Part shown: positions 1-64,000 of the stretch, in pieces | How the letters are laid out: every line of letters starts with the position of its first letter | How positions within the stretch are numbered: position 1 is the stretch's first letter | From: Minisyncoccota bacterium | GTDB taxonomy: Bacteria; Patescibacteriota; Minisyncoccia; Phycocordibacterales; UBA1550 | NCBI GenBank assembly: GCA_041660105.1 | Contig: JBAZWZ010000003.1 | Location: 25,527 to 89,526 of the forward strand | Length of the DNA: 64,000 nt | Direction: 5' to 3' | The notes under the pieces: generated by a model | Databases searched by the model: none | Seen by the model: only the letters and a program-made list of their open reading frames with translations | Told to the model about the DNA's origin: nothing | Position numbers and translations under genes: made by a program

Positions 1-692
1 AGTAAATACTGAACTAAAAATATTTGAAACACCCAAATTTTTAAAGTTCGTAGCGAGACCATCCTCTCCTTCTAGATAAAAGAGATTATCAGTATGGTCC
101 TCAGCGAGGGCAATAAAAGGAAGGGAGTCAGGAAGATAAACTTCTTCAGTTTTTAAAAAACCGCCAGAAATGTTTTGTACAGAAGAAGAAGCAGAAGGAA
201 GGATGTTTACGATGCGCGATTTGATTATACCGTTTGCAACATCATCAACGAAACGCACTACAACACTATTTCCGTTGTTCCCCCAAAGAGCCTCAGAGAG
301 GTGTGGGCGGGTCTCATTGACGAGACGAGTTTCCGAGTAATTTGAAAGCTGCGTTTCAAAAATATTCCCCAACCCACGCTCAATATATCGAGCAGTGATG
401 TTTGTAATATTTCCTTTTTTATCCTTTGTCTCTGCAAAACCGACGCCTGCAACGGGAGCAGTGTGGAGTTGGTAAAGGCGAGGAAGAGCTTTTCCTTCTG
501 TGGGGGTAAAAGATGAGGGCTCCTCTTGAACAGCTGTCCCTTGTGTGCCCGTGCTTGGAGTCGAGGTGCTTCCGCTTGGGAAAGAAGTCACGGGTGTTTT
601 CGATGTTGTCCTTTGCGTGAAATACCAATATGCTCCACCGCCAAAAAGGGCGAGGATGATGATAATAAAAATTATTAATATTCTTTTATTCA
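1..692 (-). CDS. Partial (C-terminus off the window) membrane-anchored hypothetical protein, the distal gene of the T4SS-like operon. N-terminus reads MNKRILIIFIIIILALFGGGAYWYF (TM anchor), and the rest is Thr/Ser-rich and predicted extracellular.
   Basis: Manual translation of the minus strand from ATG at 692..690 reads through to position 1 without a stop. It is not in the ORF track because the stop lies outside the window. N-terminal hydrophobic helix. Confidence 0.5.
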
Positions 693-699
693 TAATGTA

Positions 700-1689
700 T
701 TATCTAAGGTTGAAGTGCCACTGATCACCTTGTATGTTTTGCCAACTAAGCATAATCCCCTCGTGTACCATAAACGCATTTATATCAGTATACCCAAATT
801 GAGAGAAATTACTGAAATTAACACCTACAGGAGAGAGGTCAACGCCTGTGCCGTACATATGTGGAGAGTTTTGGGAGTCAGGATTAGAAACGAGGCTTCC
901 AAGCCCGTGGGAGCTATACTCACTACCGACAGCAGCTTTTTCGTCTACACACAAAGGGTCGTTGTTGTCTTTAAAAGTATTGTATGCAGTGAACACTTGA
1001 AAAAGGTGTTTTTGGTAGTTGTAGGGGCGATAAGCAGAAGTAACGTTAACCGTATAGCCTGAGTTGAGCTCAGGCAGGGCATACTGCAGTTTAACAACCT
1101 CTTTGTTTAGTGCTGTAAGATTTGACTGGACTGTGGGGTCGTTTGAACTCCAAATAACATTGTTTCCGCCTTCCATTGCAGACGCGGCAGGGTCATCAAG
1201 AAGAGACATATCAGGAGTAGGAACCGAACAATCCGACCCAGGTGCTATTACTCCTGTCCCATTTCCTCCAACCCCAGGGGTAAGAGTAGGAGCCATATTG
1301 CGAACCGTAACAGAGTCGAGCGTAAGCTTAAAATTTACAAGATCAGGATTGATAGAGTTTAAAACAAGGTATGAAGAAAGAATGATAGTGAGACCAATGA
1401 GGGCATTGACGATACGCTCCTTTGCGCCACTTTTTGCATCAGGAGAAATCCCCGCAGCAACATATTGCGTCCCCCCAATAACCCCATAAAGTACGGCAAG
1501 CCCTGCTCCAAGCGCGATAAGAAGCTTGATCATTCCTGCAAGATAAGTAGGGAGGTCAGTGGTGCCTGTGCTCGGGTTTATAATACCGGGAAGGCTCTGA
1601 AGAGGTACATAACCTTGAGCATTTGCAACAAGTATCCCTCCACCAAGGGATACAATAACGAGTGAAAAAATGTATGCGAAGTGTTTCAT
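700..1689 (-). CDS. TrbC/VirB2-like pilin-like protein with a signal peptide, two hydrophobic helices (LAGMIKLLIALGAGLAVLYGVIGG and IVNALIGLTIILSSYLVL) and a roughly 200-aa C-terminal extension.
   Basis: The signal-peptide plus two-helix architecture is typical of conjugative pilins. The gene sits directly downstream of VirB4 in the same operon. The C-terminal extension is unusual. Confidence 0.4.
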   Translation of the reverse strand: MKHFAYIFSLVIVSLGGGILVANAQGYVPLQSLPGIINPSTGTTDLPTYLAGMIKLLIALGAGLAVLYGVIGGTQYVAAGISPDAKSGAKERIVNALIGLTIILSSYLVLNSINPDLVNFKLTLDSVTVRNMAPTLTPGVGGNGTGVIAPGSDCSVPTPDMSLLDDPAASAMEGGNNVIWSSNDPTVQSNLTALNKEVVKLQYALPELNSGYTVNVTSAYRPYNYQKHLFQVFTAYNTFKDNNDPLCVDEKAAVGSEYSSHGLGSLVSNPDSQNSPHMYGTGVDLSPVGVNFSNFSQFGYTDINAFMVHEGIMLSWQNIQGDQWHFNLR

Positions 1690-1695
1690 AATGTT

Positions 1696-2799
1696 TTAAA
1701 ATATTGGTTTACTTGTGGCGTCGCTTGCGGCGAAATTAATGCGAAGCTCGCGGCTTGCCGCCTGGAAGATATGAGGTAGACTTGTTACCGTAAGAGAAAT
1801 ATCGGTGCTTCCTTTTGCTCCGGTGTCATTTCGAAGAGTAATGTCCCTATTGTTGTTTTGGGTTTTGTTTCCATTTACAGACCAATTATATCGAAGCGTT
1901 TGCATACCGAGTGAATTATTTGAGAAAAAAAATGGCTCTGCGCTTAATGAAAGCTCTCTGTTTGAGAGGTATGTTTCAGCGCTAAACGATTGGTTGTATT
2001 GCACTCCCAAAAGAGGGTGGTTTTCATAAAAGAGAACAAAAGGATTAGAAAGAGGAAAAGAAGCAGTTGCCTCAGAATTGATGGTGTCGTCTATGGATGA
2101 AACTTTGACACTAACAGAAGAGTGGCTTAAAGGAATTGGTCCTGTAAAAGAAAAGGAATTTTTCCCATATCCAGAAAACTTTGTCTGCACCGTTCCTTCT
2201 TTCTGCCATGTATACACGAGATCCCCCGCCCCTAGAGCATTTTTAGGGTCGGTATTGTCAGGAGTTGCAATAACTGTTACCGCTGCTTCGGGGGAAAGTA
2301 ATGGTTTTCCTTTATAAAAAGGCGGGGTATAGGTGTCTGCTTGCCAAAACAGCGTGATCCCTACAGGAGTCCATGACAAGTCTCTTGTTAAGATTTGCCC
2401 ACCATTCGTGGCAATGGTAATAGTAAGGTTGGTCGTCTCCCCTGATGAGCCGTTTTGAAAACCAAAATGCCTTTCTCCTAAACCTTTCAAGACAACCTTG
2501 TTATTTAGAGACCAGTTAATATAAGCCTTGTCTAAATCCGTGAGATAACTTTCAACAGTGATATTCACCGAAGTGTTTGGGCCAGGGTTTTTTGGTGTTG
2601 TTGTAATTTGCAAGTATTGATACATTGAGTCCTCAAGAATTTTACCGGGCAAAGCGAGCTCCTTAGCAAGTTCGCTTTGCATGAGATTATCTATTGTTTG
2701 CTCCGAAGTAGTGGTAGATGTTTGTGCAAATACAAAGAGTGGCCCACACAAAAAACTCGCTACAAGAGTACTAACGAGCAGTTTGTGCTTTTGATACAT
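1696..2799 (-). CDS. Secreted hypothetical protein of the T4SS-like operon, N/T/S-rich.
   Basis: 367-aa ORF with an N-terminal signal peptide (LLVSTLVASFLCGPLFVFAQT). No recognisable catalytic motif. Confidence 0.5.
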   Translation of the reverse strand: MYQKHKLLVSTLVASFLCGPLFVFAQTSTTTSEQTIDNLMQSELAKELALPGKILEDSMYQYLQITTTPKNPGPNTSVNITVESYLTDLDKAYINWSLNNKVVLKGLGERHFGFQNGSSGETTNLTITIATNGGQILTRDLSWTPVGITLFWQADTYTPPFYKGKPLLSPEAAVTVIATPDNTDPKNALGAGDLVYTWQKEGTVQTKFSGYGKNSFSFTGPIPLSHSSVSVKVSSIDDTINSEATASFPLSNPFVLFYENHPLLGVQYNQSFSAETYLSNRELSLSAEPFFFSNNSLGMQTLRYNWSVNGNKTQNNNRDITLRNDTGAKGSTDISLTVTSLPHIFQAASRELRINFAASDATSKPIF

Positions 2800-2851
2800 A
2801 TGCGTATATTATACCGCGAAAGTTCACAGCGCGCTATCATTGTGGGGTATT

Positions 2852-4687
2852 TTATACAACCCCCTGCGCTTCTGCGTCTGCAAGCTCTCGTTTTGCCTTC
2901 TTAATTGCCAGGATTTGTCCAGGGTCTGAGGTGATGATCTGCTCTTCCGTATAAGAAGCAATCGAGCGGATAGCTACGTGCTTCATCCCCGCAAAAAAGA
3001 TACCCTCCCCCACTCCTGATTCCAAAAGGAGGAATTTCTCTTCGTCAGTGAGGTTAAATGCCTTTTGCACTGCGTCAATCGAAGTTGGCGACTGCTTGAG
3101 TAGGATTTGGATAGAAGAGTTGGTCATAATTGGCAAGCCGTATGGTGACTTCAAGAAATCGTTTACGTCTTGGGTGATGGTGGCGATGCCGAGGTAGTAC
3201 TTTCGACCGCGTTTTGCGAGCGCATAAAGAAACGCTGCAGTGTCTTCGGACTTCATCATCCACCATGCTTCGTCCACCACAAGGAGACGCTTCCTCAGAG
3301 TGCGACGTACTGCGTTCCAGATAAAGTGCGTCACGAGATACATTGCCACAGGCTTCAAGTCGTCCTCCATATCGCGCACCGAGAAGACGATGAATTTGCG
3401 GTTGATGTCGACATTTGAAGGATTATTGATGAAACCTGCCCATGATCCACGTGTGTATTTGGTGAGCTTCGTGAGAATCCCCTCCGCGCCCTCCATCCCC
3501 GAAAGCACCATTTCAAAATCAGAAAGAAGTGGAGGCTCGATAGCGGAGAAGTCAGAGTCTGGTGTAATGTCTTTGAGCGCGTAGGTTTCGGAGATTGCAC
3601 GGTCGACGATAGCGTCTTCTTCTGGGCTGAGGCCAGAAAGCATAATACGAAAGAGACCGACGAGGGAAATGATGTTTGCACGGAGCACGTCGGCGGGCGA
3701 CTCGTCTTCTCGAGGAACAGGAAGATCAAATGGATTGATATGGTGCTCTGAGTTGAGAGAAATATTAAAATAGCGCCCCCCCACTGCTTCGGCCATAGAC
3801 TCATACTCACGCTCGGGGTCGATGACGATGACATCGATGTCGAACATCAAGCTACGCAAAATCTCGAGCTTGGTTGCAAAGGATTTTCCGGAACCAGACT
3901 TCGCAAATGTTACCGAGTTGTAGTTCTCGAGAGAAAAGCGATCGAAGAGGACGAGAGAAGCGTTGTGTCTGTTTATGCCATAGAGAATCCCCTTGTCAGA
4001 AGTGAGGTCGAAGGAAACAAACGGGAAGAAACTTGAAAGAGGTTGGGAGTTGATTTTTTTTGTAACGACAATCTTGTCGTCGTTTACAGGAATGATACTT
4101 TGAAAAGCCTCCTCTTGTTGGAAGAGCGCAGGACGAACATAAATAAGTCGTGACTCAAGCATTGATTTGATCTCTGCCTCAACGTGCCCGAGCTCCTCTT
4201 CTGTGTCAGCATAGAGAGACAAATAAAGACCAACATCAAACATTTTTTCTTGAGCTTGCTGGAGGCGGTCACGAAGTTCTTCGAGGTCGCGATATGCCGA
4301 CTCGAGCATTGGGTCACGCACAAAACCTTTGCTCTCACGCACATTTATTTGGCTTTGAACCTCAGCAACTTTCTTTTCAAACTTCTTCATAATCCCCGCA
4401 GTGTCGACAGGGTGAATGTAAATAGCAATATCAAATACCTTATCAAGGTTGATGAGCGGAGAAAGCCAGTTGTCGGAAACAACACTTGGGTATGAAGTAA
4501 TAAAGAAAGAGCGAACATATTTTTCCCCCAAAATAAGCTCCTTTGATTCAACTTTTACCGCAGATGGAGCGATAACATCAGCAAGGTTGAGCCCTGTATC
4601 AACATAAAGATCTTGCGCAAGAATAGGCATAGAGTTTTTATCTCCGCCCGCATCCGTCCTCTGTGTGTTTCCAAAAAAATTAATCAT
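2852..4687 (-). CDS. virB4: VirB4/TrbE/CagE-family T4SS ATPase (Gram-positive ConE/TcpF-like), lacking the extreme N-terminal domain.
   Basis: Walker A is FAKSGSGKSFATK and Walker B is LLVVDEAWWMM. The N-terminal region (GEKYVRSFFITSYPSVVSDNWLSPL...IAIYIHP) matches the CagE_TrbE_VirB core. 611 aa. Confidence 0.85.
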   Translation of the reverse strand: MINFFGNTQRTDAGGDKNSMPILAQDLYVDTGLNLADVIAPSAVKVESKELILGEKYVRSFFITSYPSVVSDNWLSPLINLDKVFDIAIYIHPVDTAGIMKKFEKKVAEVQSQINVRESKGFVRDPMLESAYRDLEELRDRLQQAQEKMFDVGLYLSLYADTEEELGHVEAEIKSMLESRLIYVRPALFQQEEAFQSIIPVNDDKIVVTKKINSQPLSSFFPFVSFDLTSDKGILYGINRHNASLVLFDRFSLENYNSVTFAKSGSGKSFATKLEILRSLMFDIDVIVIDPEREYESMAEAVGGRYFNISLNSEHHINPFDLPVPREDESPADVLRANIISLVGLFRIMLSGLSPEEDAIVDRAISETYALKDITPDSDFSAIEPPLLSDFEMVLSGMEGAEGILTKLTKYTRGSWAGFINNPSNVDINRKFIVFSVRDMEDDLKPVAMYLVTHFIWNAVRRTLRKRLLVVDEAWWMMKSEDTAAFLYALAKRGRKYYLGIATITQDVNDFLKSPYGLPIMTNSSIQILLKQSPTSIDAVQKAFNLTDEEKFLLLESGVGEGIFFAGMKHVAIRSIASYTEEQIITSDPGQILAIKKAKRELADAEAQGVV

Positions 4688-4704
4688 AATAGTTGTTGTT
4701 GATA

Positions 4705-5361
4705 TTATCGTACGTCGACCTTCTTCTCTGCTTCCCCAGGGTTGAATAGGCGGTAATAAAGCTCGGTGAGCTCCTCTGTCCCAAGAGGAACCACGCGCAC
4801 ACCGGTGCGAGAAAGTCCCTGACTGATAATCCCCGCTCGTTGTTCAAGTTGTGTGCGTGCCTCTTCAAATGCTTCAGCCGCGCTTTGAGAAGGAACACCA
4901 CTTGCCTCCTTCTTTTTCCCAAAAAGACCAGAAAGACCGCCACTTGAAGCAGGAGCGTTGGTGACCGACTTTGGAGGTGCATAGGGAACAACAATAACAA
5001 AAAGCTTACTCATAATATTTGTCGACTGAGCAATCGTTTTTACGAACCCCATATATTCGCGAATCTGAATCTTTAATAATTCATTAACCTCTTCCTTGAG
5101 GCGACCTTCAAGGAGGATAAGGTAAGGGCGAATATCAAGACGACGCGATTGAATAAAAATCTGTGTGGAGAACTCGAGAGAGTTGAGAAAACTTTGAAAC
5201 TGCATCAAGACTGCTTGTTGCTCGTCGCCTGACTTGAGGGCGAGGTTCACCGAAGACGCCATAAGAAGCATACGAATAGTGCCATCTTTCAAAATCACGA
5301 CACCGTCGCGGATCTCTTTTACGGGAACAAAATCTTGTGCTGCTTTTGATTTGACTGCCAT
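4705..5361 (-). CDS. VirB4 N-terminal-domain-like protein, encoded separately and in a different frame from the ATPase ORF.
   Basis: 218 aa. The region VKEIRDGVVILKDGTIRMLLMASSVNLALKSGDEQQAVLMQFQSFLNSLEFSTQIFIQSRRLD resembles the N-terminal domain of Gram-positive VirB4 homologues (Tn916 Orf16/ConE type). It ends 17 bp before the VirB4 ATPase ORF. Confidence 0.45.
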   Translation of the reverse strand: MAVKSKAAQDFVPVKEIRDGVVILKDGTIRMLLMASSVNLALKSGDEQQAVLMQFQSFLNSLEFSTQIFIQSRRLDIRPYLILLEGRLKEEVNELLKIQIREYMGFVKTIAQSTNIMSKLFVIVVPYAPPKSVTNAPASSGGLSGLFGKKKEASGVPSQSAAEAFEEARTQLEQRAGIISQGLSRTGVRVVPLGTEELTELYYRLFNPGEAEKKVDVR

Positions 5362-5365
5362 ATTA

Positions 5366-5830
5366 TTATTTTAGAATATCATCATCCTTATCCTTTCCTG
5401 TTTTACTTTTTTCTTCTGATTTTTGGGCTCCACGTACATCAAGGTTGAAAGATGCACTTGATAATTTCCCCATCGAAACGGAAGGTGTCGAGACTGGTTG
5501 TGAGGGGAGGAAGTCTTCCTCTTTTCCAGCCTTCGGCTCCGCAGTGGTCTTTTTCCACGTGTAAAGTTTGTCGTGGATCAGATAATTGAAGGCAGCCTCA
5601 AGGATTTCAATAAACGGCTTGCCAAGTTTTTCTTTTGGATAGAACGCGAGTGCCCACGTGAGCAAGGCAATACCAAAAATTATTGGGAATTTTATTGCCG
5701 CGTAAGGAATGATACGCCAAATAAGATAAATACCACCTCCTCCGCCAGCCACATAAATCGCTTGCTTCAAAGTAAGCGGGCCAAAGAGCTTGTCCTCGAT
5801 GTCGATGTATTGAGGAATATGGAATTGCAT
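5366..5830 (-). CDS. PrgI/ConD-like (VirB3-like) small two-TM T4SS membrane protein.
   Basis: Sequence MQFHIPQYIDIEDKLFGPLTLKQAIYVAGGGGGIYLIW... followed by two TM helices. The track ORF begins at an alternative TTG (5845). The ATG at 5830 gives a PrgI-family N-terminus. Confidence 0.55.
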   Translation of the reverse strand: MQFHIPQYIDIEDKLFGPLTLKQAIYVAGGGGGIYLIWRIIPYAAIKFPIIFGIALLTWALAFYPKEKLGKPFIEILEAAFNYLIHDKLYTWKKTTAEPKAGKEEDFLPSQPVSTPSVSMGKLSSASFNLDVRGAQKSEEKSKTGKDKDDDILK

Positions 5831-5838
5831 AGGTCTAT

Positions 5839-5873
5839 TATACAACTAACCACCAACAACTAACAACTAACAA
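5839..5873. repeat. Heptanucleotide-repeat module tatacaactaaccaccaacaactaacaactaacaa (CAACTAA variant), immediately upstream of the prgI-like start, with TATAAT in between.
   Basis: Read directly. On the coding strand it reads GTTAGTTGTTAGTTGTTGGTGGTTAGTTGTATAATAGACCT-ATG. Confidence 0.8.
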
Positions 5874-5885
5874 AAAATTAAAACA

Positions 5886-6677
5886 CTACTCAATCGGTTC
5901 GCGATAGGGGTCCCCCAGAGACGCGGGGCGAGGGGCTTGGGCGACAGCTTGCGTAATAGTAAGGTCCCCCATTGATTGTTGACCAGCAGTGAAAACTTTC
6001 TGCATTTTTTCCTCAAAAGGATGAACTTCTGGAGATGCCACTAGGGTTGGTTCTGGCTCTGTTGTTTTTGGAGTAAGGTTTGGTAAAAAGGACTCAGTCG
6101 TTTCTTCGGTGGGAAGATTTTGAGGGACTACTTCAGGAGATCTTTCCCATATTTTTGTCGACGTAGCGTCTGGATATATCATTCCTGGGGCAGGGACTTC
6201 GGCGGGAAGAACAAAAGTCTCTCCCTCCATAGGCGCTTCAGGGAGAAGAGATTCTTCTTGAGCAGACTCCATTTCATCAAGGGAAGGAACTCTTTTTTCA
6301 AAGATAGTATCAGGTACTTCACCAAAAAGCTCACGGTCTTCCTCTTCTTCCCTCTTTTGTTTTTCAATGGAAGCGACACGGATCTCCTCCATAGGAATAA
6401 ATATTTCACGAGAAATAATCTGACCAAGCTCCGCCGTATCTTCCGCAGTAAGACCGAGAGTTTCTTGGCATTTAGCAGTGAAGTCATCTTCAGAGAGAAG
6501 GCCAAGGATAACAAAATTAACCATTGCGTTTAATTTTTTCACCTGATCAGGGAGAAGACCAAATGCCTGACTTGCTGTCTGAATTTTTCTCTCAAGCTCA
6601 GGCGTAAAAACATTATCCTGTACTTCATCAGGAAGAAGGTTGAAGTTATTTTCGATTTGTTCGTCGGTATAGTTCAT
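5886..6677 (-). CDS. Acidic (Glu/Asp/Pro-rich) hypothetical protein in the T4SS-like operon.
   Basis: 263-aa ORF with no TM and low-complexity acidic C-terminal half. Confidence 0.45.
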   Translation of the reverse strand: MNYTDEQIENNFNLLPDEVQDNVFTPELERKIQTASQAFGLLPDQVKKLNAMVNFVILGLLSEDDFTAKCQETLGLTAEDTAELGQIISREIFIPMEEIRVASIEKQKREEEEDRELFGEVPDTIFEKRVPSLDEMESAQEESLLPEAPMEGETFVLPAEVPAPGMIYPDATSTKIWERSPEVVPQNLPTEETTESFLPNLTPKTTEPEPTLVASPEVHPFEEKMQKVFTAGQQSMGDLTITQAVAQAPRPASLGDPYREPIE

Positions 6678-6680
6678 AGT

Positions 6681-8975
6681 TTAGTGTTTTGCAGCTGATG
6701 CATCCTTTGGAGCTGAGTCTTTGTCCTTTTTGCCACCCTTGTCCTCTCCTAATTGCTTCTTTTTTTCCTGGATCTTTTCTATATCTGCTTCTGCTGACTC
6801 GAACTTCTTGAGCGCCTTTTCTGCTCTCCTTTTTTCGACAATTGCCATAGCGTGCATATCGGTATCATCGGGGTGTTTAGTTTTTACATATTCAAGTTGA
6901 GCTTCTGCTTTTGCCAATTTGTCCTCAAGCTCTTTAAGGGCCACCTCCTTTGCTTTTTTTGCTTCGGGGCTATCAAGCTCCATATCGTGAGGAATCTTAA
7001 GAGTTGTTTTAAAACTATCTGTTATTGCTTTCTCTTTTTCATCAAGGGAGATTCGTTTCTTTTCGTTCTTGTCAATCTCGTCTGCGGCTTGACCTCTCCC
7101 AATATTTGCTCCTGTAAAGGCTCTAAAGTTGGCAGCTGCCATTCCTGCCGCAGCGCCTGGTATACCGCCAGCTATTGCACCAGCTACTCCCCCTGCGATA
7201 GACCCTGCTATGCCACCAGACCTAAGCTGCTGTGCGTAAGCGGTGGCAGCGGTTCCCTCAATCTTTTTGCCTGTTTTAACCATCTCTCCCTTTTCGTTCT
7301 TTTTGTATTCATCAACCATCGCTTTGACAGCTTTGCCCCCCGCTCCTGTTGTAATCTTCTTTCCAAATGCAATATCAGTTGCCTTTGCTTCGGAAACAGT
7401 CTTCTGGAAGTTTCCTGCCCCACCCTTTCCTATACCAAGAGCAGCCCCCGCTCCAAATGGAGCATTACGAACGTCAAATGTTGCATTTGCCCCCTTATCA
7501 GTAAGATCGTAGGCAAGACGTCCAACCGATGATTCAGCTGCCCAAGCCTTGAAGCCTTCCCGCTCGGTGAGGTTGCGCGCTGCGCGACCAACAGTCTTTT
7601 GCGCAACAAGTGAAGCCCCGCCCGTAGCAAGGCCCATCGCACCGCTCACGAGATTTGACACTCCCTCACCCGTTGAACCAGCCATTCCCTCTGCAAACTT
7701 GAGCGCCTCCTGCAGTGCCTTGATAAGAAGAGCCGCAATCATTACGGGAGTAAGAATATACATAAAGTCGAAAGAACCACCAGCTGGAGGATCTTTTAAG
7801 ACACCACCCAAAATGCCATCTCCCGCACTTATTGCTTTCATAATGATATAAACAAAAAAGAGAAATACAGGGACGACGAAAGCTTGACTAATGAGCTCAT
7901 GAAGCCACTCATTAAATTTATTTGCCTTCCCAGGAAGTGCGATAGAAATGAAAGCAAAAGGAGAAAGTATCATTAGAGACCAAAATACAACAAGGCGTCT
8001 AACAAAAAGAAGAGCGGCTTTTAAAAAGATATACGCAGCGAAACCACTAACGATTGTCGCAACAATAAAAACAATGATCGCATCCATTGCGTGGACTTTT
8101 CCCGATACCAAAAGAAAGTTCTGAGGCTGGAAGGCCCCTGCCAAACTCGCTGAAATATCACGTTCGGGGACACCAACAACCGCAAAGCTTTGTTTATCAG
8201 GGGGGAGCTCAGTTCCCATACTGCTGTAAATCCCCACAGCCAAAACGTTCCCCGCGTCAATAATTATTTGAGAGAAAAAGAGACTAAAATTGATAAGAAG
8301 TGCCATCACAATAACCTTGAGCACGGTCCCTCTCCAGTCCTTTGCCCCCAAAATCGTCTGCACACCCGTATAAATGAGGATGAAGATAAAGAGCATATTT
8401 GAGAAGTCTCGCACTACTCCCCACGTGCTGTTTACGAAGTCTTGTTTAATGAAATTACTATCAATACTGAGCGTGAGCATTGCGTCAAATATGAATCCAG
8501 AACCTGCGAGGAGCCACGAGGCGGGCTTATATACACCATAATAGATAACAATAGGAATACACTCAGCTAGAGTGCCTGATGTCCCCATAAAGCCGTTGAG
8601 GGGGTTACACTTCAACTGCAATAAAATAGGGTCTGTCTCTGCATTAGCAGCAGCCTGTGCAGCATTTGCATTTGCGTTGTTTGCGTTTGTTTGGATTGCG
8701 GCACCTTGTTGTTCGGCCATCACAGAAACTCCAACGTGGCAGTTTGAAGCAATGACAAAACTGCTGTTGCCTGCTCTCGTGGACTGCGCTGCGCTACACG
8801 AGGCGCTGTCTGCGTATGGTCCAGAGACTTGTATGGTGCCTGGGTTCCCCCCCACGCCTACCTTTGCGTTATACCAAAAGAAATAACTATCAGCACCAAA
8901 AACAGTCGTCGCTCCGCCCAGCAAGAAAACGATTCCGAAGAGAAACGCTGTAATTTTTGGGAAGAGTTTTCTCAT
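6681..8975 (-). CDS. VirB6/ConG/TcpH-like polytopic membrane protein with a Gly-rich and Lys/Glu-rich coiled-coil C-terminal tail.
   Basis: 764 aa. Signal peptide, then at least 6 TM helices in the central region, then GIAGSIAGGVAGAIAGGIPGAAAGMAAA and a K/E-rich coiled coil. Its size, topology and position next to PrgI/VirB4 fit VirB6-like proteins of Gram-positive T4SS. Confidence 0.55.
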   Translation of the reverse strand: MRKLFPKITAFLFGIVFLLGGATTVFGADSYFFWYNAKVGVGGNPGTIQVSGPYADSASCSAAQSTRAGNSSFVIASNCHVGVSVMAEQQGAAIQTNANNANANAAQAAANAETDPILLQLKCNPLNGFMGTSGTLAECIPIVIYYGVYKPASWLLAGSGFIFDAMLTLSIDSNFIKQDFVNSTWGVVRDFSNMLFIFILIYTGVQTILGAKDWRGTVLKVIVMALLINFSLFFSQIIIDAGNVLAVGIYSSMGTELPPDKQSFAVVGVPERDISASLAGAFQPQNFLLVSGKVHAMDAIIVFIVATIVSGFAAYIFLKAALLFVRRLVVFWSLMILSPFAFISIALPGKANKFNEWLHELISQAFVVPVFLFFVYIIMKAISAGDGILGGVLKDPPAGGSFDFMYILTPVMIAALLIKALQEALKFAEGMAGSTGEGVSNLVSGAMGLATGGASLVAQKTVGRAARNLTEREGFKAWAAESSVGRLAYDLTDKGANATFDVRNAPFGAGAALGIGKGGAGNFQKTVSEAKATDIAFGKKITTGAGGKAVKAMVDEYKKNEKGEMVKTGKKIEGTAATAYAQQLRSGGIAGSIAGGVAGAIAGGIPGAAAGMAAANFRAFTGANIGRGQAADEIDKNEKKRISLDEKEKAITDSFKTTLKIPHDMELDSPEAKKAKEVALKELEDKLAKAEAQLEYVKTKHPDDTDMHAMAIVEKRRAEKALKKFESAEADIEKIQEKKKQLGEDKGGKKDKDSAPKDASAAKH

Positions 8976-8984
8976 TTAGTTAAT

Positions 8985-10103
8985 TTATTTTTTGAAGATA
9001 CCCTTGATGGCATCGTTGGATGCTTTAGTAACGATTGCGTCAATAATTTTACTTAGGTTGTCTGCAAGTCCAAGACGATCGAAGGATGCTCCTGTTGCCT
9101 TGGAAAGCTGATCAGAAATCAATTTACCCGGCGTTACTTTAGGGCACCAGATTCTCGCCATAGCAGCCTTGTCTGCATCACTAGCAGGGGCTATAAATTG
9201 AGGGTTTCCATCTGGTCCCGTAACTATCGTCGCTGTAGTCGAGGTAAAAGCGTCTTTGGTTGCCTCATCGGGCCAGTTACACTTTTCTGGGTCTGAGTCG
9301 TCAACCACGCTCAAGAAGCCACCATTCAAACTCAGCTGTCGTCTCGACTCTTCCAGAAGACCAGATTGTTGCTTGGTGAGCTCACTACTTGTGATAACAG
9401 AAACACCAAATGGATTGCCGTTATCATTGAGCGCTTTTTCAAAATACTGCCACGTGAAGGCAATCTTTCCTCTATAAAAATCAGAAGCATTTACTGAGGG
9501 AAAGGGGCACGCAACAGCTGCTCTATATACGGGGGCAGGATCAGCTTGCCCCAAGACAACCCATTGTTTTAGGTCATTTTTGAAGAGCGCATCAAAGTCA
9601 CACATTTCAAGCCCGTCAATCGTGCGCATAAGGTTTCCTGCGACAGAATCAAGGAGTTCCTTCTCCATTTGTTTTGGGTCTATAGCGTAGTTTGGGGAGC
9701 CGTGCATACCGCCCTTGATCCAGCTGATAGTCTCTTCGGTAAAGTTGTCGAGCATTAACTGTCCTGCCTTATAGGCAATACAGTCAGCCAATGGTTTCCC
9801 GTGCGCAGACCAAAAATTTGAGGCCTCAGCGTCTGCTGCTCCGCTCGCTGTTGTTGCTGCGACGCTCGCGTCTGAGGATGGAACAGCTATAGCCTCGTTT
9901 ACTGTAGTTACTCCCCCAAAAATCGCAAGATAACCCGCTTTTGCTCCCTCCATTAGGGATAGATTAGCGGCAGCTACCCCCGCACAGTCAACAGTCACTG
10001 ACTCCGCTGCAGCATAGGTGGCCCGAGGCATAAAAAAGGAAACACTCAAAAGCAGAGAAATACAGAGAATGGGGAGAAGTTTATATTTTTTTTGAGTGTT
10101 CAT
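8985..10103 (-). CDS. Secreted hypothetical protein (possible cell-wall-active or T4SS accessory protein).
   Basis: 372 aa with a signal peptide (LLPILCISLLLSVSFFMPRATYAAA). No SLT, CHAP or NlpC motif recognised. Confidence 0.45.
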   Translation of the reverse strand: MNTQKKYKLLPILCISLLLSVSFFMPRATYAAAESVTVDCAGVAAANLSLMEGAKAGYLAIFGGVTTVNEAIAVPSSDASVAATTASGAADAEASNFWSAHGKPLADCIAYKAGQLMLDNFTEETISWIKGGMHGSPNYAIDPKQMEKELLDSVAGNLMRTIDGLEMCDFDALFKNDLKQWVVLGQADPAPVYRAAVACPFPSVNASDFYRGKIAFTWQYFEKALNDNGNPFGVSVITSSELTKQQSGLLEESRRQLSLNGGFLSVVDDSDPEKCNWPDEATKDAFTSTTATIVTGPDGNPQFIAPASDADKAAMARIWCPKVTPGKLISDQLSKATGASFDRLGLADNLSKIIDAIVTKASNDAIKGIFKK

Positions 10104-10112
10104 ATAGATAAT

Positions 10113-10901
10113 TTATTTCTTTTGACTGAACAGTGATCCTGTTTGAGAAACCATCGAGAGTCCACTGTTGTATTTTGCAATACCTCGCATCCCCACGACG
10201 GGATCATTGATAATACTTTTCAGATCAATAACCCCAGAGAGAATGGTGGCATAACTCTCAATCATATACAGATGAAGACTAATCTCAGAACGAGGAACTT
10301 TTATAGAAAGAAGTGTGTTGATAAACTTTTGATAAACTGATATAGATTTTGAGAGAGGATTAAGTAGTGTTGCATCCCCCGCGCTGATTGCTTTATTTAC
10401 AACGGTAAGCTCCTCAAATATATCCTCACTAAAAAGTGTGTTGATGGCTTCAAGCATAGATTTTTTATACTGAGTGACTGCAGAAGTGCTTGTTTCTATA
10501 ACCACCAAGTCCTTTTCAGAATATACTTTTGTTGTGATTGCCGCTGGGGTAGTATCAAGAAGATTTTGAGCAAGAAGCGATACATCTTCGTCGCTCATCG
10601 TCGTCGTCGACATCCCTGTTTGAAAGGCAGCGTAGCTACTGAGAAGTTTTTGAGCCATCAAGGCCGTTGTGGAAGTAGCCTCGGCTGAGGCTGGGTCGTT
10701 ACTTTTTTTAGAAGAACCAAACGTGGTCGACGATGATGTTTGAGGAACAACACTGAGGGAGTCCTTCCATCCCCTATCGGCTGCCGTCCCAAGCTTGTCA
10801 ACGTATGTTACAGACGTACTTTTCCACGCAAAGAACACAATGCCTATCCCAACAAGAACTGCAAATAAAATAGAGAGTGTTTTTTTGTATTGCAATATCA
10901 T
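10113..10901 (-). CDS. Bitopic membrane protein (N-terminal TM plus about 230-aa extracytoplasmic domain), VirB8/ConB-like by architecture only.
   Basis: 262 aa with a single N-terminal TM (LSILFAVLVGIGIVFFAW). Domain size and operon position resemble VirB8-like components. No sequence motif confirmed. Confidence 0.35.
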   Translation of the reverse strand: MILQYKKTLSILFAVLVGIGIVFFAWKSTSVTYVDKLGTAADRGWKDSLSVVPQTSSSTTFGSSKKSNDPASAEATSTTALMAQKLLSSYAAFQTGMSTTTMSDEDVSLLAQNLLDTTPAAITTKVYSEKDLVVIETSTSAVTQYKKSMLEAINTLFSEDIFEELTVVNKAISAGDATLLNPLSKSISVYQKFINTLLSIKVPRSEISLHLYMIESYATILSGVIDLKSIINDPVVGMRGIAKYNSGLSMVSQTGSLFSQKK

Positions 10902-10980
10902 AATATGCAGTCCTTATACATATTGTACCAGAGAAGTTTTATAAAATATAGGGAATATTGCTATTTTGTGCACAGCTTAA

Positions 10981-12000
10981 CTACTTATAATAGTAACTTG
11001 TGATTGCTTCAAGGGCAACCGCGGTTGTATAGGAGCGACTACCCCCTTTCAGCGTATCCCCTTTGTAGAAGTCTCCAAGGCTCCAGCCTCCATCATTTTG
11101 TTGAGTTCTGAACAGGTAATCAAAAGATTTATTATAAAAATCTTTATTTTGGTATCCAAAATCAATCAAAGCATTTAAAGCAAGAGCTGTAGTAAATTCA
11201 TTATCTCCAATAATCCCTGTTTTCTTTTGTGAGCCTACAATTTTTTGAATAATAAGCTCTTTTTCGTTCCCAAAACAATCGACCCCCTCGTTGTATGCTC
11301 GAGCCATTGCGTAATACAAATCATAATCATCAATATACCAGTAATGAGAGTTAGATTCTTGCCCTTCTTTGATTAGGCGAGATGTGTAATCGCAAATTTT
11401 TGAGCTCGTAATGTTGTTATTTAAATACAGGGCAACATTTACGTTTACAACCGAATCCGTGTCATTCCTTGCCCCGTTTTCCTTAAACCATGTGTAGTAG
11501 ATTCCGCTATCGTTTACATTTTTATTTATAATTTTGTGATTATCGCTGATTCCATACCCATGCTTTTCTAGCAGGTAAGAGATTAGGGCTGTGTCGTCTA
11601 TGTCTGGAGTGACAGAATCTTTGGGGAAAAACCTCCAAATATTATTTGTTGGTCTATTTTTTATAAAAAAATCGATGCTTTTTTCTCTTACTAAATCAAG
11701 ATAATCATTTGTATATCTCTCAGAAATCTTATCAAGAGAGTAAAGAGACGATGCTGTCATAAAAAAGGATTCATCTGGAAGACAACTTTTTAATATTTTT
11801 GTATTTATACAAAAAGAAGATTGTATTTCCCCCGTCGGTAGCTGGTTTTTGTAAATGTATATCACCCCTTTTGCAACGACGCTCTTTAGTTGTTGCTTCT
11901 GGTTTCCTAAAATGACTACACTCAATAGACTAAAAAGTAAAACAAAAATCAGTGTGCCCAAGAGTGGTTTATTCTTTTTCATATTGTTGTAGTTTAACAT
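10981..12000 (-). CDS. Secreted alpha/alpha-toroid repeat protein (prenyltransferase/squalene-cyclase-like QW repeats).
   Basis: N-terminal TM/signal (LLGTLIFVLLFSLLSVVILG). C-terminal repeats include a QW-type motif (RTQQNDGGWSLGDFYKGD, IVGSQKKTGIIGDNEFTTALALNALIDFG). Confidence 0.4.
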   Translation of the reverse strand: MLNYNNMKKNKPLLGTLIFVLLFSLLSVVILGNQKQQLKSVVAKGVIYIYKNQLPTGEIQSSFCINTKILKSCLPDESFFMTASSLYSLDKISERYTNDYLDLVREKSIDFFIKNRPTNNIWRFFPKDSVTPDIDDTALISYLLEKHGYGISDNHKIINKNVNDSGIYYTWFKENGARNDTDSVVNVNVALYLNNNITSSKICDYTSRLIKEGQESNSHYWYIDDYDLYYAMARAYNEGVDCFGNEKELIIQKIVGSQKKTGIIGDNEFTTALALNALIDFGYQNKDFYNKSFDYLFRTQQNDGGWSLGDFYKGDTLKGGSRSYTTAVALEAITSYYYK

Positions 12001-12066
12001 ATCGTCGTTATCTTAAAACCAAAGCCCCGCTTGGTGTATACCAAGCGGGGCTTTGGAGAACTAATT

Positions 12067-14301
12067 TTACCAGTCACTGCCACCACCAGACGAAGGTGTT
12101 GGAGTAATTTTTACTGTTATTGACTGCTCTACTTTCCCAGGGGGTGTTAGTCCTGGTTTTGCAATTGGACCATAACAAACAAGGGTAACAACGGCTGGAG
12201 GATTTGAGGGGGTTGTGACAAATCCTGTGTTGGTCCCCTCCATTCGGGTCCCATCACCAGCTTCGACAGTAATTGTTGATGTAGTGCCCCCTGAATCTCC
12301 GAATCCTGGGTTGGTCACCGTTCTTTGTTCACTGTGTTTTGGTACCTGAGAGCCTACATAGCCAGGCTTTACACGCGCTTTTCCTTGAGCCGTGACACTA
12401 CCAAGAAGCCCTCTTACGGAACTCCATGTTGTGGTTGCGGTTTCTCTCTCATCAAATATTTCAAGATATGCATCTGCTCCAATCTTACAACTGGAAGCAT
12501 TTGAAGCAGCCCAGCGAATTTCCGACCAATCACCAACCTTTGCTTCGGCAATAGCATCTGGGTCTGCTTTGAATTCCTCAATTTCTGGAGGGGCGTTATA
12601 GAGACCCCCTGATGTGTCAAGTCGAAGATCTCCCCAGTTTGTCACTGTGTATCCAGCACCAACGCACTTAAACTCCAAATTAACTTTTGTTGAAACACCA
12701 CTAACAAATTTCAAAGTTACAGAATCATCAAACAATACACGTGATGTGCTCGAAATTGGAAACGAGTCATTTTTTTCAAAAGGGGTTTCACTACTTCCTT
12801 GGACCGCCAAAGCCTTCCCATCGAGAACCTTGATAACACAACTATCTGCATCTTTGATTTTCCACCAAATCGTACCAATTTCATTTCGTGCGATAACTCC
12901 ATCATTTGGTGTTGTTCCTACGGTTATCTTTGGTCCCGGAGTTCCTGTTCCTACGGTTATTGGTTCAACTGATGATGAGTTCCAGTTGAGAAAATGTGAG
13001 GCGCTGTTCGTAGTTCCGCCCCCTGAGCACTTAATAATAAACTCAACATTGTTGTCATTCCCGCTTATCTTTACCTTCCAGGACCCCGACATTGATGGAA
13101 GCGCCTGCGTAAATCCTGAGTATGTTGACCCATAAGTGTTTGTTTTTCCGTCTGCGAGGACAACGGTTATCTGCCTCATATTTTGTATGGTGCAAGAGGT
13201 TGCCTCTGTTACTTTCCAAGACACCGTCGAGGTTTCGCCAAAACCGATCGTATCGGGGCTCATAGTAAGACTGATTTGTGGACCAACAGGGTTTGTGCTT
13301 GTTGCTGTATAGCTTGTTGAATTGGTTGTATTTGTTCCACTCCCTGTGTTTGTCCCACTGCCTGTATTCGTACCACTACCACTTCCGGTGTTCGTCCCAC
13401 TTCCTGTGTTTGTGCCACTCCCACTACCTGTATTTGTACCGCTACCTGCATCTGTGCTTGCTCCTACGGCAACTCGAATACAAGCCGATTTTTCAAACAA
13501 TGTTGAGCTTTTTTGAGCAGTCTGACAGTCACTGCTGGAGAGGAATGTTGAAGTTTGAAAAGGAGTATTTGGTCCTGCGTCAGCTTTCCCTTTAAAAATG
13601 TATACATATTTGTCAGAGCTTCCTGTGGTTGTTGGCTTCACGATACCGATAGTAACTGATTTTTTTGCAGTGCCGTTTGCTCCCGTACAGCTAATATCGA
13701 AAGTATAAGGTGTTTGAGGCGAAACAGTTTTGGTCCCTGTTAGTCGCAGTGTGTTGCCTGCCCCATCAACACATCTTGTTGTATTGAGTGTCGTCCAAGA
13801 AATTATTGACTGAGAATTTGCCTTGACCTCAATAGGAAAAGCAGTGATGTTTATGATTGGATATGTCGTAACAGCAACCTTGATTGATTGAATAGTTGTA
13901 CCTTTTGGATTTGTGCATACAATATCCATTGTGTAGTCTTCCCTTGGAGTTATGGAGAGACTGCCATTCAGGCGAAGGGCGTTACCGTTACTGTCTGCAC
14001 AGCTCGTTGCATTTGTTGAGTTCCAGGAAATAATAGCTGATTGCCCAGGAGAAACGACAGGTACATCTGCGGACACGGTAACAAGTGGAACAACAAGGTT
14101 TTGGGAACTCGTCGACACACCTTCTGTAGGAGTCGGAAATGAGTAAGTATCTTTAACTTGCCCAGTTTGACCTTCGTTTTGAGGCGCAACCGCCCCTCTT
14201 GTGTAAATAAACACAATCGCAATAATAACAACAAGCACGATAAGACCAATAATAAGAAACTTTTTTTTCTTCTCGTCCTGCATAATATTATTTATGTCCA
14301 T
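12067..14301 (-). CDS. Large N-terminally anchored surface protein with duplicated Ig-like domains and a (GSGTNT)n low-complexity linker.
   Basis: 744 aa with an N-terminal TM (FLIIGLIVLVVIIAIVFIY). Two homologous roughly 75-aa domains (ISWNSTNATSCADSNGNALRLNGSLSITPREDYTMDIVCTNPKGT / ISWTTLNTTRCVDGAGNTLRLTGTKTVSPQTPYTFDISCTGANGTAKK). Linker GSGTNTGSGSGTNTGSGTNTGSGSGTNTGSGTNTGSGTNTT. Confidence 0.55.
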   Translation of the reverse strand: MDINNIMQDEKKKKFLIIGLIVLVVIIAIVFIYTRGAVAPQNEGQTGQVKDTYSFPTPTEGVSTSSQNLVVPLVTVSADVPVVSPGQSAIISWNSTNATSCADSNGNALRLNGSLSITPREDYTMDIVCTNPKGTTIQSIKVAVTTYPIINITAFPIEVKANSQSIISWTTLNTTRCVDGAGNTLRLTGTKTVSPQTPYTFDISCTGANGTAKKSVTIGIVKPTTTGSSDKYVYIFKGKADAGPNTPFQTSTFLSSSDCQTAQKSSTLFEKSACIRVAVGASTDAGSGTNTGSGSGTNTGSGTNTGSGSGTNTGSGTNTGSGTNTTNSTSYTATSTNPVGPQISLTMSPDTIGFGETSTVSWKVTEATSCTIQNMRQITVVLADGKTNTYGSTYSGFTQALPSMSGSWKVKISGNDNNVEFIIKCSGGGTTNSASHFLNWNSSSVEPITVGTGTPGPKITVGTTPNDGVIARNEIGTIWWKIKDADSCVIKVLDGKALAVQGSSETPFEKNDSFPISSTSRVLFDDSVTLKFVSGVSTKVNLEFKCVGAGYTVTNWGDLRLDTSGGLYNAPPEIEEFKADPDAIAEAKVGDWSEIRWAASNASSCKIGADAYLEIFDERETATTTWSSVRGLLGSVTAQGKARVKPGYVGSQVPKHSEQRTVTNPGFGDSGGTTSTITVEAGDGTRMEGTNTGFVTTPSNPPAVVTLVCYGPIAKPGLTPPGKVEQSITVKITPTPSSGGGSDW
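13330..13450 (-). repeat. In-frame imperfect 18-nt tandem repeat tract encoding (GSGTNT)n inside the surface protein gene.
   Basis: Direct reading shows repeated acc/act-ccx-gtg/gta-ttt-gt units. The opposite-strand ORF 13322..13516 translating VFVPLP repeats is its shadow. Confidence 0.7.
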
Positions 14302-14323
14302 ATTTTTATTATAATTGATTTAA

Positions 14324-14559
14324 GTATACCCCCACACCTACTTTTTGCATAGTAAGTTATACACAGAAATGTATTTAGAGAACAACCGTCCTAAATACAT
14401 AGTGTGGTGGCGACGTAAAAGTAGGTGTGGGGGTGTACCCCCTGCCCAGTTCTCTTGCCTACTTTTTGCATAGTAAGTTATACACAGAAATGTATTTAGA
14501 GAACAACCGTCCTAAATACATAGTGTGGTGGCGACGTAAAAGTAGGTGTGGGGGGTATA
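14324..14559. repeat. Composite palindromic repeat of 1.7 units. The TIR is GTATACCCCCACACCTACTTTT, followed by a 70-bp core, the inverted TIR, a linker, and a second core plus inverted TIR.
   Basis: Read directly. 14324..14438 is TIR-core-TIR'. 14457..14559 repeats the core and right TIR. The whole block recurs in inverted orientation at 18555..18787. Confidence 0.85.
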
Positions 14560-14605
14560 ACACTGCATACTAGTTAAGCATAGTTGCGTGTGGTAAAATC
14601 TCAAT

Positions 14606-15631
14606 ATGAACATAAAGAGCAAGGTATTAATTGTATTGTGCCTCTGTCTTGCCCCTGCCTTTTCTTCGGCTCAGGCAGGAGCGTTTGGTACCAACCTCTC
14701 TTTGGGGACGAAAGGAGAAGATGTGCGCGCGCTACAAAAACTTCTTAATCTTGATAAAGACACACTTGTTGCAGACACAGGAGCCGGCTCACTTGGTAAC
14801 GAAACAGACTATTTTGGACCTGCAACCAAGCGCGCGCTTATAAAATTTCAGAATAAATACGCGTCAGAAATCCTTTTTCCTCTTGGGATGAGCACAGGGA
14901 ATGGATATTTTGGAGCGAGAACAAGAGAAAAGGCAAATTCTCTCACTGCAAACCTTACGACCTTAATAAATAGTACTATTGGACTATTCACTTCTCCTAT
15001 TGTTGAGACCCCCGTGACCCTCGTAACAGCAACCACCTCAACGAAGAGCGAGGTAAAACTCCCTGTTGAAAAAGGAACAGTAATCGTTATGATGCCTTCA
15101 CGATACTCAGGAAAGCCAGGAACCACAATCACTCTTTCTGGTGCGGGATTTACTTCTACTGATAACACAGTATATTTTGGGACCAATCACGCTCTTGCGG
15201 GGGTAACGTCATTCAATGGACAATCAGTCACGTTTAAGGTTCCTGCAATTCCAAAAGGTATCTACTCCTCTCTCTATGTGGTAAACGCTCGCGGGGAAAG
15301 TAATAAGGATCAGTGGTTTATCGTAACTGACGGCGTATCCCCTGAACCAAAAATAGAAAAGTTTGAACCAGGCATTGTTTCTCGTGGCAGCACCGTAGTA
15401 ATTAAGGGAGCTGGATTTTCTAAGGACAAAAACGCAATTATTGTAAGCGGTATAGGGTTATTTAAAAATGTTCCATCTGTGGACGGGGCATCAATCTCGC
15501 TCGTTATCCCAAAGGATGCTTTCCCTGTAAAATATTCCCCTACCATAGCAAACCCTACCTTCTCCTCCTCTGTGCGCGTGCTCAATGAAAATGGTGTAAG
15601 TAATTTAGGGAAACTCACACTTAGCTTGTAA
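14606..15631 (+). CDS. Secreted protein with an N-terminal peptidoglycan-binding domain (PGBD1-like) and two IPT/TIG-like beta-sandwich segments.
   Basis: Signal peptide MNIKSKVLIVLCLCLAPAFSSAQA. GTNLSLGTKGEDVRALQKLLNL matches the PG_binding_1 helix. TITLSGAGFTSTDNTVYFG and STVVIKGAGFSKDKNAIIVSG are TIG-like. Confidence 0.55.
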   Translation: MNIKSKVLIVLCLCLAPAFSSAQAGAFGTNLSLGTKGEDVRALQKLLNLDKDTLVADTGAGSLGNETDYFGPATKRALIKFQNKYASEILFPLGMSTGNGYFGARTREKANSLTANLTTLINSTIGLFTSPIVETPVTLVTATTSTKSEVKLPVEKGTVIVMMPSRYSGKPGTTITLSGAGFTSTDNTVYFGTNHALAGVTSFNGQSVTFKVPAIPKGIYSSLYVVNARGESNKDQWFIVTDGVSPEPKIEKFEPGIVSRGSTVVIKGAGFSKDKNAIIVSGIGLFKNVPSVDGASISLVIPKDAFPVKYSPTIANPTFSSSVRVLNENGVSNLGKLTLSL

Positions 15632-15681
15632 GATGGGGCTTTGAGGTTGTTAATACGGTTGTTGTGTGAAATAATTAAAAA

Positions 15682-16137
15682 ATGAAAGTATTTAATATTA
15701 TAAAAAGATATAAATTGTCCCTCTCAATTATTTTTTGTACAGTGCTTATTTCTGGTGCTCTTGTGTATAAAATTAAAAAAAGCGAAGCACTAGGTTATTT
15801 TGGTTTTGGGGGGTACGTGACCTCGGTGGTTATTTGTACGTGTTCTGCAGTCCCGACCTATTATGTAACCATTGGACCACCGCTTGGTGGGAGCTTCCTT
15901 CTTATGGAGGGAGTAAGTGAACCTTATGCCAACTGGGATATTTTTGGAACAAATTGGACTTTTGTGGGGACTGACACCTTTATTATGGAACCCGCTGGTC
16001 CCTGGGTCCTTGGGGCGTACACTCCAGGAGTTGGTGTGGGATGTATGATGGTGGGAGAGCCTTGTTATCCTTATGCTCCTGCACTGGGAACGATTCGACC
16101 ATACGGTACTTCCCTTGGGTCAGTTACTGGAATTTAA
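15682..16137 (+). CDS. Small Gly/Pro-rich membrane or secreted hypothetical protein.
   Basis: 151 aa with an N-terminal TM (LSLSIIFCTVLISGALVY). Overlaps the 3' end of convergent rsmA by 14 bp. Confidence 0.4.
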   Translation: MKVFNIIKRYKLSLSIIFCTVLISGALVYKIKKSEALGYFGFGGYVTSVVICTCSAVPTYYVTIGPPLGGSFLLMEGVSEPYANWDIFGTNWTFVGTDTFIMEPAGPWVLGAYTPGVGVGCMMVGEPCYPYAPALGTIRPYGTSLGSVTGI

Positions 16138-16927
16138 TTTGGAGAAGGTTCAGCCAATCCTTAAGGGTGAGGTTTTCTGCGCGGGCCTTGTCTTTGATGT
16201 TTGCCGCCACAAAAATCTCAATAGTTTTGTCGCCAAAAAGTTCTTTCAGGTTTCCTGCAAGAACTTTTCTTTTGTGAGCGAAGCCTGCGCGGACGATTTT
16301 GAAAAACTTTTCTTCCTCTTTTTTATTTTTAAAATTTTTGTTTGAAATGTTTTCAATAGAGAGAACTGCTGAGTCAACTTTTGGAGTTGGGCTGAAGTAT
16401 CGCGCGGGAACTTTTTTTATAAACTTCGGTGTGCCGTACACTTTTACCGCAATGGATAGAATACTTTCTTTTTTATCGCGCGCAACGATGCGTGTTGCTA
16501 CTTCTTTCTGTACCATAAGAACCATTTTTGTTGGTTTGTTTTTTGCTTCAAGAAACATGCGAATGATTTGGCCCGTGAGATAGTAAGGTATATTGGCGAC
16601 AAGCTTGTAGTCTTGCCCGCCTAAGTTTTTTGAAAAAAAAGTTTGGTGGGTGGTGAGTTCTACAATATCGCCATGAATGAGGGTAAATTGTTTAATTTTG
16701 ATTTGCTCGGCAAACTTTTCAGTGAGTAATGGAATCATACGGTCATCTTTTTCTACAGCGATGACGAGAGCGCCAGAAGCAAGAAGCTCAGAAGTGAGAA
16801 ATCCTTTCCCGGGGCCTATCTCAAGCACAGTTTCTCCAGTAGTGAGACTCGCAGCACGCACAATATCTCTCGCCACTGTTTTAGAGTTGAGAAAATTCTG
16901 CCCGAGTGATTTCTTGGCGTGAATCAT
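16124..16927 (-). CDS. rsmA: 16S rRNA (adenine1518/1519-N6)-dimethyltransferase RsmA/KsgA.
   Basis: MIHAKKSLGQNFLNSKTVARDIVRAASLTTGETVLEIGPGKGFLTSELL matches the RsmA N-terminus and SAM-binding motif. 267 aa. Confidence 0.9.
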   Translation of the reverse strand: MIHAKKSLGQNFLNSKTVARDIVRAASLTTGETVLEIGPGKGFLTSELLASGALVIAVEKDDRMIPLLTEKFAEQIKIKQFTLIHGDIVELTTHQTFFSKNLGGQDYKLVANIPYYLTGQIIRMFLEAKNKPTKMVLMVQKEVATRIVARDKKESILSIAVKVYGTPKFIKKVPARYFSPTPKVDSAVLSIENISNKNFKNKKEEEKFFKIVRAGFAHKRKVLAGNLKELFGDKTIEIFVAANIKDKARAENLTLKDWLNLLQIKFQ

Positions 16928-16933
16928 AAAAGA

Positions 16934-18547
16934 TTAGTGAAAGAAGATTGAAACAAGACAGAACACAAAAAACAGGAAGAATATATAGCGCTCCTTGTAT
17001 GGCTTTCTTACGCAAAGCCAGTATCCAATGATTGCAGTCGGGAGGGCAATACTGTAGGTCGTAAAGAACGGAAGGAAAAATGGCGCCAATATAAAGCTTA
17101 ACGCAAGAAGGAACCCCACAACTTCATTTCCATATTTTCCAAAGATGACAGGGAGGGTCTTTATTCCCGCCTTACGGTCCCCCTCTACATCTTTGATATC
17201 ACGGATATTAACTCCTAGCGTGAAAATAATAAGAATACCGATTGCGTAAGACACAGGAAATTCAGTGATTATTTTGCCTGATGAGACAAAAAAGAAACCA
17301 GCAAATACCGTCGCAAGGACAGCAATTGAAATTAGGAATGAAGAAAAGAGAGGGACTTGCTTGAGGCGGAATGGAGGCGCTGAGTAAAGGTAGTATGCAC
17401 TGATGAATATCGCGCTCATGAAAAAAGCAAAATAACCAACAATATATGCCCCGATAAGTGACAAGAGAAGCCATACATAACTAATCTCGTGCATTTCTCG
17501 GACGGTGACAGCCCCTCTTGGTAAGGGTCTATCAGGGTTTGATATTTTATCGATCTCAATATCAGCGAGGTCATTTACGTGTGTTGCAAACATGCAGGCG
17601 CTAAACCACGAGAGAGAAAGAACCGTGAAGCTGAGCCAATCTACCCAAGTAAACATGATGGGGAATCTCGAGTATGCGCTCAGAGACCCCATTCCGAGCA
17701 AACTTAAACATAGAAAGATTCGTGTTGTACGGATGTTGCCCAAAACTGCAAGAGCTGTTTTTTTGTGTGCGTACCAAAACCATGCTAACCCAAAAATAAA
17801 AAACAGGAGGTAGAGCACCTGGGATAGTAAAGTATTTCGACCATTCATAGAGAGAACCGAGGGAGTGCTGTATAGAAGTTCCCCATGAAGGATGTTTGTA
17901 GGAATGTTTGAACCCGCCACAGACCGTTGCATGAAACTAGTAACAGCTGAGGTGTCTGCTCCGTTTAATGGTATGTGTGAGACTGTATAAAGAATTCCAG
18001 GGAGGGCACCAATGATAAACATCAATGTATAGGAAACAAGAACAGCAACAACCGTAGAAATAATTTTTTTACTTTTCGTCTGAACATACCAACCGATAGC
18101 ACACAAAATGAGAAATACTTCAATCTGCATGCCAGGAGTTGCCCCATTTCCTACTCCGCCAAATGTAAGATAGTCCGCAAAAAGTTTAGGCCCAGTGTCA
18201 GCTATGTATGACATGTGTGCCACACCTCCTTTTGTAAGGATAAGATCAATAATCGGCGCTAGAAAGATAATAGGAAGGCCGTAGAGGGCCAAGTTGATGA
18301 CCCTATTTCCTCTCTGTTTTGTAAAAATAGATACTACAAGAGAAAGAATGAGTGCGACTACAACAAAACATATAAAATAATGAACGCGACGAAGGTTGCT
18401 GACGACAATGCCTGAGTATGGAGTATTAGAAAAAATCTCGATAAAAGAACGAATAACCACAACAGCGGTAAATCCCGCGATCCACTGGGGGATACTTGGG
18501 CTTGGGAAATCTCCGTCAATAATTTTTTTCACTAGTTTCTTTAACAT
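16934..18547 (-). CDS. UbiA-family prenyltransferase domain fused to an unusual roughly 300-aa polytopic N-terminal extension.
   Basis: Asp-rich motif 1 is NDLADIEIDKISNPDRPLPRGAV and motif 2 is DIKDVEGDRKAGIKTLPV, both in the C-terminal 230 aa. More than 7 additional TM helices lie upstream. The track ORF starts at a GTG inside the TIR repeat. The ATG at 18547 (MLKKLVKK) is more likely. Confidence 0.6.
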   Translation of the reverse strand: MLKKLVKKIIDGDFPSPSIPQWIAGFTAVVVIRSFIEIFSNTPYSGIVVSNLRRVHYFICFVVVALILSLVVSIFTKQRGNRVINLALYGLPIIFLAPIIDLILTKGGVAHMSYIADTGPKLFADYLTFGGVGNGATPGMQIEVFLILCAIGWYVQTKSKKIISTVVAVLVSYTLMFIIGALPGILYTVSHIPLNGADTSAVTSFMQRSVAGSNIPTNILHGELLYSTPSVLSMNGRNTLLSQVLYLLFFIFGLAWFWYAHKKTALAVLGNIRTTRIFLCLSLLGMGSLSAYSRFPIMFTWVDWLSFTVLSLSWFSACMFATHVNDLADIEIDKISNPDRPLPRGAVTVREMHEISYVWLLLSLIGAYIVGYFAFFMSAIFISAYYLYSAPPFRLKQVPLFSSFLISIAVLATVFAGFFFVSSGKIITEFPVSYAIGILIIFTLGVNIRDIKDVEGDRKAGIKTLPVIFGKYGNEVVGFLLALSFILAPFFLPFFTTYSIALPTAIIGYWLCVRKPYKERYIFFLFFVFCLVSIFFH

Positions 18548-18554
18548 AGTGACA

Positions 18555-18787
18555 GTATACCCCCACACTTACTTTTTGTATAATAATTATCTACAAAATT
18601 TAGTAGAAACATATTAAACCCGTTCATCTAATGATTGCCTATGCAAAAAGTAGGCAAGAGAACTGGGCAGGGCGTACACCCCCACACCTACTTTTACGTC
18701 GCCACCACACTATGTATTTAGGACGGTTGTTCTTAAAATACATTTCTGTGTATAACTTACTATGCAAAAAGTAGGTGTGGGGGTATA
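18555..18787. repeat. Inverted copy of the 14324..14559 composite repeat. One unit has a different core (core Y); the other is 99% identical to the 14324..14438 unit.
   Basis: The reverse complement of 18673..18787 matches 14324..14438 with a single mismatch. Linker cccctgcccagttctcttgcc is shared. Same TIRs. Confidence 0.85.
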
Positions 18788-18820
18788 GCAGAATCAAGGA
18801 GGGTCTGCCCGCTGAACTAA

Positions 18821-20776
18821 TTACCAGTCTAAGCGGATGACGGGCTCGTGGTCGGTGTCACCCTCTTCGCACTCGGTGAGTGAGTCATCGATGTCACCGA
18901 GGAATTCTGAGGGGAGGTTTACTTGGCGCTGGCCAAAGATAGTGCGCACGGATGCGTAGGACAGATATAGTTTCTTTTTTGCGCGCGTGATGGCCACGTA
19001 GAAAAGGCGACGCTCCTCCTCACTGTCTTCTTTTGACTGAGGGCCTTGGCCCATTCTCTTGTGAGGGAAGAGGTCTTGTTCAAGTCCGGTGACAAATACA
19101 TACGGGAACTCGAGACCTTTTGCGGCGTGCACGGTCATCATCTTTACTGCCTTTGAGCTCTTCATCATTGAGTCTTGATCGCTCGCAAGTGCAGCGTCGC
19201 CGAGGAGCTTTTCAACCGCTTCCTCTGGGGGGAGGATGTCATACTTTGTCGCGAGAGTTACGAGCTCGTGGATGTTCTCGAGGCGCTCATTGTCATCGTC
19301 TTTGTTGCCGGCTCTCAGTGAGCCCTCAATGCCTGACTTCTCAGAAACAAATTTGATGAGGTTTGAAGTTTTTTCAATGAGTGCGTATTCACGGATTGAC
19401 TCGAGGAGTGCCCAGAAATCAGCAACACGCTTTTGGCCACCTGGTGGCAAGCTCGCTTCGTCCTTCGCAAACATTTTCATAAGTGTTGCCTTGCCGATAC
19501 CACGTGGTGGCGCGTCGATGATACGCTTAATGTCCGATAGACTTTCGGGGTTGAGCGCCGCGCGGATATAGGACAAAATGTCCTTTACTTCTTTGCGCTC
19601 GAAGAAACGCACGCCGAGTACTTGATAGGGGATTTCCATCGTGAGAAATGCTTCTTCGAGTGCGCGTGATTGGAAGTTCGCACGATAAAGAACCGCGATA
19701 TCCTCGGGGTCAGTGCCACTGTCGATAAGAGACTTTATTTTTTCTCCGATGGTGCGCGCTTCTGCCCCCTCGTCGTAACTCTCAATGAGAGAAATTTTGT
19801 CACCCTCGATATTTCTTGTGAAAAGATTTTTCTCTTTGCGAACTTTATTTTTCTTGATGACACTGTTTGCTGCGGCGAGAATGATTTGTGTCGAGCGATA
19901 ATTTTCTTCAAGCAAAATTGTTTGCGCACCTTTGTAATCATTTTCAAAATTCAAAATGTTTTGCAAGTTTGCGCCACGCCAGCTGTAAATGTTTTGGTCG
20001 CCATCACCCACAGCACAAATGTTCATCGACTCACCCGCAAGCAAGCGCGCCATCTCGTACTGCACGGCGTTGGTGTCTTGGTATTCGTCGATGTGAATGT
20101 ATTTCCATCTGTTTTGATATTCGCGCCTGATCTCAGGGTGGTCACGCAGAAGAATCACCGTCTTCAAAATGAGATCATCAAAGTCGAGTGCGCTTTCGCG
20201 TGCAAGGAGTCGCTCGTAACGCTCCCACACTGCTGCAACAATCATCGGGAAGTATGCGTTGCCAACATCTGCTTTGTACTGCGCAAGGGTAATGAGTGCA
20301 CCTTTGTTTCTCGAGATGACGCCTGCGATACGGTCTGGAGAAAATTGTTTTGAATCAATCCCCTGTTCCTTTACCGCTTCTTTTATTAATGAGCTCGCAC
20401 TGTTTTTGTCGACAATCGTGAAATGTTTGTTGAGACCAAATGCTTGTGCGTGTGCACGGAGGATGTACACGCCGAGTGAGTGAAAAGTCCCCACGAATGG
20501 GCGCGCATCACCGTAGCGCATCCCCGCATCGAAACCATGTTTCTCGAGAAGATGATTTACGCGTTCTTGCATTTCTTTTGCTGCCTTGTTGGTAAAGGTA
20601 ATGGCGAGGATTTCACTTGGTGGTACACCTTCTTTTACAAGGTTGAGAATACGATGTGTGAGAGTGCTCGTCTTGCCCGTGCCTGCTCCTGCGATAATGA
20701 GAATGGGACCATCTTTGTGAATTGCCGCTTCTTTTTGTTTTGAATTTAAGTGGTCGAGGTGATCGAGGTGTGTCAT
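18821..20776 (-). CDS. UvrD/PcrA/Rep-family ATP-dependent DNA helicase.
   Basis: Walker A [19 protein letters not shown], and UvrD motifs ([41 protein letters not shown]). 651 aa. Confidence 0.9.
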   Translation of the reverse strand: [651 protein letters not shown]

Positions 20777-20788
20777 CGAGACACTTTA

Positions 20789-20850
20789 GCACAAAATACA
20801 AGAGGCGCCGAGCACCAGTACTGGTGCTCGGCGCCTCTTGTATTTTGTGC
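20789..20850. terminator. 62-bp perfect palindrome (30-bp arms), probable intrinsic terminator for the 97-aa gene.
   Basis: gcacaaaatacaagaggcgccgagcaccagtactggtgctcggcgcctcttgtattttgtgc read directly, between the 97-aa gene stop and the helicase start. Confidence 0.6.
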
Positions 20851-21144
20851 CTACTCCTTAATATTGAAATCCTGAAGTGTCCTCTTTACTTCCGTTTCCA
20901 TAAGGCTCTGCATATCGGGCACGTGCTCTTCAAGGAAACGTCCTATGAGCTCTGGTTCGTTCTCGGCAGTGATGCGATCAAACTCCGCGCGCTCTCCAGG
21001 AGAAAGTTTTTCATAAATCGCAATCGTCGTTGATTTCAAAATAATCTCGCCGAGCTTGCCGACGATTTCATCCTGCGCCTCGGGAGGCAAACCCTCGAGT
21101 CCGAGCTCCTTTATTAATACTTCGCGAAGTTCTTGATTTTCCAT
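20851..21144 (-). CDS. Small hypothetical protein (97 aa).
   Basis: ORF MENQELREVLIKELGLEGLPPEAQDEIVGKLGEIILK..., followed by a strong palindromic terminator. Confidence 0.45.
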   Translation of the reverse strand: MENQELREVLIKELGLEGLPPEAQDEIVGKLGEIILKSTTIAIYEKLSPGERAEFDRITAENEPELIGRFLEEHVPDMQSLMETEVKRTLQDFNIKE

Positions 21145-21158
21145 AATGATATTATTAA

Positions 21159-23693
21159 CTATTTATGCAGAGCACTCAACATTGATGCACGTTTGAGATA
21201 TGTTTCTGCGGTGTCGCCCTTGTCTAAGTTCGTGCCCGTCTCGATAAACACTTTTCTAAAGTAATCCTGCATCTCATGAAGCTTGGATGGGTTGTTGATA
21301 CCAATAGTTGGGGCATCCCCAGGGAGAACTATTGGTTTTGCATTCATTATTTCCTCCACAGTTTTGTTTGCAAATCCAAACTCTGGATTTTTCCAATCAG
21401 AAGTTGTCGTGCCATCTACTGCGCCAAATCCGAGTAAACCTTTTGATCCAAGAACATCGGTTACGCGAGTATGAAACTGTTGATCGGCAACTTTGATGAT
21501 CTCAGGGTCCGTCGAGGAGACTTCTTGAGGCGCGGTATTTGTTGCGGGAGTAGCTTCGGTTGTCTCGACTAAACCAGAAGGATACACTTCAGTTGGGTCT
21601 TTGAACACATCCCCGAACGTATTTTCGGTGTCAGCAACCATGCTTGATATCTGGTCTCTAATAAAATCAGCCTCTTTACTAAACTGCCCACCGTGTTGAT
21701 CAAGAGCGTGAAGAATTTGTTCGTGTTGATAAATAGCAAACGCTCTGTTTTCCACAACGCTTGTGTTGAGCGATGATTCACCTGTTGCGTTACTCAATAC
21801 CACCCCCCTCCATCCGTCATTTAATATTTTTTGTGCCTCAATTGTTTGTGGGTAAACAAGTTCTCCATTTGTGACAAAGCCTGTGATGGTACCATCGGCC
21901 GCCTTGATAAATGTTCCTGTTGTCCCGTCAACTTTTATCGTGTTGTTTTCGAGAATATTACTTTCTGGCGTAGTGAGGGGTTCCGCCTGTCCGTTCTCAA
22001 TATATCCTTCGGTTTCGTAAACTGGTGCGTTCTCATAATTTGCGATACTTGCTACCTCCTCGGGAGCTAACCCCTTTGCAGAGGCTATCGCATTATCCAT
22101 AAACTCTTTGTCGTTCAAAATTATTTCAAAATCAACCCCTTGCCCTACTTGAATAGTATTTATATCTGTTATGCCAAACTGATCAGGGTGCTCAGTGATT
22201 TGATCCTTCACACTATCGATAAGGTATGTTTGTTGTTCAGGAGAAAGTCCCGCGAGGCTTCCGTGAGCGCTCAGTTGAGCCTCTGCCATCTTCCAAATGG
22301 AATCTCCTGGCTTCGCTATTTCAATAAATGAACCAGCTGAGACAAGGTTTTCTGTAATTGGCGCTGTAGTGTGTGCAGGGGTCTCAAGGGGGGGAAGAGA
22401 GGAACCACTACTAATAGAGTCGTGCGGGCTGTGAGCAAAATCAACAAGAGGATTGAGAACGCTGTCGTGGAGAACTCTTGGCAGACACAAACCAACAACC
22501 ACTGCGAGACTAATTGCAAGTTTTTGATGTCTTGATTTCTCTGCTGTTGTGCGGGGGTCCCCAGTTTTATTCTCAACAGCAGTCCTAAGCTTCTCGTCTG
22601 TTGCGGTATAGAGACCAGCCATACCAAGCGCACGCATAATCCCTCCAACAGTCGCGACTGGAATAGCAGCAGATGCACCAAGTCCGGCGCCTGTCAAAAT
22701 CAGAGCACCAGAAATTGCAAATTTGTAGCCAAGAGGAACTTTGTTCCATCGCTCCCCTATCCCACGAAGCAATTCTTTTGGAACCGCCGCTTTCTCTGCG
22801 CGCGCTTCGATAGCAGACTGCTTTTCTGGATTATAAATTGCCTTGAGCATTCGCTCCTTTTTTTCTTCAGGAGTTTCTTTTTCAACCGACGAAATATTTT
22901 CAACTGTCGCCGCTTCCTCGAGTGGCTCAATGGCGTCAACAGACTCGGCGGGGCTCTCCTGTTTAATGTCCGCAGAAACCTCACTCTCAACCACATCGGT
23001 AAGTGTTGGGATTGTTCTATCAAGCAGCGCAACTCCTTCGCCTGGTGTTTGAGTGGTGAAATCAAGATTAAAATCTTCTTCCATTTTTTCTAATCCCCGC
23101 TCCTTCAGATCACTCTGCGCTTGTTCATGGCGTGCTTTGGAATATCTTTGCAAATTCCCCCAAACAGTTTTCCCTGACTCAGAATCAATGACATCAGCGA
23201 CGCTGGCGAACATCTCTAAAATATCGGCGGCCTTCTTGTGACGAATTGCCCAGTTTTTCGCTACGTCTGTTTGCCCTGCTTTCTGCGCCTCCTGTATACG
23301 GGCACTAGTTTCTGCCACCTCCTTTTCGATGGCAAGCTTTTCTTTATTGAATACAGAAACAATCTTTGCGCGGTCCCCTGCTTCATTTGTAGCATCTGCA
23401 CTTTTGATCGCCTCGGCGAGAACAAGGGGATTGGCTTTTGCACCGTTCCCCCTGTGGTTGCGACCATTTTTGTTGGGCAAAGTCGCCTTCTTAATGATTT
23501 TTTCCGTAATTTCCTCAGTTGCTACTGGGGCAGGTGAAGAGAGCCCCAACTCCTGTTTTATCCCTTCTGTTCTAAGTTGCGAATCTCCCTGCCCCTTTGA
23601 TAACTTGGACATAAGTTGCGCCCCTATGCTACTTTCCCCCTGAGCATCCGCGTTTCTCGCTGCCCCGATGAGTTGTTTTTCAAGATTGTTCAT
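21159..23693 (-). CDS. Large (844 aa) hypothetical membrane protein with an N-terminal coiled-coil region, two central TM helices and a C-terminal extracytoplasmic domain.
   Basis: TM segments FAISGALILTGAGLGASAAIPVATVGGIMRALGMAGLY and LAISLAVVVGLCLP. No recognisable enzymatic motif. Confidence 0.5.
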   Translation of the reverse strand: MNNLEKQLIGAARNADAQGESSIGAQLMSKLSKGQGDSQLRTEGIKQELGLSSPAPVATEEITEKIIKKATLPNKNGRNHRGNGAKANPLVLAEAIKSADATNEAGDRAKIVSVFNKEKLAIEKEVAETSARIQEAQKAGQTDVAKNWAIRHKKAADILEMFASVADVIDSESGKTVWGNLQRYSKARHEQAQSDLKERGLEKMEEDFNLDFTTQTPGEGVALLDRTIPTLTDVVESEVSADIKQESPAESVDAIEPLEEAATVENISSVEKETPEEKKERMLKAIYNPEKQSAIEARAEKAAVPKELLRGIGERWNKVPLGYKFAISGALILTGAGLGASAAIPVATVGGIMRALGMAGLYTATDEKLRTAVENKTGDPRTTAEKSRHQKLAISLAVVVGLCLPRVLHDSVLNPLVDFAHSPHDSISSGSSLPPLETPAHTTAPITENLVSAGSFIEIAKPGDSIWKMAEAQLSAHGSLAGLSPEQQTYLIDSVKDQITEHPDQFGITDINTIQVGQGVDFEIILNDKEFMDNAIASAKGLAPEEVASIANYENAPVYETEGYIENGQAEPLTTPESNILENNTIKVDGTTGTFIKAADGTITGFVTNGELVYPQTIEAQKILNDGWRGVVLSNATGESSLNTSVVENRAFAIYQHEQILHALDQHGGQFSKEADFIRDQISSMVADTENTFGDVFKDPTEVYPSGLVETTEATPATNTAPQEVSSTDPEIIKVADQQFHTRVTDVLGSKGLLGFGAVDGTTTSDWKNPEFGFANKTVEEIMNAKPIVLPGDAPTIGINNPSKLHEMQDYFRKVFIETGTNLDKGDTAETYLKRASMLSALHK

Positions 23694-24180
23694 TGATTGT
23701 TCAATTATCGCACACTAATGCAGAAACGCACAAATATTTTGCCAACTCGTTGATAATATTAGACCAAAATTGCGTACAAAAGTCAATGGTTGCCGCCCGC
23801 CTAAGTTTACTGTTTGTAAGAGGTATTTAGTGTATATTTACCAAGACTCTTTTGGCAGACGACGAACACCCTTTTGAGCAGAAACTTTTGGCGGGTGAAT
23901 TTTCCACAGCATATCCCCAATTCCCTCCAAAAATGACCCGCTTTGTGCTACCATTTATATAACCACGGGGATTGGCCCCAGGTTTGCCGAAAAGAAGATA
24001 TTTTCCCGTCACGACCGCCCGACCGCCCGATACCTATCTCACAGTAACATTTCTACAAAACTACAGGACCCTAGCCGCGAGGAGAAGACTGGCTGGGCGA
24101 AATACCCATATTTTATAAAGCTTGCCCGAAAAAAGTCGTGGCGAGCGACTTTCGTCGGGCTTGCTAGCAACGGGCTTCTT

Positions 24181-25230
24181 TTGCTTTTAGTTGGCGTTTT
24201 TTTGTTTTTCCCTGTTTCAAAAGCCAGCGCATTTGGTCCTTCTGACCTCATTAGCTGGTTTTTCTCAACACCCGCATCGGCCTCAGAGGAAGTACTTGCG
24301 CCTCAAGTTTCAAGAATTGACGACAATTTCCTCGATAGTAAAGGAAATCCAAATCCAGCCCAGACAAATGCTGGCTTTTCTATGGATGATAAGGCTTTTT
24401 CTTCAGAAACTGGCCCTTCGGGGACCATCGCAGACGTGGAAGCGAATGACCACCAAGGGAAAATTAGTCTTTATGTTGTTCACAAAGGAGATACGCTTGC
24501 GCAGGTTGCCAAAATGTTTGAGGTAACCGTGGAAACTATCCTTTGGGCAAACAATCTTACAAGTGGAACAAGTCTCTATGAAGGACAATTGCTCGATATA
24601 TTGCCAGTAGATGGCGTGCAATATGTGGTTAAAAAAGGAGATACCATTCAGGGAATTACCAAGCAGTACAAGGGCAAACTCGACGAAGTAATGGAGTTCA
24701 ACGATATTGAGGTGGGGCAGAAGCTCTCTGTTGGTGAAATTATCATTATTCCAAATGGTAAAAAAGTATCAGCATCAGCGCCTGTGTCCGAAAACATTGC
24801 AATTCTTTCGAAACCTTCAGTTGCTGGGTATTACACGCATCCAGCTCCCGCCGCAACACGAAGATCGCAAAATCTCCACGGCCGTGTTCACAAAGGTGTT
24901 GATTTTAGTGGACCAATAGGAACACCCGTATATGCAGCAGCAGAAGGTGTGGTAATCCAGAGCCAGTTTACGTCATCGTATTGCGGACGCGGTTGTTTCG
25001 GCGATTATGGAAACAATGTTTGGATTAAGCACCTAGATGGCTCCATCACGGTTTATGCACATTTGAGTGCAGTTTATTTCAAAAAAGGTGTAAGTGTTAT
25101 TAAAGGACAGCAGATTGGTGAAATGGGAAACACTGGCAGGTCAACGGGCTCACACCTTCACTTCGAAGTTCGCGGAGCAAGCAATCCCGGACAGTATGGC
25201 AATGGTTTTAATCAAGGGTGGGGTAAGTAG
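24181..25230 (+). CDS. Secreted LysM(x2)-M23 family peptidoglycan endopeptidase.
   Basis: LysM: YVVHKGDTLAQVAKMFEVTVETILWANNL and YVVKKGDTIQGITKQY...VGQKLSVGEIIIIP. M23: HKGVDFSGPIGTPVYAAAEGVV, HLDGSITVYAHLS, GNTGRSTGSHLHFEV. TTG start as in the track. Confidence 0.85.
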   Translation: MLLVGVFLFFPVSKASAFGPSDLISWFFSTPASASEEVLAPQVSRIDDNFLDSKGNPNPAQTNAGFSMDDKAFSSETGPSGTIADVEANDHQGKISLYVVHKGDTLAQVAKMFEVTVETILWANNLTSGTSLYEGQLLDILPVDGVQYVVKKGDTIQGITKQYKGKLDEVMEFNDIEVGQKLSVGEIIIIPNGKKVSASAPVSENIAILSKPSVAGYYTHPAPAATRRSQNLHGRVHKGVDFSGPIGTPVYAAAEGVVIQSQFTSSYCGRGCFGDYGNNVWIKHLDGSITVYAHLSAVYFKKGVSVIKGQQIGEMGNTGRSTGSHLHFEVRGASNPGQYGNGFNQGWGK

Positions 25231-25240
25231 GGAGGGGCGG

Positions 25241-25340
25241 AATATGGGATTTGGAATATAGAATATGGAAGAGAAACGCATGGGGCCAAAGGCCTCATGC
25301 GTTTCTTCTAAATCCCAAATCCCATATTCTAGATTCTATT
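25241..25340. terminator. Nested palindromic bidirectional terminator between the convergent M23 peptidase and comM genes.
   Basis: ggaatatgggatttgg...gaagagaaacgcatggggccaaaggcctcatgcgtttcttc...ccaaatcccatattc read directly. Confidence 0.55.
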
Positions 25341-26877
25341 TAAGTTCCGTCGGTCGATATGCAAGTGCTTCAAGCAAATGTTTTTCTTCGATACTTGAGG
25401 AGTTGTCGAGGTCGGCGATGGTGCGGGCGACTTTGATGGTCTTGTGATGCGCGCGGGGAGAAAGTTTGAGGCGCTCGGCGGCGGCATTGAAGAGTGAGCG
25501 GAGGGCTGGCGTGAGCTCGATAAATGATTCGATATCATCGGCGCGCATCTCGCTGTTGGTGGTGATGTTGCGTGGGTGATTGATAAAGCGAGCCTCTTGA
25601 ACGGCGCGCGCGTTTGCGATACGCTCACGCACGGTCTCTGTCGACTCTCCTGTCGCTGCTGCGGAGAGTTTGTCGTGACTCATATGAGAAACTTTTACCC
25701 AGAGCTCGATGCGGTCAACGATGGGACCTGAGAGTTTGCGTGTGTATGATGCGAGCGTACCGGGCATACACGTGCAACGCTCCTCACTTCCGTATTTACC
25801 ACAAGGACAAGGGTTCATCGCAGCGAGCAAGATAAATCGTGCAGGAAATGAGTCGTGACCTTTTGAACGTGTGATGCGGATATGTCCCTCTTCGAGTGGC
25901 TCACGAAGTGACTCGATGACACGTCTGTCAAACTCAGGAAATTCGTCAAGAAAAAGTACACCACGATGAGCAAGAGTAATCTCTCCTGGCTTTGGTGTGG
26001 AGCCTCCTCCGATGACGGCAGGATACGAAGCTGTGTGGTGAGGTGCGCGGAGCGGTGGTCGCGTCATAATATTTTCACGAAGCGTGCCTGCGACGGAGTG
26101 AATCCCTGTCACTTCGAGTGCGTGTTCGTTATTTAAATCAGGAAGAAGATGTGAGAATGCCTGTGCGAGCATCGTCTTGCCGGTGCCTGGCGGTCCCCAC
26201 ATTGCGAGGTTGTGATTGCCGGCTGCGGCTATCTCGAGTGCGCGCTTTGCAAACTCTTGACCTTTGATGTGAGACAAATCAACTTTTAATTTTGAGTCTA
26301 CTTGTTCATTTTCAGAAAGATTTTCATCACGCTCACTTTTTTTAAGAAAAAATTTATTGTTTGCATCAAGATGTTGAAGTACCTCGCTGAGATTGCGCAC
26401 GCCGTATACCGTGATGCCATCGACAAGGGCTGCCTCATCTGCGTTTGCGAGTGGTAAATATATTTCAGTGAAGCCAGATTTCTTTGCGGCGTTGGCTATA
26501 AGAAGCGCGCCGTGAATAGGACGAAGGATGCCATCGAGAGAAAGTTCTCCGAGGAAAAGTTTTCCTGTTGGGTCAAACTCAGTTTCGCCAGATGCCATCA
26601 AGTATGCGAGGGCGATGGAGAGGTCGTAGTGCGCACCTTCCTTCTTGAGCTCAGCGGGGGCGAGTGAGATTACCACTTTTTGATTTTTCTGTTTTGGGGA
26701 TTCAAAGCCAGAATTCTTCACCGCTGCACTGACACGGTCGCGCGACTCGTCGACTGATGTGCTTGGAAGGCCAACGACGGCAAATGCGTTGAGACCTTTC
26801 GAGAGATCAACCTCAACATCAATGATGTGAGCGACGAGGCCAACTATTTGAGCAGAATAAAGTTTTGAAAATTGCAT
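25336..26877 (-). CDS. comM: ComM/YifB-family Mg-chelatase-like AAA+ ATPase.
   Basis: MQFSKLYSAQIVGLVAHIIDVEVDLSKGLNAFAVVGLPSTSVDESRDRV; Walker A GPPGTGKTMLAQ; C-terminal ChlI-like domain. Start moved to the ATG at 26877. The upstream track extension encodes a low-complexity peptide overlapping the DksA-like gene. Confidence 0.85.
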   Translation of the reverse strand: MQFSKLYSAQIVGLVAHIIDVEVDLSKGLNAFAVVGLPSTSVDESRDRVSAAVKNSGFESPKQKNQKVVISLAPAELKKEGAHYDLSIALAYLMASGETEFDPTGKLFLGELSLDGILRPIHGALLIANAAKKSGFTEIYLPLANADEAALVDGITVYGVRNLSEVLQHLDANNKFFLKKSERDENLSENEQVDSKLKVDLSHIKGQEFAKRALEIAAAGNHNLAMWGPPGTGKTMLAQAFSHLLPDLNNEHALEVTGIHSVAGTLRENIMTRPPLRAPHHTASYPAVIGGGSTPKPGEITLAHRGVLFLDEFPEFDRRVIESLREPLEEGHIRITRSKGHDSFPARFILLAAMNPCPCGKYGSEERCTCMPGTLASYTRKLSGPIVDRIELWVKVSHMSHDKLSAAATGESTETVRERIANARAVQEARFINHPRNITTNSEMRADDIESFIELTPALRSLFNAAAERLKLSPRAHHKTIKVARTIADLDNSSSIEEKHLLEALAYRPTELK

Positions 26878-26939
26878 AAGGGGGAACAGGGGGAACAAAA
26901 ATTCACTGGGGTGCACAGGAAGAACAGAACGCTTCGCGA

Positions 26940-27302
26940 CTAACCTTCTCGGTGCGCGATACAAGTTGGGGCTGCAGGGTTTGCATGGAGGCGTGCGTCT
27001 TCGATAGCAGCTCCGCACACACGACAGATGCCGTAGGTGCCTGCTTCGAGTCGTGCAAGTGCTGAGTCAACTTCGAGAAGTCGTGCCTCAAGTTCCACCT
27101 CGATTGCCGCACTTCCTTCAAAAGCTTCGATCTCTGTCGCAACATCATTTTCGTCAGCGTTGATATCGTTTAGATCTGGCGCAGATGGCTCCCAGTCGCC
27201 AGCGATGTCAGGATTCTTGTGTCCTACACCAGAGAGTTCACCCTCAAGCTTTGCCTTCTCTCCAAGAAGCATACCTTTTAATTCTGAAATATTTGTTGTC
27301 AT
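26940..27302 (-). CDS. DksA/TraR-family C4 zinc-finger protein.
   Basis: Coiled-coil N-terminus plus CRVCGAAIEDARLHANPAAPTCIAH C4 motif. 120 aa. Confidence 0.7.
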   Translation of the reverse strand: MTTNISELKGMLLGEKAKLEGELSGVGHKNPDIAGDWEPSAPDLNDINADENDVATEIEAFEGSAAIEVELEARLLEVDSALARLEAGTYGICRVCGAAIEDARLHANPAAPTCIAHREG

Positions 27303-27320
27303 GATAGTAGTTTATATTGT

Positions 27321-28331
27321 TTATTTTGAAGCCGCAATGGGGAGAAGGGTTTCGAGCGCTGACTTGCTTCCTGTTATTACGATGGTGGTAGGATTTGCAA
27401 ATGAGTATACAATACTATCTCCTGTCGCTGACGTAATCATACGAACATCCTTGTTGAGAATAACCACGTCCTTGAATTTTGCCGAAGAGAAGATTCCCTC
27501 GTCGAAACTCGTCCCAAAAACTGTGTCAAAAAATACTGGCAGTGTTGCCTCCCATCCGAGCATCCCAGCGAGACCTGTATCACTTCCCGAGACTTTTAAT
27601 ATTATAAAAGGAGAAGCAGTGTTACTTGCATCGCCGACGAAACCAACCATAAATGGCCTTTCGAGTGAGCGTGTGAGGATTTCTGGAGCGGCGATGCTGG
27701 TAAGCATTAAAAAGCGATTTGCAGAGATTGCAGCAGTAGTGCTAGCGCTTGTTTCCTCAAAATACATATTTTTAATGAAACCTATTGCGAGAGTCTGCTG
27801 TTTTTCGGATGAAATCGAAGAAAAAATCTGAGCGCGTGTTTCGTTGGTGACATTAAATCTATTTTCTGAATCAACGGTGAGGATTGCGCTTGCGAGTGCG
27901 GGAGTTGATGGAATTGTTGACGAGGCAATTCCCGTGTTTGAGGTTTTTCCAAAAGAAGGCATAGAAATACTTGGCAATTTGATTGCACCAAGTTTCGGTA
28001 ATACAAAAACGGCTGCTCCTCCAAGAAGACCAATTACCAGAAGAATAATAATGACTACAACTATGCGACCAATTGGTTTCGGTGCTGCTGGGACAGACTC
28101 AGAGTGCGCCTGTCTTTCAGCTTCAGCCTCGGCTTGCAAACGTGCGTTCTTCTTTTGTTCAGCGATTGCGATTGAAACCGTTGTCTCTTCGTTGTTGCGG
28201 ATTGCTTCCGATGCATCAAGTTTCATCGTGCGAATAACACGCGGAATAATCTTAGGCTCTGTACTCGGAGATTCGGGTGTTCCCTGGTAAACACCTGGCT
28301 CTAGTTTTTGTTTAGGTACGATAGGTTCCAT
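27321..28331 (-). CDS. Hypothetical single-pass membrane protein.
   Basis: Start moved to MEPIVPKQ (ATG 28331), because the track start lies inside the terminator hairpin of the upstream gene. TM IGRIVVVIIILLVIGLLGGAAVFVL. Confidence 0.45.
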   Translation of the reverse strand: MEPIVPKQKLEPGVYQGTPESPSTEPKIIPRVIRTMKLDASEAIRNNEETTVSIAIAEQKKNARLQAEAEAERQAHSESVPAAPKPIGRIVVVIIILLVIGLLGGAAVFVLPKLGAIKLPSISMPSFGKTSNTGIASSTIPSTPALASAILTVDSENRFNVTNETRAQIFSSISSEKQQTLAIGFIKNMYFEETSASTTAAISANRFLMLTSIAAPEILTRSLERPFMVGFVGDASNTASPFIILKVSGSDTGLAGMLGWEATLPVFFDTVFGTSFDEGIFSSAKFKDVVILNKDVRMITSATGDSIVYSFANPTTIVITGSKSALETLLPIAASK

Positions 28332-28433
28332 TGCGTATATTATAACGTGTATTGTGACGACTATACAAGCGGTGACGTGCAAAATAAAAGGCAATCACGA
28401 AAGTGATTGCCTTTTATTTTGCACGTCACTGTG

Positions 28434-29024
28434 CTACTCGCTTTTTGCTGGCGGAGCCTTGCGACGCGGTGCTTGTTTGCGTGCAGGGCGGCGAGCACCA
28501 CCTGCTCCGCCGTGACCACGGGAGCCGAGGAGATATTTGTGCTGATCGTCACACATATCGATGAAGTCATCGCATGCTTCACGGAGTTTGCCTGAAGCAG
28601 AGCGGCCAAAGGTAATAACTTCAACCTGTGTGCCCATAAACTTCAAGTACTCTACGAGCGGTACGAAGTCGCCGTCACCTGATGCGAGCACGACTGCGTC
28701 TACCTTTGAGCCGACACGGATTGCGTCAACTGCGAGACCTACGTCCCAGTCTGCCTTTTTTGCGCCACCAAAAAAGATTTGGAGGTCTTTTGTCTTTGTT
28801 TCGATGCCGAGGCTGTTGAGCGCTTCGAAGAAACTCTTTTCTTCTTCGCCTTCTGTGGTGATCACATACGCGATTGCGCGTACGAGATGTCTTCCTGCTA
28901 CTGCTTCTTTGAGAACTGCTCCAAAATTTACTTTTGCTCCATAGAGATTGCGAGCACTGTGATAAAGGTTCTGCGCGTCGATGAACATCGCTACGCGCTG
29001 CTCCTTCTGTTTGATAATTGCCAT
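28434..29024 (-). CDS. NYN/LabA-like (DUF88) domain protein with an Arg/Ala-rich C-terminal tail.
   Basis: VAMFIDAQNLYHSARNLYGAKVNFGAVL...AIAYV...VVLASGDGDFVPLVEYLK matches the NYN/LabA fold signature. 196 aa. Confidence 0.65.
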   Translation of the reverse strand: MAIIKQKEQRVAMFIDAQNLYHSARNLYGAKVNFGAVLKEAVAGRHLVRAIAYVITTEGEEEKSFFEALNSLGIETKTKDLQIFFGGAKKADWDVGLAVDAIRVGSKVDAVVLASGDGDFVPLVEYLKFMGTQVEVITFGRSASGKLREACDDFIDMCDDQHKYLLGSRGHGGAGGARRPARKQAPRRKAPPAKSE

Positions 29025-29152
29025 ATTGTAAAATATTTGCGCTAATGCGCCTAAAAACTAATGTATTAAAAATGATTACTCCCTGTTTAGTATCGCACGG
29101 ATTGAAATAAACAAAAAGTCCCGAATCAGATGATTTGGGACTTTTTTCATTT

Positions 29153-29416
29153 TTATTTCAAACCAACCTTTTTTATAATAGATTCGTATCTGTCTTTACT
29201 CTTTCTCTTCAAGTAGTTCAAGTGTGTGCGACGATCTGCAACCATCTGGAGCAAACCACGGCGGGAGTGGTTATCCTTGTGGTTTTTCTTCAAGTGGATA
29301 GCGAGCGCGTCAATAGTCTTGGAAAGAATAGCAACCTGAGCCTCTGGAGAACCAGTGTCAGTCGCGTGAATCTGCGCTTTCTTGATAATTGCCTGCTTTG
29401 TCTTTGTCGTAATCAT
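29153..29416 (-). CDS. rpsO: 30S ribosomal protein S15.
   Basis: MITTKTKQAIIKKAQIHATDTGSPEAQVAILSKTIDALAIHLKKNHKDNHSRRGLLQMVADRRTHLNYLKRKSKDRYESIIKKVGLK. Start trimmed to the ATG at 29416. An intrinsic terminator hairpin follows at about 29108..29150. Confidence 0.9.
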   Translation of the reverse strand: MITTKTKQAIIKKAQIHATDTGSPEAQVAILSKTIDALAIHLKKNHKDNHSRRGLLQMVADRRTHLNYLKRKSKDRYESIIKKVGLK

Positions 29417-29531
29417 TGCAAGCACTTTAGCATATCTTGTCAAATATTGCAAGTCAGCGGAATAAGTTCCAGAAAATGGGTATTTTAAGGATAAATCAGA
29501 GAAGATTAATTGTGGGTGGTAATATTGTCCC

Positions 29532-29786
29532 CTATTCCAGGTCCTCGAGATAGCACGTAACGATTTCAACTCCGCTTTTTGCCAAAACCTCTCGAGATGC
29601 TTGATCGTCAGTCTCTAAACAAGGTGGAAGATCCTTCTTTTTGATAATTGAAACACCTTGACCCTCGAATGCGTGGAGAGAAGGTTCCTCCCCCTCATGT
29701 GTTTTGGCGTAAGAGTGAGGGGTTTCGTTGTCAGAGTTGCGTGATGCGGTGACAATAATACCGTTTGCTTCATCAGATAAATTCAT
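29532..29786 (-). CDS. Small hypothetical protein (84 aa).
   Basis: Start at MNLSDEANG. The track N-terminus (MRSIEPCARYTII) is translation of the 67-bp palindrome and mirrors the false N-terminus of the divergent recombinase ORF. Confidence 0.4.
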   Translation of the reverse strand: MNLSDEANGIIVTASRNSDNETPHSYAKTHEGEEPSLHAFEGQGVSIIKKKDLPPCLETDDQASREVLAKSGVEIVTCYLEDLE

Positions 29787-29825
29787 AATAGGAATTTTAA
29801 CGTAAAATATTTCGAATGTCCATAA

Positions 29826-29892
29826 GATTATAGTATAGCGCGCGCAGGGCTCGATGCTTCGCATCGAGCCCTGCGCGCGCTATACTATAATC
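29826..29892. promoter_or_regulatory. 67-bp perfect palindrome (32-bp arms, 3-nt centre) in the divergent intergenic region, ending exactly at the recombinase ATG.
   Basis: gattatagtatagcgcgcgcagggctcgatgc-ttc-gcatcgagccctgcgcgcgctatactataatc read directly. The next three bases are the ATG of the xerC/D-like gene. Confidence 0.7.
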
Positions 29893-30828
29893 ATGTCGCA
29901 CAATATTCCTCAAACCTCCCTCGGCAATTACGCACGACAGTATCTCGAATACTTGGAGATTGAGCGCGGGCGAAGCCTGAAGACTATCGAGAACTATGAG
30001 CGCTACCTCACGCGCTTCCTCACTGCGAGTGGGGCGAAGGAGCCAAGCGATGTTACTGATGATCTCATTCGTACTTTCCGTCTCTGGCTCAACAGACAAG
30101 AGTCAGGAGTACGTGAGGGCCGCCATGAAACACTCAAAAAGAAAACTCAAAACTATTACTTGATTGCTATTCGCAGTTTTCTCAAATATTTGCGCAAGCG
30201 TGGTGTTGAGTCGTATTCGCCTGAGAAGATTGAGCTTGCGAAAGTTGCCGAGCGCACTATCGACCTGCTGAGTGTTCAAGACCTCCATCGCCTCCTCGCA
30301 GCACCAAGTGGCGACTCCGTGAAAGAGTTCCGTGATAAGGCAATCCTCGAACTCTTTTTCTCGACAGGGCTTCGTCTTTCTGAGCTCTGTGCACTCCAGC
30401 GTGATATTGATCTTACCCGCGATGAAATATCCGTGCGTGGTAAAGGTGAAAAGGTCCGTGTGGTGTTTCTCTCGGATGAAGCAAAGACTGCCATTGCTGC
30501 CTATTTGAAAAAGAGAAAAGATATGGACGATGCGCTCTTTGCAAGTGATAAGGCCCGCGCAGATGGCTCGCTTCGTCTCACTCCCCGCTCAATAGAGCGT
30601 ATGGTGAAACACTATGCCGCAAAGGCGGGAATCATGGACAAAGTAACGCCCCACATCTTGCGCCACTCGTTTGCAACCGACCTTCTTTATAACGGCGCCG
30701 ATATTCGCTCGGTGCAAATAATGCTCGGTCATTCAAATATTTCCACAACACAGATATATACGCACGTGACGGATAGTGAACTGAGAAACGTACACAAAAA
30801 GTTTCACGGGAAGAGCAGAGAGGAATAA
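29893..30828 (+). CDS. Tyrosine recombinase, XerC/XerD-like.
   Basis: N-terminal SAM-like domain (LEYLEIERGRSLKTIENYERYLTRFL). Catalytic residues R...HILRHSFATDLLYNGADIRSVQIMLGHSNISTTQIYTHV. Start set to MSHNIPQ (29893). Confidence 0.85.
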   Translation: MSHNIPQTSLGNYARQYLEYLEIERGRSLKTIENYERYLTRFLTASGAKEPSDVTDDLIRTFRLWLNRQESGVREGRHETLKKKTQNYYLIAIRSFLKYLRKRGVESYSPEKIELAKVAERTIDLLSVQDLHRLLAAPSGDSVKEFRDKAILELFFSTGLRLSELCALQRDIDLTRDEISVRGKGEKVRVVFLSDEAKTAIAAYLKKRKDMDDALFASDKARADGSLRLTPRSIERMVKHYAAKAGIMDKVTPHILRHSFATDLLYNGADIRSVQIMLGHSNISTTQIYTHVTDSELRNVHKKFHGKSREE

Positions 30829-31061
30829 AGAAAAAAGCGACACCTTACGGTGTCGCTTTGCTTTAGTGTTTGATCGAGCAATTGTAGATGCTCGCAACTT
30901 CTTGTTGTGGTGCTTGGCGGTGTGTTTGGAAATGCTCAGTGACCGCTTTGGTGTGATTCAAGTCGTACACGCTTCCGCTTTGAAGATGCAGAGGAAGTTG
31001 TTGAGACTTTTGCTTCGTCGCAACAGCTTCAACCTCCTGACGTCGTGAAAGATCGTAGATG

Positions 31062-31298
31062 CTAACGGGTTTCATTTGAACCTCCTTCGGTCTGAGTTCT
31101 TAGCTTCTCGGACATCTCCGCGACAAGCACTCGCTTCTTTTGAATTTTGTCATCAAGTACAATGAGATCTTTGTTGAAGTGCTCGATTTCCGTATTGATC
31201 ACCCTCTTCTGTGCTTCAAACGAAACGATCCAAAGCTCTTCCTGCACGATAGCTTCACGAGTAGCTTGGAGTGAATCTACTTCTTGAGTGTTACTCAT
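31062..31298 (-). CDS. Small coiled-coil hypothetical protein (78 aa). A second 70-aa ORF (30863..31075) follows.
   Basis: ORF only; no similarity recognised. Confidence 0.25.
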   Translation of the reverse strand: MSNTQEVDSLQATREAIVQEELWIVSFEAQKRVINTEIEHFNKDLIVLDDKIQKKRVLVAEMSEKLRTQTEGGSNETR

Positions 31299-31385
31299 TA
31301 TAGCTCCTTTTTGTGGGATTGAATAATTAACACAACAGTGTTTCTTTCTTCACCCTACTCTTTTTCCTCATTTTTGCAAACTTCT

Positions 31386-31501
31386 GTATACCCCCACACC
31401 TACTTTTAACGCAAACAATTTTGTGAAACATTGAATGCACTATTAGTTATCTTGATTTGTGTATCATAATGACTTTAGTAAAAGTAGGTGTGGGGGTATA
31501 C
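31386..31501. repeat. Third member of the TIR-bounded palindromic element family (same 22-bp TIRs, unrelated core), abutting the xth start.
   Basis: gtatacccccacacctactttta...taaaagtaggtgtgggggtatac read directly. The xth ATG lies 10 bp downstream. Confidence 0.8.
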
Positions 31502-31510
31502 TATATGTAT

Positions 31511-32278
31511 ATGAGAATTATCTCCTGGAACGTAAACGGACTCCGCGCTATTCATAAGAAAGGCAACTTTACTGACATCCTGAAGAAGGATGCGGATATT
31601 CTCTGTCTGCAGGAAACAAAAGTAGAAGCAGAGCAGCTTCCTGAGGAAGTGCGCGCGCCAAAAGGTTATCATGCATATTTTTCTCACTCGAAATTGCGCA
31701 AAGGATATAGTGGTGTAGCTGTGTATACAAAGGAAAAGCCAGAGAAAGTAGAAGAAGGTCTCGGTCTAAAGGACATGGATCAAGAGGGTCGACTTCTTGT
31801 CCTTTACTTCAAGGACTTTGTCCTTTTGAATTGCTACTTCCCAAACGGAGGTGGTGGTCCAGCGCGTCTCAAGTTTAAGCTTGATTATTACGACGCATTT
31901 CTAAGTTTCACTGAGAAGCTACGAAACAAAGGCCACAAGGTCATCATCTGTGGTGACGTGAACACTGCTCACGAGGAGATAGACCTCGCGCGCCCAAAAG
32001 AAAATGAGAGCAACACCGGTTTCCTCCCTGAAGAACGCGCGTGGCTCGATGAGCTTATCAATCACGGCTACCTAGATATCTTCCGCGAGCTTCATCCGAC
32101 AAAAGCCGGAGCTTACACCTATTGGGATATGAAGTCTGCTGCGCGTGACCGCAATGTCGGCTGGCGTATTGATTATTTCTTCATCACTCCAGACCTGCTC
32201 CCTCGTGTGAAACAAGCCACGATTGCGTCGGATTTTTATGGTTCCGATCACTGTCCTATTCTATTAGAATTAAAGTGA
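31511..32278 (+). CDS. xth: Exodeoxyribonuclease III (AP endonuclease).
   Basis: MRIISWNVNGLRAIHKKGNFTDILKKDADILCLQETKV... and the C-terminal SDHCPI motif. The track N-terminal extension is translation of the repeat element. Confidence 0.9.
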   Translation: MRIISWNVNGLRAIHKKGNFTDILKKDADILCLQETKVEAEQLPEEVRAPKGYHAYFSHSKLRKGYSGVAVYTKEKPEKVEEGLGLKDMDQEGRLLVLYFKDFVLLNCYFPNGGGGPARLKFKLDYYDAFLSFTEKLRNKGHKVIICGDVNTAHEEIDLARPKENESNTGFLPEERAWLDELINHGYLDIFRELHPTKAGAYTYWDMKSAARDRNVGWRIDYFFITPDLLPRVKQATIASDFYGSDHCPILLELK

Positions 32279-32334
32279 TTGACTTTGTATGATAATTTAG
32301 TATGATAATATCATACAAATAATAATTTAAATAT

Positions 32335-32553
32335 ATGTCCACAATATCAGTCCCCCTTCCACCTGAACTCGAGAAGTTCATAAATAACCAGATAAAAAGT
32401 GGCAACGCAGCAAACAAAGCTGACGTAGTTCGTCGTGCGCTCGTTCGTTTCGCAGAAGATGAGGCGGTGCGTGATGTGCTCGAGGCGTCTCAAGAAGTAA
32501 AAGACGGCAAGGTTCTGCGTGGAGACCTGCGCGAGCTTGCGAAAAAAATATAG
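32335..32553 (+). CDS. ParD/CopG-like ribbon-helix-helix type II antitoxin.
   Basis: MSTISVPLPPELEKFINNQIKSGNAANKADVVRRALVRFAEDE. 72 aa, ends 3 bp before the toxin gene. Confidence 0.6.
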   Translation: MSTISVPLPPELEKFINNQIKSGNAANKADVVRRALVRFAEDEAVRDVLEASQEVKDGKVLRGDLRELAKKI

Positions 32554-32555
32554 AT

Positions 32556-32822
32556 ATGAAAGTCGCCTACACTCCTAGATTTCTAAGGTTGTATAAAAAG
32601 TTACCCGCTGGGTTACAAGATGAAGTCATTGAAAAAATTGAGCAATTTAAAGATATACGCAATCATCAGCGGCTAGAAGTGCATAAGCTAAAAGGAAGAC
32701 TAAAGAAGTTCTACGGTTTCTCGGTTGATTATCAAAACCGTATTATTTATGAGTACATGTCAGATAATGAAGTAGCCCTCTTGGCCGTCGGCGACCATAA
32801 AATTTACGATTTGTTTTTGTAG
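32556..32822 (+). CDS. ParE/RelE-family type II toxin.
   Basis: 88 aa; KLKGRLKKFYGFSVDYQNRIIYEY...LLAVGDHKIYD matches the RelE/ParE fold signature. Operonic with the RHH antitoxin in an AT-rich patch. Confidence 0.6.
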   Translation: MKVAYTPRFLRLYKKLPAGLQDEVIEKIEQFKDIRNHQRLEVHKLKGRLKKFYGFSVDYQNRIIYEYMSDNEVALLAVGDHKIYDLFL

Positions 32823-32900
32823 GTATGGTTGCTTTTGAAATTTCCTCGTAAACTAGCTTCGGCTAAAACACAAATGCCTCGGTTCACCCCGAGGCATTTT

Positions 32901-33425
32901 TTATTTTTCAATTGTTTCCTTAAAATCAATTCGCAAATGTCTTTTTGCTTCAGGTAATTTGTCTTTCCAGAGTAAATAACTTTTGTTCCATTGCTCATAA
33001 GAATCCTTGTTTGCCCCTACCTCTTGGGAAACAATAGATGAATTCAAGTTAGCCAATATCTCATTAGAGAGGTTAATAATGGACTGAATTTCTTGAGCAG
33101 AATCTTCGTCTAGGATGATTTCATTCTCCCAAAAATAGTTTTGTAATTCAAAAAATCTATCATATGCATTTTTAATCTCCTCTCTCTTGCTCTCTGGTAG
33201 TCCATGCCCCTTCACTAATATGTATTTATTTAACTCTACTTCTAGTGGTATTACCATGCGGTATATTTCTGTAAGCACTACGAGTTTTTTATCTAACAAC
33301 TTTTCGTAAGTATATCTTCGCTTCGCGAGCAAAAAAGTCAGCAATCCAACAGCTAGCGGAGATAGAATGCTAATTATAATAGGTAAGTCAATTAAGCTAT
33401 TTTCAACAAATTTAATTTCAATCAT
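32901..33425 (-). CDS. Hypothetical single-pass membrane protein (174 aa), AT-rich.
   Basis: TM LIDLPIIISILSPLAVGLLTFLLA. No motif. Confidence 0.4.
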   Translation of the reverse strand: MIEIKFVENSLIDLPIIISILSPLAVGLLTFLLAKRRYTYEKLLDKKLVVLTEIYRMVIPLEVELNKYILVKGHGLPESKREEIKNAYDRFFELQNYFWENEIILDEDSAQEIQSIINLSNEILANLNSSIVSQEVGANKDSYEQWNKSYLLWKDKLPEAKRHLRIDFKETIEK

Positions 33426-33427
33426 AA

Positions 33428-34918
33428 TTATTTGACCCCGTGTCGCTTTCGGATTACTTCTAATTCCTTTTCTTCCTCCTCTTCTTTTTTCTCCTTCCCT
33501 TCTTCCCCGAGTTTTTTTAATTCTTCAATTGGAAGCTTCGCGAGCTCGAGTGTGCGTTTCACGAGAAACTCTTCGGTGTTGCGCTCGGGATCATCGAGTA
33601 CTTCTTCGAGGAGTGCATGAAGAATGAATCCAAGTTTTGGTCCCGGCGTTTCACGAGTAACCTCCATAATCTTTTGTCCATCAATCTTGAGCATCGCGAC
33701 TGACACCGGTGCGCGCATTGCTTCTTCAATCATTGACTCATATTTGCGGAGACGATACGGCGCTTCCTTGGGACGACCCATACCGATACGATCACATGCA
33801 CGCACTTTCATAAGGTCCCACACATTCTCGGGGCCAACATTTTTTACAATACGACGCACTGCGGAGAGTGTAATCTTTTCAATGTCAGAGAAGAACAAAT
33901 GATAACGCACAAGCGCTGATGCAACATCGACAACTTTCTTTGGATACTTGAGGTTCTCAAGAGCTTTCTTTGTCACACGACCGCCGACAACATCGTGCCC
34001 ATAGAACGTCCAGTTATTCTTTTCGTCAGACCAACGACGTGTTTCTGGTTTTGAAACATCGTGAAACAAAGCACCGAGGCGCACAGGGAGTGGCCACTCA
34101 CGATCAGCAGAGTGTTGGAGTGCGCGAAGGTTGTGTTCCCAGACGGTATAAATATGGTCACCATTTTGTTCCACACCTATTCCCCTCTCGAGATCTGGAG
34201 CAATATATTTGAGGAGTCCAAACTTCTGGCACATAACGACGCCAACCATAGGATTCTTGGTCATCACCATTTTGGTAAATTCGTCACGGATGCGCTCCTT
34301 TGATATATGCTTCAAGTCGTCCGCTTTTTCAATGATTGCGTTCATTGTTTCGACTTCTATCGTGAAACCAAGGTCAGTAGCGAGGCGCACCGCGCGGAGG
34401 ATACGGAGAGCATCTTCATTGAAACGGTCCTGTGGATGACCTACTGTCCTTAAGACTTTGTCCTTAATGTCCTTTATGCCGTCAAAAATGTCCGTTAGAT
34501 GTCCTTTAGATTCATCATACGCAATAGCATTGATGGTGAAGTCACGGCGCTTCAAGTCTTCCTCGAGTGTTGCGTGAAACGAAACACTGTCGGGGCGGCG
34601 TTTATCGGTATATATTCCCTCTGTGCGATATGGCGTAACCTCAACAACCTTCAATGTTTCATCGTCTGTTTCATTCACGATACCAACAGTGCCATAATCG
34701 TTCTCATAAAAGGAATCTTCAAAAAGCGCCTGAATCTCTTCCGGCTTTGCATTGGTTGTGATATCCCAGTCTTTAGGCTTACTCCCCTGCAGGATGTCAC
34801 GTACGCAGCCACCAACGAGATACGCCTCGTGGCCGGTAGCACGTAACGTTTTTGTTACATGTGAAACCTCGGGAGGGATTTCGAAAGAAAAACTCGCTTT
34901 TTTAGAAGATAGAATCAT
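33428..34918 (-). CDS. cca: CCA-adding tRNA nucleotidyltransferase with a C-terminal HD domain.
   Basis: LVGGCVRDILQGSKPKDWDITTN (polymerase beta superfamily head); RDFTINAIAY; HD-domain motif HD...; 496 aa. Confidence 0.85.
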   Translation of the reverse strand: MILSSKKASFSFEIPPEVSHVTKTLRATGHEAYLVGGCVRDILQGSKPKDWDITTNAKPEEIQALFEDSFYENDYGTVGIVNETDDETLKVVEVTPYRTEGIYTDKRRPDSVSFHATLEEDLKRRDFTINAIAYDESKGHLTDIFDGIKDIKDKVLRTVGHPQDRFNEDALRILRAVRLATDLGFTIEVETMNAIIEKADDLKHISKERIRDEFTKMVMTKNPMVGVVMCQKFGLLKYIAPDLERGIGVEQNGDHIYTVWEHNLRALQHSADREWPLPVRLGALFHDVSKPETRRWSDEKNNWTFYGHDVVGGRVTKKALENLKYPKKVVDVASALVRYHLFFSDIEKITLSAVRRIVKNVGPENVWDLMKVRACDRIGMGRPKEAPYRLRKYESMIEEAMRAPVSVAMLKIDGQKIMEVTRETPGPKLGFILHALLEEVLDDPERNTEEFLVKRTLELAKLPIEELKKLGEEGKEKKEEEEEKELEVIRKRHGVK

Positions 34919-34981
34919 TTATAAATAGTTTAGTGCATTTTTGGTATTTTTACCAATTCGCGGTATGCTCATAGATATCCT

Positions 34982-53653: not shown

Positions 53654-53917
53654 ATGGTTGAAGTAATTGGGTGTAAGCGTGTTCAGACTGCACATTCTGA
53701 ATACCTCCTTACTCTTGTCAGAGTTGAGGGGAAACTCAAGTGCATTTGTCGGAAAACCGCGGACCTTTCTAATGGAAAGCAATCAGCGCTCCCCGTTGGT
53801 TGGAAATGCGAAATAACAAAGCTTGCCCTTGAAAAAGGAAAGCGAATGCACCTCGTTGGAGATATTTTCTCAAGCACGGTAACGCGCATTGAAGATGTCC
53901 CATTGACCAAAAACTGA
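53654..53917 (+). CDS. Small hypothetical protein (87 aa), Cys-containing.
   Basis: RBS gacaggagaattcagATG; CxxVQ...CICRK...C motifs. Confidence 0.45.
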   Translation: MVEVIGCKRVQTAHSEYLLTLVRVEGKLKCICRKTADLSNGKQSALPVGWKCEITKLALEKGKRMHLVGDIFSSTVTRIEDVPLTKN

Positions 53918-53930
53918 AAGGAGAAACGAA

Positions 53931-54386
53931 ATGAAAACAGAAGTTCCTTTGTGGGGCACTGCTCTTACGAGTTTCGCAGTGTTGTTTGCGGTGGGGTTTT
54001 ACAATTTCGGGTTCACTGGCGCGATTGGGTTTTGTTGGTGTGTAATCGGGCGAATCATTGCGATTGCGCTTACTCTGGTGGCACTCGTAGCACTCGTCTG
54101 TGCTCTCGCTGTTGCTGTCTATTCTTTTGTGGAGGGGTTCAAACGTGTACGGGGCGAAAGACACGAATGGTACTTTGTAAACAGGCTTTGTTGCTCGTTC
54201 GTCTTGGTGGCGTGGGGGTTCCTGTTCTTACATATATCTTCGGAATATCTGTGGGTACCTTCCATCTTACCTGACACTATGAGCATATGTGCTCTGTGGG
54301 CGGTTTATTGGAAAATATATCTCGTCGCACTGCTCGTCTCCCTTACGATAAGGTCTTGGAACAAAAAGTGGTGTGGGGATTGGTGA
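53931..54386 (+). CDS. Small polytopic membrane protein (151 aa, about 4 TM).
   Basis: RBS aaaggagaaacgaaATG; hydrophobic helices LTSFAVLFAVGFY, IIAIALTLVALVALVCALAVAVY, SFVLVAWGFLFL, ALWAVYWKIYLVALLVSL. Confidence 0.5.
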   Translation: MKTEVPLWGTALTSFAVLFAVGFYNFGFTGAIGFCWCVIGRIIAIALTLVALVALVCALAVAVYSFVEGFKRVRGERHEWYFVNRLCCSFVLVAWGFLFLHISSEYLWVPSILPDTMSICALWAVYWKIYLVALLVSLTIRSWNKKWCGDW

Positions 54387-54492
54387 AATTCTCCCACAGT
54401 GCAAAGCGGCTTCGCGAGAAGCCGCTTTTTATTTTGTATAGACCTAAAGCATTCTCTATATAGAAATATTTTGTTATACTAACAATGAACAG

Positions 54493-54588
54493 GTGACCAA
54501 TGACACCGCTTTCGCGGACAAGTGACTTGGAAACTTTTTGCGTCGCGAAAAGTTTCCGTCAAATGTTAATTGTCAATCGTCAATTGTC
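54493..54588. promoter_or_regulatory. pilB upstream module: the conserved box ACACCGCTTTCGCGGACAAGTGAC, the palindrome GGAAACTTTTTGCG-TCG-CGAAAAGTTTCC, and degenerate TCAATTG/TCAGTTG heptads.
   Basis: Read directly. The architecture is the same as the modules at the 5' ends of the three pilin genes. Confidence 0.7.
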
Positions 54589-54597
54589 CCACCCCCC

Positions 54598-56337
54598 ATG
54601 GCCGTCAACAACAAACAACTTAAAGAATTTATCGAAGACTCTGGTCTCGTGCCCCGCACGGAGCTCGAGGAGATAGATAAGCGTGCAGCAGAGACAAAAG
54701 TTTATCTTGGGAACGTGCTCGTATCTGAGGGGAAAATTTCTGAAGATGACTTGCGTCGCACTGAGGCGTACATCCTCGGCATTCCTTTCGTAAATCTCAA
54801 ATCACAAAAAATTGATTTTGAAGTTTTGTCGCTCATCCCTGAGCCTATCGCGCGCAAGCACAACATCGTCGCTTTCAAAAAAACAGAAACATCTCTCGAG
54901 GTCGCGATGCTCGATACGGATGACCTCGCCGCAATAGAATTTATAAAAAAGAAAGTTGGATTGAAGATCCTCCCGCGACTCACTGACAAGGAGTCCATCA
55001 CGGGCGTACTCCTCCAATATCAAAAAAGTCTCAAGGAGGAATTTGGAGATATTATTGAGAAAGAGGCGAGCGGGCTCAAAGAAGGAGAAGAAGATCAAAG
55101 CGAGGAGGATTTGAAAAAGCTCGCGCAAGATTTGCCGGTGGTAAAAATTGTTGATACGCTCCTCAATCACGCCATCATCCAAGGAGCATCAGATATTCAC
55201 ATCGAGCCTCTTGATACAGAAGTGGTGATTCGTTATCGCATCGACGGTATTCTCCATGATGCAATGACACTCCCAAAGAGTGCGGCGTCGGGTATTGTCG
55301 CGCGTGTGAAGGTTCTCTCAAACTTAAAGCTCGACGAAAAGCGTTTGCCTCAAGACGGACGTTTCAAGATAGACTCAGGTGGTGAGAAGGTTGCGTTCCG
55401 TGTGTCGACGCTCCCTGTGTACTATGGAGAGAAGACCGTTATGCGTCTTCTTCGTGAGACGTCGGAGGGATTTTCGCTCGAAGGGCTTGGCTTCCATGGG
55501 AAGGGCCTCGAGCGTATTCACGAGGCGACGAAGCAACGCGTCGGGATGATCCTCGCTACAGGACCTACGGGGTCTGGTAAGTCGACAACACTTTATACTA
55601 TTCTCGACCTTGTGAATGAGCCCGAGGTGAACATTTCTACTATTGAAGATCCTATCGAATATCAAATGAAGCGCGTGAATCAAACGCAAGTGAAATCAGA
55701 AATCGGCCTCACGTTTGCAAATGGACTTCGTACTCTAATGCGTCAAGACCCAGACATCATTATGGTGGGGGAAATCCGCGACACCGAGACGGCATCGCTC
55801 GCGGTCAACGCGGCTCTCACCGGTCACCTCGTGCTCTCGACACTCCACACCAACTCAGCTGCAGCATCGATGCCACGTCTCATCGATATGGAAATCGAGC
55901 CGTTCTTAATTGTTTCGACCGTGAATGTTATCATCGGACAGCGTCTCGTGCGCAGGCTGACTGCGACAAGAGACAAATATTTCTTGAATGCTGACGAGCT
56001 TGCTATCCTCGGGAAATCAGTGAACCTCGACCGCATTATGCAAGTGATGAAAGATGAAAAGCTCTTGGCTCCGACTGCCGAGTGGAAGGATGTACCTTTT
56101 TATCATCCAAAAAAGTCAACGGAATCAGAGGACGGTTACAAAGGCCGCGTGGGTATCCACGAAGTTATGAAAATGTCCGCAGCGATCCGCACACTCGTGC
56201 TCAAGGGCGCGACAGCATCGGAAGTGGAAGAGCAGGCAAAGAAAGAAGGAATGACGACGATGATTGAGGACGGGATTATTAAGGCGTCGCAGGGGATTAC
56301 GACCATAGAAGAAGTCTTGCGCGTAGTCTCCGAATAG
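54598..56337 (+). CDS. pilB: Type IV pilus assembly ATPase PilB (GspE family).
   Basis: N-terminal T2SSE_N domain; Walker A ILATGPTGSGKSTTLYTIL; Asp/His boxes; tetracysteine-less CPR-like C-terminus. Start set to MAVNNKQ (54598). Confidence 0.9.
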   Translation: MAVNNKQLKEFIEDSGLVPRTELEEIDKRAAETKVYLGNVLVSEGKISEDDLRRTEAYILGIPFVNLKSQKIDFEVLSLIPEPIARKHNIVAFKKTETSLEVAMLDTDDLAAIEFIKKKVGLKILPRLTDKESITGVLLQYQKSLKEEFGDIIEKEASGLKEGEEDQSEEDLKKLAQDLPVVKIVDTLLNHAIIQGASDIHIEPLDTEVVIRYRIDGILHDAMTLPKSAASGIVARVKVLSNLKLDEKRLPQDGRFKIDSGGEKVAFRVSTLPVYYGEKTVMRLLRETSEGFSLEGLGFHGKGLERIHEATKQRVGMILATGPTGSGKSTTLYTILDLVNEPEVNISTIEDPIEYQMKRVNQTQVKSEIGLTFANGLRTLMRQDPDIIMVGEIRDTETASLAVNAALTGHLVLSTLHTNSAAASMPRLIDMEIEPFLIVSTVNVIIGQRLVRRLTATRDKYFLNADELAILGKSVNLDRIMQVMKDEKLLAPTAEWKDVPFYHPKKSTESEDGYKGRVGIHEVMKMSAAIRTLVLKGATASEVEEQAKKEGMTTMIEDGIIKASQGITTIEEVLRVVSE

Positions 56338-56614
56338 GCCTTCCAATATTGAGCGATTGCGTCGTTGTGATGCGTACAATCTCCGTCACCGTACGTCATG
56401 TACGTTTCCGTCGATTGTCCTTTCACGCCTTGCACTCGTCTCAATATTGAAAGGCCTAGATTGAGTACATATTAAAGGAAAGGGAGGGATTGCCTACGGC
56501 AATCCCGCTCTTTCTGTGTTTGTAGTCTGTATGTCAACGGCTCATTTGGGCGGAAATGAGCCGTTGAGTCATTGCACTTCGCTATTTTTTGCGCGATAAT
56601 AGAAGAAGCATATT

Positions 56615-57829
56615 ATGCCTAAATTTAAATACAAAGTACGGGAACTTTCAGGGAAGATTACCGATGGCGAGATGGAGGCTGTCAATCGTTTTGCTGTGGC
56701 TTCTGACTTGAGGAAGTCAGGAAAGTCCGTTGTCTCTGTCGAGGAGGTGTCAGGGGGAATCGTTATTGATATGGAAACCATCAATGCGTTTCTTTCAAAG
56801 GTGAAGATCCAAGAGCTCATTGTGTTTGCGCACAACCTCTCCTCAATGATGAAAGCAGGACTCGCTCTTTCGCGCGGGCTTTCTATTCAAGAACGACAAA
56901 CCAAAAATTTTGCACTCAAGAAAACATTGAAGTCGCTGATTGATGAAGTGAGTAAGGGTGCAACCCTCTCGGTAGGAATGGCGAAATTTCCAAAAGTTTT
57001 TTCGCCGATATTCATCGCGATGGTGCGCGCGGGAGAGGAGTCGGGGCAACTCTCCGACACCCTTCTCGTAGTGGGGGACCAGCTTGAGAAAAGCTATCTT
57101 TTGAAAAAGAAAATCAAAGGCGCGATGATATACCCATCTGTTGTTATCTCGGTGCTCCTCATCATCGCAGTGCTGATGTTTATCTTTGTGGTGCCGACAC
57201 TTACCGCAACGTTCAAAGATCTCAATACGGCACTGCCAACGAGTACAAAAGTGATTATCTGGATTTCTGACACGCTCGCAAATCATCTTATGTTGTTTGT
57301 TCTTGCGGTCGCTGTTGTTGTCGTTTCGTTTATTGTTGCTCTCCGTACGAAGCCTGGACATCGAGCGTTTGAGTTTGTATCGCTTCGTTTGCCTCTCATT
57401 GGAGATATGGTCCGTCAGTCAAACGCCGCTCTCGTATCGCGCACACTCTCGTCGCTCCTCTCATCAGGTGTCGATATGCTTGAGGCTATCAATATTACCA
57501 AGGATGTTGTACAAAATTCTTTTTTCAAAGAAACGCTTGCCCTTGCTGCTGAGCGTGTACAGAAAGGTATTCCACTCTCGTCTGTCTTTAAAGAAGGCGA
57601 CGTGTACCCAATCCTCGTGGGCGATATGATCGAGGTGGGTGAGGAGACGGGAAAACTTTCTGAGATGCTTCTCAACCTCGCGCTCTTTTACGAAAACGAA
57701 GTGAACGAGGCGACGAAGAACCTATCGACGATTATTGAGCCGCTTCTTATGGTGTTCATTGGAGCGTCGGTTGGGTTCTTTGCTATTTCAATGATTTCCC
57801 CAATGTACTCGGTGATGAGCAATGTGTAG
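56615..57829 (+). CDS. pilC: Type IV pilus inner-membrane platform protein PilC (GspF family).
   Basis: MPKFKYKVRELSGKITDGEMEAVNRFAVASDLRKSGKSVVSVEE; two T2SSF repeats; three TM helices. 404 aa. Confidence 0.85.
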   Translation: MPKFKYKVRELSGKITDGEMEAVNRFAVASDLRKSGKSVVSVEEVSGGIVIDMETINAFLSKVKIQELIVFAHNLSSMMKAGLALSRGLSIQERQTKNFALKKTLKSLIDEVSKGATLSVGMAKFPKVFSPIFIAMVRAGEESGQLSDTLLVVGDQLEKSYLLKKKIKGAMIYPSVVISVLLIIAVLMFIFVVPTLTATFKDLNTALPTSTKVIIWISDTLANHLMLFVLAVAVVVVSFIVALRTKPGHRAFEFVSLRLPLIGDMVRQSNAALVSRTLSSLLSSGVDMLEAINITKDVVQNSFFKETLALAAERVQKGIPLSSVFKEGDVYPILVGDMIEVGEETGKLSEMLLNLALFYENEVNEATKNLSTIIEPLLMVFIGASVGFFAISMISPMYSVMSNV

Positions 57830-57845
57830 CCGCGCGAAGCGCGGC

Positions 57846-57993
57846 GACAACTGACCACTAACACCGCTGCGCGGACAACTGACAAGAATGCAAAATACAC
57901 AACTGACAATTAACAAAGAACAACTGACAATTAACCAACAGATTTTCGCTACGCGAAAATCTGCCGTCAGTTGTCAGTTGTCAGTTGTCAGTT
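57846..57993. repeat. Pilin-1 5' module: the ACACCGCTGCGCGGACAACTGAC box, CAACTGA-type repeats, the palindrome CAGATTTTCGC-TAC-GCGAAAATCTG (57929..57953), and (GTCAGTT)x4 (57956..57985).
   Basis: Read directly. It overlaps the start of the pilin-1 ORF. Confidence 0.85.
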
Positions 57994-58433
57994 GTTCTCT
58001 GCGTCGGGGGTACACCCTCCTTGAGCTTCTCGTTGTCATCGCCATCCTCGGCCTCATAATGGCAATAACTATCCCTTCCTTTTCGGAGTTTCGACAAAAC
58101 AGCGCTTTGAACGCCGACACAATGAATGTCATAACGCTTATCAACAGAGCACGACTTCTCTCAGTGTCTGACAAAGGAGATAAACAATACGGCATTTATC
58201 TATCCTCTACTTCATCGATTTTGTTTGCGAGTTCAACCTTTGCAAGTTCCGCAACATCAACAAGAGAAACATATACATTGAGCAGTGGGATAACTATGTC
58301 AGGGACTGCTTCGGAAATTGTATTTGCAAAGGTTACCGGCGTTGCAAGCACGGCAGCAACCACAACCCTCCTCGGCACGACCTCAAGCACAACAATATTA
58401 ATATACCCAACGGGTATCGCTACTATTAAATAA
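57888..58433 (+). CDS. Type IV prepilin-like protein 1 (class III signal G|YTLLE plus a hydrophobic helix), with an unusually long repeat-encoded leader.
   Basis: ...SVVSCSLRRG|YTLLELLVVIAILGLIMAITIPSF. The leader MQNTQLTINKEQLTINQQIFATRKSAVSCQLSVVSCSLRRG is encoded by the heptad/palindrome module. An alternative in-frame TTG would give an 11-aa leader. Confidence 0.7.
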   Translation: MQNTQLTINKEQLTINQQIFATRKSAVSCQLSVVSCSLRRGYTLLELLVVIAILGLIMAITIPSFSEFRQNSALNADTMNVITLINRARLLSVSDKGDKQYGIYLSSTSSILFASSTFASSATSTRETYTLSSGITMSGTASEIVFAKVTGVASTAATTTLLGTTSSTTILIYPTGIATIK

Positions 58434-58450
58434 GGAGTAGAATATAATAA

Positions 58451-58594
58451 GAACAACTGACAACTGACAACTGACACAAAACAAAATGCAACAAAAACAA
58501 CTGACAACTGACAAAGAACAAATTACACACAAGCAGCGGATTTTCGCTACGCGAAAATCCGCCGTCAGTGGTCAAATGTCAGTTGTCAGTTGTG
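58451..58594. repeat. Pilin-2 5' module: (CAACTGA)x3, then (CAACTGA)x2 inside the start of the ORF, the palindrome CAGCGGATTTTCGC-TAC-GCGAAAATCCGCCG (58534..58564), and degenerate GTCAGTT repeats.
   Basis: Read directly. Confidence 0.85.
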
Positions 58595-60108
58595 CTCGCG
58601 CTACGCGCGGCTTTGGCCTCGTAGAAATAATTGTCGCCGCATCTATCCTTTCAGTCTCGATGCTCGCCATCTCCACTTTTTTCCAGTCGACGCTCAAGAT
58701 GAGTAGAACCATCGAAACGCAAAACCAATCGAACTACCTTCTCGAGGAAGGGGTTGAGGCTGTTAAGATTTTTCGTGATATGAGTTATGCTAATAACATT
58801 CTCAAGATAGCGACGTCTTCCCCGAGCTATTTTGTTTGGAACAGCACAGGTTCTACCTGGGCTACCTCGACCGTGAACGCTCTTATTGATGGCAAATATG
58901 AACGCAAAGTCACCTATGAGGATGTATTGCGCGACAACACAACGCACGATATTTCCACATCGACATCAGGGACCACTTACGATCCCAATGTGCGCCTCGC
59001 GACAGTATCGTTGTCATGGCTGTCAGGGACAACAACCGCAGGGCTCCTTTCTTCATTGGGAACTATTGCGATAGGGTCAGGAAGTAGTAACACTACTGAA
59101 TCAGGGATAGTTGTTTCTCCAGATGGCAAATACGCATACGCACTAAGAAGCAATGCTAACCTGGTATATATGTATAGTGTCAGTACAACCACAGGAGCTT
59201 TGATTGCGCTCGGGACTCCCACGGTTGCCACGGGAACAACACCAAAATCATTGATCGTATCACCTGACGGAAAGAATGTGTATGTTGCCAACTTCGGCTC
59301 CAACAATATTACTCGATATAGTCGCAATGTAAGTACGGGGGAGCTGTCATCTCTCGGGACTTCTTCCACGGGCTCATCGTCGGGGCCAACTTCAATTATC
59401 ATTTCACCAGACGGGTTGTCGGTGTATACATTGGACGATACCGCAAATAATATTTACAAATACACGCGCACGAGTTCTGGCGGACTAAGCTCGGGTGGTG
59501 CAGCAATTACGGTTACGATCACGTGTCCGTGTGGGTTCGCTATTTCTCCCGATGGCAACTCCGTATACTCAGTTGCTTCTGCGGGGACTGATGTATTTTC
59601 TCAATTTACACGTAGCACGAGCACGGGTGCCCTCTCGAGCAAAGTCGCCGTATCGCTGGCTACTAGCACGGCTCCATATTTTGGCGTCGCTGTTTCTCCT
59701 GACGCTTCTTTTGTGTATGCAACAAACAACGCAAACGACAGTGTTTCAATGTATAGCCGCGCCACGAGCACGGGGGCTCTCACGCTTCTCAGTCCTGCTA
59801 CTGTAGCCACAGGTGATCAGCCTCTGGGGATTGCCATCTCTCCCGATAATTTCTCTGCGTATGTGGTAAACGCTGGCAGTAACACGATTTCACAGTTCAG
59901 CCGTAATGTTACTACGGGGGTTCTTACTCCACTAAGTACTGCTACTATTGCGACAGACTCCATCCCAAACACAATAGCAAATACTCCTGATGGCCATTCA
60001 GTGTATGTGATAAATAGGTCGAGCGCCCTGATTTCAATGTATAGTCGTGACCCTGGGTTGACTGTTAAGACCATACAGACCTATATAACGAATATTTTTA
60101 CTAATTAA
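58486..60108 (+). CDS. Type IV prepilin-like protein 2 fused to a 7-bladed YVTN-type beta-propeller (candidate pilus-tip adhesin).
   Basis: Leader ...MSVVSCARATRG|FGLVEIIVAASILSVSM. Seven repeats of the form (V/I)SPDGxxxYVxNxxxNxIxxYxR (e.g. VSPDGKNVYVANFGSNNITRYSR). Confidence 0.7.
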   Translation: MQQKQLTTDKEQITHKQRIFATRKSAVSGQMSVVSCARATRGFGLVEIIVAASILSVSMLAISTFFQSTLKMSRTIETQNQSNYLLEEGVEAVKIFRDMSYANNILKIATSSPSYFVWNSTGSTWATSTVNALIDGKYERKVTYEDVLRDNTTHDISTSTSGTTYDPNVRLATVSLSWLSGTTTAGLLSSLGTIAIGSGSSNTTESGIVVSPDGKYAYALRSNANLVYMYSVSTTTGALIALGTPTVATGTTPKSLIVSPDGKNVYVANFGSNNITRYSRNVSTGELSSLGTSSTGSSSGPTSIIISPDGLSVYTLDDTANNIYKYTRTSSGGLSSGGAAITVTITCPCGFAISPDGNSVYSVASAGTDVFSQFTRSTSTGALSSKVAVSLATSTAPYFGVAVSPDASFVYATNNANDSVSMYSRATSTGALTLLSPATVATGDQPLGIAISPDNFSAYVVNAGSNTISQFSRNVTTGVLTPLSTATIATDSIPNTIANTPDGHSVYVINRSSALISMYSRDPGLTVKTIQTYITNIFTN

Positions 60109-60109
60109 T

Positions 60110-60228
60110 ATGAAAAAACAATTGACATGAAACAACTGACAACTGACAAAAAACAATCGACATGGGCCCAGCGGATTTTCGCTACGCGAAAATCCGCTGT
60201 CAGTCGTCAGTCGTCAGTTGTCAGTTGT
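60110..60228. repeat. Pilin-3 5' module: (CAACTGA)x2, the palindrome CAGCGGATTTTCGC-TAC-GCGAAAATCCGCTG (60169..60199, a perfect 14-bp stem), and GTCAGTC/GTCAGTT repeats.
   Basis: Read directly. Confidence 0.85.
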
Positions 60229-60735
60229 GCGCGTACCCGCGCCTTCACCCTCGTTGAGATGATCATCTACGCAGCTATTTTTTCATTCATCTCCATCGTT
60301 GCGGTCAATGGAGTCATCGTGTCGATGAAGTCATTTTATAATATTCGTCTTTCTCAAAATATAAATCAGTCTGCGACGGTCGCAATGGACCGTATGGCGT
60401 ATGAGATTCGTAATGCATACAATATTGACAGCACAAACAGCACCCTCGGGACAAGCCCAGGCAGACTTACGTTGCTCACAGAAGACGCTAACGGGAATAG
60501 CACTACCGTTGAGTTTTATGTTATTGCAAATCAACTAAATATGAGGGTAGGCGGGGTAGATCAGGGACCGCTTCTTGTGAAGACATCCATATTGACCAAT
60601 CTTATTTTCCTGCCAATCACTACGCCAAATTCTAAGGCGGTAAAAATAGAAATGACTGCGCAAGATTCGCGCCAGGATGCTACAAAAACAGCAAAGTATT
60701 ATGATACAATAGTATTGAGGGGTTCGATCCACTAA
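60127..60735 (+). CDS. Type IV prepilin-like protein 3 (pseudopilin-like).
   Basis: Leader MKQLTTDKKQSTWAQRIFATRKSAVSRQSSVVSCARTRA|FTLVEMIIYAAIFSFISIVAV. 202 aa. Confidence 0.65.
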   Translation: MKQLTTDKKQSTWAQRIFATRKSAVSRQSSVVSCARTRAFTLVEMIIYAAIFSFISIVAVNGVIVSMKSFYNIRLSQNINQSATVAMDRMAYEIRNAYNIDSTNSTLGTSPGRLTLLTEDANGNSTTVEFYVIANQLNMRVGGVDQGPLLVKTSILTNLIFLPITTPNSKAVKIEMTAQDSRQDATKTAKYYDTIVLRGSIH

Positions 60736-60747
60736 TTTATTATATTT

Positions 60748-62124
60748 ATGCCCAAGAATAATCAATACACTGTCTCATACAAACGTGGCGCAGCGGTCAT
60801 AACGGTAGTTTTGTTCTTTGTAATTATTGCCACAACCGTTTTACTTGGGGTATCGTCTCCAGTTGTAAGCGAATATAAAACTGCGCGCGATCTCGGTAAT
60901 TCAAAGAGTGCGTACTATCTGAGCGAGGCCGGACTCGAGGATGTTATGTATCGAACAATGAAAGCAATAGGGATAACTTCCCCTGTCATCCTCACGCTTG
61001 GGGGCAATATTGCTACGACGACGGCGACAACAGTGAGTTCGAGCGAAGTGACAGTTTCATCAGTGGGGGATGTGAAGACCAACATCCGCAAGATTGGCGT
61101 GACACTTTCGACAGGAGTAGGAAATGAATTCTTTTACGCACTCCAAGCTGGAGGGGGCGGGATAAATATGGCAACAAGTTCAGTTATCAATGGCAACGTA
61201 TTTTCAGACGGGCATGTTTGCGGGGCAGGTATTGGAAATACTTATTGTGACACAGCAGATTCAAACGGAATAACTGAGCAGAGTACGATAACAGGCACGG
61301 TGGTTTCTCGTGGGACAACAGGCCTCAATGGAACTATAAATAGAATTATAAACACAATAGAAGGAGCTTCAATGCATGCGGGGAATATTACAAACGCGTT
61401 TATTATGGGAAGTCCATATTGCACTACAAATTATAATTCAAGTCCGCCTGGGTGCGAGACGCTTGTTGCTCAGCCACAAGCAGACGCGCCAATTTCAGAT
61501 GCCGATATCACTGCATGGAAAAACGCAGCAATTGCTGGGGGGAATGAAGAGTGCGACGGGGCTGCCTATACAATAGCTGAAGACGCAACGGATTTGGGCC
61601 CCAGAGTAATTCCTTGCAATCTGGTTATTGACGGAAGCAGTGGCACGGACACTGTTACTCTCAAGGGACCTGTTTGGGTAAAGGGAAATATAACCATAAG
61701 GAGAAGCCTTATTATTAAAGTTGATCCAGCGCGCACAGGGCAGAGTATGGTGATGATAGCGGACAAGGAGTCTGATCATACCAATAGTAGCAGGATAATA
61801 TTGGAAGGCAATTCCAATTCAAGAGTTTTTGATGGAGCAGGAGAGAATTCGTGGGTTATGCTACTTTCTCAAAATGATAGTGCTTATAACAGTGGCGCGG
61901 TCATAGCAATCGATGCCCAAGGGAACACAAGTGGAGATGTGATCCTTATGGCACTAAAAGGGCAAGTCCAACTTTTCGATGCTTCAGTAGCTAGTATCAC
62001 CGCGTACTGGATATCAATCCTCGCTGACGGAGTTGTAAATTATTCGATGGGCATGCAGAGTGCACTCTTTTATTCTGGACCCGCTGGCTCGTGGAATACA
62101 ATGGATTGGAGGTTGGGACAGTAA
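60748..62124 (+). CDS. PilX-N-like pilus assembly/minor pilin protein with a large Gly/Thr/Asn-rich C-terminal domain.
   Basis: RGAAVITVVLFFVIIATTVLLGVSSPV resembles the PilX N-terminal TM segment. No G|FTLxE site. 458 aa. Confidence 0.5.
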   Translation: MPKNNQYTVSYKRGAAVITVVLFFVIIATTVLLGVSSPVVSEYKTARDLGNSKSAYYLSEAGLEDVMYRTMKAIGITSPVILTLGGNIATTTATTVSSSEVTVSSVGDVKTNIRKIGVTLSTGVGNEFFYALQAGGGGINMATSSVINGNVFSDGHVCGAGIGNTYCDTADSNGITEQSTITGTVVSRGTTGLNGTINRIINTIEGASMHAGNITNAFIMGSPYCTTNYNSSPPGCETLVAQPQADAPISDADITAWKNAAIAGGNEECDGAAYTIAEDATDLGPRVIPCNLVIDGSSGTDTVTLKGPVWVKGNITIRRSLIIKVDPARTGQSMVMIADKESDHTNSSRIILEGNSNSRVFDGAGENSWVMLLSQNDSAYNSGAVIAIDAQGNTSGDVILMALKGQVQLFDASVASITAYWISILADGVVNYSMGMQSALFYSGPAGSWNTMDWRLGQ

Positions 62125-62126
62125 GA

Positions 62127-62207
62127 ACAACTGACATCTGACAACTGACAACTGACGCGGGAGAAAATACGGGCGGAACCTTCGGTTCCGCCCGTATTTT
62201 CGCACCC
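62127..62207. repeat. Heptad tract acaactgacatctgacaactgacaactgacg, followed by a terminator hairpin (gaaaatacgggcggaaccttcggttccgcccgtattttc) at the 3' end of the pilus locus.
   Basis: Read directly, between the PilX-like stop and tpiA. Confidence 0.8.
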
Positions 62208-62231
62208 TTATTCCTGTGATATAATAAACGT

Positions 62232-64000: not shown

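What the first reader, a model, noticed from the sequence alone, without database searches (positions are those of the whole stretch)
1..14301. Gram-positive-type minimal T4SS-like cluster with no relaxase or coupling protein in view
Thirteen co-directional genes encode a VirB4 ATPase, a PrgI/VirB3-like protein, a VirB6/ConG-like polytopic protein, a VirB2-like pilin-like protein with a 200-aa C-terminal extension, a bitopic VirB8-like-architecture protein and several secreted or surface proteins. The surface proteins include an alpha/alpha-toroid protein and a 744-aa Ig-repeat protein. No relaxase, VirD4/TcpA, oriT or integrase is visible. The apparatus may therefore serve something other than canonical conjugation, such as DNA uptake or release, or contact-dependent interaction of an episymbiotic cell with a host.
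Basis: partly seen in the sequence, partly recalled or inferred. Interest (0 to 1): 0.6.

Follow-up and report, generated by a model that had tools for sequence, protein, structure and literature searches.

The report
Patescibacterial chromosomal T4SS with hydrolase-tipped pilin
This is an ordinary member of the relaxase-less type IV secretion gene cluster already described in ultrasmall Patescibacteria (CPR) bacteria; what I found no published mention of is that its only pilin-like protein is fused to a cell-wall-cutting enzyme, and related species carry other enzymes in that position.

Summary
On the minus strand of window 1-14301 lie 11 complete genes and one gene cut by the window edge, 12 in all rather than 13. 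They encode VirB4, a TrsD-like protein, PrgI/VirB3, an extended VirB6-like polytopic protein and a VirB2-like pilin, plus secreted or membrane-anchored proteins. No relaxase or coupling protein lies in the 64 kb.

The window comes from a Yonathbacteria-like Paceibacteria (Patescibacteria/CPR) chromosome. Gene order is conserved in 80 related species-level loci. In the closest relative the cluster sits between ksgA and yidC-rnpA-dnaA-dnaN, next to the replication origin.

This class is already published: Wang et al. 2023 (Cell) and Quinonero-Coronel et al. 2025 (Microb Genom). The system is described there as related to monoderm conjugation machinery, relaxase-less and chromosomal. It is essential for epibiotic growth in a cultured Saccharibacterium.

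I added three things.
- The 200-aa pilin extension is a VanY-like zinc peptidase with invariant metal ligands.
- In relatives the same pilin anchor carries varied C-terminal domains, several of them wall hydrolases (NlpC/P60, M15_4, SLT) and many unidentified.
- Two further conserved components exist: a three-Ig-domain protein and a TolB-like propeller protein truncated at position 1.

Interest is modest.

The parts
1..693 (-). N-terminal 231 codons of a 452-aa bitopic protein (TM aa 5-23, Ser/Thr/Pro-rich linker, TolB/PD40-like beta-propeller). It is truncated by the window edge and is a conserved member of the cluster.
   Evidence: tblastx against relatives. The full gene lies on two other contigs that carry the identical pilin. 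It follows the pilin gene in 68 of 80 loci. The family profile hits TolB 7mx5 at E 1.4e-4, and the PD40 repeat matches 4 of 38 members.
700..1689 (-). VirB2-like pilin fused to a VanY-like (LAS / M15B-type) zinc peptidase, 329 aa. It is the only pilin-domain gene in the 64 kb.
   Evidence: Pfam T4SS_pilin above its cut-off, with a weak VanY hit. 26 full-length homologues share the layout. AF2 model and Foldseek search. Pilin HMM scan of the whole window.
1360..1551 (-). Pilin hairpin (aa 47-110). It follows a signal peptide with a conserved AxAQ motif that I read as the cleavage site.
   Evidence: PF18895 match. Model helices at 46-78 and 83-112. A22, A24 and Q25 are nearly invariant. TM segments at 53-71 and 93-111.
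703..1227 (-). C-terminal peptidase domain (aa 155-329), joined to the pilin hairpin by a disordered linker (aa 117-151).
   Evidence: pLDDT is mostly above 90 in this domain. Invariant residues are S218, R221, Y225, Q226, H277, D284, D322 and H325, giving the pattern H-x6-D ... D-x-x-H. Top Foldseek hits are VanYB 5zhf, 5hnm and 6a6a (prob 0.99-1.0, E 4e-3 to 7e-3, but TM-scores of only 0.23-0.39 and rmsd about 7 A), followed by the Sonic hedgehog N-domain. PF02557 is precomputed for 10 of the 26 homologues.
1696..2799 (-). Membrane-anchored or secreted protein with three tandem Ig/FnIII-like beta-sandwich domains. It lies immediately downstream of virB4 in almost all relatives.
   Evidence: Present in 79 of 80 loci. 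More than 415 homologues, nearly all without a Pfam hit and named 'hypothetical' where a name is given. AF2 pLDDT 79 with three beta-sandwiches. Foldseek returns only generic adhesin and Ig-tandem hits.
2852..4687 (-). VirB4 ATPase of monoderm type, 611 aa.
   Evidence: Pfam. PDB 4ag5 at E 3e-42 against TrwK at 3e-6. 70-96% identical across 80 Patescibacteria loci.
4705..5361 (-). TrsD-like soluble protein, 218 aa.
   Evidence: NCBIfam TrsD/TraD E 1.1e-5, plus matches to N-terminal segments of VirB4 models; all are below the curated cut-offs. Present in 79 of 80 loci, always just upstream of virB4. No TM segment.
5366..5845 (-). PrgI / VirB3-like membrane protein, 159 aa.
   Evidence: PF12666 at 30.5 bits against a cut-off of 27. 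Present in 74 of 80 loci.
5886..6677 (-). Acidic, Pro/Glu-rich soluble protein of unknown role. Poorly conserved.
   Evidence: No Pfam or NCBIfam hit. Found in 15 of 80 loci at about 27% identity. No TM segment.
6681..8975 (-). Extended VirB6-like polytopic protein. Layout: signal peptide, an exo-domain of about 170 aa with conserved Cys residues, six TM segments (aa 191-418, nt 7722-8405), and a hydrophilic C-terminal tail of about 340 aa.
   Evidence: Hydropathy. The window protein has no direct HMM hit. Of 35 syntenic homologues, 12 hit the NCBIfam MMCAP2_0566 conjugal transfer protein (best 6e-9), 7 hit the Mbov_0396 ICE TM protein (7e-8), 2 hit CD3337/EF1877 and 2 hit Pfam TrbL (2.6e-4).
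8985..10103 (-). Secreted protein. Its family has variable length and adhesin-like modules in relatives.
   Evidence: Signal or TM segment at aa 7-25. Found in 26 of 80 loci. Some members of a mixed scan set (homologues of this gene, 10113-10901 and 5886-6677) carry F5/8 type C, TSP3 and Ig-like domains; I attribute these to the long homologues of this gene.
10113..10901 (-). Bitopic membrane protein.
   Evidence: One TM segment at aa 8-26. Found in 18 of 80 loci. The family profile finds nothing in PDB sequences.
10981..12000 (-). Membrane-anchored alpha/alpha-toroid-like protein. A lineage-specific neighbour, not core.
   Evidence: Weak SQHop_cyclase_C and squalene-cyclase hits below cut-off. 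Found in 1 of 80 loci.
12067..14301 (-). 744-aa membrane-anchored repeat protein. A lineage-specific neighbour, not core.
   Evidence: Recurring W..(S/T)C motif, four pattern hits. No Pfam hit. Found in 2 of 80 loci.

Best explanation
The region is the chromosomal, vertically inherited, non-conjugative T4SS of a Yonathbacteria-like Paceibacterium, of the type already described for Patescibacteria. It lies next to the replication origin.

Shown here. The gene set is VirB4, TrsD-like, PrgI/VirB3, VirB6-like and one VirB2-like pilin, plus two further conserved envelope proteins: a three-Ig-domain protein and a TolB-like propeller protein. Their order is conserved across Paceibacteria. No relaxase or coupling protein is in view. 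The pilin carries a C-terminal VanY-like zinc peptidase with intact metal ligands.

Inferred mechanism.
1. VirB4 sits at the cytoplasmic face of the membrane, docked through TrsD and PrgI, on a channel built from the VirB6-like protein.
2. The pilin is exported by Sec and cleaved after its AxA motif. It inserts as a two-helix hairpin. By analogy with VirB2/TraA topology, its C-terminus and therefore the peptidase face outward.
3. The peptidase cuts peptidoglycan stem peptides locally. This either opens the cell's own wall for the apparatus, which is the job VirB1 does in other systems, or attacks the wall of the host bacterium at the contact site.
4. The Ig-domain protein, the propeller protein and the variable secreted proteins form or decorate the wall-spanning and surface part.
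5. The machine most likely moves proteins or other non-DNA cargo between epibiont and host, and supports attachment, rather than transferring DNA.
For: Identity and taxonomy:
- VirB4 is 96% identical to that of a Paceibacterota MAG and 88-92% identical to Yonathbacteria MAGs. 591 candidate stretches in the genome collection were confirmed as relatives, and every named organism among the 80 loci kept is a Patescibacterium.
- The identical proteins are NCBI entries WC791_01685, _01690 and _01715 of a 'Candidatus Paceibacterota bacterium', all annotated as hypothetical.

Components.

Synteny and purifying selection:
- The order ksgA ... VirB6-like - PrgI - TrsD - VirB4 - Ig protein - pilin - propeller protein recurs in 80 loci.
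- VirB4 has a median identity of 73%, against 51% for the housekeeping KsgA in the same loci.

Origin-proximal position. In the closest relative the genes that follow are yidC, rnpA, dnaA and dnaN.

No conjugation genes in view. No relaxase, T4CP or element integrase lies in the 64 kb or in that flank.

Peptidase:
- Invariant S-x-Y-R, H-x6-D and D-x-x-H in 26 homologues.
- AF2 domain with pLDDT mostly above 90.
- VanYB, then hedgehog (LAS fold), as top Foldseek hits.
- The fusion is a stable family: 33 of 45 of the closest new cluster representatives also have the pilin domain.

Wall hydrolases recur at this position. In related loci the same pilin anchor carries NlpC/P60 (CwlO E 7e-13), and in related proteins Peptidase_M15_4 or SLT.

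Literature. The T4SS is essential for epibiotic growth of S. epibionticum, lacks a recognisable relaxase or coupling protein, and was proposed to export proteins or serve an alternative role (PMC10633639). A phylum-wide survey reached the same conclusion and noted dnaA, dnaN, rnpA and ksgA as neighbours (PMC12102498).
Against: - Function is inferred entirely by homology and context. No cargo, effector or immunity gene was identified.
- The VirB6 assignment for the window protein is transitive, resting on hits by its homologues.
- The TrsD hits are below the curated cut-offs. Profile-profile comparison with this clade's own VirB4 N-terminus found nothing.
- The window protein's VanY Pfam score (19.2 bits) is below the gathering score of 25. 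The Foldseek E-values are only about 4e-3, with rmsd about 7 A.
- A 200-aa globular domain at the pilin C-terminus might prevent polymerisation into a pilus, so 'pilin' may here mean only a membrane anchor.
- A T4CP or relaxase could lie elsewhere in the genome. The 2025 survey found VirD4-like genes far from virB4 in many genomes.
Confidence: 0.75

Rival explanations
1. It is an integrative conjugative element, or the decaying remnant of one. Its relaxase, coupling protein and integrase would lie outside the window or have been lost recently.
For: The components are homologous to monoderm conjugation modules: TrsD of pGO1-type systems, PrgI of pCF10, and the Mycoplasma ICE families Mbov_0395, 0396 and 0397. 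The window is cut at its left edge.
Against: - The flanks are housekeeping genes on both sides: ksgA, ubiA and pcrA on one side, and yidC, rnpA, dnaA and dnaN in the closest relative on the other.
- The same chromosomal position and gene order recur in 80 species-level genomes.
- VirB4 is more conserved than KsgA.
- There is no pronounced compositional break at 1-14 kb.
- The only recombinase is XerC/D-like and 15 kb away.
- In the survey, relaxases were found in only 103 Patescibacteria genomes, and only 15 lay close to virB4.
Confidence: 0.04
2. It is a DNA uptake or DNA release machine, analogous to the Helicobacter ComB system or the Neisseria gonococcal genetic island. Those systems need no conjugative relaxase-T4CP pair at the uptake step.
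For: No T4CP or relaxase is in view. Patescibacteria must scavenge nucleotides. A ComM-like gene (25336-27018) and type IV pilus genes lie in the same window.
Against: - In S. epibionticum a comEC deletion abolished competence (the review also credits the type IV pili with conferring competence) without affecting viability, so the essentiality of the T4SS cannot be due to interaction with ComEC (FEMS review).
- From my own knowledge, ComB systems have the VirB7-10 envelope core, which is absent here.
- Nothing in the cluster carries a recognised DNA-binding or nuclease domain.
Confidence: 0.08
3. It is only a surface organelle and cell-wall remodelling module. The VirB4 motor would extract pilin-anchored hydrolases and adhesins from the membrane for display, giving attachment and self-wall turnover, with nothing translocated into another cell.
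For: - Nine of the 12 products have an N-terminal TM segment or signal peptide.
- The conserved accessory proteins are Ig-tandem and propeller proteins, and homologues in the set scanned carry lectin-like domains.
- The pilin carries a wall hydrolase.
- No cargo gene was identified.
Against: A VirB6-type channel protein with a large cytoplasmic tail, plus VirB4, TrsD and PrgI, is the conserved translocon core of systems that do move substrates. The published essentiality of the system during growth on a host suggests more than adhesion, but does not exclude this reading.
Confidence: 0.13

Closest known systems
Patescibacteria-clade T4SS (S. epibionticum SEML1_0006-0019, Wang et al. 2023; phylum survey including class Paceibacteria, Quinonero-Coronel et al. 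2025)
   Same: VirB4 with TrsD, PrgI/VirB3, VirB6-like and PF18895 pilin. No relaxase. Chromosomal. Near dnaA, dnaN, rnpA and ksgA, as reported for Paceibacteria.
   Different: In S. epibionticum the pilins are an array of six short genes of 381-417 nt. Here there is a single 329-aa pilin fused to a peptidase. The three-Ig-domain protein and the TolB-like protein are not among the components the sections of the survey I read name. No NTF2/VirB8-like protein was demonstrated here.
MPF_FATA conjugative T4SSs of monoderms (pGO1 Trs, pCF10 Prg, Tn916/CTn families, Mycoplasma ICE Mbov_0395-0397)
   Same: Sequence-detectable homology of VirB4, TrsD, PrgI, the polytopic membrane protein and, weakly (E 0.02), the pilin-like protein. 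No outer-membrane core.
   Different: No relaxase, T4CP or integrase. Not mobile. Fixed chromosomal location. The wall hydrolase is fused to the pilin rather than being a separate VirB1-type protein.
VirB1-type T4SS wall hydrolases of monoderms (Tn916 Orf14 / CD419 NlpC-P60, TcpG, PrgK, TraG of pIP501)
   Same: A peptidoglycan hydrolase encoded within the T4SS cluster. The NlpC/P60 versions in related loci match CwlO and the Tn916-like hydrolases.
   Different: In the window the enzyme is an M15B/VanY-like metallopeptidase. It is tethered to a VirB2-like two-helix anchor by a disordered linker of about 35 aa. The enzyme family changes from species to species.
T4CP-less effector T4SSs (Bordetella Ptl, Brucella VirB)
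   Same: They work without a coupling protein and without a relaxase (citing the literature).
   Different: Those are diderm systems with VirB7-10 cores and known protein cargo. No cargo is known here.
VanY / LAS-family D,D-peptidases (PDB 5zhf VanYB)
   Same: S-x-Y-R, H-x6-D and C-terminal His motifs, and the overall fold.
   Different: D-x-x-H replaces the usual E-x-x-H (the usual form is from my own knowledge). There is an N-terminal pilin fusion. Identity is low (15-17%). Substrate is unknown.

Membership tests
Patescibacteria-type T4SS (Quinonero-Coronel 2025 / Wang 2023) | VirB4 belonging to the Patescibacteria clade that is sister to MPF_FATA | tested here: inconclusive
   No tree was built. 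Every named organism among the 80 loci kept is a Patescibacterium, at 70-96% identity. The best solved relative is a Firmicute VirB4 (E 3e-42) rather than the proteobacterial TrwK (3e-6). This is consistent with the feature but is not a phylogenetic placement.
Patescibacteria-type T4SS | TrsD homologue encoded next to virB4 | tested here: met
   NCBIfam TrsD/TraD E 1.1e-5, below the curated cut-off. It is adjacent to virB4 in 79 of 80 loci.
Patescibacteria-type T4SS | PrgI/VirB3 homologue near virB4 | tested here: met
   PF12666 at 30.5 bits against a gathering score of 27.
Patescibacteria-type T4SS | VirB6-like polytopic protein near virB4 | tested here: met
   Six TM segments plus large hydrophilic domains. 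The support is transitive: 12 of 35 syntenic homologues hit MMCAP2_0566 (6e-9), 7 hit Mbov_0396, and 2 hit TrbL. The window protein itself has no direct hit.
Patescibacteria-type T4SS | VirB2-like pilin (PF18895/PF04956) near virB4 | tested here: met
   PF18895 at 28.6 bits against a cut-off of 26.6.
Patescibacteria-type T4SS | No relaxase associated; chromosomal location near dnaA/dnaN/rnpA/ksgA (Paceibacteria) | tested here: met
   No relaxase domain in the 64 kb. ksgA lies at 16124-16927. yidC, rnpA, dnaA and dnaN lie beyond the left edge in the closest relative.
Conjugative T4SS / ICE (MPF_FATA) | MOB relaxase | tested here: not met
   None in the window or in the relative's flank. The rest of the genome was not seen.
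Conjugative T4SS / ICE (MPF_FATA) | VirD4 or TcpA coupling protein | tested here: not met
   No T4CP-type domain in any sizeable ORF of the window. The rest of the genome was not seen.
Conjugative T4SS / ICE (MPF_FATA) | Element integrase and boundaries (att repeats, variable presence) | tested here: not met
   The only recombinase is a XerC/D-type gene 15 kb away, among housekeeping genes. The position is identical in 80 genomes. Att repeats were not searched for.
VirB8 / NTF2-like T4SS component (for 10113-10901) | NTF2-like alpha+beta periplasmic domain following one TM helix | not tested
   One TM helix is confirmed. The family profile finds no VirB8, TraM, PrgL or TcpC in PDB sequences.
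LAS / M15B VanY-type peptidase (for aa 155-329 of the pilin protein) | Zinc ligands H-x6-D plus a C-terminal His, and the S-x-Y-R substrate-binding motif | tested here: met
   S218, R221, H277, D284 and H325 are invariant in 26 homologues.
LAS / M15B VanY-type peptidase | Family HMM above threshold, and LAS fold | tested here: inconclusive
   The window protein scores 19.2 bits on VanY against a cut-off of 25. PF02557 is precomputed for 10 of the 26 homologues. Foldseek's top three hits are VanYB (prob 0.99-1.0, E 4e-3 to 7e-3), followed by hedgehog.
TolB / PD40 beta-propeller (for window 1-693 and its continuation) | PD40 repeats forming a propeller | tested here: inconclusive
   The family profile hits only TolB chains (best E 1.4e-4). 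PD40 matches 4 of 38 members at E >= 5e-3. No structure model was made.

The most novel reading that the evidence does not exclude
The VirB2-like 'pilin' of Paceibacteria may not be a plain pilus subunit. It may be a conserved T4SS-handled anchor that presents a hypervariable C-terminal enzyme, in effect a polymorphic effector cassette.

Evidence from 75 pilin-domain genes next to virB4 in 71 of the species-level loci:
- 59 carry 100 aa or more beyond the pilin domain.
- These extensions fall into more than 30 unrelated sequence clusters.
- Four different peptidoglycan-hydrolase families occur at this position, in these loci or in related pilin proteins: VanY/M15B, M15_4, NlpC/P60 and SLT.
- There is also an abundant uncharacterised Cys-rich domain with invariant E, H, D and H-W-H residues.

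On this reading the enzymes breach the host bacterium's wall at the contact site, and their turnover between species tracks the wall chemistry of different hosts. That would make the pilin tip the host-range determinant of the epibiont.
Probability: 0.25. Interest if true: 0.65.

Novelty: new member of a known kind. Interest (0 to 1): 0.33.

Why it matters
The cluster itself adds nothing new. It is one more example, all of its proteins publicly annotated as 'hypothetical', of the T4SS that reviews already single out as the first T4SS essential for the bacterium that carries it.

Three things here are useful.
1. A cleaner parts list for the Paceibacteria version, with two more conserved envelope proteins.
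2. A concrete answer to where the VirB1-type wall hydrolase is in these genomes: it is fused to the pilin.
3. A testable idea about how uncultivated epibionts get through a cell wall. If the variable pilin-borne enzymes act on the host wall, their type could be read from metagenomes as a predictor of host range. For Paceibacteria hosts are, to my knowledge, mostly unknown.

Tried and rejected
- Profile searches of PDB sequences with the family alignments of the VirB6-like protein, the TrsD-like protein, the bitopic 262-aa protein and the commonest unannotated pilin extension, which I call B1. Nothing significant came back.
- A phmmer search of the window's peptidase domain alone against PDB gave only chance hits.
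- A Pfam scan of the B1 domains gave only chance hits.
- Profile-profile comparison of B1 with the VanY-type family gave probability 1.7%. My reading of B1 as a LAS-like metallopeptidase (H ... D ... H-x-H) remains a guess from motifs.
- Profile-profile comparison of the TrsD-like family with this clade's own VirB4 N-terminus gave probability 0.2%. The gene is therefore not a detectable paralogue of that domain. It may instead correspond to the extreme N-terminal piece of longer VirB4 proteins, as its NCBIfam matches suggest.
- The promoter and terminator scan of 1-15000 found no more sites than shuffled sequence. No operon structure is claimed.
I rejected them because they lie out of frame inside the conserved truncated gene.
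- I considered an ICE origin and rejected it on context and synteny.

Full report
**What is in the sequence**

Window 1-14301 carries eleven complete genes and one truncated gene, all on the minus strand and separated by gaps of 4 to 80 nt.

Pfam gives clear calls for three of them.
- VirB4 at 2852-4687: TraG P-loop E 1e-25, AAA_10 and CagE_TrbE_VirB.
- PrgI/VirB3 at 5366-5845: PF12666 at 30.5 bits against a cut-off of 27.
- A VirB2-like pilin at 700-1689: PF18895 at 28.6 bits against a cut-off of 26.6, over aa 47-110.

VirB4 has Walker A (AKSGSGKS, read) and Walker B (LLVVDE). Its best solved relative is the Firmicute VirB4 4ag5 at E 3e-42, against 3e-6 for the proteobacterial TrwK.

It matches NCBIfam TrsD/TraD at E 1e-5, and also N-terminal segments of VirB4 models.

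The 764-aa product of 6681-8975 has a signal peptide, an exo-domain of about 170 aa, six transmembrane segments and a hydrophilic tail of about 340 aa. This is the architecture of an 'extended VirB6'. The protein has no direct HMM hit. Among 35 syntenic homologues, however:
- 12 hit the MMCAP2_0566 conjugal transfer family (best 6e-9);
- 7 hit the Mbov_0396 ICE membrane protein family;
- 2 hit CD3337/EF1877;
- 2 hit Pfam TrbL.

The remaining products are secreted or single-pass membrane proteins, apart from the soluble acidic protein from 5886-6677.

Window 1-693 (-) is the first 231 codons of a 452-aa protein that continues beyond the window. The small ORFs listed at 258-628 are out-of-frame noise inside it.

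**Where it comes from and how it is placed**

The VirB4 protein is 96% identical to that of a Paceibacterota MAG and 88-92% identical to Candidatus Yonathbacteria MAGs. Every named organism among the 80 loci kept from the one-genome-per-species collection is a Patescibacterium.

The window's own proteins are present, residue for residue, as 'hypothetical protein' WC791_01685, _01690 and _01715 of a Candidatus Paceibacterota bacterium.

The rest of the window is ordinary chromosome. It contains ksgA, ubiA, pcrA/uvrD, comM, a XerC/D-type recombinase, the CCA-adding enzyme, tRNAs, RNase Y, clpP, trigger factor, nusA, a type IV pilus operon and tpiA. It contains no relaxase and no VirD4/TcpA domain.

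In the closest relative, the genes after the truncated one are yidC, rnpA, dnaA and dnaN. The cluster therefore sits between ksgA and the replication origin.

**Conservation**

I searched all twelve proteins against the 80 related loci. The order is fixed:

ksgA ... (262-aa bitopic) - (372-aa secreted) - VirB6-like - (acidic protein) - PrgI - TrsD-like - VirB4 - 367-aa protein - pilin - 452-aa protein

Loci containing each protein:

| Protein | Loci out of 80 |
|---|---|
| 367-aa protein | 79 |
| TrsD-like | 79 |
| PrgI | 74 |
| 452-aa protein | 68 (about 64 loci have enough downstream sequence) |
| pilin domain | 61 |
| VirB6-like | 59 |
| 372-aa secreted | 26 |
| 262-aa bitopic | 18 |
| acidic protein | 15 |
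| 744-aa repeat protein | 2 |
| alpha/alpha-toroid-like protein | 1 |

The last two are neighbours, not parts of the machine.

VirB4 has a median identity of 73% in these loci, against 51% for KsgA. That fits strong purifying selection and vertical inheritance. It does not fit a mobile element.

**Comparison with what is known**

This is a published class.

Wang et al. 2023 (PMC10633639) found by Tn-seq that the T4SS genes of Southlakia epibionticum are essential for epibiotic growth. They reported that:
- the subunit set most resembles Gram-positive conjugative systems;
- pilin genes lie within the cluster;
- coupling and relaxase proteins are not recognisable;

Quinonero-Coronel et al. 2025 (PMC12102498) surveyed the phylum. 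They reported:
- a monophyletic Patescibacteria VirB4 clade next to MPF_FATA;
- TrsD, PrgI/VirB3, VirB6 and PF18895 pilins near virB4;
- relaxases in only 103 genomes;
- VirD4-like genes mostly far from virB4;
- in Paceibacteria, dnaA, dnaN, rnpA, ksgA and rpmH as typical neighbours.

The window matches that description point for point.

In S. epibionticum a comEC deletion abolished competence without affecting viability. The review concludes that the essentiality of the T4P and T4SS cannot be due to interaction with ComEC.

**The pilin extension**

I aligned 26 full-length homologues at 45-62% identity. The invariant residues are S218, R221, Y225, Q226, H277, D284, D322 and H325. These form the S-x-Y-R, H-x6-D and (D/E)-x-x-H signature of VanY-type (M15B, LAS-fold) zinc peptidases.

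The AlphaFold2 model shows:
- a signal peptide;
- a two-helix hairpin (helices 46-78 and 83-112);
- a disordered linker (aa 117-151);
- a compact domain (aa 155-329) with pLDDT mostly above 90.

Foldseek's three best PDB matches are VanYB structures (probability 0.99-1.0, E 4e-3 to 7e-3). Next comes the Sonic hedgehog N-domain, another LAS-fold protein.

The evidence has limits. The Pfam VanY hit of the window protein is below threshold (19.2 bits against 25), although PF02557 is recorded for ten of the homologues.

The fusion is not an assembly accident. A search of 1.84 billion cluster representatives with the C-domain alone found a small family of 223 representatives at E <= 1e-3. Among the 45 closest new representatives, 33 also carry the pilin domain at the N-terminus.

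The window has no other pilin-domain gene.

**The same anchor carries other enzymes in relatives**

Among the 120 closest relatives of the pilin protein:
- 27 have the VanY-type domain;
- about 59 have an unannotated Cys-rich domain that I call B1 (consensus CTS ... TGGTEYWLH ... VDL ... HWHVCY);
- about 22 have a second unannotated type (WRITESWPPT ... H ... CH..G.C.D);
- six have long dockerin-containing tails;
- single sequences have Peptidase_M15_4 or SLT.

In the 80 species-level loci, a pilin-domain HMM finds 75 genes in 71 loci. All lie between the 367-aa gene and the 452-aa gene, usually one per locus. Of these, 59 have 100 aa or more after the pilin domain (median 178 aa). The extensions fall into more than 30 BLAST-unrelated clusters.

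The second-largest cluster (nine loci) is an NlpC/P60 endopeptidase. It matches CwlO at E 7e-13 and also the Tn916-like conjugative wall hydrolases.

So at least four unrelated peptidoglycan-hydrolase families occupy the same position on the same anchor. This is the strongest argument that wall cleavage is the selected function there.

By contrast, the S. epibionticum pilins are six short genes of 381-417 nt. The 2025 survey does not mention pilin fusions. [quoted passage not shown] Three literature searches found no description of the fusion. The library searched is incomplete, so I claim only that I found none.

**Two more conserved components**

The 367-aa protein encoded directly after virB4 has more than 415 homologues. 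Nearly all lack a Pfam hit, and those that carry a name are called hypothetical. Its model has an N-terminal anchor, a helical segment and three beta-sandwich domains. Foldseek returns only generic Ig/FnIII tandems such as adhesin stalks.

The truncated 452-aa protein has one transmembrane helix and a Ser/Thr/Pro-rich linker. Its family profile hits only TolB propellers (best E 1.4e-4), and PD40 repeats appear in a few members.

The set of homologues scanned for the 372-aa secreted protein, the 262-aa bitopic protein and the acidic protein includes members with discoidin, TSP3 and Ig-like modules. I attribute these to the long homologues of the 372-aa protein, which reach up to about 990 aa.

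**How it most likely works**

Shown here:
- the parts list;
- their conservation;
- the chromosomal, origin-proximal location;
- the absence of conjugation-specific genes in view;
- intact catalytic residues in the pilin-borne peptidase.

Inferred:
- VirB4, with TrsD and PrgI, energises a VirB6-type channel.
- The pilin is Sec-exported and cleaved after AxA. It sits in the membrane as a hairpin with both ends outside, as VirB2/TraA does, so the peptidase works in the wall compartment on a flexible tether.
- The peptidase either opens the cell's own wall for the apparatus, as a VirB1 surrogate, or attacks the host's wall.
- The Ig-tandem, propeller and lectin-bearing proteins form or decorate the wall-spanning and surface part.
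- Cargo is protein or another non-DNA molecule exchanged with the host.

None of these steps was tested here. No cargo or immunity gene was recognised.

**Rivals**

- **ICE or ICE remnant.** Contradicted by context, synteny and conservation.
- **DNA uptake or release.** Not excluded, but disfavoured by the published genetics and by the lack of any DNA-handling domain.
- **Display and wall-remodelling organelle without translocation.** This remains a serious alternative.

**Verdict**

The system is a new member of a known kind.

The pilin-anchored, species-variable wall hydrolases are the one aspect that looks under-described and worth following up.

Noticed in passing
L001-L080, between the homologues of window 1696-2799 and window 1-693 (for example L053:12892-13908, L002:12972-13853, L004:12943-13920): Across the Paceibacteria loci the single virB4-linked pilin-domain gene is usually long. 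59 of 75 have 100 aa or more after the pilin domain. The C-terminal part falls into more than 30 unrelated clusters, including NlpC/P60 (nine loci), M15_4-like, VanY-like and several unknown types.
   Followed up: partly
proteins P0028-P0120 (for example P0047), C-terminal ~150 aa; also L002, L005, L007, L010-L012, L014, L019, L045, L076: The commonest pilin extension (B1) is a domain with four or more conserved Cys and invariant E, H, D and H-W-H residues (CTS ... TGGTEYWLH ... VDL ... HWHVCY). It has no Pfam or PDB sequence match. It may be a new metallopeptidase-like family, but nothing tested supports that yet.
   Followed up: partly
window 700-1689, 4705-5361, 6681-8975 (and homologues): The pilin (weakly, E 0.02), the TrsD-like protein and homologues of the VirB6-like protein hit NCBIfam models named after consecutive Mycoplasma ICE genes: Mbov_0395 pilin-like, Mbov_0396 TM protein and Mbov_0397 VirB4. 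This hints that a pilin-like protein is not foreign to the MPF_FATA lineage, whereas the survey suggests pilins were co-opted from diderm systems.
   Followed up: no
window 4705-5361 with 2852-4687: VirB4 here is short (611 aa). The TrsD-like protein matches the extreme N-terminal segments of longer VirB4 models, yet shows no similarity to this VirB4's own N-terminus. Together they total about 830 aa. TrsD might be a split-off N-terminal piece of VirB4 rather than a paralogue.
   Followed up: partly
window 54538-62124 (+): A type IV pilus operon: PilB-like ATPase, PilC-like platform, and three N-methyl pilin-like genes. One of these (58486-60108, 540 aa) carries a lactonase-type beta-propeller behind the pilin signal. 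The 458-aa gene at 60748-62124 has no Pfam hit.
   Followed up: no
window 14606-15631 (+): A divergently transcribed protein with a peptidoglycan-binding domain and an IPT/TIG domain lies between the cluster and ksgA. A homologue sits in a similar place in nine related loci.
   Followed up: no
window 21159-23693 (-): An 844-aa ORF with no Pfam hit, lying between pcrA/uvrD and an M23+LysM peptidase gene (24181-25230).
   Followed up: no
window 34982-35055 and 37305-37376: tRNA-Arg and tRNA-Pro overlap the listed 5' ends of the ORFs at 34996-35391 and 37336-38478. The mechanical ORF starts there are over-extended.
   Followed up: no
window 1-14301 versus the origin: The origin (dnaA) lies to the left of the window in the closest relative, yet the T4SS genes are transcribed leftwards, towards it. 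That would be head-on to replication. GC skew across 1-14 kb is weak and does not settle the point.
   Followed up: no
window 25336-27018 (-): A ComM-like (Mg-chelatase family) gene, usually linked to natural transformation, lies 11 kb from the T4SS cluster.
   Followed up: no

Follow-up and report, generated by a model that had tools for sequence, protein, structure and literature searches.

The heptamer array at 5839-5873 of the window (by which we mean the whole stretch of 64,000 nucleotides, or 64 kb, that was analysed) and its near-identical twin at 51044-51077 are probably, at a likelihood that we place somewhat above even from sequence comparison, a lineage-specific heptamer microsatellite that now makes up the -35 and spacer half of two predicted promoters, rather than a conserved operator. 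The CAACTAA/CAACTGA array would be a recent, lineage-specific expansion in a Candidatus Paceibacterota genome that came to lie, at 5839, right beside an ancestral -10 box in the leaderless promoter of a prgI-like gene, where it would form the upstream half of the predicted promoter, and the twin would stand in the same relation to the TATACT box of a gene for a coiled-coil protein. The array is a variant of an already known class of heptamer repeats, the TAACTGA type. The two arrays, the genes downstream of them and the predicted promoter elements are as follows.

5366-5830, minus strand: prgI-like gene (Pfam PrgI, PF12666, E = 5e-7), downstream of the 5839 array.
5837-5842, minus strand: -10 box TATAAT of a predicted promoter of the leaderless type, 6 nt before the prgI-like ATG (5830).
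5839-5873, minus strand: solitary heptamer array under study; plus strand CAACTAA CCACCAA CAACTAA CAACTAA, gene strand (TTAGTTG)n.
5861-5866, minus strand: -35-like TTGTTA from a repeat unit, 18 nt from the TATAAT box.
50090-50986, minus strand: gene for a 298-aa protein with a signal peptide and no Pfam match; "secreted coiled-coil" is the label predicted for it in the initial annotation.
51042-51047, minus strand: -10 box TATACT of the coiled-coil protein gene, with a -35-like TTGTCA (51066-51071) within the twin array.
51044-51077, minus strand: solitary twin array in spacer 50987-51148; plus strand CAACTAA CCACTGA CAACTGA CAACTGA, gene strand (TCAGTTG)n.

Both arrays, tatacaactaaccaccaacaactaacaactaacaa at 5839-5873 and tatacaactaaccactgacaactgacaactgacg at 51044-51077, read as earlier reported and lie upstream of minus-strand genes. 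The former takes up most of the 55-nt spacer (5831-5885) between two T4SS-like genes and precedes a gene whose product is 100% identical to "PrgI family protein [Candidatus Paceibacterota bacterium]"; ahead of this gene, its own strand carries ...GGTTAGTTG-TATAAT-AGACCT-ATG, which bears out the initial annotation in placing a TATAAT between array and ATG. Tandem Repeats Finder assigned a period of 7 to both arrays, with 4.6 copies at 5839 and 4.3 copies at 51044. The near-identity that had been claimed for the twins also holds, as 51044-51077 matches 5839-5872 at 29 of 34 positions and lies upstream of the gene for the 298-aa signal-peptide protein. Three of the five mismatches are A/G differences at the same position in three successive units, the pattern expected from homogenisation of units within an array, and 15 identical bases are common to both twins at the junction of array and -10 box. 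CAACTGA occurs 36 times in the window, 3.5-fold above shuffled sequence (10.2 ± 3.5; 0 of 100 shuffles reached 36). The near-identity of the twins and their likeness to arrays at the pilus genes (see below) would most likely reflect the spread of one unit within the genome, with slippage homogenising the units inside each array.

Matches to the consensus suggest that both arrays may take part in promoter activity: a scan called TTGTTA-18-TATAAT (5839) and TTGTCA-18-TATACT (51044), each at 10 of 12 positions and within the 16-18 nt spacing of sigma-70-type promoters. As the arrays read (TTAGTTG)n or (TCAGTTG)n on the gene strand, every unit holds a TTGTTA or a TTGTCA, and the scan also called TTGTCA-18-TATATT on the minus strand of the array at 58454, though there is no gene to drive there; the -35-like match is thus an automatic property of the unit near A/T-rich DNA. 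At 15 or more genes in the window the ATG is preceded at 6-8 nt by a -10 box, frequently with a TGn extension, a leaderless pattern into which the TATAAT-AGACCT-ATG of the prgI-like gene fits; examples are the genes at 12067, 14606, 16934, 18821, 38654, 41039, 48637 and 62232. Leaderless mRNAs seem to be the main mode for operon-first genes, with a GGAGG-type site in a minority only, and no GGAGG-like motif was found before the ATGs of the prgI-like, coiled-coil, ppa, pilB and pilin genes, whereas other genes in the window have one. CPR genomes are very small, and that of the window's host is presumably so as well.

Comparison with relatives bears on the age of the arrays. For the prgI-like locus, four distinct sequences from eight loci (L154-L161, protein identity 76-81%), possibly from outside the heptad-rich subclade described below, all keep a TATAAT or TATACT box close 5' of a conserved ATGCAATT start, the distance to the ATG being 6-8 nt in three of the four and larger in L154/L155; none has heptads upstream of the prgI-like gene. 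A further relative (L121-L123) is syntenic with the window (coiled-coil gene, ppa, nusA, pilB, pilC, three pilins, a 448-aa gene and TIM). Upstream of the coiled-coil gene, L123 has TATACTAATAGA where the window has TATACTATTAGA, with the TATACT(A/T)TAGA block kept and heptads absent, and in the spacer between the 448-aa gene and TIM it keeps the terminator and the promoter, again with heptads absent. Since -10 boxes are kept and heptads are absent in these relatives, the boxes would be ancestral and the arrays recent in the window's lineage. An operator array is recognised by a site conserved at orthologous promoters, and this site is missing from the prgI-like promoters of L154-L161 and from the coiled-coil promoter of L123. 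At 5969-5988 of L156, (ATTCCAT)x2.9 lies just upstream of GGGGTATACT-ATTATT-ATG, before a different T4SS gene, a second case of a heptad array 5' of a leaderless promoter in a T4SS operon.

A census of the 64-kb window returned 12 period-7 arrays of at least 2.5 copies, all in six of 47 spacers or in the first ~110 nt of three pilin ORFs on a rough gene map, and none inside gene bodies. The arrays are non-random and lie at gene 5' ends, and to this extent the initial annotation is supported. The remaining features outside the pilus genes are listed here.

51087-51123, no strand assigned: bidirectional terminator-like hairpin between ppa and the twin array.
51694-51725, minus strand: degenerate forward array of the CAACTGA family, gene strand CCTAACA CCTAAAA GCTAACA GCTAAAA, ~9 nt 5' of the ppa ATG.
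62127-62201, plus strand: solitary array, CAACTGA CATCTGA CAACTGA CAACTGA, right after the stop of gene 60748-62124, followed by a terminator hairpin (62163-62201).

Two units of the array at ppa, a housekeeping gene, are also kept in L123. Read on the minus strand, in the same sense as the twins, the 62127 array has no gene downstream; at its position L127 has heptads of another unit and L123 has none. Orientation is mixed, being reverse at the prgI-like and coiled-coil genes and forward at pilin2 and ppa, and the arrays at pilin2 (58454; 12 nt before the ATG), pilin1, pilin3 and ppa obey a forward-before-start rule to which we return below. An Rfam scan of the entire window returned only four tRNAs. 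Several arrays adjoin GC-rich hairpins or terminators (51044, 62127 and, in L127, 2627 and 7150), a setting that we infer to be compatible with an origin by slippage at stalled replication forks. The microsatellite would also have colonised a 3' spacer (62127) and, in a form conserved in the clade, the leaders of pilus genes.

The window holds a second repeat family, GTGTGGGGGTATAC, with 7 copies against 0.08 expected, in pairs ~100 nt apart that are mostly inverted. Its sites (14324-14554, 18555-18788 and 31386-31501) overlap the -10 boxes of several genes, and 14337-14554 is a 121-nt tandem duplication (1.8 copies, 100% identity).

The pilus genes carry the heptads in a different arrangement, as the following leaders illustrate.

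54492-54589, plus strand: pilB 5' leader; degenerate forward heptads, hairpin GGAAACTTTTTGC-GTC-GCGAAAAGTTTCC, reverse heptads ending 9 nt before the ATG (54598).
57846-57995, plus strand: pilin1 leader; forward heptads, hairpin AGATTTTCGC-TAC-GCGAAAATCT, (TCAGTTG)4; ORF from ATG 57888 with a 41-aa leader ending RRG|Y.
58453-58596, plus strand: pilin2 leader; 5' UTR (CAACTGA)3 after TATAAT 58444-58449, ATG 58486, two forward units, the same hairpin, reverse arm; leader ends TRG|F.
60110-60228, plus strand: pilin3 leader; 6-codon uORF (60110-60130) whose TGA overlaps the pilin ATG (60127), forward units, the same hairpin as in pilin1 and pilin2, reverse arm.

The CAACTGA unit occurs at the T4SS-like, coiled-coil and pilus loci of this genome, so that the proposed link of all three by one repeat family stands. 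It had been said to build the modules at pilB and at all pilin genes, which is accurate for the three pilins and only loosely so for pilB, where the units are degenerate (CAGGTGA, CCAATGA / TCAATTG, TCAATCG). The pilus arrays are, on the other hand, not the promoter modules they had been taken for: at pilB and the three pilins, forward units (CAACTGA, CAATTAA and others) and reverse (TCAGTTG)n form inverted arms round a central hairpin of ~23 nt, GGATTTTCGC-TAC-GCGAAAATCC, situated in the 5' UTR of pilB, after a TGn-TATACT -10 box (54475-54480), and in the leader ORFs of the pilins. The motif TTTTCGC-NNN-GCGAAAA is found only at these four genes. The pilB and pilin regions fold at -35 to -55 kcal/mol (z -4 to -8), the long pilin hairpins at about -55 (z -7 to -8).

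The pilin ORFs, which NCBI annotates alike (P0001, 181 aa, a 100% match that is likewise named Candidatus Paceibacterota), have their ATG either in the 5' arm or ahead of it. They cross the entire palindrome and reach the prepilin cleavage motif (RG|Y, RG|F, RA|F), so that the leaders measure 39-42 aa (spans 57888-58010, 58486-58611 and 60127-60243). Within them, every in-frame TGA/TAA slot of the heptads has lost its stop (GAA, CAG, GAA, AAA, CGG) while out-of-frame slots keep theirs, and non-coding arrays keep stops in 3-4 successive units. The uORF at pilin3, ATGAAAAAACAATTGACATGA, begins 1 nt past the pilin2 stop, its TGA overlapping the pilin3 ATG as ATGA, and a second one, ATGAACAGGTGA (54485-54496), begins 4 nt past the -10 box of pilB and has a heptad TGA as its stop; these tiny uORFs suggest coupling by termination and reinitiation at pilin3 and pilB. 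Pilin2 (58486-60108) is a 540-aa protein in which a prepilin N-methylation motif is fused to a lactonase-type seven-bladed beta-propeller, and it may act as an adhesin or enzyme carried on the pilus; in L123 the positional orthologue has only 186 aa. P0023, a pilin from a different MAG, has a near-identical leader.

In a Paceibacterota subclade, pilB and pilin genes consistently come with period-7 arrays, and there the heptad-encoded prepilin leaders are unusually long at 19-53 aa (window; L123, L126, L127, L134, L135), and more distant pilins have 4-12-aa leaders with no period-7 signal. In 13 distinct array-bearing leaders, drawn from five species, the last 90 nt ahead of the cleavage codon contain 3 in-frame stops versus 15 and 13 in the other frames (P = 0.002), and 11 of the 13 have no in-frame stop at all. 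The depletion of in-frame stops, along with the edited in-frame slots, indicates that the leaders are under selection for translation. The pilus form of the microsatellite consists of inverted heptad arms round a small GC hairpin, residing in the 5' UTR of pilB and in long prepilin ORFs that selection keeps open.

What relatives share at these genes is the period and the position, and not the unit. At the same pilus genes they carry unrelated units, namely CTTTCAA / ATTCGAT (pilB), CAATTAA, GAATATG with TCCCCAT, and TAGAATA with ATTCAAA, as well as GTCAATG / GTCAAAT, GTCACAT / GTCAAAC, ATTCAAC and CTTTCCA. One recognition sequence runs across the pilus genes in the window (CAACTGA), whereas each pilus gene has its own unit in L123, L127 and L134, and the arms of the leaders are complementary despite the different units. 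That pilus genes of several species have all kept arrays suggests that something about them is selected. The asymmetry of G.U pairs gave no sign of selection on a hairpin in the sense RNA, as in 13 of 15 leaders the better fold, with more G.U pairs, is that of the antisense strand, and this argument for a selected sense-RNA structure was dropped. An inverton was rejected in that the segment between the arms is itself palindromic, so that its inversion changes almost nothing, and a MITE or REP-like element in that the central hairpin is found only at the four pilus genes and solitary arrays lack a conserved core.

A conserved period with a unit sequence that is irrelevant would suit contingency (phase-variation) repeats, in which 7-nt slippage would shift the frame between ATG and mature pilin, or modulate promoter strength, and thereby switch surface structures. 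The unit length is not divisible by 3, the pilin arrays sit in a cleaved leader where sequence may vary, and the genes concerned are surface-appendage genes. In Neisseria, the opa genes carry phase-variable CTCTT repeats in the region coding for the leader peptide. For HMW1A/2A of H. influenzae, 7-bp repeats in the promoter are reported to be phase-variable. The window resembles both systems in that surface-structure genes have, in the promoter or 5' coding region, a repeat whose unit length is no multiple of 3, but its arrays are far shorter and their copy number was not seen to vary. In the L123 species, six assemblies obtained from different samples (L121-123 and L128-130) have identical arrays, the arrays are short (2.6-5 units) and the 5' arms are interrupted by the stop-avoiding substitutions. 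Moreover, since the array itself supplies the -35 at both flagged promoters, gain or loss of a unit would, as we reason, leave the spacing unaltered. We regard phase variation as unlikely on these grounds. For the window genome itself, Logan unitigs from the same sample (L124, L162, L163) match it at 100% identity but are interrupted within the arrays.

Heptamers of this kind are known from other organisms. MacGregor (2015) described direct TAACTGA repeats in sets of 2-6 copies, intergenic and, in most cases, oriented forward only a few nt from a start codon, where a Shine-Dalgarno (SD) sequence is missing. These repeats are found in Beggiatoaceae, Cyanobacteria and Bacteroidetes; the genes downstream showed no functional pattern, and the paper proposed that the repeats act in translation (PMC4679880). 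In its Table 3, that paper lists CAACTGA, translated as QLTTDN / SVVSCQL; the pilin leaders of the window have exactly these peptide motifs. The twins share with these repeats a unit at most one substitution from TAACTGA (CAACTGA itself being one base away), 2-6 copies, an intergenic position near start codons without SD and an occurrence across distant phyla. They differ in being reverse and upstream of a -10 box instead of forward a few nt 5' of a start codon, and in their CPR host, which is not reported there; the pilin arrays of the window differ further in being inverted pairs that are translated.

To place the arrays in a wider context, we scanned one genome per species for the exact 2.5-unit CAACTGA pattern TGACAACTGACAACTGAC and obtained at least 120 stretches against roughly 17 expected by our own arithmetic, the matches listed being from Cyanobacteria, Planctomycetota, Acidobacteriota, Bacteroidota, Poribacteria and others. 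Among these matches, 107 loci were usable, and a long ORF starts within 60 nt in the forward sense only at 58 of them (median gap 16 nt), in the reverse sense only at 4, in both at 4 and in neither at 41. The excess of 58 forward over 4 reverse loci among the matches listed marks CAACTGA arrays as normally a pre-start-codon element, a rule from which the twins, reverse and upstream of a -10 box, depart. There was no enrichment of a -10 box immediately 5' of forward arrays of other phyla among the same matches (2 of 104 versus 1-4 in controls). CAACTGA arrays in these loci (L001-L120) are often embedded among other heptads (GGGGACT, GGTCATT, TTGGTTA, CAACGGA and others), and often a reverse array is followed by a forward array just before the ATG, an arm order opposite to that of the window's pilins.

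For Nostoc, Elhai reportedly described in 2008 hairpins of the small dispersed repeat (SDR) type that lie within tandem heptamers. The ~23-nt hairpin of the window is likewise embedded between heptamer arrays, but it is not dispersed, occurring at only four pilus genes and always in-frame within an ORF or in a 5' UTR. Cyanobacterial STRR heptamers, which Mazel is said to have reported in 1990, form a further parallel. Among long SSRs, heptamers are the most abundant class and an origin by polymerase slippage has been proposed (Mrazek 2007, as summarised in another paper). Many unit types coexist per genome in both the long SSRs and the STRR heptamers, as they do in the L001-L120 loci, whereas the window has short arrays of 3-5 units, clustered at one gene class.

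This comparison also bears on the common regulator or regulon that the initial annotation had derived from the shared unit. Such a regulator would bind tandem CAACTGA/TCAGTTG and co-regulate the T4SS, pilus and secreted-protein genes. The unit is indeed common to all three loci here, two arrays overlap a -35 region, and the 15 identical bases across the twins' -10 junction could be a copied functional module and not the outcome of neutral spread. Heptads are bound by regulators elsewhere, examples being TTTTGAT at the ctxAB promoter and SARP heptamers, and a Nostoc preprint reports that deletion of a heptamer repeat alters recF/recO reporter expression and recO promoter activity, by a mechanism that is left unresolved there. 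Yet the heptads are absent at the orthologous promoters of L154-L161 and L123, and the unrelated units at the pilus genes, differing from gene to gene in L123, make a common sequence-specific regulator unlikely. The pilin arrays are inside a translated ORF and not a promoter, the orientation is mixed, a degenerate array precedes the housekeeping gene ppa, and the TAACTGA/CAACTGA family is widespread over phyla, the genes downstream of TAACTGA lacking a functional pattern (PMC4679880). The geometry of DNA adds to this. With a 7-bp period, successive sites face different sides of the double helix. The proposal of a common regulator is therefore poorly supported and we consider it improbable, though a regulator confined to this one genome may exist.

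The opposite strand offers a reading that we hold to be just as doubtful, in which RNAs transcribed forward from symmetric A/T boxes (TATTAT/TAGTAT on the plus strand) would start with (CAACUGA)n and pair with the (UCAGUUG)n arms of the pilins. Forward arrays start 1-10 nt after a -10 box at pilin2, pilB and the pilB of L123, two solitary forward arrays are followed by strong terminator hairpins, stretches of up to 28 nt are perfectly complementary to the pilin 3' arms, and arrays of other phyla are nearly always forward relative to the downstream gene among the matches listed. Those same matches show, however, no -10 enrichment 5' of the arrays, the solitary arrays are absent in L123, the L127 arrays beside terminators are not complementary to its pilin arms, and the 5839 copy is without a terminator. 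Slightly less probable still is the specific form in which an ~80-nt RNA of (CAACUGA)n and terminator (51047-51125, the terminator being at 51088-51122), together with the 3' UTR at 62127, would pair with the (UCAGUUG)n arms that sequester the starts of the pilin mRNAs, coupling T4SS, secreted protein and pilus post-transcriptionally. Finally, A/C-rich forward heptads that load ribosomes in place of a Shine-Dalgarno sequence, as proposed for TAACTGA, would agree with the 58 forward-only versus 4 reverse-only ORF starts among the matches listed, with the lack of a visible SD at the array-bearing genes of the window and with the arrays at pilin2, pilin1, pilin3 and ppa, but such an initiation pad is very improbable for the flagged twins, which are reverse and upstream of a -10 box and so would be outside the mRNA of their genes.

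The lineage-specific microsatellite is thus the reading that we retain. The analysis demonstrates the sequence, period and positions of the arrays, their absence from orthologous promoters, the matches to the promoter consensus and the upkeep of the leader ORFs, from which promoter activity, an origin by slippage and any effect on expression are inferred. Heptamers beside start codons have been reported since 2015, and they now extend to CPR. Two points are new: the strong orientation bias of CAACTGA arrays across many phyla, among the matches listed, and a clade in which ribosomes appear, from the reading frames, to translate the heptads as 19-53-aa prepilin leaders, the sequence being edited at in-frame stop positions only. 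If the repeats do tune or switch pilus and secretion genes, they would provide a rare handle on gene regulation for uncultivable organisms; if neutral, they would illustrate cleanly how microsatellites colonise promoters and cleaved leader peptides; and if the reading by forward RNAs were true, they would make up a repeat-based RNA network in a CPR bacterium.

Follow-up and report, generated by a model that had tools for sequence, protein, structure and literature searches.

Transposase-less inverted-repeat elements at TATA sites: a probable MITE family widespread in Patescibacteria

Results

Two inverted composites and a single repeat unit in the window

The window, that is, the whole 64-kb stretch of DNA that was analysed, carries five copies of a repeat unit at three sites, arranged as two inverted composites of about 235 bp (14325-14559 and 18556-18787, inverted copies of each other) and one single unit (31387-31500). 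Between the composites lie the genes for a TIG/PG-binding secreted protein, a 151-aa protein without a family match, RsmA (RrnaAD) and UbiA; the bracketed segment is flanked by an unannotated 744-aa ORF and by UvrD. A sequence-only reading of this DNA had described a pair of reverse-complementary repeats of about 235 bp that brackets four genes (a PGBD secreted protein, a small membrane protein, rsmA and the UbiA gene), with a third unit of unrelated core by xth. The pair is real, the four genes are as described, and the unit at xth has a unique core. The features are as follows:

2810..2813: empty target, a single TATA in the -10 box (TATAAT on the minus strand) of a leaderless gene starting at 2799
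14325..14328: TATA on the outer flank of the left composite (744-aa gene side), a target-duplication copy by the 4-bp duplication rule
14329..14433: unit E1-L, 105 bp, CCCCCACACCTACTTTT, 71-nt core 'a', AAAAGTAGGTGTGGGGG
14434..14437: TGTA, single 4-mer common to E1-L and E2-L, marking insertion beside a pre-existing element
14438..14555: unit E2-L, 118 bp, decayed repeat T2 (14438-14466), core 'a', AAAAGTAGGTGTGGGGGG
14556..14559: TATA, left composite flank on the TIG/PG-binding gene side
18554..18559, minus strand: TATACT, -10 box of the leaderless UbiA gene (ATG at 18547, 6-nt gap)
18556..18559: TATA inside the UbiA -10 box, one target-duplication copy of the right composite
18560..18674: unit E2-R, 115 bp, CCCCCACACTTACTTTT, core 'b', decayed repeat T2' (18645-18674)
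18675..18678: TACA, 4-mer common to E2-R and E1-R, reverse complement of the TGTA at 14434-14437 and within the 159-nt inverted arm
18679..18783: unit E1-R, 105 bp, inverted copy of E1-L (98%)
18784..18787: TATA, second target-duplication copy of the right composite
31387..31500: single unit upstream of xth; element 31391-31496, 106 bp, unique core
31387..31390 and 31497..31500: TATA flanks of the xth-side unit

The inverted arms 14315-14473 and 18639-18797 are 96% complementary over 159 nt, with six mismatches, and a second inverted pair (14458-14554 and 18679-18775) is 98% complementary over 97 nt. Inside the left composite, 14337-14433 and 14458-14554 show 100% identity over 97 nt, and core 'a' of E2-L is a 100% copy of the core of E1. 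The 22-mer GTATACCCCCACACCTACTTTT occurs seven times at no more than one mismatch (14324+, 14417-, 18555+, 18674+, 18767-, 31386+ and 31480-), against none expected from 100 shuffles. The sequence-only reading had proposed units of about 115 bp with 22-bp terminal inverted repeats (TIRs). TIR-bounded units do exist, but what is conserved at their ends is the 17-mer CCCCCACACCTACTTTT; in the outer GTATA/TATAC, one host base adjoins the 4-bp duplication TATA, 'GTATAC' being the duplication with host bases. In the second unit the inner terminal repeat has decayed to a variant, T2 (CCCCCTGCCCAGTTCTCTTGCCTACTTTT, 14438-14466), with its reverse complement at 18645-18674. The right TATA of the xth-side unit belongs to a TATACT -10 box 8 nt before the xth ATG (31511).

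The units of the window are 105-118 bp long, a length that no plausible gene fits, and the sole ORF of at least 50 aa wholly inside a composite (18639-18797) encodes 52 aa from a TTG start; the elements have no coding capacity. E1-L folds into a TIR-stem hairpin (z = -7.3). Rfam models matched only tRNAs in the window at the gathering threshold, and nothing within the elements at an E-value threshold.

The terminal repeat recurs, in pairs, across Patescibacteria

The search across genomes that the sequence-only reading had called for returned at least 230 loci with the terminal repeat (at least 112 in genomes and at least 120 in metagenomes), in many Patescibacteria genomes, which speaks against a purely local palindrome. 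Among the genome matches listed, nearly all of the paired ones were in records titled Patescibacteria or 'Parcubacteria' lineages. An inverted partner lies no more than 250 nt away for 114 of 128 repeats (89%), and for none in the control. The same repeat pair bounds hundreds of elements of 40-140 bp across Patescibacteria (Yonath-, Nomura- and Zambryskiibacteria, among others). A list of 96 distinct elements was compiled, and units outside the window measure 36-141 bp; in each, the 17-bp terminal inverted repeats, CCCCCACACCTACTTTT … AAAAGTAGGTGTGGGGG, enclose a core of 2-107 nt that varies in sequence and falls into three size classes (about 35, 71 and 103 nt). At least nine loci each were found in MHUW01 and CAZXOE01. 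The cores differ among copies even within one genome, for example MHUW01, which is unusual for a recently active MITE; most copies are therefore old, with their 17-mers still intact, and this hints at a constraint other than transposition. A scan of a metagenome collection gave no matches to core 'a', since even the window's own contig is absent from that collection.

The elements are flanked by 4-bp target-site duplications

Of 79 elements, 57 have their CCCCC…GGGGG between the two copies of a perfect 4-bp direct repeat (permutation mean 15.3, maximum 24); the search pattern for this set forced A and T beside the element and so inflated T-N-N-A among the duplications. This bias was corrected in an independent, less biased metagenome set, where the repeat is perfect in 48/71 elements (permutation mean 7.2, maximum 15). 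Duplication lengths of 3, 6, 7 and 8 gave no signal, and a length of 5 showed only a weak excess (6/71, metagenome set). The target-site duplications that had been proposed as a check are thus present, and are 4 bp long. The duplicated 4-mers include TATA, TTTA, CAAG, CTTG, ATAA, TAAA, TGTA and TACA; TATA is the commonest target, non-AT 4-mers (CAAG, CTTG, CACG) also occur, and no TTAA pair is found among the duplications listed for either set. The bases flanking the 4-mer in the metagenome set are G in 37/71 and C in 40/71 elements. A 2-bp duplication with the target GTNNAC was considered and dropped, since elements with outer bases other than A/T still match at 4-mers (CTTG, ATAA, TTAT, CAAG).

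Orthologous sites are found empty and filled

At three orthologous sites in the window and its relatives, a single TATA stands exactly where the counterpart carries an element, and in all three this TATA belongs to the -10 box of a leaderless gene. The UbiA promoter is filled in the window ('gattctgCTATA[…]TATACtgtcactATG') and empty in the relatives L116, L118 ('gattctgGTATACtgtcactATG') and L120, and 'gattctg' is conserved as far as the junction; L116 and L118, at their empty sites, have the identical TATACT-TGTCACT-ATG. The xth promoter is likewise filled in the window and empty in L007 ('ggttcgcTATACTgtaaagtATG'), whereas at 2810-2813 it is the window that is empty ('gtatatTATAccgcgaaag') and L006 that is filled ('atatagTATA[CCCCC…GGGGG]TACAccgcgaaac').

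Three relatives lack an insertion at the UbiA site of the right composite, so that the two units of the composite moved together; the whole right composite is flanked by TATA, and the E1-TGTA-T2 junction lies within the 159-nt stretch of identity. In L116 and L118 a decayed repeat (AAAAAGTTGGCAGGGGAG / AAAAAGTTGGTACGGGGG) is present at the orthologous place, upstream of a large gene that comes after the TIG gene there and occupies the position of the window's 744-aa gene; T2 of E2-L resembles this decayed repeat. These decayed repeats suggest that the left composite site is older than the right one. Together, the data establish the anatomy of the elements, their 4-bp duplications, the empty sites, the joint movement of the two units of the composite and the spread of the family across the clade. 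The proposal of a transposase-less, MITE-like, TIR-bounded family is supported by the lack of coding capacity, the paired 17-mers, the duplications and the empty sites.

Position relative to promoters

The repeat is followed by the hexamer TATACT or TATAAT, most often 6-8 nt from the ATG that opens a long ORF (28/73); a leaderless gene start is abutted by 44 of 140 elements (31%). Leaderless TATA-box geometry is found in about 21 genes of the window; in only two of these, UbiA and xth, is the -10 box immediately next to an element. In a genome rich in leaderless genes TATA-like targets are often -10 boxes, so that elements sit just upstream of genes, and the preference for TATA-like targets accounts at least in part for the location at gene 5' ends. 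A conserved promoter element, suggested by the TATACT-N6-8-ATG that follows, was rejected as the primary reading: the -10 box pre-exists without the motif, and 4-bp duplications are present. Promoter co-option, or a mobile promoter cassette, as an addition to mobility is plausible but unproven.

Search for a transposase or an autonomous copy

As the sequence-only reading had stated, the elements carry no transposase; none was found inside the units, among the ~55 ORFs of the window or beside any copy, and in ~1.6 Mb of loci no terminal-repeat pair encloses a transposase gene. Among repeat pairs separated by more than 260 nt, three candidates for longer elements were rejected: a pair 1577 nt apart (L199) turned out to be two separate small elements around ordinary genes, one metalloprotease-like and the other tag, and in L026 and L068 (~770 nt) small elements cluster about a GIY-YIG ORF and a pilin-like gene. 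The GIY-YIG ORF was also dismissed as a partner, such ORFs elsewhere not being beside terminal repeats. Viral contigs gave only two terminal-repeat matches and no cognate transposase.

Discussion

A probable non-autonomous transposon family and its proposed history in the window

We consider it likely, with a probability of roughly 80%, that the repeats are a family of non-autonomous DNA transposons (MITEs), widespread in Paceibacteria-type Patescibacteria, that favours TATA sites. A transposase acting in trans, presumably of the DDE type, would cut with a 4-bp stagger at a G/NNNN/C-like target, strongly favouring TATA. The host genomes have many leaderless genes, whose ATG follows a TATAnT -10 box at a distance of 6-8 nt; since such boxes are common at leaderless starts, insertions would often fall in -10 boxes, and sometimes in the TTGA of -35 boxes. 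As the duplication regenerates the gene-side TATA, the gene would keep its -10 box at an unchanged distance from the ATG, and the sequence upstream of the -10 box would be replaced by the terminal repeat of the element.

For the window, an old element, E2, whose inner repeat has since decayed to T2, may have been located at the -10 box of the 744-aa gene; E1 would then have inserted at the adjoining TATA to give a two-unit composite with intact outer repeats, which would have been mobilised whole, and inverted, into the UbiA TATACT box 4.2 kb away, the two cores of the left copy being perhaps homogenised later. We infer the order of these steps and their left-to-right direction, as well as any promoter activity of the terminal repeat.

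The promoter geometry could also reflect a vertically inherited host promoter or regulatory module, with AAAAGTAGGTGTGGGGG as a spacer or as an operator bound by a host factor and the inverted pairs as divergent promoters. Such a module would account for a motif followed by TATACT/TATAAT and, 6-8 nt on, an ATG, for one motif subclass that directly precedes TTGACA-N17-TATAAT and for the TATACA-17-TATACT at the UbiA gene that passes a sigma-70 consensus scan. Moreover, orthologous filled sites keep the gene-proximal repeat as the core and the distal repeat decay (L040/L074 and L077/L104), and preservation favours the proximal over the distal repeat by 18 vs 8, a trend that is not significant (p = 0.076). 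Left unexplained, however, are the 4-bp direct repeats of variable sequence and the precise presence or absence at orthologous sites, with a -10 box that exists without the motif; in addition, 89% of the motifs are paired, with some ends facing gene 3' ends (18767-18783, into the 3' end of uvrD). We regard a host module as improbable, and as tenable only as a secondary co-option on top of mobility. Somewhat less doubtful, although still unlikely, is that the 17-mer is a clade-wide portable upstream promoter half or protein-binding site, of which selection keeps the gene-proximal ends and to which a single-copy, vertically inherited (domesticated) transposase-like factor might bind; if true, Paceibacteria would have in this family a means of rewiring and co-regulating their leaderless genes that needs no conventional IS.

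Recombination between the composites, homologous or site-specific, might invert the 4.2-kb segment (TIG, small protein, rsmA, UbiA) as a switch, a role that the sequence-only reading had entertained. The 159-nt arms at 96% identity and an XerC/D-like recombinase encoded at 29854-30828 would suit it, and the short-read contig L113 breaks exactly within both repeats; the breaks, however, fall where 31-mers cease to be unique, as expected of any repeat, the six arm mismatches argue against frequent exchange, and the near-identical promoter-bearing ends would merely be swapped, with no obvious change in expression. L116 and L118 keep the four genes and both flanks in the order and orientation of the window, and L120 matches it from UvrD to RsmA, with different genes beyond. 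A fixed inversion is thus not supported by the gene order of the relatives, and we find the switch quite improbable. Spread of REP/BIME- or REPIN-like units by a RAYT (an IS200/IS605-type Y1 transposase) encoded elsewhere, also raised earlier, would fit intergenic inverted doublets with a variable spacer, the GTAG in the motif and the lack of an internal transposase. It is nevertheless very unlikely: 4-bp duplications flank the elements, and Y1/HUH single-strand transposition is not known to make a target duplication; the single 17-mer is not self-complementary and forms no REP hairpin; and none of the ~55 ORFs of the window matches Y1_Tnp. Hardly credible at all is a role of the 17-mer in natural competence, as a DNA uptake sequence of the often paired kind seen in Neisseria. 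The exact sequence is indeed conserved clade-wide, often as inverted pairs, and type IV pilus components are encoded in the window, but the density is low (7 repeats per 64 kb), strict pairing of the ends goes along with 4-bp duplications at the flanks and with empty sites, and the repeats lie at 5' promoter boxes rather than at terminators.

Significance

The genomes of Patescibacteria (CPR) are small and usually described as poor in mobile DNA. Searches of full-text literature gave no description of the 17-mer motif, or of MITEs in Patescibacteria/CPR, and nothing relevant on CPR leaderless promoters. The MITE family described here, with its near-invariant 17-bp end, is new and common to Yonath-, Nomura- and Zambryskiibacteria and their relatives; a 96-98% identical composite at a site that is empty in three relatives is evidence of recent transposition in reduced genomes. 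The family explains breaks in MAG assemblies, several copies being at contig ends and the Logan contig L113 ending in repeats. Insertions that restore the -10 box and swap the upstream half of the promoter amount to a natural experiment on what leaderless promoters need, in organisms that are not yet genetically manipulable. The 17-mer is also a simple marker for finding the elements and, through them, the presumed transposase.

Comparison with known systems

Bacterial MITEs derived from IS elements and with 4-bp duplications exist, for instance those related to IS5 or IS701, and these families have identifiable parent IS elements with matching ends. The 17-mer elements are like them in size, terminal repeats, 4-bp duplication and (as proposed here) dependence on a transposase in trans, and differ in that a parent IS with matching ends was not found in the loci, window and viral contigs searched. 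With REP/BIME and REPIN-RAYT systems they share short intergenic inverted doublets, a less conserved spacer, long persistence and the lack of an internal gene; REPINs, however, lack a target duplication and are made of REPs that each form a hairpin beside GTAG, whereas the 17-mer elements have 4-bp duplications and non-palindromic 17-mers.

Correia elements (CREE/NEMIS) of Neisseria make a TA (2 bp) duplication, have conserved cores and are restricted to one genus; they create or alter neighbouring promoters and fold into hairpins in transcripts. Common to both families are a size of ~100-155 bp, the absence of a transposase, terminal repeats, many intergenic copies, an AT duplication and a junction that forms TATA-type -10 boxes. 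The present family differs in its 4-bp duplication, its highly variable cores and the occurrence of the 17-mer across several candidate phyla-level groups of Patescibacteria, and shows no sequence similarity to Correia elements.

IS1380 elements make duplications of 4-5 bp. PiggyBac transposons duplicate TTAA, with the variants TAAA, TCAA and TATG, and have CCC 5' motifs, IS1380 being their prokaryotic outgroup (PMC10813416). The 17-mer family is similar in its 4-bp duplication at an AT-rich, TTAA-like tetranucleotide and in its CCC…GGG ends (here CCCCC…GGGGG); unlike piggyBac proper, it does not show TTAA specificity, TATA within G/NNNN/C being preferred and non-AT 4-mers occurring. Duplication length and ends thus resemble those of piggyBac/IS1380.

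Paired terminal repeats in the window

The 22-mer taken in the sequence-only reading for a terminal inverted repeat has seven copies in the window at no more than one mismatch, against none expected; the inverted pair of composites described there, and the third unit at xth, are real and far beyond chance. The features concerned are:

14324-14559, left block, a composite of two units (E1-L and E2-L)
18555-18787, right block, the inverted composite (E2-R and E1-R)
31386-31501, third unit, with an unrelated core, directly before xth
18547, minus strand, ATG of the UbiA gene, with a TATACT -10 box at 18554-18559

The inverted arms shared by the two blocks comprise 159 nt at 96% and 97 nt at 98% identity. 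A Pfam search agrees with the four genes originally listed between them, a TIG/PG-binding secreted protein, a 151-aa protein with no Pfam match, RsmA and UbiA; the segment is flanked by UvrD on the right and by an unannotated 744-aa protein on the left. Each unit folds into a hairpin with a long repeat stem (z = -5.7 to -8.8 for the intact units), which could affect read-through from uvrD into the UbiA gene. No Rfam match was found for the elements.

Distribution of the terminal repeat

Copies of the terminal repeat, CCCCCACACCTACTTTT, also occur outside the window, as the sequence-only reading had proposed to check. A scan of one genome per species with the exact pattern ACCCCCACACYTACTTTT, which forces A and T next to the element ends, returned at least 112 loci, nearly all, among the matches listed, in MAGs of Patescibacteria (Yonath-, Nomura- and Zambryskiibacteria, Paceibacterota, Minisyncoccia and MAGs labelled Saccharibacteria). 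The few isolated matches listed from unrelated phyla had no partner and are compatible with chance, and viral contigs gave only two matches to the motif. Among the matches listed, an inverted partner at no more than 250 nt and four mismatches accompanied 114 of the 128 testable copies, against none in control regions. At least 96 distinct elements were recovered, with cores of 2-107 nt in length classes near 35, 71 and 103 nt; the cores are unlike each other, even within one genome, except for a degenerate subterminal TGYATAG. The steps of about 35 nt recur in both independent data sets; subfamilies or a stepwise duplication inside the elements may account for them.

Insertion generates a 4-bp target-site duplication

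With the element ends defined as CCCCC/GGGGG, the flanking 4-mers were identical in 57 of 79 elements among the genome matches listed (permutation mean 15.3, maximum 24), and no duplication signal was found in this set at lengths other than 4 bp. As the first pattern forced A/T beside the ends, the duplication was retested in an independent metagenome scan with the bare 17-mer; among the matches listed, perfect 4-bp repeats flanked 48 of 71 elements (permutation mean 7.2, maximum 15). The duplicated 4-mers in the metagenome set were TATA (13), CAAG (7), TTTA (6), CTTG, ATAA and TAAA (4 each), and also TACA, TGTA, CACA, CACG, CATG and AAAA; the base just outside was G on the left in 37/71 and C on the right in 40/71. 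Thus, target-site duplications are present, and what had been read as a 22-bp terminal repeat consists of a single host base, the 4 bp duplicated on insertion and a true repeat of 17 bp.

Comparison with relatives revealed orthologous sites that are empty in one genome and filled in the other. The Yonathbacteria MAG MHUW01 is syntenic with the window at about 75% nucleotide identity; window positions 2810-2813 are empty (...gtatatTATAccgcgaaag) and the site is filled in the relative (...atatagTATA[CCCCC...GGGGG]TACAccgcgaaac). In front of xth, only ggttcgcTATACTgtaaagtATG is present in the relative, and the window has the element with TATA on each side. For the UbiA site, orthologues of 61-63% amino-acid identity were fetched with their neighborhoods; an empty allele of the window's own UbiA site would read gattctgCTATACtgtcact. 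The uvrD-UbiA spacer has no element in two of these loci, L118 (...gattctgGTATACtgtcactATG) and L116 (...ctatttgCTATACtgtcactATG), and is filled in the window (...gattctgCTATA[223 bp]TATACtgtcactATG). These empty orthologous sites, which hold the -10 box, indicate that the box and the leaderless start are ancestral and that the DNA between the TATA copies is an insertion.

History of the composites and of the segment between them

Read on the UbiA strand, each composite is TATA-unit-T(G/A)(T/C)A-unit-TATA, in the order E1 (repeat, core a, repeat), one shared 4-mer and E2, whose inner repeat, T2, is decayed. A 159-nt identity spans the E1/T2 junction, the right composite is flanked as a whole by a TATA duplication, and its site is empty in three relatives, which together show that the right composite moved as one unit, by means of the two outer repeats that are intact. 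A decayed repeat (ctaggcAAAAAGTTGGCAGGGGAGTATACTtttgggtATG; ...AAAAAGTTGGTACGGGGGTATACTtttaccATG) is present in both L116 and L118 at the position orthologous to the left site, and the GGCAGGGG state is common to T2 and L116. In the left copy the second core is identical to the first (100% over 97 nt); the right copy retains a different core b. The left site would then be the older one: E1 would have inserted at the TATA adjoining E2, the composite would have been copied from left to right, to the UbiA promoter, and the second core of the left copy would later have been homogenized, presumably by conversion. An unseen third copy may instead have served as donor.

The sequence-only reading also considered the elements as possible substrates for homologous inversion of the 4-kb segment. 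In L116 and L118, gene order and orientation are as in the window (uvrD, UbiA, rsmA, the small gene, the TIG gene and the homologue of the 744-aa gene). A third locus, L120, agrees with the window from uvrD to rsmA, but has an extra 226-aa gene between uvrD and UbiA, and its genes beyond rsmA differ. Judged by this synteny, the segment still has its ancestral orientation and did not arrive as a composite transposon. The 159-nt arms may occasionally mediate inversion, but nothing observed here supports it. A 4144-bp contig from the Logan assembly of SRR18595301 corresponds exactly to window 14525-18668; this short-read assembly breaks in both composites, and since 31-mers stop being unique there, the breaks say nothing on isomers. 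The same sample also holds a 63%-identical relative.

Elements at the promoters of leaderless genes

The first base 3' of ...GGGGG is T, mostly followed by ATACT or ATAAT, which gives a TATACT/TATAAT hexamer. In 28 of 73 cases a long ORF starts, with ATG, 6-8 nt after this hexamer, the geometry of a leaderless transcript. The downstream genes are diverse, and include, from their N-terminal sequences, dnaE, rnhB, zwf, def, rpsB, pilM and xth. Our first impression, that the motif is itself a promoter element, was overturned by the empty sites, which hold the -10 box without the motif. Location at gene 5' ends holds for UbiA and xth, where the elements adjoin -10 boxes; it is explained at least in part by insertion into TATA boxes that existed beforehand, and the mobile promoter cassettes suggested in the sequence-only reading are plausible as an addition to this. 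In about 21 of roughly 60 window genes the ATG is preceded at 5-9 nt by a TAnAnT hexamer, with no room for a Shine-Dalgarno sequence, and only in UbiA and xth does an element directly adjoin the -10 box, which suggests that leaderless translation is widespread in this Paceibacteria genome, as a general trait.

After insertion the gene keeps its own -10 box, AAAAGTAGGTGTGGGGG becomes a new 17-bp spacer, and a subterminal hexamer of the element (TATGCA, TATACA) takes the -35 position; for the UbiA gene, TATACA-17-TATACT passes a simple sigma-70 scan. The arrangement is tolerated by essential genes (for example dnaE, rpsB and def, as judged by N-termini). At orthologous filled sites the core and the distal repeat decay and the gene-proximal repeat is intact, and among the 44 elements with a leaderless start at just one end the proximal repeat was the better preserved in 18 cases vs 8, a trend short of significance (p = 0.076). 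The element may plausibly have been co-opted as part of the promoter. At another locus, an element with a CAAG duplication (L199, 8690-8757) appears to supply, by its core and terminal repeat, the start codon and about 15 first codons (MTKSNSKVGVG...) of a putative DNA-3-methyladenine glycosylase I, so named by eye.

Other features of the window

Intergenic arrays of the heptamer ACAACTGAC/ACAACTAAC lie at 5836-5876, 51041-51095, 57884-58025, 58440-58623, 60112-60258 and 62124-62168. Those at 5836 and 51041 are directly 3' of (G)TATAC, at 5836 the -10 box of a PrgI-like gene, and the other four are inside a type IV pilin/T2SS-F gene cluster (56615-63011); a regulator may bind to these arrays, or they may form a second family of repeats. 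Perfect palindromes with arms of 26-32 nt and loops of 0-4 nt occur at 20789-20850, 28372-28429, 29826-29892, 40832-40887, 43674-43735 and 49696-49758. Several look like extended bidirectional terminators; that at 29826-29892 holds the TATACTATAAT -10 region of a leaderless xerC/D-like gene, and that at 40832-40887 includes a tRNA 3' end. Products of the gene cluster at 700-10901 match the Pfam families of a T4SS pilin, of a TraG/VirB4-like P-loop ATPase and of PrgI; several large proteins of the cluster have no Pfam match.

Nature of the family and its relation to known systems

A search of about 55 window ORFs yielded no candidate for a transposase, a Y1/RAYT enzyme or another nuclease, the sole recombinase being an XerC/D-like gene (29854-30828). 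In the fetched loci, about 1.6 Mb in all, no repeat pair was seen to enclose a transposase, and neither set yielded a matching autonomous element. In one locus (L026, 480-1300), four adjacent elements are clustered, including a variant repeat, ATCCCCACACCTATATTT, and one pair of repeats encloses an 87-aa GIY-YIG ORF; three other loci also have GIY-YIG ORFs, but these do not adjoin terminal repeats.

The 4-bp duplications, paired repeats and empty sites bear out the earlier proposal of a transposase-less, TIR-bounded mobile family. The REP/RAYT enzymology also proposed is disfavored because duplications exist and the 17-mer is not a hairpin, and tyrosine or serine recombination is an unlikely mover because the duplicated 4-mer differs between copies. 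A MITE is defined by variable 4-bp duplications, terminal repeats, small size, lack of an ORF, a high copy number and empty sites, all of which these elements show, and we put at about 0.8 the probability that these elements are a new MITE family, not a new kind of system. Its notable aspects are a wide distribution in Patescibacteria with a 17-mer that hardly varies, insertions that often fall in the promoter TATA boxes of leaderless genes, and a two-unit composite that moved recently, the cognate transposase being missing. For piggyBac, whose prokaryotic outgroup is IS1380, the reported signature is CCC...GGG termini and duplication of an AT-rich tetranucleotide, 4 bp long (PMC10813416); the elements described here share this duplication length, AT-rich target and ends, so that a relation to piggyBac/IS1380 may be taken as a lead only.

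Follow-up and report, generated by a model that had tools for sequence, protein, structure and literature searches.

The STRR of cyanobacteria are tandem heptanucleotide repeats dispersed in intergenic DNA. The 64,000-nt stretch analysed here (the window), from an uncultivated Parcubacteria-type bacterium, likewise contains tandem heptamers (unit length, 7 bases) dispersed in intergenic DNA, whereas classical STRR units have other sequences and are without a link to pilins or in-frame translation.

The heptamer of the window, CAACTGA, is one base apart from the TAACTGA unit of the TAACTGA/(N)AACTGA intergenic direct repeats (MacGregor 2015, Front Microbiol, PMC4679880), and that study lists CAACTGA itself as a related unit, with the translations QLTTDN and SVVSCQL. 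Shared features are the short tandem arrays (2–6 units) and a sense placement a few nucleotides before start codons, in genomes that have few Shine-Dalgarno sites, as found here at 58454–58474 and 57876–57882 and for 60 of the 71 classifiable arrays in other phyla. A sequence-only reading of the locus had held the repeat to lack a described equivalent, but the heptad is thus known, with (N)AACTGA arrays published and (CAACTGA)3 present at >120 loci in many phyla, including many in Nostoc, Calothrix and Microcoleus. Unlike TAACTGA repeats, the window arrays pair with inverted, complementary arrays on the other side of a perfect palindrome to give a long hairpin, and extend into an ORF, where they would be translated; moreover, the host belongs to a patescibacterial lineage outside the coverage of PMC4679880, and in sister genomes the corresponding positions are taken by several unrelated heptad families.

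Rickettsia palindromic elements (RPEs) are in-frame, translated palindromic repeats that leave protein function intact (reviewed with other MITEs in PMC10969869), and the present element resembles them as a palindromic repeat of ~100–150 bp that lies in frame within protein-coding genes, would be translated and is compatible with protein function. However, RPEs encode a conserved peptide and occupy many unrelated metabolic genes, whereas here the peptide is unconserved (one copy is read in another frame), coding copies lie only in the cleavable prepilin leader, and the arms consist of heptad tandem repeats. The Correia/NEMIS, ERIC, REP/BIME and SPRITE elements supply promoters and, as targets of RNase III or RNase E, change mRNA levels (PMC10969869). 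Like these, the window elements are small inverted repeats beside genes, co-transcribed and forming long stem-loops, and in reverse orientation their arrays provide TTGTCA –35-like boxes, recalling promoter supply; unlike these, the pilin copies are coding, and neither terminal inverted repeats with target-site duplications nor a cognate transposase or RAYT was found here. Among the repeat elements known from bacteria, the pilin repeat is an unusual variant; it is not a new system of pilus control. The module belongs to a class of heptamer-repeat/hairpin elements located at cistron boundaries of some Paceibacteria (Parcubacteria, near Ca. Yonathbacteria).

Module copies at the pilus locus

The building plan of the pilin modules is a pair of arms, formed by tandem arrays of CAACTGA and its complement, around a perfect 11–14-bp palindrome. 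Three near-identical full modules are present, at pilin-1, pilin-2 and pilin-3. The palindrome core GATTTTCGCTACGCGAAAATC has exactly three exact matches in the window (57941, 58539 and 60174; 0.03 expected by chance), and CAACTGACAACTGA, with up to two mismatches, has 22 (0.58 expected). The modules are 142-nt direct copies (57884–58025, 58482–58623 and 60117–60258) of 73–75% identity, which share identical stretches of up to ~29 nt. The repeat is real and strongly non-random and, as described earlier, an extended inverted repeat and not an intrinsic terminator. Each copy folds into a single long hairpin (–47 to –55 kcal/mol, z = –8 to –9); no Rfam family matched the module. Long perfect palindromes are also abundant elsewhere in the intergenic DNA of the window.

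Rather than starting inside the module, as had been proposed, the pilin ORFs begin ahead of it (ATGs at 57888, 58486 and 60127) and read through it in frame, yielding unusually long predicted prepilin leaders of 39–42 residues, with the N_methyl motif starting at residue 36–39. The predicted translation of the modules as leader peptide is the key point that the sequence-only reading had missed; the NCBI annotation gives the long form for pilin-1 and pilin-3.

At the pilC–pilin-1 junction (57829–57887, plus strand), a mini-hairpin (GCCGCGC-GAA-GCGCGGC) overlapping the pilC stop is accompanied by the sense heptads CAACTGA and CCACTAA and by the box ACACCGCTGCGCGGACAACTGAC (57861–57883), a CAACTGA (57876–57882) ending 5 nt before the pilin-1 ATG. 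The pilin-1 leader-coding module (57888–58010, plus strand; 41 codons, MQNTQLTINKEQLTINQQIFATRKSAVSCQLSVVSCSLRRG followed by Y) comprises a 5′ arm (57898–57935), an 11-bp stem around TAC (centre 57951) and a (TCAGTTG)4 3′ arm (57967–57994), with a fold of –47.1 kcal/mol (z –9.0) and the N_methyl motif from residue 39. Ahead of pilin-2 lies a perfect, non-coding (CAACTGA)3 array in sense orientation (58454–58474, plus strand), which ends 11 nt upstream of the ATG, puts TGA into all three frames and by its position fits the 5′-leader pattern of other phyla and of PMC4679880. The pilin-2 module follows (58486–58611, plus strand; 42 codons, MQQKQLTTDKEQITHKQRIFATRKSAVSGQMSVVSCARATRG followed by F), with arms at 58498–58511 and 58565–58592, a 12-bp stem (centre 58549) and a fold of –49.9 kcal/mol (z –8.5). 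In pilin-3 (60127–60243, plus strand; 39 codons, MKQLTTDKKQSTWAQRIFATRKSAVSRQSSVVSCARTRA followed by F), the arms (60133–60146 and 60200–60227) enclose a 14-bp stem (centre 60184), and the fold reaches –55.2 kcal/mol (z –8.1).

Alignment with the pilin modules revealed that the 5′ leader of pilB contains a homologue that is non-coding and has diverged (54487–54597, plus strand). It consists of a small hairpin box (54503–54526), the palindrome GGAAACTTTTTGCG-TCG-CGAAAAGTTTCC (54529–54557) and a 3′ arm (GTCAAAT/GTTAATT/GTCAATC/GTCAATT, 54558–54586) ahead of the pilB ATG (54598); it is alignable through palindrome and 3′ arm, its heptads have diverged (GTCAATT-type), and its fold is weaker (–34.1 kcal/mol, z –4.4). 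In relatives, a TATACT –10 box lies ~13 nt from the conserved ATGACCGTTAAC start, and in the window ~105 nt are inserted between the two. The upstream box reported as common to the pilB and pilin-1 copies was indeed recovered, at 54503–54526 and 57861–57883.

Five copies had been counted originally, and the module had been placed at every pilus gene start. Three full pilin copies and the diverged pilB homologue bear this count out, whereas the fifth (62124–62201) does not belong to it, and neither pilC (56615) nor the PilX-like gene (60748) has a module at its start. The supposed fifth copy is a half module 3′ of the PilX-like stop (62128–62201, plus strand) in which a (CAACTGA)4 array with one mismatch (62128–62155) is left unpaired, the TCAGTTG arm is missing, and the hairpin that follows is a different one, G+C-rich, 18 bp long and with a T run (62163–62201, ending TTTTC), which constitutes an ordinary terminator. 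Relatives carry GTCAAAA or TAGTTGA arrays, or none, ahead of the equivalent terminator.

The open frame through the pilin modules

Two perfect CAACTGA units are stop-free in only one of three frames (QLTTD), which is the frame actually used by the pilin ORFs. The third heptad, which would bring TGA in frame, reads CAAAGAA, CAAAGAA and CAAAAAA in the three pilin copies, the stop-free 3′ arm retains up to four perfect units, and perfect sense runs of three to four units occur outside ORFs only. In each of nine distinct pilin-associated modules (from the window, L127, L143, L145 with two, L157 and L160), the palindrome is preceded by an in-frame ATG and the frame contains no stop; the leaders, of 28–45 aa, differ in length by whole codons. 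As one of the nine reads the palindrome in a different frame, openness is conserved and the peptide is not. A second pilin-like ORF of L160, left out of this scoring, is likewise open through a module.

These data bear on a quite unlikely alternative, namely that the module is a non-coding 5′ regulatory element, a 5′ UTR hairpin controlling initiation, and that the true pilin starts are internal TTG or ATG codons in the 3′ arm (MSVVSC...RG leaders). Pilin-2 does contain an internal in-frame ATG 12 codons ahead of the cleavage site and pilin-1 an internal TTG, which would give 11–12-aa leaders typical of relatives; internal ATG, TTG or GTG codons giving a canonical 8–13-aa leader are present in six of the nine modules. 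Besides, the copies at pilB, a pilM/N-like gene (L158) and holB (L138) are clearly 5′ UTR elements, with the 3′ arm ending ~10 nt before the ATG. However, ATG, GTG and TTG are all absent between palindrome and cleavage site in window pilin-3, and past the palindrome no start codon is left in the remaining three of the nine (this one, L127 pilin-1 and one pilin of L145). Moreover, an ATG-initiated frame stays open over ~100 nt in all nine although sense heptads easily make TGA, and indels between copies always comprise whole codons.

Phase-variable tracts, e.g. the CTCTT repeats in the signal-peptide region of Neisseria opa and the 7-bp repeats of Haemophilus hmw, lie in 5′ coding regions or promoters of surface-protein genes. 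By analogy, slipped-strand gain or loss of 7-nt units could shift the frame and switch pilins on and off. Such a contingency locus would fit a unit length not divisible by three, arrays in the unconstrained, leader-coding 5′ part of surface-structure genes, units that vary by lineage and are present in some close relatives but absent from others, and an enrichment in the pilus operon. We nevertheless consider it very improbable: the arrays are short (2–5 units), their inverted arrangement is not a contingency-locus feature, and neither copy-number polymorphism nor out-of-frame (OFF) alleles were seen, all nine TTTTCGC-type pilin modules and the repeat-bearing leaders of syntenic relatives being open from the ATG. 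Four arrays compared among five strains of the L127 species (98.8–99.8% identical over 2.3–6.5 kb) showed zero indels, and arrays are identical within the pairs L125/L126, L143/L144 and window/L121.

Stem covariation, relatives and dispersal

In an alignment of 14 modules, all seven stem pairs free of the search pattern showed changes on both sides, and 93.9% of stem cells were paired, compared with 35–52% in slid controls. The stem thus covaries like a hairpin, and the flanks are not conserved. This speaks against an operator array for a dedicated regulator, with heptad iterons and a palindromic dimer site, which together with a pilin-shuffling recombination substrate had been among the roles first proposed. 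A 17-bp palindrome whose central triplet is free, flanked by direct plus inverted heptads, may recall operators bound by ribbon-helix-helix proteins, and shared identical stretches of up to ~29 nt could support homologous recombination. Yet related genomes have wholly different heptads at the same sites, which is hard to fit to a sequence-specific protein, the locus shows no evident candidate for a regulator gene, and the module class also occurs at unrelated genes. All ten syntenic loci have the same number of pilin genes in the same order and therefore give no sign of rearrangement. Neither role is supported, nor is phase variation, and we regard operator or recombination substrate as the most improbable reading of all.

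The closest relatives (PilC 72–80% identical) have short canonical leaders and lack the module; the orthologous pilins of L129, L123, L130, L161 and L163, for instance, have module-free leaders of 4–21 aa. At the same pilin positions, other insertions, made up of heptads or palindromes and always in frame, occur in L125, L127, L162 and L132. Conversely, the same module class was found in 5′ leaders or flanks of pilB, the pilM/N-like gene, holB, comM, recA and others, at a dak-family gene and spoIIIAE, and as seven dispersed copies in one metagenome; the search pattern behind the metagenome sample came from the pilin modules, so that the sample is biased towards their relatives. Absence from orthologous pilin genes of the closest relatives and presence at unrelated loci are the two findings that the sequence-only reading had itself named as counting against its view. 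An exclusive association with pili is hence not borne out, but one part of the original intuition holds: in each genome with heptad arrays, the strict arrays cluster significantly within the pilus operon, as seen with different heptads in three genomes: five of six in 12% of the DNA in the window, six of seven in 30% for L125 and four of four in 30% for L127.

An unlikely, though less so than the preceding alternatives, explanation is that the element is a mere passenger, neutral or selfish, which plays no part in regulation and whose arrays and palindromes arise by replication slippage and template switching beside hairpins or by some mobile mechanism and persist wherever they are non-lethal, i.e. 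at cistron boundaries and in cleavable leaders of compact genomes. The absence from closest relatives, the interchangeability of heptad families at one site, the wealth of long perfect palindromes in the window's intergenic DNA, and the unconserved peptide with its variable frame through the palindrome all agree with this. So does the fold: sense RNA folds no better than antisense, and more weakly in seven of nine modules, so there is no sign of an optimised sense-strand RNA hairpin. As to mobility, target-site duplications were not found, nor was a Y1 transposase in the window, and viral contigs yielded no copies. Against a mere passenger stand the pilus-operon concentration in three genomes and the orientation of (CAACTGA)≥3 arrays in other phyla, 60 of which lie in sense and 11 in antisense in the 80 nt that precede a long ORF start; this strong strand bias in 5′ leaders speaks for a role of at least the sense arrays at the level of RNA. 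In addition, codons 3–35 form a hairpin of about –50 kcal/mol, which cannot be physically silent.

A putative effect in cis and further arrays in the window

On balance, we favour a repeat element that is tolerated in frame within the cleavable leader and exerts cis effects on the mRNA, which seems the probable explanation. Placed between a module-borne ATG and the prepilin cleavage site, the element would be translated as a leader of 39–42 residues, which prepilin peptidase would remove to leave the mature pilin unchanged; the leader would therefore be a safe harbour for insertions, provided that the frame stays open. In the mRNA, a predicted stem-loop of –47 to –55 kcal/mol, joining A/C-rich sense heptads to their complement, would begin 7–13 nt past the start codon. 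Both the initiation and the elongation of translation would necessarily be slowed or conditioned by it, and it may also influence how each pilin cistron decays. Of the roles originally envisaged, an RNA structure affecting pilin translation is thus the only one to survive, as a putative cis effect, which may or may not be adaptive. The pile-up of arrays of different families in pilus operons of several genomes is unexplained by simple tolerance and hints at selection.

Three further elements, all outside the region originally described, had escaped the sequence-only reading. Between ppa and a gene for a 298-aa protein, both on the minus strand, a CAACTAA-CCACTGA-(CAACTGA)2 array (51048–51075) is followed by a 16-bp terminator hairpin (whole element 51048–51122, plus strand); on the minus strand it presents TTGTCA 18 nt before TATACT. 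A CAACTAA-type array at 5843–5870 (plus strand), when read on the minus strand, immediately precedes TATAAT and the ATG of a PrgI-family gene. Finally, a second heptad family displays the same architecture at 25230–25335 (no strand assigned), between the convergent M23-peptidase and comM genes, where GAATATG/GGATTTG heptads, a 16-bp G+C hairpin and inverted heptads fold at –56.7 kcal/mol (z –7.8).

Repeat copies in the pilus locus

From 54.5 to 62.2 kb, the window encodes PilB (54598–56337; PF00437), PilC (56615–57829; PF00482), three proteins with prepilin N-methylation motifs and a PilX-like protein, followed by tpiA and pgk; by its PilC, the source is a MAG of the Paceibacterota (Parcubacteria) near Ca. 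Yonathbacteria. The three pilin ORFs (pilin-1, -2 and -3) display the features of type IV prepilins, namely a leader ending in G or A, an F/Y-x-L-x-E motif and a hydrophobic helix, and match PF07963 (N_methyl) at residues 39–61, 39–62 and 36–59, respectively. Pilin-2 (58486–60108; 540 aa) ends in a seven-bladed beta-propeller of the lactonase/SGL type, an architecture also present in the close relative L129, and is a candidate tip adhesin.

A sequence-only reading had described a repeat module in this locus, composed of CAACTGA heptads, a palindrome and complementary TCAGTTG heptads, and this repeat proved real. The palindrome core GATTTTCGCTACGCGAAAATC occurs exactly three times in the window (chance expectation 0.03), the sequence CAACTGACAACTGA with up to two mismatches 22 times (0.58 expected), and three 142-nt module copies at 57884, 58482 and 60117 align with pairwise identities of 73–75%. 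For each copy, the predicted fold is a single long hairpin (–47.1, –49.9 and –55.2 kcal/mol; z between –9.0 and –8.1). The pilB copy, also part of that reading, is an alignable homologue, albeit diverged, while its fifth copy, after the PilX-like gene, turned out to be merely a (CAACTGA)4 array ahead of an ordinary G+C-rich terminator. Nor does the module mark every pilus gene start, as it is missing from those of pilC and the PilX-like gene. A terminator role of the pilin palindromes, already dismissed in that reading, was rejected here as well: their stems are A/U-rich, the sense strand lacks a T run and they are located inside ORFs. Features of Rho-independent terminators (G+C-rich stem, U tract) were seen only in separate hairpins at 62163–62201 and 51088–51122, and Rfam 15 covariance models returned zero matches at E up to 1 between 50000 and 64000.

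Tandem arrays of two to four heptads, with CAACTGA rather than TAACTGA as the unit, lie at 57848, 58454, 58498, 60133, 62128 and 51048; the last of these and a further heptad array at 5843 lie beyond the region originally considered. A hairpin of the same architecture, built of other heptads (GAATATG/GGATTTG), occupies 25230–25335. Heptamer arrays as such are already known: TAACTGA arrays, mostly intergenic and in sense orientation shortly ahead of start codons, occur in Beggiatoaceae, cyanobacteria and Bacteroidetes, and a role in translation initiation was proposed for them (MacGregor 2015, PMC4679880). Like these (N)AACTGA repeats, the window arrays are tandem heptamers of at least two units, and sense units precede start codons at 58454–58474 (11 nt before ATG) and 57876–57882 (5 nt), whereas the other window units fall within ORFs or past a stop codon.

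Directly after the pilB stop codon, 56338–56569 holds a ~122-nt element with 17-nt inverted ends (GGCCTTCCAATATTGAG / CTCAATATTGAAAGGCC), followed by the hairpin GGGATTGCC-TAC-GGCAATCCC, which shares its TAC loop with the pilin palindromes; yet another hairpin comes next. The pilB–pilC spacer measures 277 nt here versus 42–177 nt in relatives, and the 56338–56569 element looks like a separate inserted repeat. Two reverse-orientation heptad arrays on the minus strand (5842–5873 and 51042–51071) contain –35-like sequences (TTGTTA, TTGTCA) 18 nt before TATAAT/TATACT. At the former, an ATG follows the –10 box by 6 nt, giving a leaderless appearance. Genes downstream code for a type IV secretion protein of the PrgI family and for a protein of 298 aa, respectively.

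Predicted pilin leaders encoded by the module

The pilin genes had been thought to start inside the module. Instead, the ATGs of the pilin-1, -2 and -3 ORFs (57888, 58486 and 60127) precede it, reading continues through it and the N_methyl domain begins only at residue 36–39. The NCBI annotation adopts this long form for pilin-1 and pilin-3. The predicted leaders (↓, cleavage site) are MQNTQLTINKEQLTINQQIFATRKSAVSCQLSVVSCSLRRG↓Y for pilin-1, MQQKQLTTDKEQITHKQRIFATRKSAVSGQMSVVSCARATRG↓F for pilin-2 and MKQLTTDKKQSTWAQRIFATRKSAVSRQSSVVSCARTRA↓F for pilin-3; at 39–42 aa, they are far longer than the 4–21 aa of repeat-free close relatives.

Of the three frames across two CAACTGA units, just one is free of stop codons (CAA CTG ACA ACT GAC), the one the pilin ORFs use. 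A third perfect unit would create an in-frame TGA, and it is altered in all three copies (CAAAGAA, CAAAGAA and CAAAAAA); perfect sense runs of three to four units are confined to DNA outside ORFs (58454–58474, 62128–62155 and 51055–51075). The complementary TCAGTTG is stop-free in every frame and was retained in up to four perfect copies. Use of the only open frame, alteration of the stop-making heptad and retention of the stop-free one argue that the frame is kept open on purpose. Past the palindrome, pilin-3 has no ATG, GTG or TTG before its cleavage site and could therefore not be produced from a start within the module.

In all, nine distinct pilin modules of this palindrome family (TTTTCGC type) were scored, comprising the three in the window and six from metagenome-scan loci and the syntenic relative L127. 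All nine possess an in-frame ATG ahead of the palindrome and an open frame, from which we infer translation, and three lack an alternative start. Their leaders span 28–45 residues and differ in length by whole codons. The encoded peptide is variable (e.g. RIFATRKS, WVFAKRKP and GFSRSENP), and one of the nine palindromes is read in another frame. A profile of the three window leaders, searched against 1.84 billion proteins, recovered just two further such proteins, both pilins, and otherwise unrelated translated heptad arrays. Querying a word-indexed protein collection with the N-terminus of pilin-2 yielded zero candidates.

Palindromic repeats in frame with genes have precedents in the RPEs of Rickettsia, as do gene-boundary hairpin repeats in the Correia, ERIC and REP elements (PMC10969869). 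An RPE-like position, in frame within a putatively translated ORF, is shared by nine of nine pilin modules; however, RPEs encode a conserved peptide in many unrelated genes, whereas the pilin-module peptide varies and the two further proteins with such a leader are both pilins. What appears to be new is a covarying palindrome flanked by heptad arrays together with their complement, the translation of such an element as a 39–42-residue prepilin leader, and its recurrence with interchangeable heptads in Paceibacteria pilus operons. In the literature searched, coverage of which was incomplete, we found no published description of translated heptad-armed pilin-leader hairpins. The CPR pilin genes of this group carry 30–60-residue leaders that are really repeat elements and will mislead start-codon calls and signal-peptide predictions.

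Relatives and wider distribution

Ten syntenic loci (nusA-pilB-pilC-three pilins-pilX-tpiA; PilC 72–80% identical to that of the window) were compared. The module is not shared by all of them: in L129 (PilC 80%), L123 (79%), L130 (77%), L161 and L163, no heptad arrays were found in the pilus operon, and the pilin leaders comprise 4–21 residues. Most of these leaders are canonical (e.g. MNRG↓F, MPRSNFRG↓F), except for the 21-residue pilin-1 leader of L123, which contains a small palindromic insertion. G/C-rich palindromic insertions with duplicated G-F-T codons (MRNKGFT[34 aa]GGFTLVEM) and inverted ends CCCCCCCACCAACTTTT / AAAAGTTGGTGGGGGGG are present in pilin leaders of L132 (3662–3790 and 2308–2500) and L123 (11220–11290), resembling insertion with target duplication at the cleavage-site codons.

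Others of the syntenic relatives harbor different repeats at the corresponding sites, in frame every time and open from the ATG, e.g. (AAAAGTC)4–5 and (CTTTCGA)4 in L125, inverted GAATATA/ATATTCG heptads in L125, L127 and L162, and AGAATGG/CCATTCC heptads in L127. Pilin-1 of L127 carries the window's own module family (palindrome GTGGGTTTTCGC-GAA-GCGAAAACCCAC; leader MKQLTTNKIFDEWVFAKRKPTVNCFHRG↓F), with paired changes that preserve the stem and a different encoded peptide. The pilB –10 box (TATACT) lies ~13 nt from the start codon in relatives, but in the window and L127 distinct heptad-armed insertions of ~105–130 nt separate the two; another such insertion is located in the pilB–pilC spacer of L125. 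Ahead of the terminator that follows pilX, there are arrays of CAACTGA, GTCAAAA or TAGTTGA, or none. Counting strict arrays (at least three units, at most one mismatch per unit), five of six in the window (12% of DNA), six of seven in L125 (30%) and all four in L127 (30%) fell inside the pilus operon, with binomial estimates for this concentration of p ~1e-4, 3e-3 and 8e-3, respectively.

The candidate role of a sequence-specific operator for a heptad-binding regulator sits poorly with the unrelated heptad families that fill corresponding sites in sister genomes. The three direct module copies could in principle recombine with one another, but all ten syntenic loci have the same number and order of genes. 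As at contingency loci, units not divisible by three—here 7 nt—sit in a surface-structure gene, and their location in the unconstrained 5′ coding part would suit phase variation, i.e. switching of such genes by the repeat units. This explanation was nevertheless rejected, as five strains of the L127 species (98.8–99.8% identical) showed zero gaps across the arrays, the pairs L125/L126, L143/L144 and window/L121 were identical within arrays, and neither the nine pilin modules nor the relatives' repeat-bearing leaders included an out-of-frame allele. Separately, the otherwise identical contigs L143 and L144 differ by a 76-nt deletion between short direct repeats (L143:9389–9464), which frameshifts a neighboring, module-less pilin gene.

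Compared with MITEs, the module has inverted heptad arms, and copy number amounts to three full and one diverged module in one operon within 64 kb of genome. Signs of a mobile element were not found: a tblastn search of the window with the Y1 transposase of L123 gave no match below E = 3, the viral contigs searched contained no module copies, and no consistent target-site duplications were found, the empty sites in L129 and L130 giving no alignable junction.

A metagenome scan for the palindrome core plus a heptad arm (TTTTCGCNNNGCGAAAA N5–35 GTYARTTGTYARTTG) retrieved 27 loci. About one third correspond to the beginnings of pilin genes (in the L127 species, L143/L144, L145 with two, L157 and L160 with two), a share biased upward because the pattern was derived from pilin copies. 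The others fall in leader (5′) or flanking sequence of a pilM/N-like gene, holB, comM, recA, and dak-family, zinc-permease, spoIIIAE and rluB genes. The module is therefore not restricted to pilus loci, as had been considered, and the many non-pilus genes among these loci mark its class as a dispersed repeat rather than a pilus-specific site. A competence regulon was set aside likewise: modules adjoin comM, recA and pil genes, yet also znuB, dak, spoIIIAE, rluB and lipoprotein genes. Also among the scan loci, a related ~130-nt (CAATTAA)n-armed element with two internal hairpins recurs in metagenome JGI24705J35276 at no fewer than seven dispersed, unrelated loci (L135, L147, L148, L150, L151, L153 and L156), with compensatory changes between copies in the hairpins; its host is probably not a CPR bacterium, and it behaves like a MITE/REP family.

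Plain (CAACTGA)3 occurs at a minimum of 120 loci, including cyanobacteria, Planctomycetota, Acidobacteriota, Bacteroidota and Chloroflexota, and only one of 120 matches listed had a pilin-like motif nearby, excluding the heptad as pilus-specific. Among the listed arrays from other phyla that could be classified, 60 were sense and preceded a long ORF start by no more than 80 nt, versus 11 antisense, the pattern described for TAACTGA in PMC4679880. The known range of the (N)AACTGA arrays, described in 2015, thereby grows to include Planctomycetota, Acidobacteriota, Chloroflexota and Patescibacteria; among the matches listed, the sense strand is strongly favored. The pilus locus, where sense and antisense arrays lie within one transcript, offers a natural test case.

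Maintenance and possible effects of the hairpin

Covariation was scored in 14 modules with extended stems, at the seven stem pairs left free by the search pattern. All seven had changed on both sides, 93.9% of cells were paired versus 35–52% with the partner slid, and none of 500 shuffles reached the observed score. Such two-sided changes, and pairing far above the slid and shuffled controls, indicate that the palindromic character is maintained as sequence and encoded peptide drift. The covariation is compatible with an RNA or single-stranded DNA hairpin or with a palindrome-correcting mutational process, without distinguishing these. In a strand test based on G-U asymmetry, the antisense fold was slightly more stable than the sense fold in seven of nine modules, a non-significant difference; the sense fold not being favored, the modules bear no mark of selection for a hairpin in the sense RNA. 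A weaker sense fold would be the expected product of stop-codon avoidance in the 5′ arm.

We consider it likely that the module is an in-frame, tolerated member of a dispersed heptad/hairpin repeat class. On this reading, each pilin gene would have acquired a heptad-armed palindromic repeat at its 5′ end, by entry or by growth in place, and the repeat would survive there because prepilin peptidase cuts the leader off. Selection would require no more than an ATG, a frame free of stops and, ahead of the cleavage site (G or A before F or Y), basic residues, all of which are present in the pilin leaders. A cleavable leader peptide appears to be a safe harbor for palindromic or tandem repeats entering coding DNA, a principle that may extend to other secreted proteins.

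The module also carries A/C-rich sense heptads, of the kind preceding start codons elsewhere, together with their complement; with both in one mRNA, a very stable stem-loop must form, starting 7–13 nt past the ATG. It would slow or condition initiation and may alter how each pilin cistron and the pilB leader decay, although we consider it less likely than not that such cis regulation matters biologically. That heptad arrays of unrelated sequence repeatedly concentrate in pilus operons is a residue outside the mechanism of a tolerated repeat. A bolder reading, which we regard as improbable, is a pilus-operon-wide translational switch in Paceibacteria. Sense heptads would act as landing sites at which, independently of Shine-Dalgarno pairing, the ribosome or a single-strand-binding factor of the S1/cold-shock-domain type could dock, and the complementary arm would mask them until that factor, temperature or a helicase melted the hairpin, turning on pilB and the three pilins co-ordinately; sequence-independent build-up of hairpins in the pilus operons of several lineages would then represent convergent evolution. 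If true, the switch would also reveal the role of (N)AACTGA arrays in many phyla.

Attachment and DNA uptake by CPR episymbionts are considered to depend centrally on type IV pili. For the regulation of these pili, a hairpin of about –50 kcal/mol opening each pilin cistron, and one in the pilB leader, is the obvious starting point.

Long perfect palindromes are also found elsewhere in the window, with arms of 26–32 nt, 100% complementarity and loops of 0–4 nt (29826–29892, 43674–43735, 20789–20850, 49696–49758, 28372–28429 and 40832–40887). These look like bidirectional terminators, and their abundance suggests that perfect hairpins readily arise or persist in this genome. At 14337–14554, there are 1.8 tandem copies of a 121-nt unit with 100% identity.

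Follow-up and report, generated by a model that had tools for sequence, protein, structure and literature searches.

A putative translated, RNA-structured leader cassette with heptad repeats at type IV pilus genes of Yonathbacteria-like Parcubacteria

Host attachment and feeding of the ultrasmall CPR bacteria (Patescibacteria) are thought to depend centrally on type IV pili (e.g., PMC11623550), and to our knowledge nothing is known about the regulation of these pili. In the opa genes of Neisseria, a (CTCTT)n pentamer of about 7-28 units lies within the region coding for the signal peptide; its length varies among strains as well as inside a strain, and OFF alleles are frequent. Rickettsia palindromic elements (RPEs) can sit in frame inside open reading frames, the STRR sequences of cyanobacteria are lineage-specific 7-nt tandem repeats, and RPE, REP/MITE and STRR repeats are all dispersed genome-wide over unrelated loci. 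In the hmw1A and hmw2A genes of H. influenzae, a heptanucleotide simple sequence repeat (SSR) with at least 11 non-coding units forms a 5'UTR hairpin together with a G-rich partner arm; expression of these genes is graded with the repeat number, and its dependence on RNase III has been demonstrated (PMC12721329). The genes for the sortase pili Pil1 and Pil3 of S. gallolyticus possess a separate leader ORF with 13-22 GCAGA repeats and a terminator stem-loop (PMC3894217). Prepilin leaders are reported to comprise 6-26 aa, with about 15-30 aa for those of type IVb (PMC4471445). When we searched the literature on CPR bacteria for phase variation, heptamers or pilin leaders, no prior description was found.

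In the 64-kb stretch of DNA that we analyzed (the window), the interval starting at position 57888 is where the first of three minor-pilin genes begins, and it comprises one copy of a repeated module. With moderate confidence, we interpret this module as a lineage-specific, translated and RNA-structured 5' leader cassette of type IV pilus genes in Yonathbacteria-like Parcubacteria (CPR), whose heptads are homogenised by slippage. It resembles the hmw element in that 7-nt repeats lie at the mRNA 5' end of a gene for a surface structure, provide a substrate for slippage, and form one arm of a long cis hairpin, as judged from predicted folds and from the pairing of cognate arms. Unlike in hmw, there are 4-5 units, both arms consist of heptad arrays, and the element is found inside a putatively translated pilin leader in an unrelated phylum (CPR). 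With opa it shares a repeat unit that is not a multiple of three in the leader of a surface protein (for the pilins, a leader predicted to be cleaved), the occurrence of several paralogues, and a dispensable encoded peptide; however, the pilin cassettes have a constant copy number and all their alleles are ON, whereas opa lacks the hairpin. As in S. gallolyticus, pilus genes are combined with a translated upstream ORF carrying tandem repeats and with a stem-loop that would depend on ribosome passage, but the ORF described here forms a fusion with the prepilin, the repeats are located within the hairpin, and no clear U-tract follows its 3' arm, an arrangement that departs from leader-peptide attenuation. 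Like type IVb prepilins, the pilins of the window combine Gly(-1) and Glu(+5) in a class III signal peptide with a hydrophobic helix and a leader above the type IVa norm. In contrast to type IVb, their leaders reach 39-42 aa up to the predicted cleavage site (as called in relatives, up to about 50-60 aa), their genes lie in a type IVa-like context (PilB/PilC and a minor-pilin operon), and orthologues with 8-aa leaders exist. RPE, REP/MITE and STRR sequences are likewise short palindromic or heptameric repeats present in several copies, whereas this cassette occurs at type IV pilus genes alone, and its stem covaries and is under selection.

Each of the three pilins matches the Pfam N_methyl model at about residues 36-62 (Table 1), and each shows the hallmarks of a class III signal peptide, i.e., G(-1), F/Y(+1), E(+5) and a hydrophobic helix of about 20 aa, with Ala replacing Gly(-1) in pilin-3. 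The initial annotation of this DNA was correct in its coordinates and sequence content, and all three pilin ORFs indeed stay in frame from an upstream ATG, across the repeat module, to the prepilin cleavage site. The leaders, which had been described as roughly 45 aa long, are long but slightly shorter than that; if they start at the conserved ATG, they exceed both published ranges cited above. The claim that the three copies differ by substitutions only holds for the stretch that spans palindrome and heptads, where all copies have the same length (19+5+28+2 nt), but a 3-nt indel follows in pilin-2. Both the perfect heptad tract of pilin-1 and the closer in-frame Met of pilin-2 (MSVVSCARATRG↓F) are present as reported. 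The palindrome ATTTTCGC-TAC-GCGAAAAT is identical in the three pilin genes (at 57942, 58540 and 60175), and its three exact copies compare with 0.03 expected; for the two-heptad pattern, 22 occurrences were observed versus 0.59 expected. Arrays in the coding 5' arms have at most 2.6 units, with TGA confined to frames +1/+2, and non-coding arrays have 3.4-4.3 units. The array just upstream of pilin-2 is non-coding, since TGA is present in all three frames. In the leaders, the reading frame is conserved and the peptide sequence as such is not.

Table 1. Features of the leader cassettes and related repeats. Positions are those of the window unless a relative is named; leader lengths run from Met through the -1 residue inclusive, and ↓ marks the predicted cleavage site.
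Feature	Position	Strand	Remarks
pilin-1 ORF	57888..58433	+	N_methyl E-value 1e-7; RRG↓YTLLE; Gly at -1; leader 41 aa
pilin-2 ORF	58486..60108	+	N_methyl E-value 3e-4 (20.5 bits, slightly below the 21.2 cut-off); TRG↓FGLVE; Gly at -1; leader 42 aa
pilin-3 ORF	60127..60735	+	N_methyl E-value 1e-4; TRA↓FTLVE; Ala at -1; leader 39 aa
pilin-1 long-leader ATG start	57888..57890	+	181-aa form also annotated by NCBI (P0001)
pilin-1 hairpin 5' arm	57899..57941	+	two 21-nt units, each with ACAACTGACAATTAAC; TGA/TAA triplets in frames +1/+2 only
pilin-1 inner stem-loop CAGATTTTCGC-TAC-GCGAAAATCTG	57939..57963	+	core conserved, outer stem covarying
pilin-1 hairpin 3' arm, perfect (GTCAGTT)x4.3	57966..57995	+	translation VSCQLSVVSC; in-frame TTG 57978
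pilin-1 Gly(-1) codon (58008-58010), then mature protein YTLLELLVVIAILGL...	58008..58433	+	GspH/FimT-like minor pilin
(ACAACTG)x3.4, 5' of pilin-2 ATG	58453..58476	+	alternative 5' partner of pilin-2 3' arm
pilin-2 leader cassette	58486..58611	+	ATG 58486; 5' arm 58497-58514; inner stem-loop 58536-58562
pilin-2 cassette 3' end, imperfect heptads	58564-58593	+	alternative ATG 58576; Gly(-1) codon 58609-58611
mini-ORF MKKQLT-stop, six codons	60110..60130	+	TGA overlaps pilin-3 ATG as ATGA
pilin-3 leader cassette	60127..60243	+	ATG 60127; 5' arm 60132-60149; inner stem-loop 60169-60199
pilin-3 cassette 3' end, heptads	60199-60228	+	Ala(-1) codon 60241-60243; no canonical alternative start
Example of a predicted leader peptide			QIFATRKSAVSCQLSVVSC
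pilB extended -10-like box TGTTATACT	54472..54480	+	in module-less relatives, box 10-13 nt before pilB ATG
Diverged module in pilB 5'UTR	54489..54588	+	not in frame with pilB (ATG 54598)
pilB module 5' part	54489-54526	+	small CCGC/GCGG hairpin
pilB module inner stem-loop GGAAACTTTTTGC-GTC-GCGAAAAGTTTCC	54529-54557	+	
pilB module (GTCAATT)-type heptads	54558-54588	+	
Solitary (ACAACTG)x4.3 array plus terminator hairpin	62127..62201	+	hairpin 62163-62201; 3'UTR of last pilus-cluster gene
Solitary (GTCAGTT)-type array	51047..51076	-	just 5' of -10-like TATACT of secreted-protein gene 50090..50986
Solitary (GTTAGTT)-type array	5842..5873	-	just 5' of TATAAT and ATG of PrgI-family gene
Tract-bearing leaders of relatives without hairpin	L008:11260, L008:11810, L090:5796, L091:7823, L094:2539, L094:3035		

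Each pilin module is predicted to fold into a hairpin of about 100 nt, with (ACAACTG)n and (GTCAGTT)n as its arms and a covarying stem-loop between them. The minimum free energies (MFE) calculated for the RNA of the pilin-1, pilin-2 and pilin-3 modules are -50.4, -53.0 and -55.5 kcal/mol (z -7.9, -7.4 and -7.7, respectively); the pilB module has an MFE of -37 (z -4.4), and short-leader pilins of relatives have z values of about 0. For the inner stem, 14 pairs were tested over 11 modules from six genomes. Seven of these pairs are changed on both sides, giving 21 compensatory cells, and the resulting covariation score was reached by none of 500 shuffles. Sliding the inner-stem structure by 1-3 columns reduced the pairing from 92% to about 40-50%. 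That this stem covaries in six genomes while its core stays invariant indicates that the structure is under selection. The conserved part is a stem-loop of 12-14 bp whose UUUUCGC/GCGAAAA core is invariant and whose outer pairs covary; in this genome, the complementary (ACAACTG)n and (GTCAGTT)n arrays are conserved as well and are predicted to lengthen this stem to about 100 nt. Duplexes of cognate arms in the window are predicted to reach -32 to -40 kcal/mol, compared to -10 to -13 kcal/mol with arms of other genomes, and arm pairing is cognate-specific overall (Wilcoxon p=0.006). About eight tract-bearing leaders of relatives lack any hairpin (z of about 0; examples in Table 1). The hairpin is therefore not the sole reason for the heptads, and the strict preference for period 7 is not explained by the hairpin model. 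Since a scan of positions 50000-64000 with the Rfam covariance models (E<=1) gave no match to any family, there is no precedent model for this RNA. A sigma-70/terminator consensus scan of positions 54300-62300 revealed no convincing promoter before the pilins. On the plus strand, the inner stem contains some U-G pairs; according to the consensus scan, the inner palindromes are terminator-like on the minus strand only.

A copy of the module is positioned between the TGnTATACT box and the ATG of pilB in the window and in L004, L010 and L012, and is absent from this site in L002, L005, L006, L008 and L014. A 58-aa uORF (54500..54676) upstream of pilB runs through the hairpin and overlaps pilB by 78 nt. 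Since this module is out of frame with pilB, it provides an internal control for the frame conservation seen in the pilin genes. It is the same cassette in an untranslated form. We infer that the cassette acts on the sense RNA, as a cis-element shared by the pilus genes and with a regulatory role. The hairpin would start directly 3' of the start codon (or lie in the 5'UTR), and the ribosome would have to melt it; it may also be a target for a nuclease or another protein, or serve as a 5' stabiliser. The initial annotation had mentioned neither the hairpin with its covarying core nor the copy in the pilB 5'UTR nor the spread of the cassette throughout the clade.

Among Yonathbacteria relatives, a period-7 tract is present in 20 of 84 pilin leaders, compared to 14 of 6726 background windows, an enrichment of about 100-fold. 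Perfect tandem tracts with at least three copies, counted over 0.49 Mb of close loci, comprise 21 of period 7 versus 0-1 for periods 5, 6 and 8-15. About 19 of 25 perfect tracts are located 7-16 nt before the prepilin cleavage motif, and nearly all tracts have 4-5 units (27-35 nt). The core palindrome occurs only at four pilus genes within the 64 kb, and only at pilins and pilB in 170+ loci. Two other prepilin-like proteins (P0023 and P0030) carry a matching leader; a look-up showed P0023 to be not on record. Entire cassettes have been swapped between species with mature pilins that are 85-97% identical. The heptad units themselves vary between species and between paralogues; for instance, AAAAGTC, ACTTTCG and ATTCGAT are found in paralogues of a single genome (L008), and (ACTTTCG)x4.4 is replaced by (ACTTTCC)x4.4 with identical flanks and copy number. 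Slippage and homogenisation appear to be ongoing, because the units of orthologues differ despite shared flanks and copy number. Judged from the sequences compared, this concerted evolution shows slippage on an evolutionary time scale, and replication slippage would both generate the heptad arrays and keep them homogeneous. Four other explanations of the heptads were considered and rejected. A sequence-specific heptad-binding protein is at odds with the different units in paralogues of one genome (L008), and a protein-level cause of a seven-residue periodicity is contradicted by the lack of any common property among the peptides that the various units encode. The copies cluster at pilus genes and not genome-wide as expected for a DNA uptake sequence, and the units are not of the X_XXY_YYZ type of slippery heptamers for -1 ribosomal frameshifting.

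Among the 28 module- or tract-bearing pilin genes of the clade, 26 have their longest open frame 5' of the cleavage site in the pilin frame (null expectation 1/3), all 28 carry an in-frame ATG upstream of the tract, and most lack a start codon within or after the tract; we therefore consider the leader to be translated. The leaders associated with type-A modules range from 26 to 42 codons and are in frame every time. In agreement with the initial proposal, the long leaders are very probably translated, and we infer a start at the ATG at the 5' edge of the cassette; this would yield a class III leader of 39-42 residues, to be removed by prepilin peptidase. It is very unlikely, in our view, that the leader is non-coding, with TTG 57978 and ATG 58576 as the true starts of 11-12-aa leaders and the module as a 5'UTR or intercistronic hairpin whose frame is incidental. 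Such an arrangement would fit the equivalent positions of these two codons in pilin-1 and pilin-2, the 8-9-aa leaders of many orthologues, and the pilB upstream module, which is certainly untranslated. In addition, all frames of (GTCAGTT)n are free of stop codons, and each contains TTG once n>=3, so that its open frame is uninformative by itself; because an in-frame TTG/ATG is kept at -11/-12, short leaders could be made as well from pilin-1 and pilin-2. However, pilin-3 has TCG at this position and, like most module-bearing relatives, no canonical start within or after the tract. The dominance of frame 0 and the conserved ATG speak against incidental framing too, as does the absence from frame 0, in each of the three genes, of the TGA triplets in the 5' arms. 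No Shine-Dalgarno site precedes the candidate internal starts, which are buried in the stem. Such sites are rare in general (5/47 ORFs), and in many ORFs the ATG follows a -10 box at a distance of 6-9 nt; with Shine-Dalgarno sites nearly absent and the TTG buried in a stem of -50 kcal/mol, this TTG would be a poor start site. A conserved frame and ATG are also difficult to reconcile with a selfish or neutral palindromic repeat of the MITE or RPE kind, spreading among gene 5' ends and tolerated because the leader is cleaved off, an origin that we regard as unlikely. It would explain why each genome harbors several near-identical copies, why cassettes are exchanged as blocks with sharp boundaries among pilin genes and closely related species, why they are gained and lost at individual genes, and why the leader peptide is unconstrained; in-frame palindromic elements are known from Rickettsia. 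Yet in the window and 170+ loci (a sample of loci and not of whole genomes), every complete module found belongs to a type IV pilus gene and none to unrelated genes, its inner stem covaries with an unchanging core in six genomes, and neither target-site duplications nor terminal inverted repeats apart from the arms were seen.

Under the leader-cassette interpretation that we prefer, a slip by one unit truncates the ORF because the 7-nt unit lies in coding sequence, and the heptad tract would constitute a latent ON/OFF switch. The initial annotation had described it as a classic slipped-strand switch. Its mechanical part is borne out, as simulated changes by one or two units truncate the ORFs to 38-75 aa, but no length variant or OFF allele was found in any assembly. 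Ten assemblies of one related species, that of L010, contain no indel over 9.5 kb, the comparison of L010, L086 and L093 revealed no length variant, and all 28 module- or tract-bearing pilin genes are in frame. The records L008, L084 and L104 of another related species, which has perfect tracts, are 100% identical and show no length polymorphism; as the L008 bin comes from the same H41 data set, they are not three independent samples. All of these are consensus assemblies and as such blind to minority alleles. Seeming indels in near-identical assemblies (L022/L103, L047/L139 and L060/L156) proved to be N-masked gaps, and the interrupted pilin-1 frame of L176 (P0020; contig cov_3) was set aside as an error or pseudogene, its premature stop being away from the tract and homology resuming. 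For the species of the window itself, an exact look-up of PilC had one 2.2-kb Logan contig (L001), ending inside the tract, as its sole match, and in PilC-anchored scans of genome and metagenome contigs the closest PilC was 79-81% identical. Phase variation is mechanically possible but unsupported by these data, which neither support nor refute it. That the leader heptads were selected as a contingency locus, with stochastic ON/OFF switching of minor pilins affecting piliation and host attachment of an episymbiont, is accordingly a possible explanation, if not a likely one. It would agree with a unit that is not a multiple of three near the 5' end of the coding sequence in genes for surface structures, with the enrichment of period 7 alone, with the many perfect tracts and differing orthologue units, and with the tract-only leaders that lack a hairpin; the CTCTT repeats of Neisseria opa offer a precedent. 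Another one is found in the GCAGA repeats of S. gallolyticus pil1 (PMC3894217). Against it stand not only the invariant assemblies but also a conserved copy number that is low for such loci (e.g., at least seven species retain an 18-aa leader), the restriction of the perfect tract in the window to pilin-1, and an in-frame TTG/ATG in pilin-1 and pilin-2, 30-33 nt before Gly(-1), that survives any copy-number change. Heptads also occur in the pilB 5'UTR and in promoter-proximal DNA, where frameshifting cannot act because these sites are non-coding. Rather doubtful as well is a combined reading, in which Yonathbacteria-like CPR bacteria would possess a hitherto undescribed system to control their type IV pili. 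The self-complementary heptanucleotide arrays in exchangeable 5' cassettes on each minor-pilin gene and pilB would serve as translated leader, regulatory hairpin and slippage-prone frameshift switch at once, and individual pilins would be stochastically switched or tuned.

If this combined reading were true, the cassettes would provide the first simple-sequence contingency loci known from Patescibacteria and would unite opa-type and hmw-type logic in one element; SSR phase variation in CPR bacteria is a concrete hypothesis that is testable with existing metagenomic reads. The leader cassette that we favor would represent a conserved and readily recognised cis-element specific to the pilus genes of one CPR clade, widen the range of lengths known for prepilin leaders, and provide a natural example of joint constraint by coding frame, RNA structure and tandem repeats. 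Because of the cassettes, start calls and leader lengths of CPR pilins differ widely between orthologues (8 to >40 aa), and annotators should treat both with caution. Solitary heptad arrays are found elsewhere in the window as well (Table 1), and the one in the 3'UTR of the last pilus-cluster gene is complementary to the 3' arms of the leaders.

The window carries genes for a PilB-type ATPase and a PilC-type platform protein followed by three consecutive pilin-like ORFs, each of which contains a Pfam N_methyl motif around residue 40. The similarity of its PilC places the organism within the Parcubacteria/CPR as Candidatus Yonathbacteria-like. Pilin-1 is annotated by NCBI in a 181-aa long form (P0001), and pilin-2 is a 540-aa modular pilin with a C-terminal lactonase-type seven-bladed beta-propeller (Pfam PF10282, E 3e-36).

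Features of the pilus region and solitary heptad arrays, in window coordinates
Feature	Position	Strand	Remark
PilB-type ATPase	ATG 54598..56337		upstream of the three pilin ORFs
PilC-type platform protein	56615..57829		upstream of the three pilin ORFs
Pilin-1 ORF	57888..58433		first pilin-like ORF; 57888-58020 is its start
Pilin-2 ORF	58486..60108		second pilin-like ORF
Pilin-3 ORF	60127..60735		third pilin-like ORF
Extended -10-like box of pilB	54472		TGTTATACT
Diverged fourth module copy	54489-54588		between extended -10-like box and pilB ATG
Solitary (ACAACTG)x4.3 array with terminator	62127-62201		3'UTR of last pilus-cluster gene; strong terminator hairpin directly after the array
Solitary (GTCAGTT)n array	51047-51076	minus	just upstream of -10-like TATACT of a secreted (signal-peptide) protein gene
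Solitary (GTTAGTT)n array	5842-5873	minus	just upstream of -10-like TATAAT of a PrgI-family gene

In all three pilin genes, the module at the 5' end is a long inverted repeat with (ACAACTG)-type heptads as its 5' arm, a palindrome at the tip, and (GTCAGTT)n as its 3' arm. We regard this module as a real, non-random, and conserved feature. The window contains 22 occurrences of the two-heptad pattern, versus 0.59 expected, and the 19-nt palindrome ATTTTCGC-TAC-GCGAAAAT (0.03 expected) is identical in pilin-1, pilin-2, and pilin-3. As the initial annotation had stated, pilin-1 possesses a perfect heptad tract, (GTCAGTT)x4.3 at 57966-57995, and the three pilin copies differ by substitutions only from the palindrome to the heptad end. 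Measured from the upstream ATG through residue -1, the leaders are indeed long, although they comprise 41, 42, and 39 aa instead of the roughly 45 aa proposed; they exceed the range known for prepilin leaders (6-26 aa; type IVb, 15-30 aa; PMC4471445).

The pilin ORFs had been read as staying in frame through the module, and we consider it likely that the long leader is translated because of the openness of its frame, the upstream ATGs, the rarity of later starts, the placement of TGA codons, and the scarcity of Shine-Dalgarno sites. Of the three frames ahead of the cleavage site, that of the pilin stays open longest in 26 of 28 module- or tract-bearing genes (median 36 codons, versus 21.5 and 22.5 for the two alternatives); an in-frame ATG precedes the tract in all 28, and canonical starts inside or downstream of the tract are rare. 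The ATG immediately before the tract is the sole start in several relatives (L008:11215, L090:5742, L094, L091, L009, and L011). Coding 5' arms in the window contain at most 2.6 ACAACTG units, with TGAs confined to frames +1 and +2; the non-coding ACAACTG arrays reach 3.4-4.3 units, so that every frame is closed. Only 5 of 47 long ORFs of the window have a Shine-Dalgarno-like site, even a weak one, and a -10 (TATAAT-like) box precedes the ATG by 6-9 nt in many ORFs (e.g., tpiA, 62232, and the PrgI gene), which argues against a start at an internal TTG in a strong stem. This arrangement suggests that mRNAs are typically leaderless or have a very short leader.

The closer in-frame Met noted previously for pilin-2 is present (ATG 58576, 12 codons ahead of the cleavage site); at this position, pilin-1 has TTG (57978), and pilin-3, which lacks a canonical alternative start, has TCG. 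A second, short leader is possible for pilin-1 and pilin-2. Ahead of pilin-3 lies a six-codon mini-ORF (60110-60130, MKKQLT*) whose TGA overlaps the pilin-3 ATG (ATGA), and from this overlap, pilin-3 may be translationally coupled to it.

The RNAs of the pilin-1, -2, and -3 modules are predicted to fold with -50.4, -53.0, and -55.5 kcal/mol (z -7.9, -7.4, and -7.7). In an alignment of 11 modules from 6 genomes, 7 of the 14 inner-stem pairs have changed on both sides (21 compensatory cells) around an invariant UUUUCGC/GCGAAAA core, and 92% of the cells are paired, as compared to about 40-50% after a shift of the structure by 1-3 columns; none of 500 shuffles reached the observed covariation. 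The outer heptad arms of the window pair with their cognate arms at -32 to -40 kcal/mol versus -10 to -13 kcal/mol with those of other genomes, and overall, about 10 of the 34 modules had specifically complementary arms (Wilcoxon p=0.006). In the third-pilin leader of the related locus L163 (1799-1900), the stem is built with the gene's own mature N-terminal codons: GATAATCATTTCCACCAACGT is the exact reverse complement of those for TLVEMII, and the G and F codons of the cleavage site lie in the loop. The heptad tract and the hairpin are separable features, since a hairpin is missing altogether from about 8 tract-bearing leaders.

For the wider comparison, we used 160 PilC-anchored loci and several more from protein look-up. 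The 34 non-redundant close loci (0.49 Mb) contained 21 perfect tandem tracts of period 7 with at least three copies, versus 0-1 for periods 5, 6, and 8-15; 4 perfect period-7 tracts were found in 100 distant loci (1.3 Mb). A prepilin cleavage motif follows 7-16 nt after about 19 of 25 perfect heptad tracts, which have 4-5 copies, and the tract units vary between species and paralogues (ATTCCCT, AAAAGTC, ACTTTCG, ATTCGAT, AACATTC, TTCCAAA, ATTCAAC/T, CCAAATA, ACTTTCC, and GTCAGTT). Under less strict conditions, a period-7 tract was scored in 20 of 84 pilin leaders, versus 14 of 6726 background 70-nt windows, and periods 5, 6, 8, and 9 were detected in none of the 84. Pilin-1 orthologues in the protein database have either ordinary leaders of 8-10 aa or long ones of 15-60 aa, and the latter include the same module family (e.g., MEQLTINKIHNAQIFASQKSAIKCQMSTVKCSPRG before Y and MKQLTTNKIFDEWVFAKRKPTVNCFHRG before F at the cleavage site). 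Since the prepilin-like proteins P0023 and P0030, which belong to different families and one of which lacks Glu5, share the leader ...FA(T/L)RKSAVSCQLSVVS..., the cassette is not limited to the three operon pilins.

The heptad arrays evolve in concert: (ACTTTCG)x4.4 in L008 matches (ACTTTCC)x4.4 in L094, a second relative, with identical flanks and copy number. Whole cassettes have also been swapped between species with 85-97% identity of the mature pilins. Type A (AACAATTGAC-ATG-AAACAATTAAC..., then the hairpin and GTCAAnn heptads) and type B (TAGAATATTGAAT-ATG-GAATA..., then GGAGAAT/ATTCCCY arms) are unrelated in sequence, and the swapped segments have sharp boundaries: they begin directly behind the upstream stop codon and end 6-10 nt ahead of the Gly codon. 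We observed such exchange between close species and between paralogues in the pilin leaders of the loci L003/L004/L010 and L008/L090. Between L167-L175 and L010, 4 strain-level SNPs cluster in a stretch of about 35 nt at the 3' arm of the pilin-2 leader (about 5095-5128), versus about 16 in the remaining 9.5 kb.

We conclude that the element is a 5' cassette built of heptads, translated and structured at the RNA level, and that it is specific to type IV pilus genes. We infer a regulatory role for it and regard its role as a switch as hypothetical. The initial annotation had proposed slipped-strand switching, and the mechanical part of this proposal stands: gain or loss of one or two heptad units truncates the pilin ORFs to 38-75 aa, so that a switch is possible. 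The clade-wide bias toward a unit length indivisible by three in surface-structure genes is likewise what contingency loci look like. However, all available population-type tests, which compare consensus sequences of the relatives' species in which minority alleles are invisible, were negative. Ten assemblies of the L010 species, each differing by 9-23 SNPs, showed no indels among them; L010, L086, and L093 differ by SNPs only; and the L008, L084, and L104 records of another species with perfect tracts are 100% identical, L008 having been binned from the same H41 data set. Out-of-frame alleles were found in none of the 28 module- or tract-bearing genes, copy number is conserved at 4-5, and an 18-aa heptad leader has the same length in at least 7 species. 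We consider selected phase variation of the heptad tract rather unlikely.

Neisseria opa genes carry coding pentamers in their signal-peptide region. The closest known system is the hmw 5'UTR of H. influenzae, whose transcribed (ATCTTTC)n heptamers make up one arm of a long hairpin processed by RNase III (PMC12721329), and S. gallolyticus pil1 combines leader-peptide repeats with a stem-loop (PMC3894217). In contrast to these three, both arms of the present element are heptad arrays located inside a translated prepilin leader of a CPR bacterium, units are few, and no variability was seen in the relatives' consensus assemblies. No Rfam family matches the module region, and our literature search found no prior description of such an element for CPR.

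The module copy at pilB has the inner stem GGAAACTTTTTGC-GTC-GCGAAAAGTTTCC and GTCAATT-type heptads, and its reading frame differs from that of pilB. Its position between the -10 box and the ATG makes it a transcribed 5'UTR; in relatives, the box lies 10-13 nt before the pilB ATG, or a heptad/hairpin module is inserted between the two. A 58-aa uORF (54500-54676) begins in the pilB module, and its overlap with pilB, in another frame, amounts to 78 nt. Relative to the hairpin, the frame of this uORF is that of the pilin leaders; +7 nt would join it in frame to PilB. The transcribed array in the 3'UTR is a perfect complement of the (GTCAGTT)n 3' arms of the leaders, so that pairing over a long range or in trans (possibly by a 3'UTR-derived sRNA) is conceivable. 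Within the unit of the two minus-strand arrays, TTGTCA agrees with the -35 consensus at 5 of 6 positions, and the PrgI-family gene belongs to a VirB4/TraG-like cluster. Elsewhere in the window, a 42-nt-period repeat (x2.9, 13337-13457) lies inside the span of a 744-aa ORF (12067..14301, minus strand), and a perfect 121-bp tandem duplication (x1.8) occupies 14337-14554.
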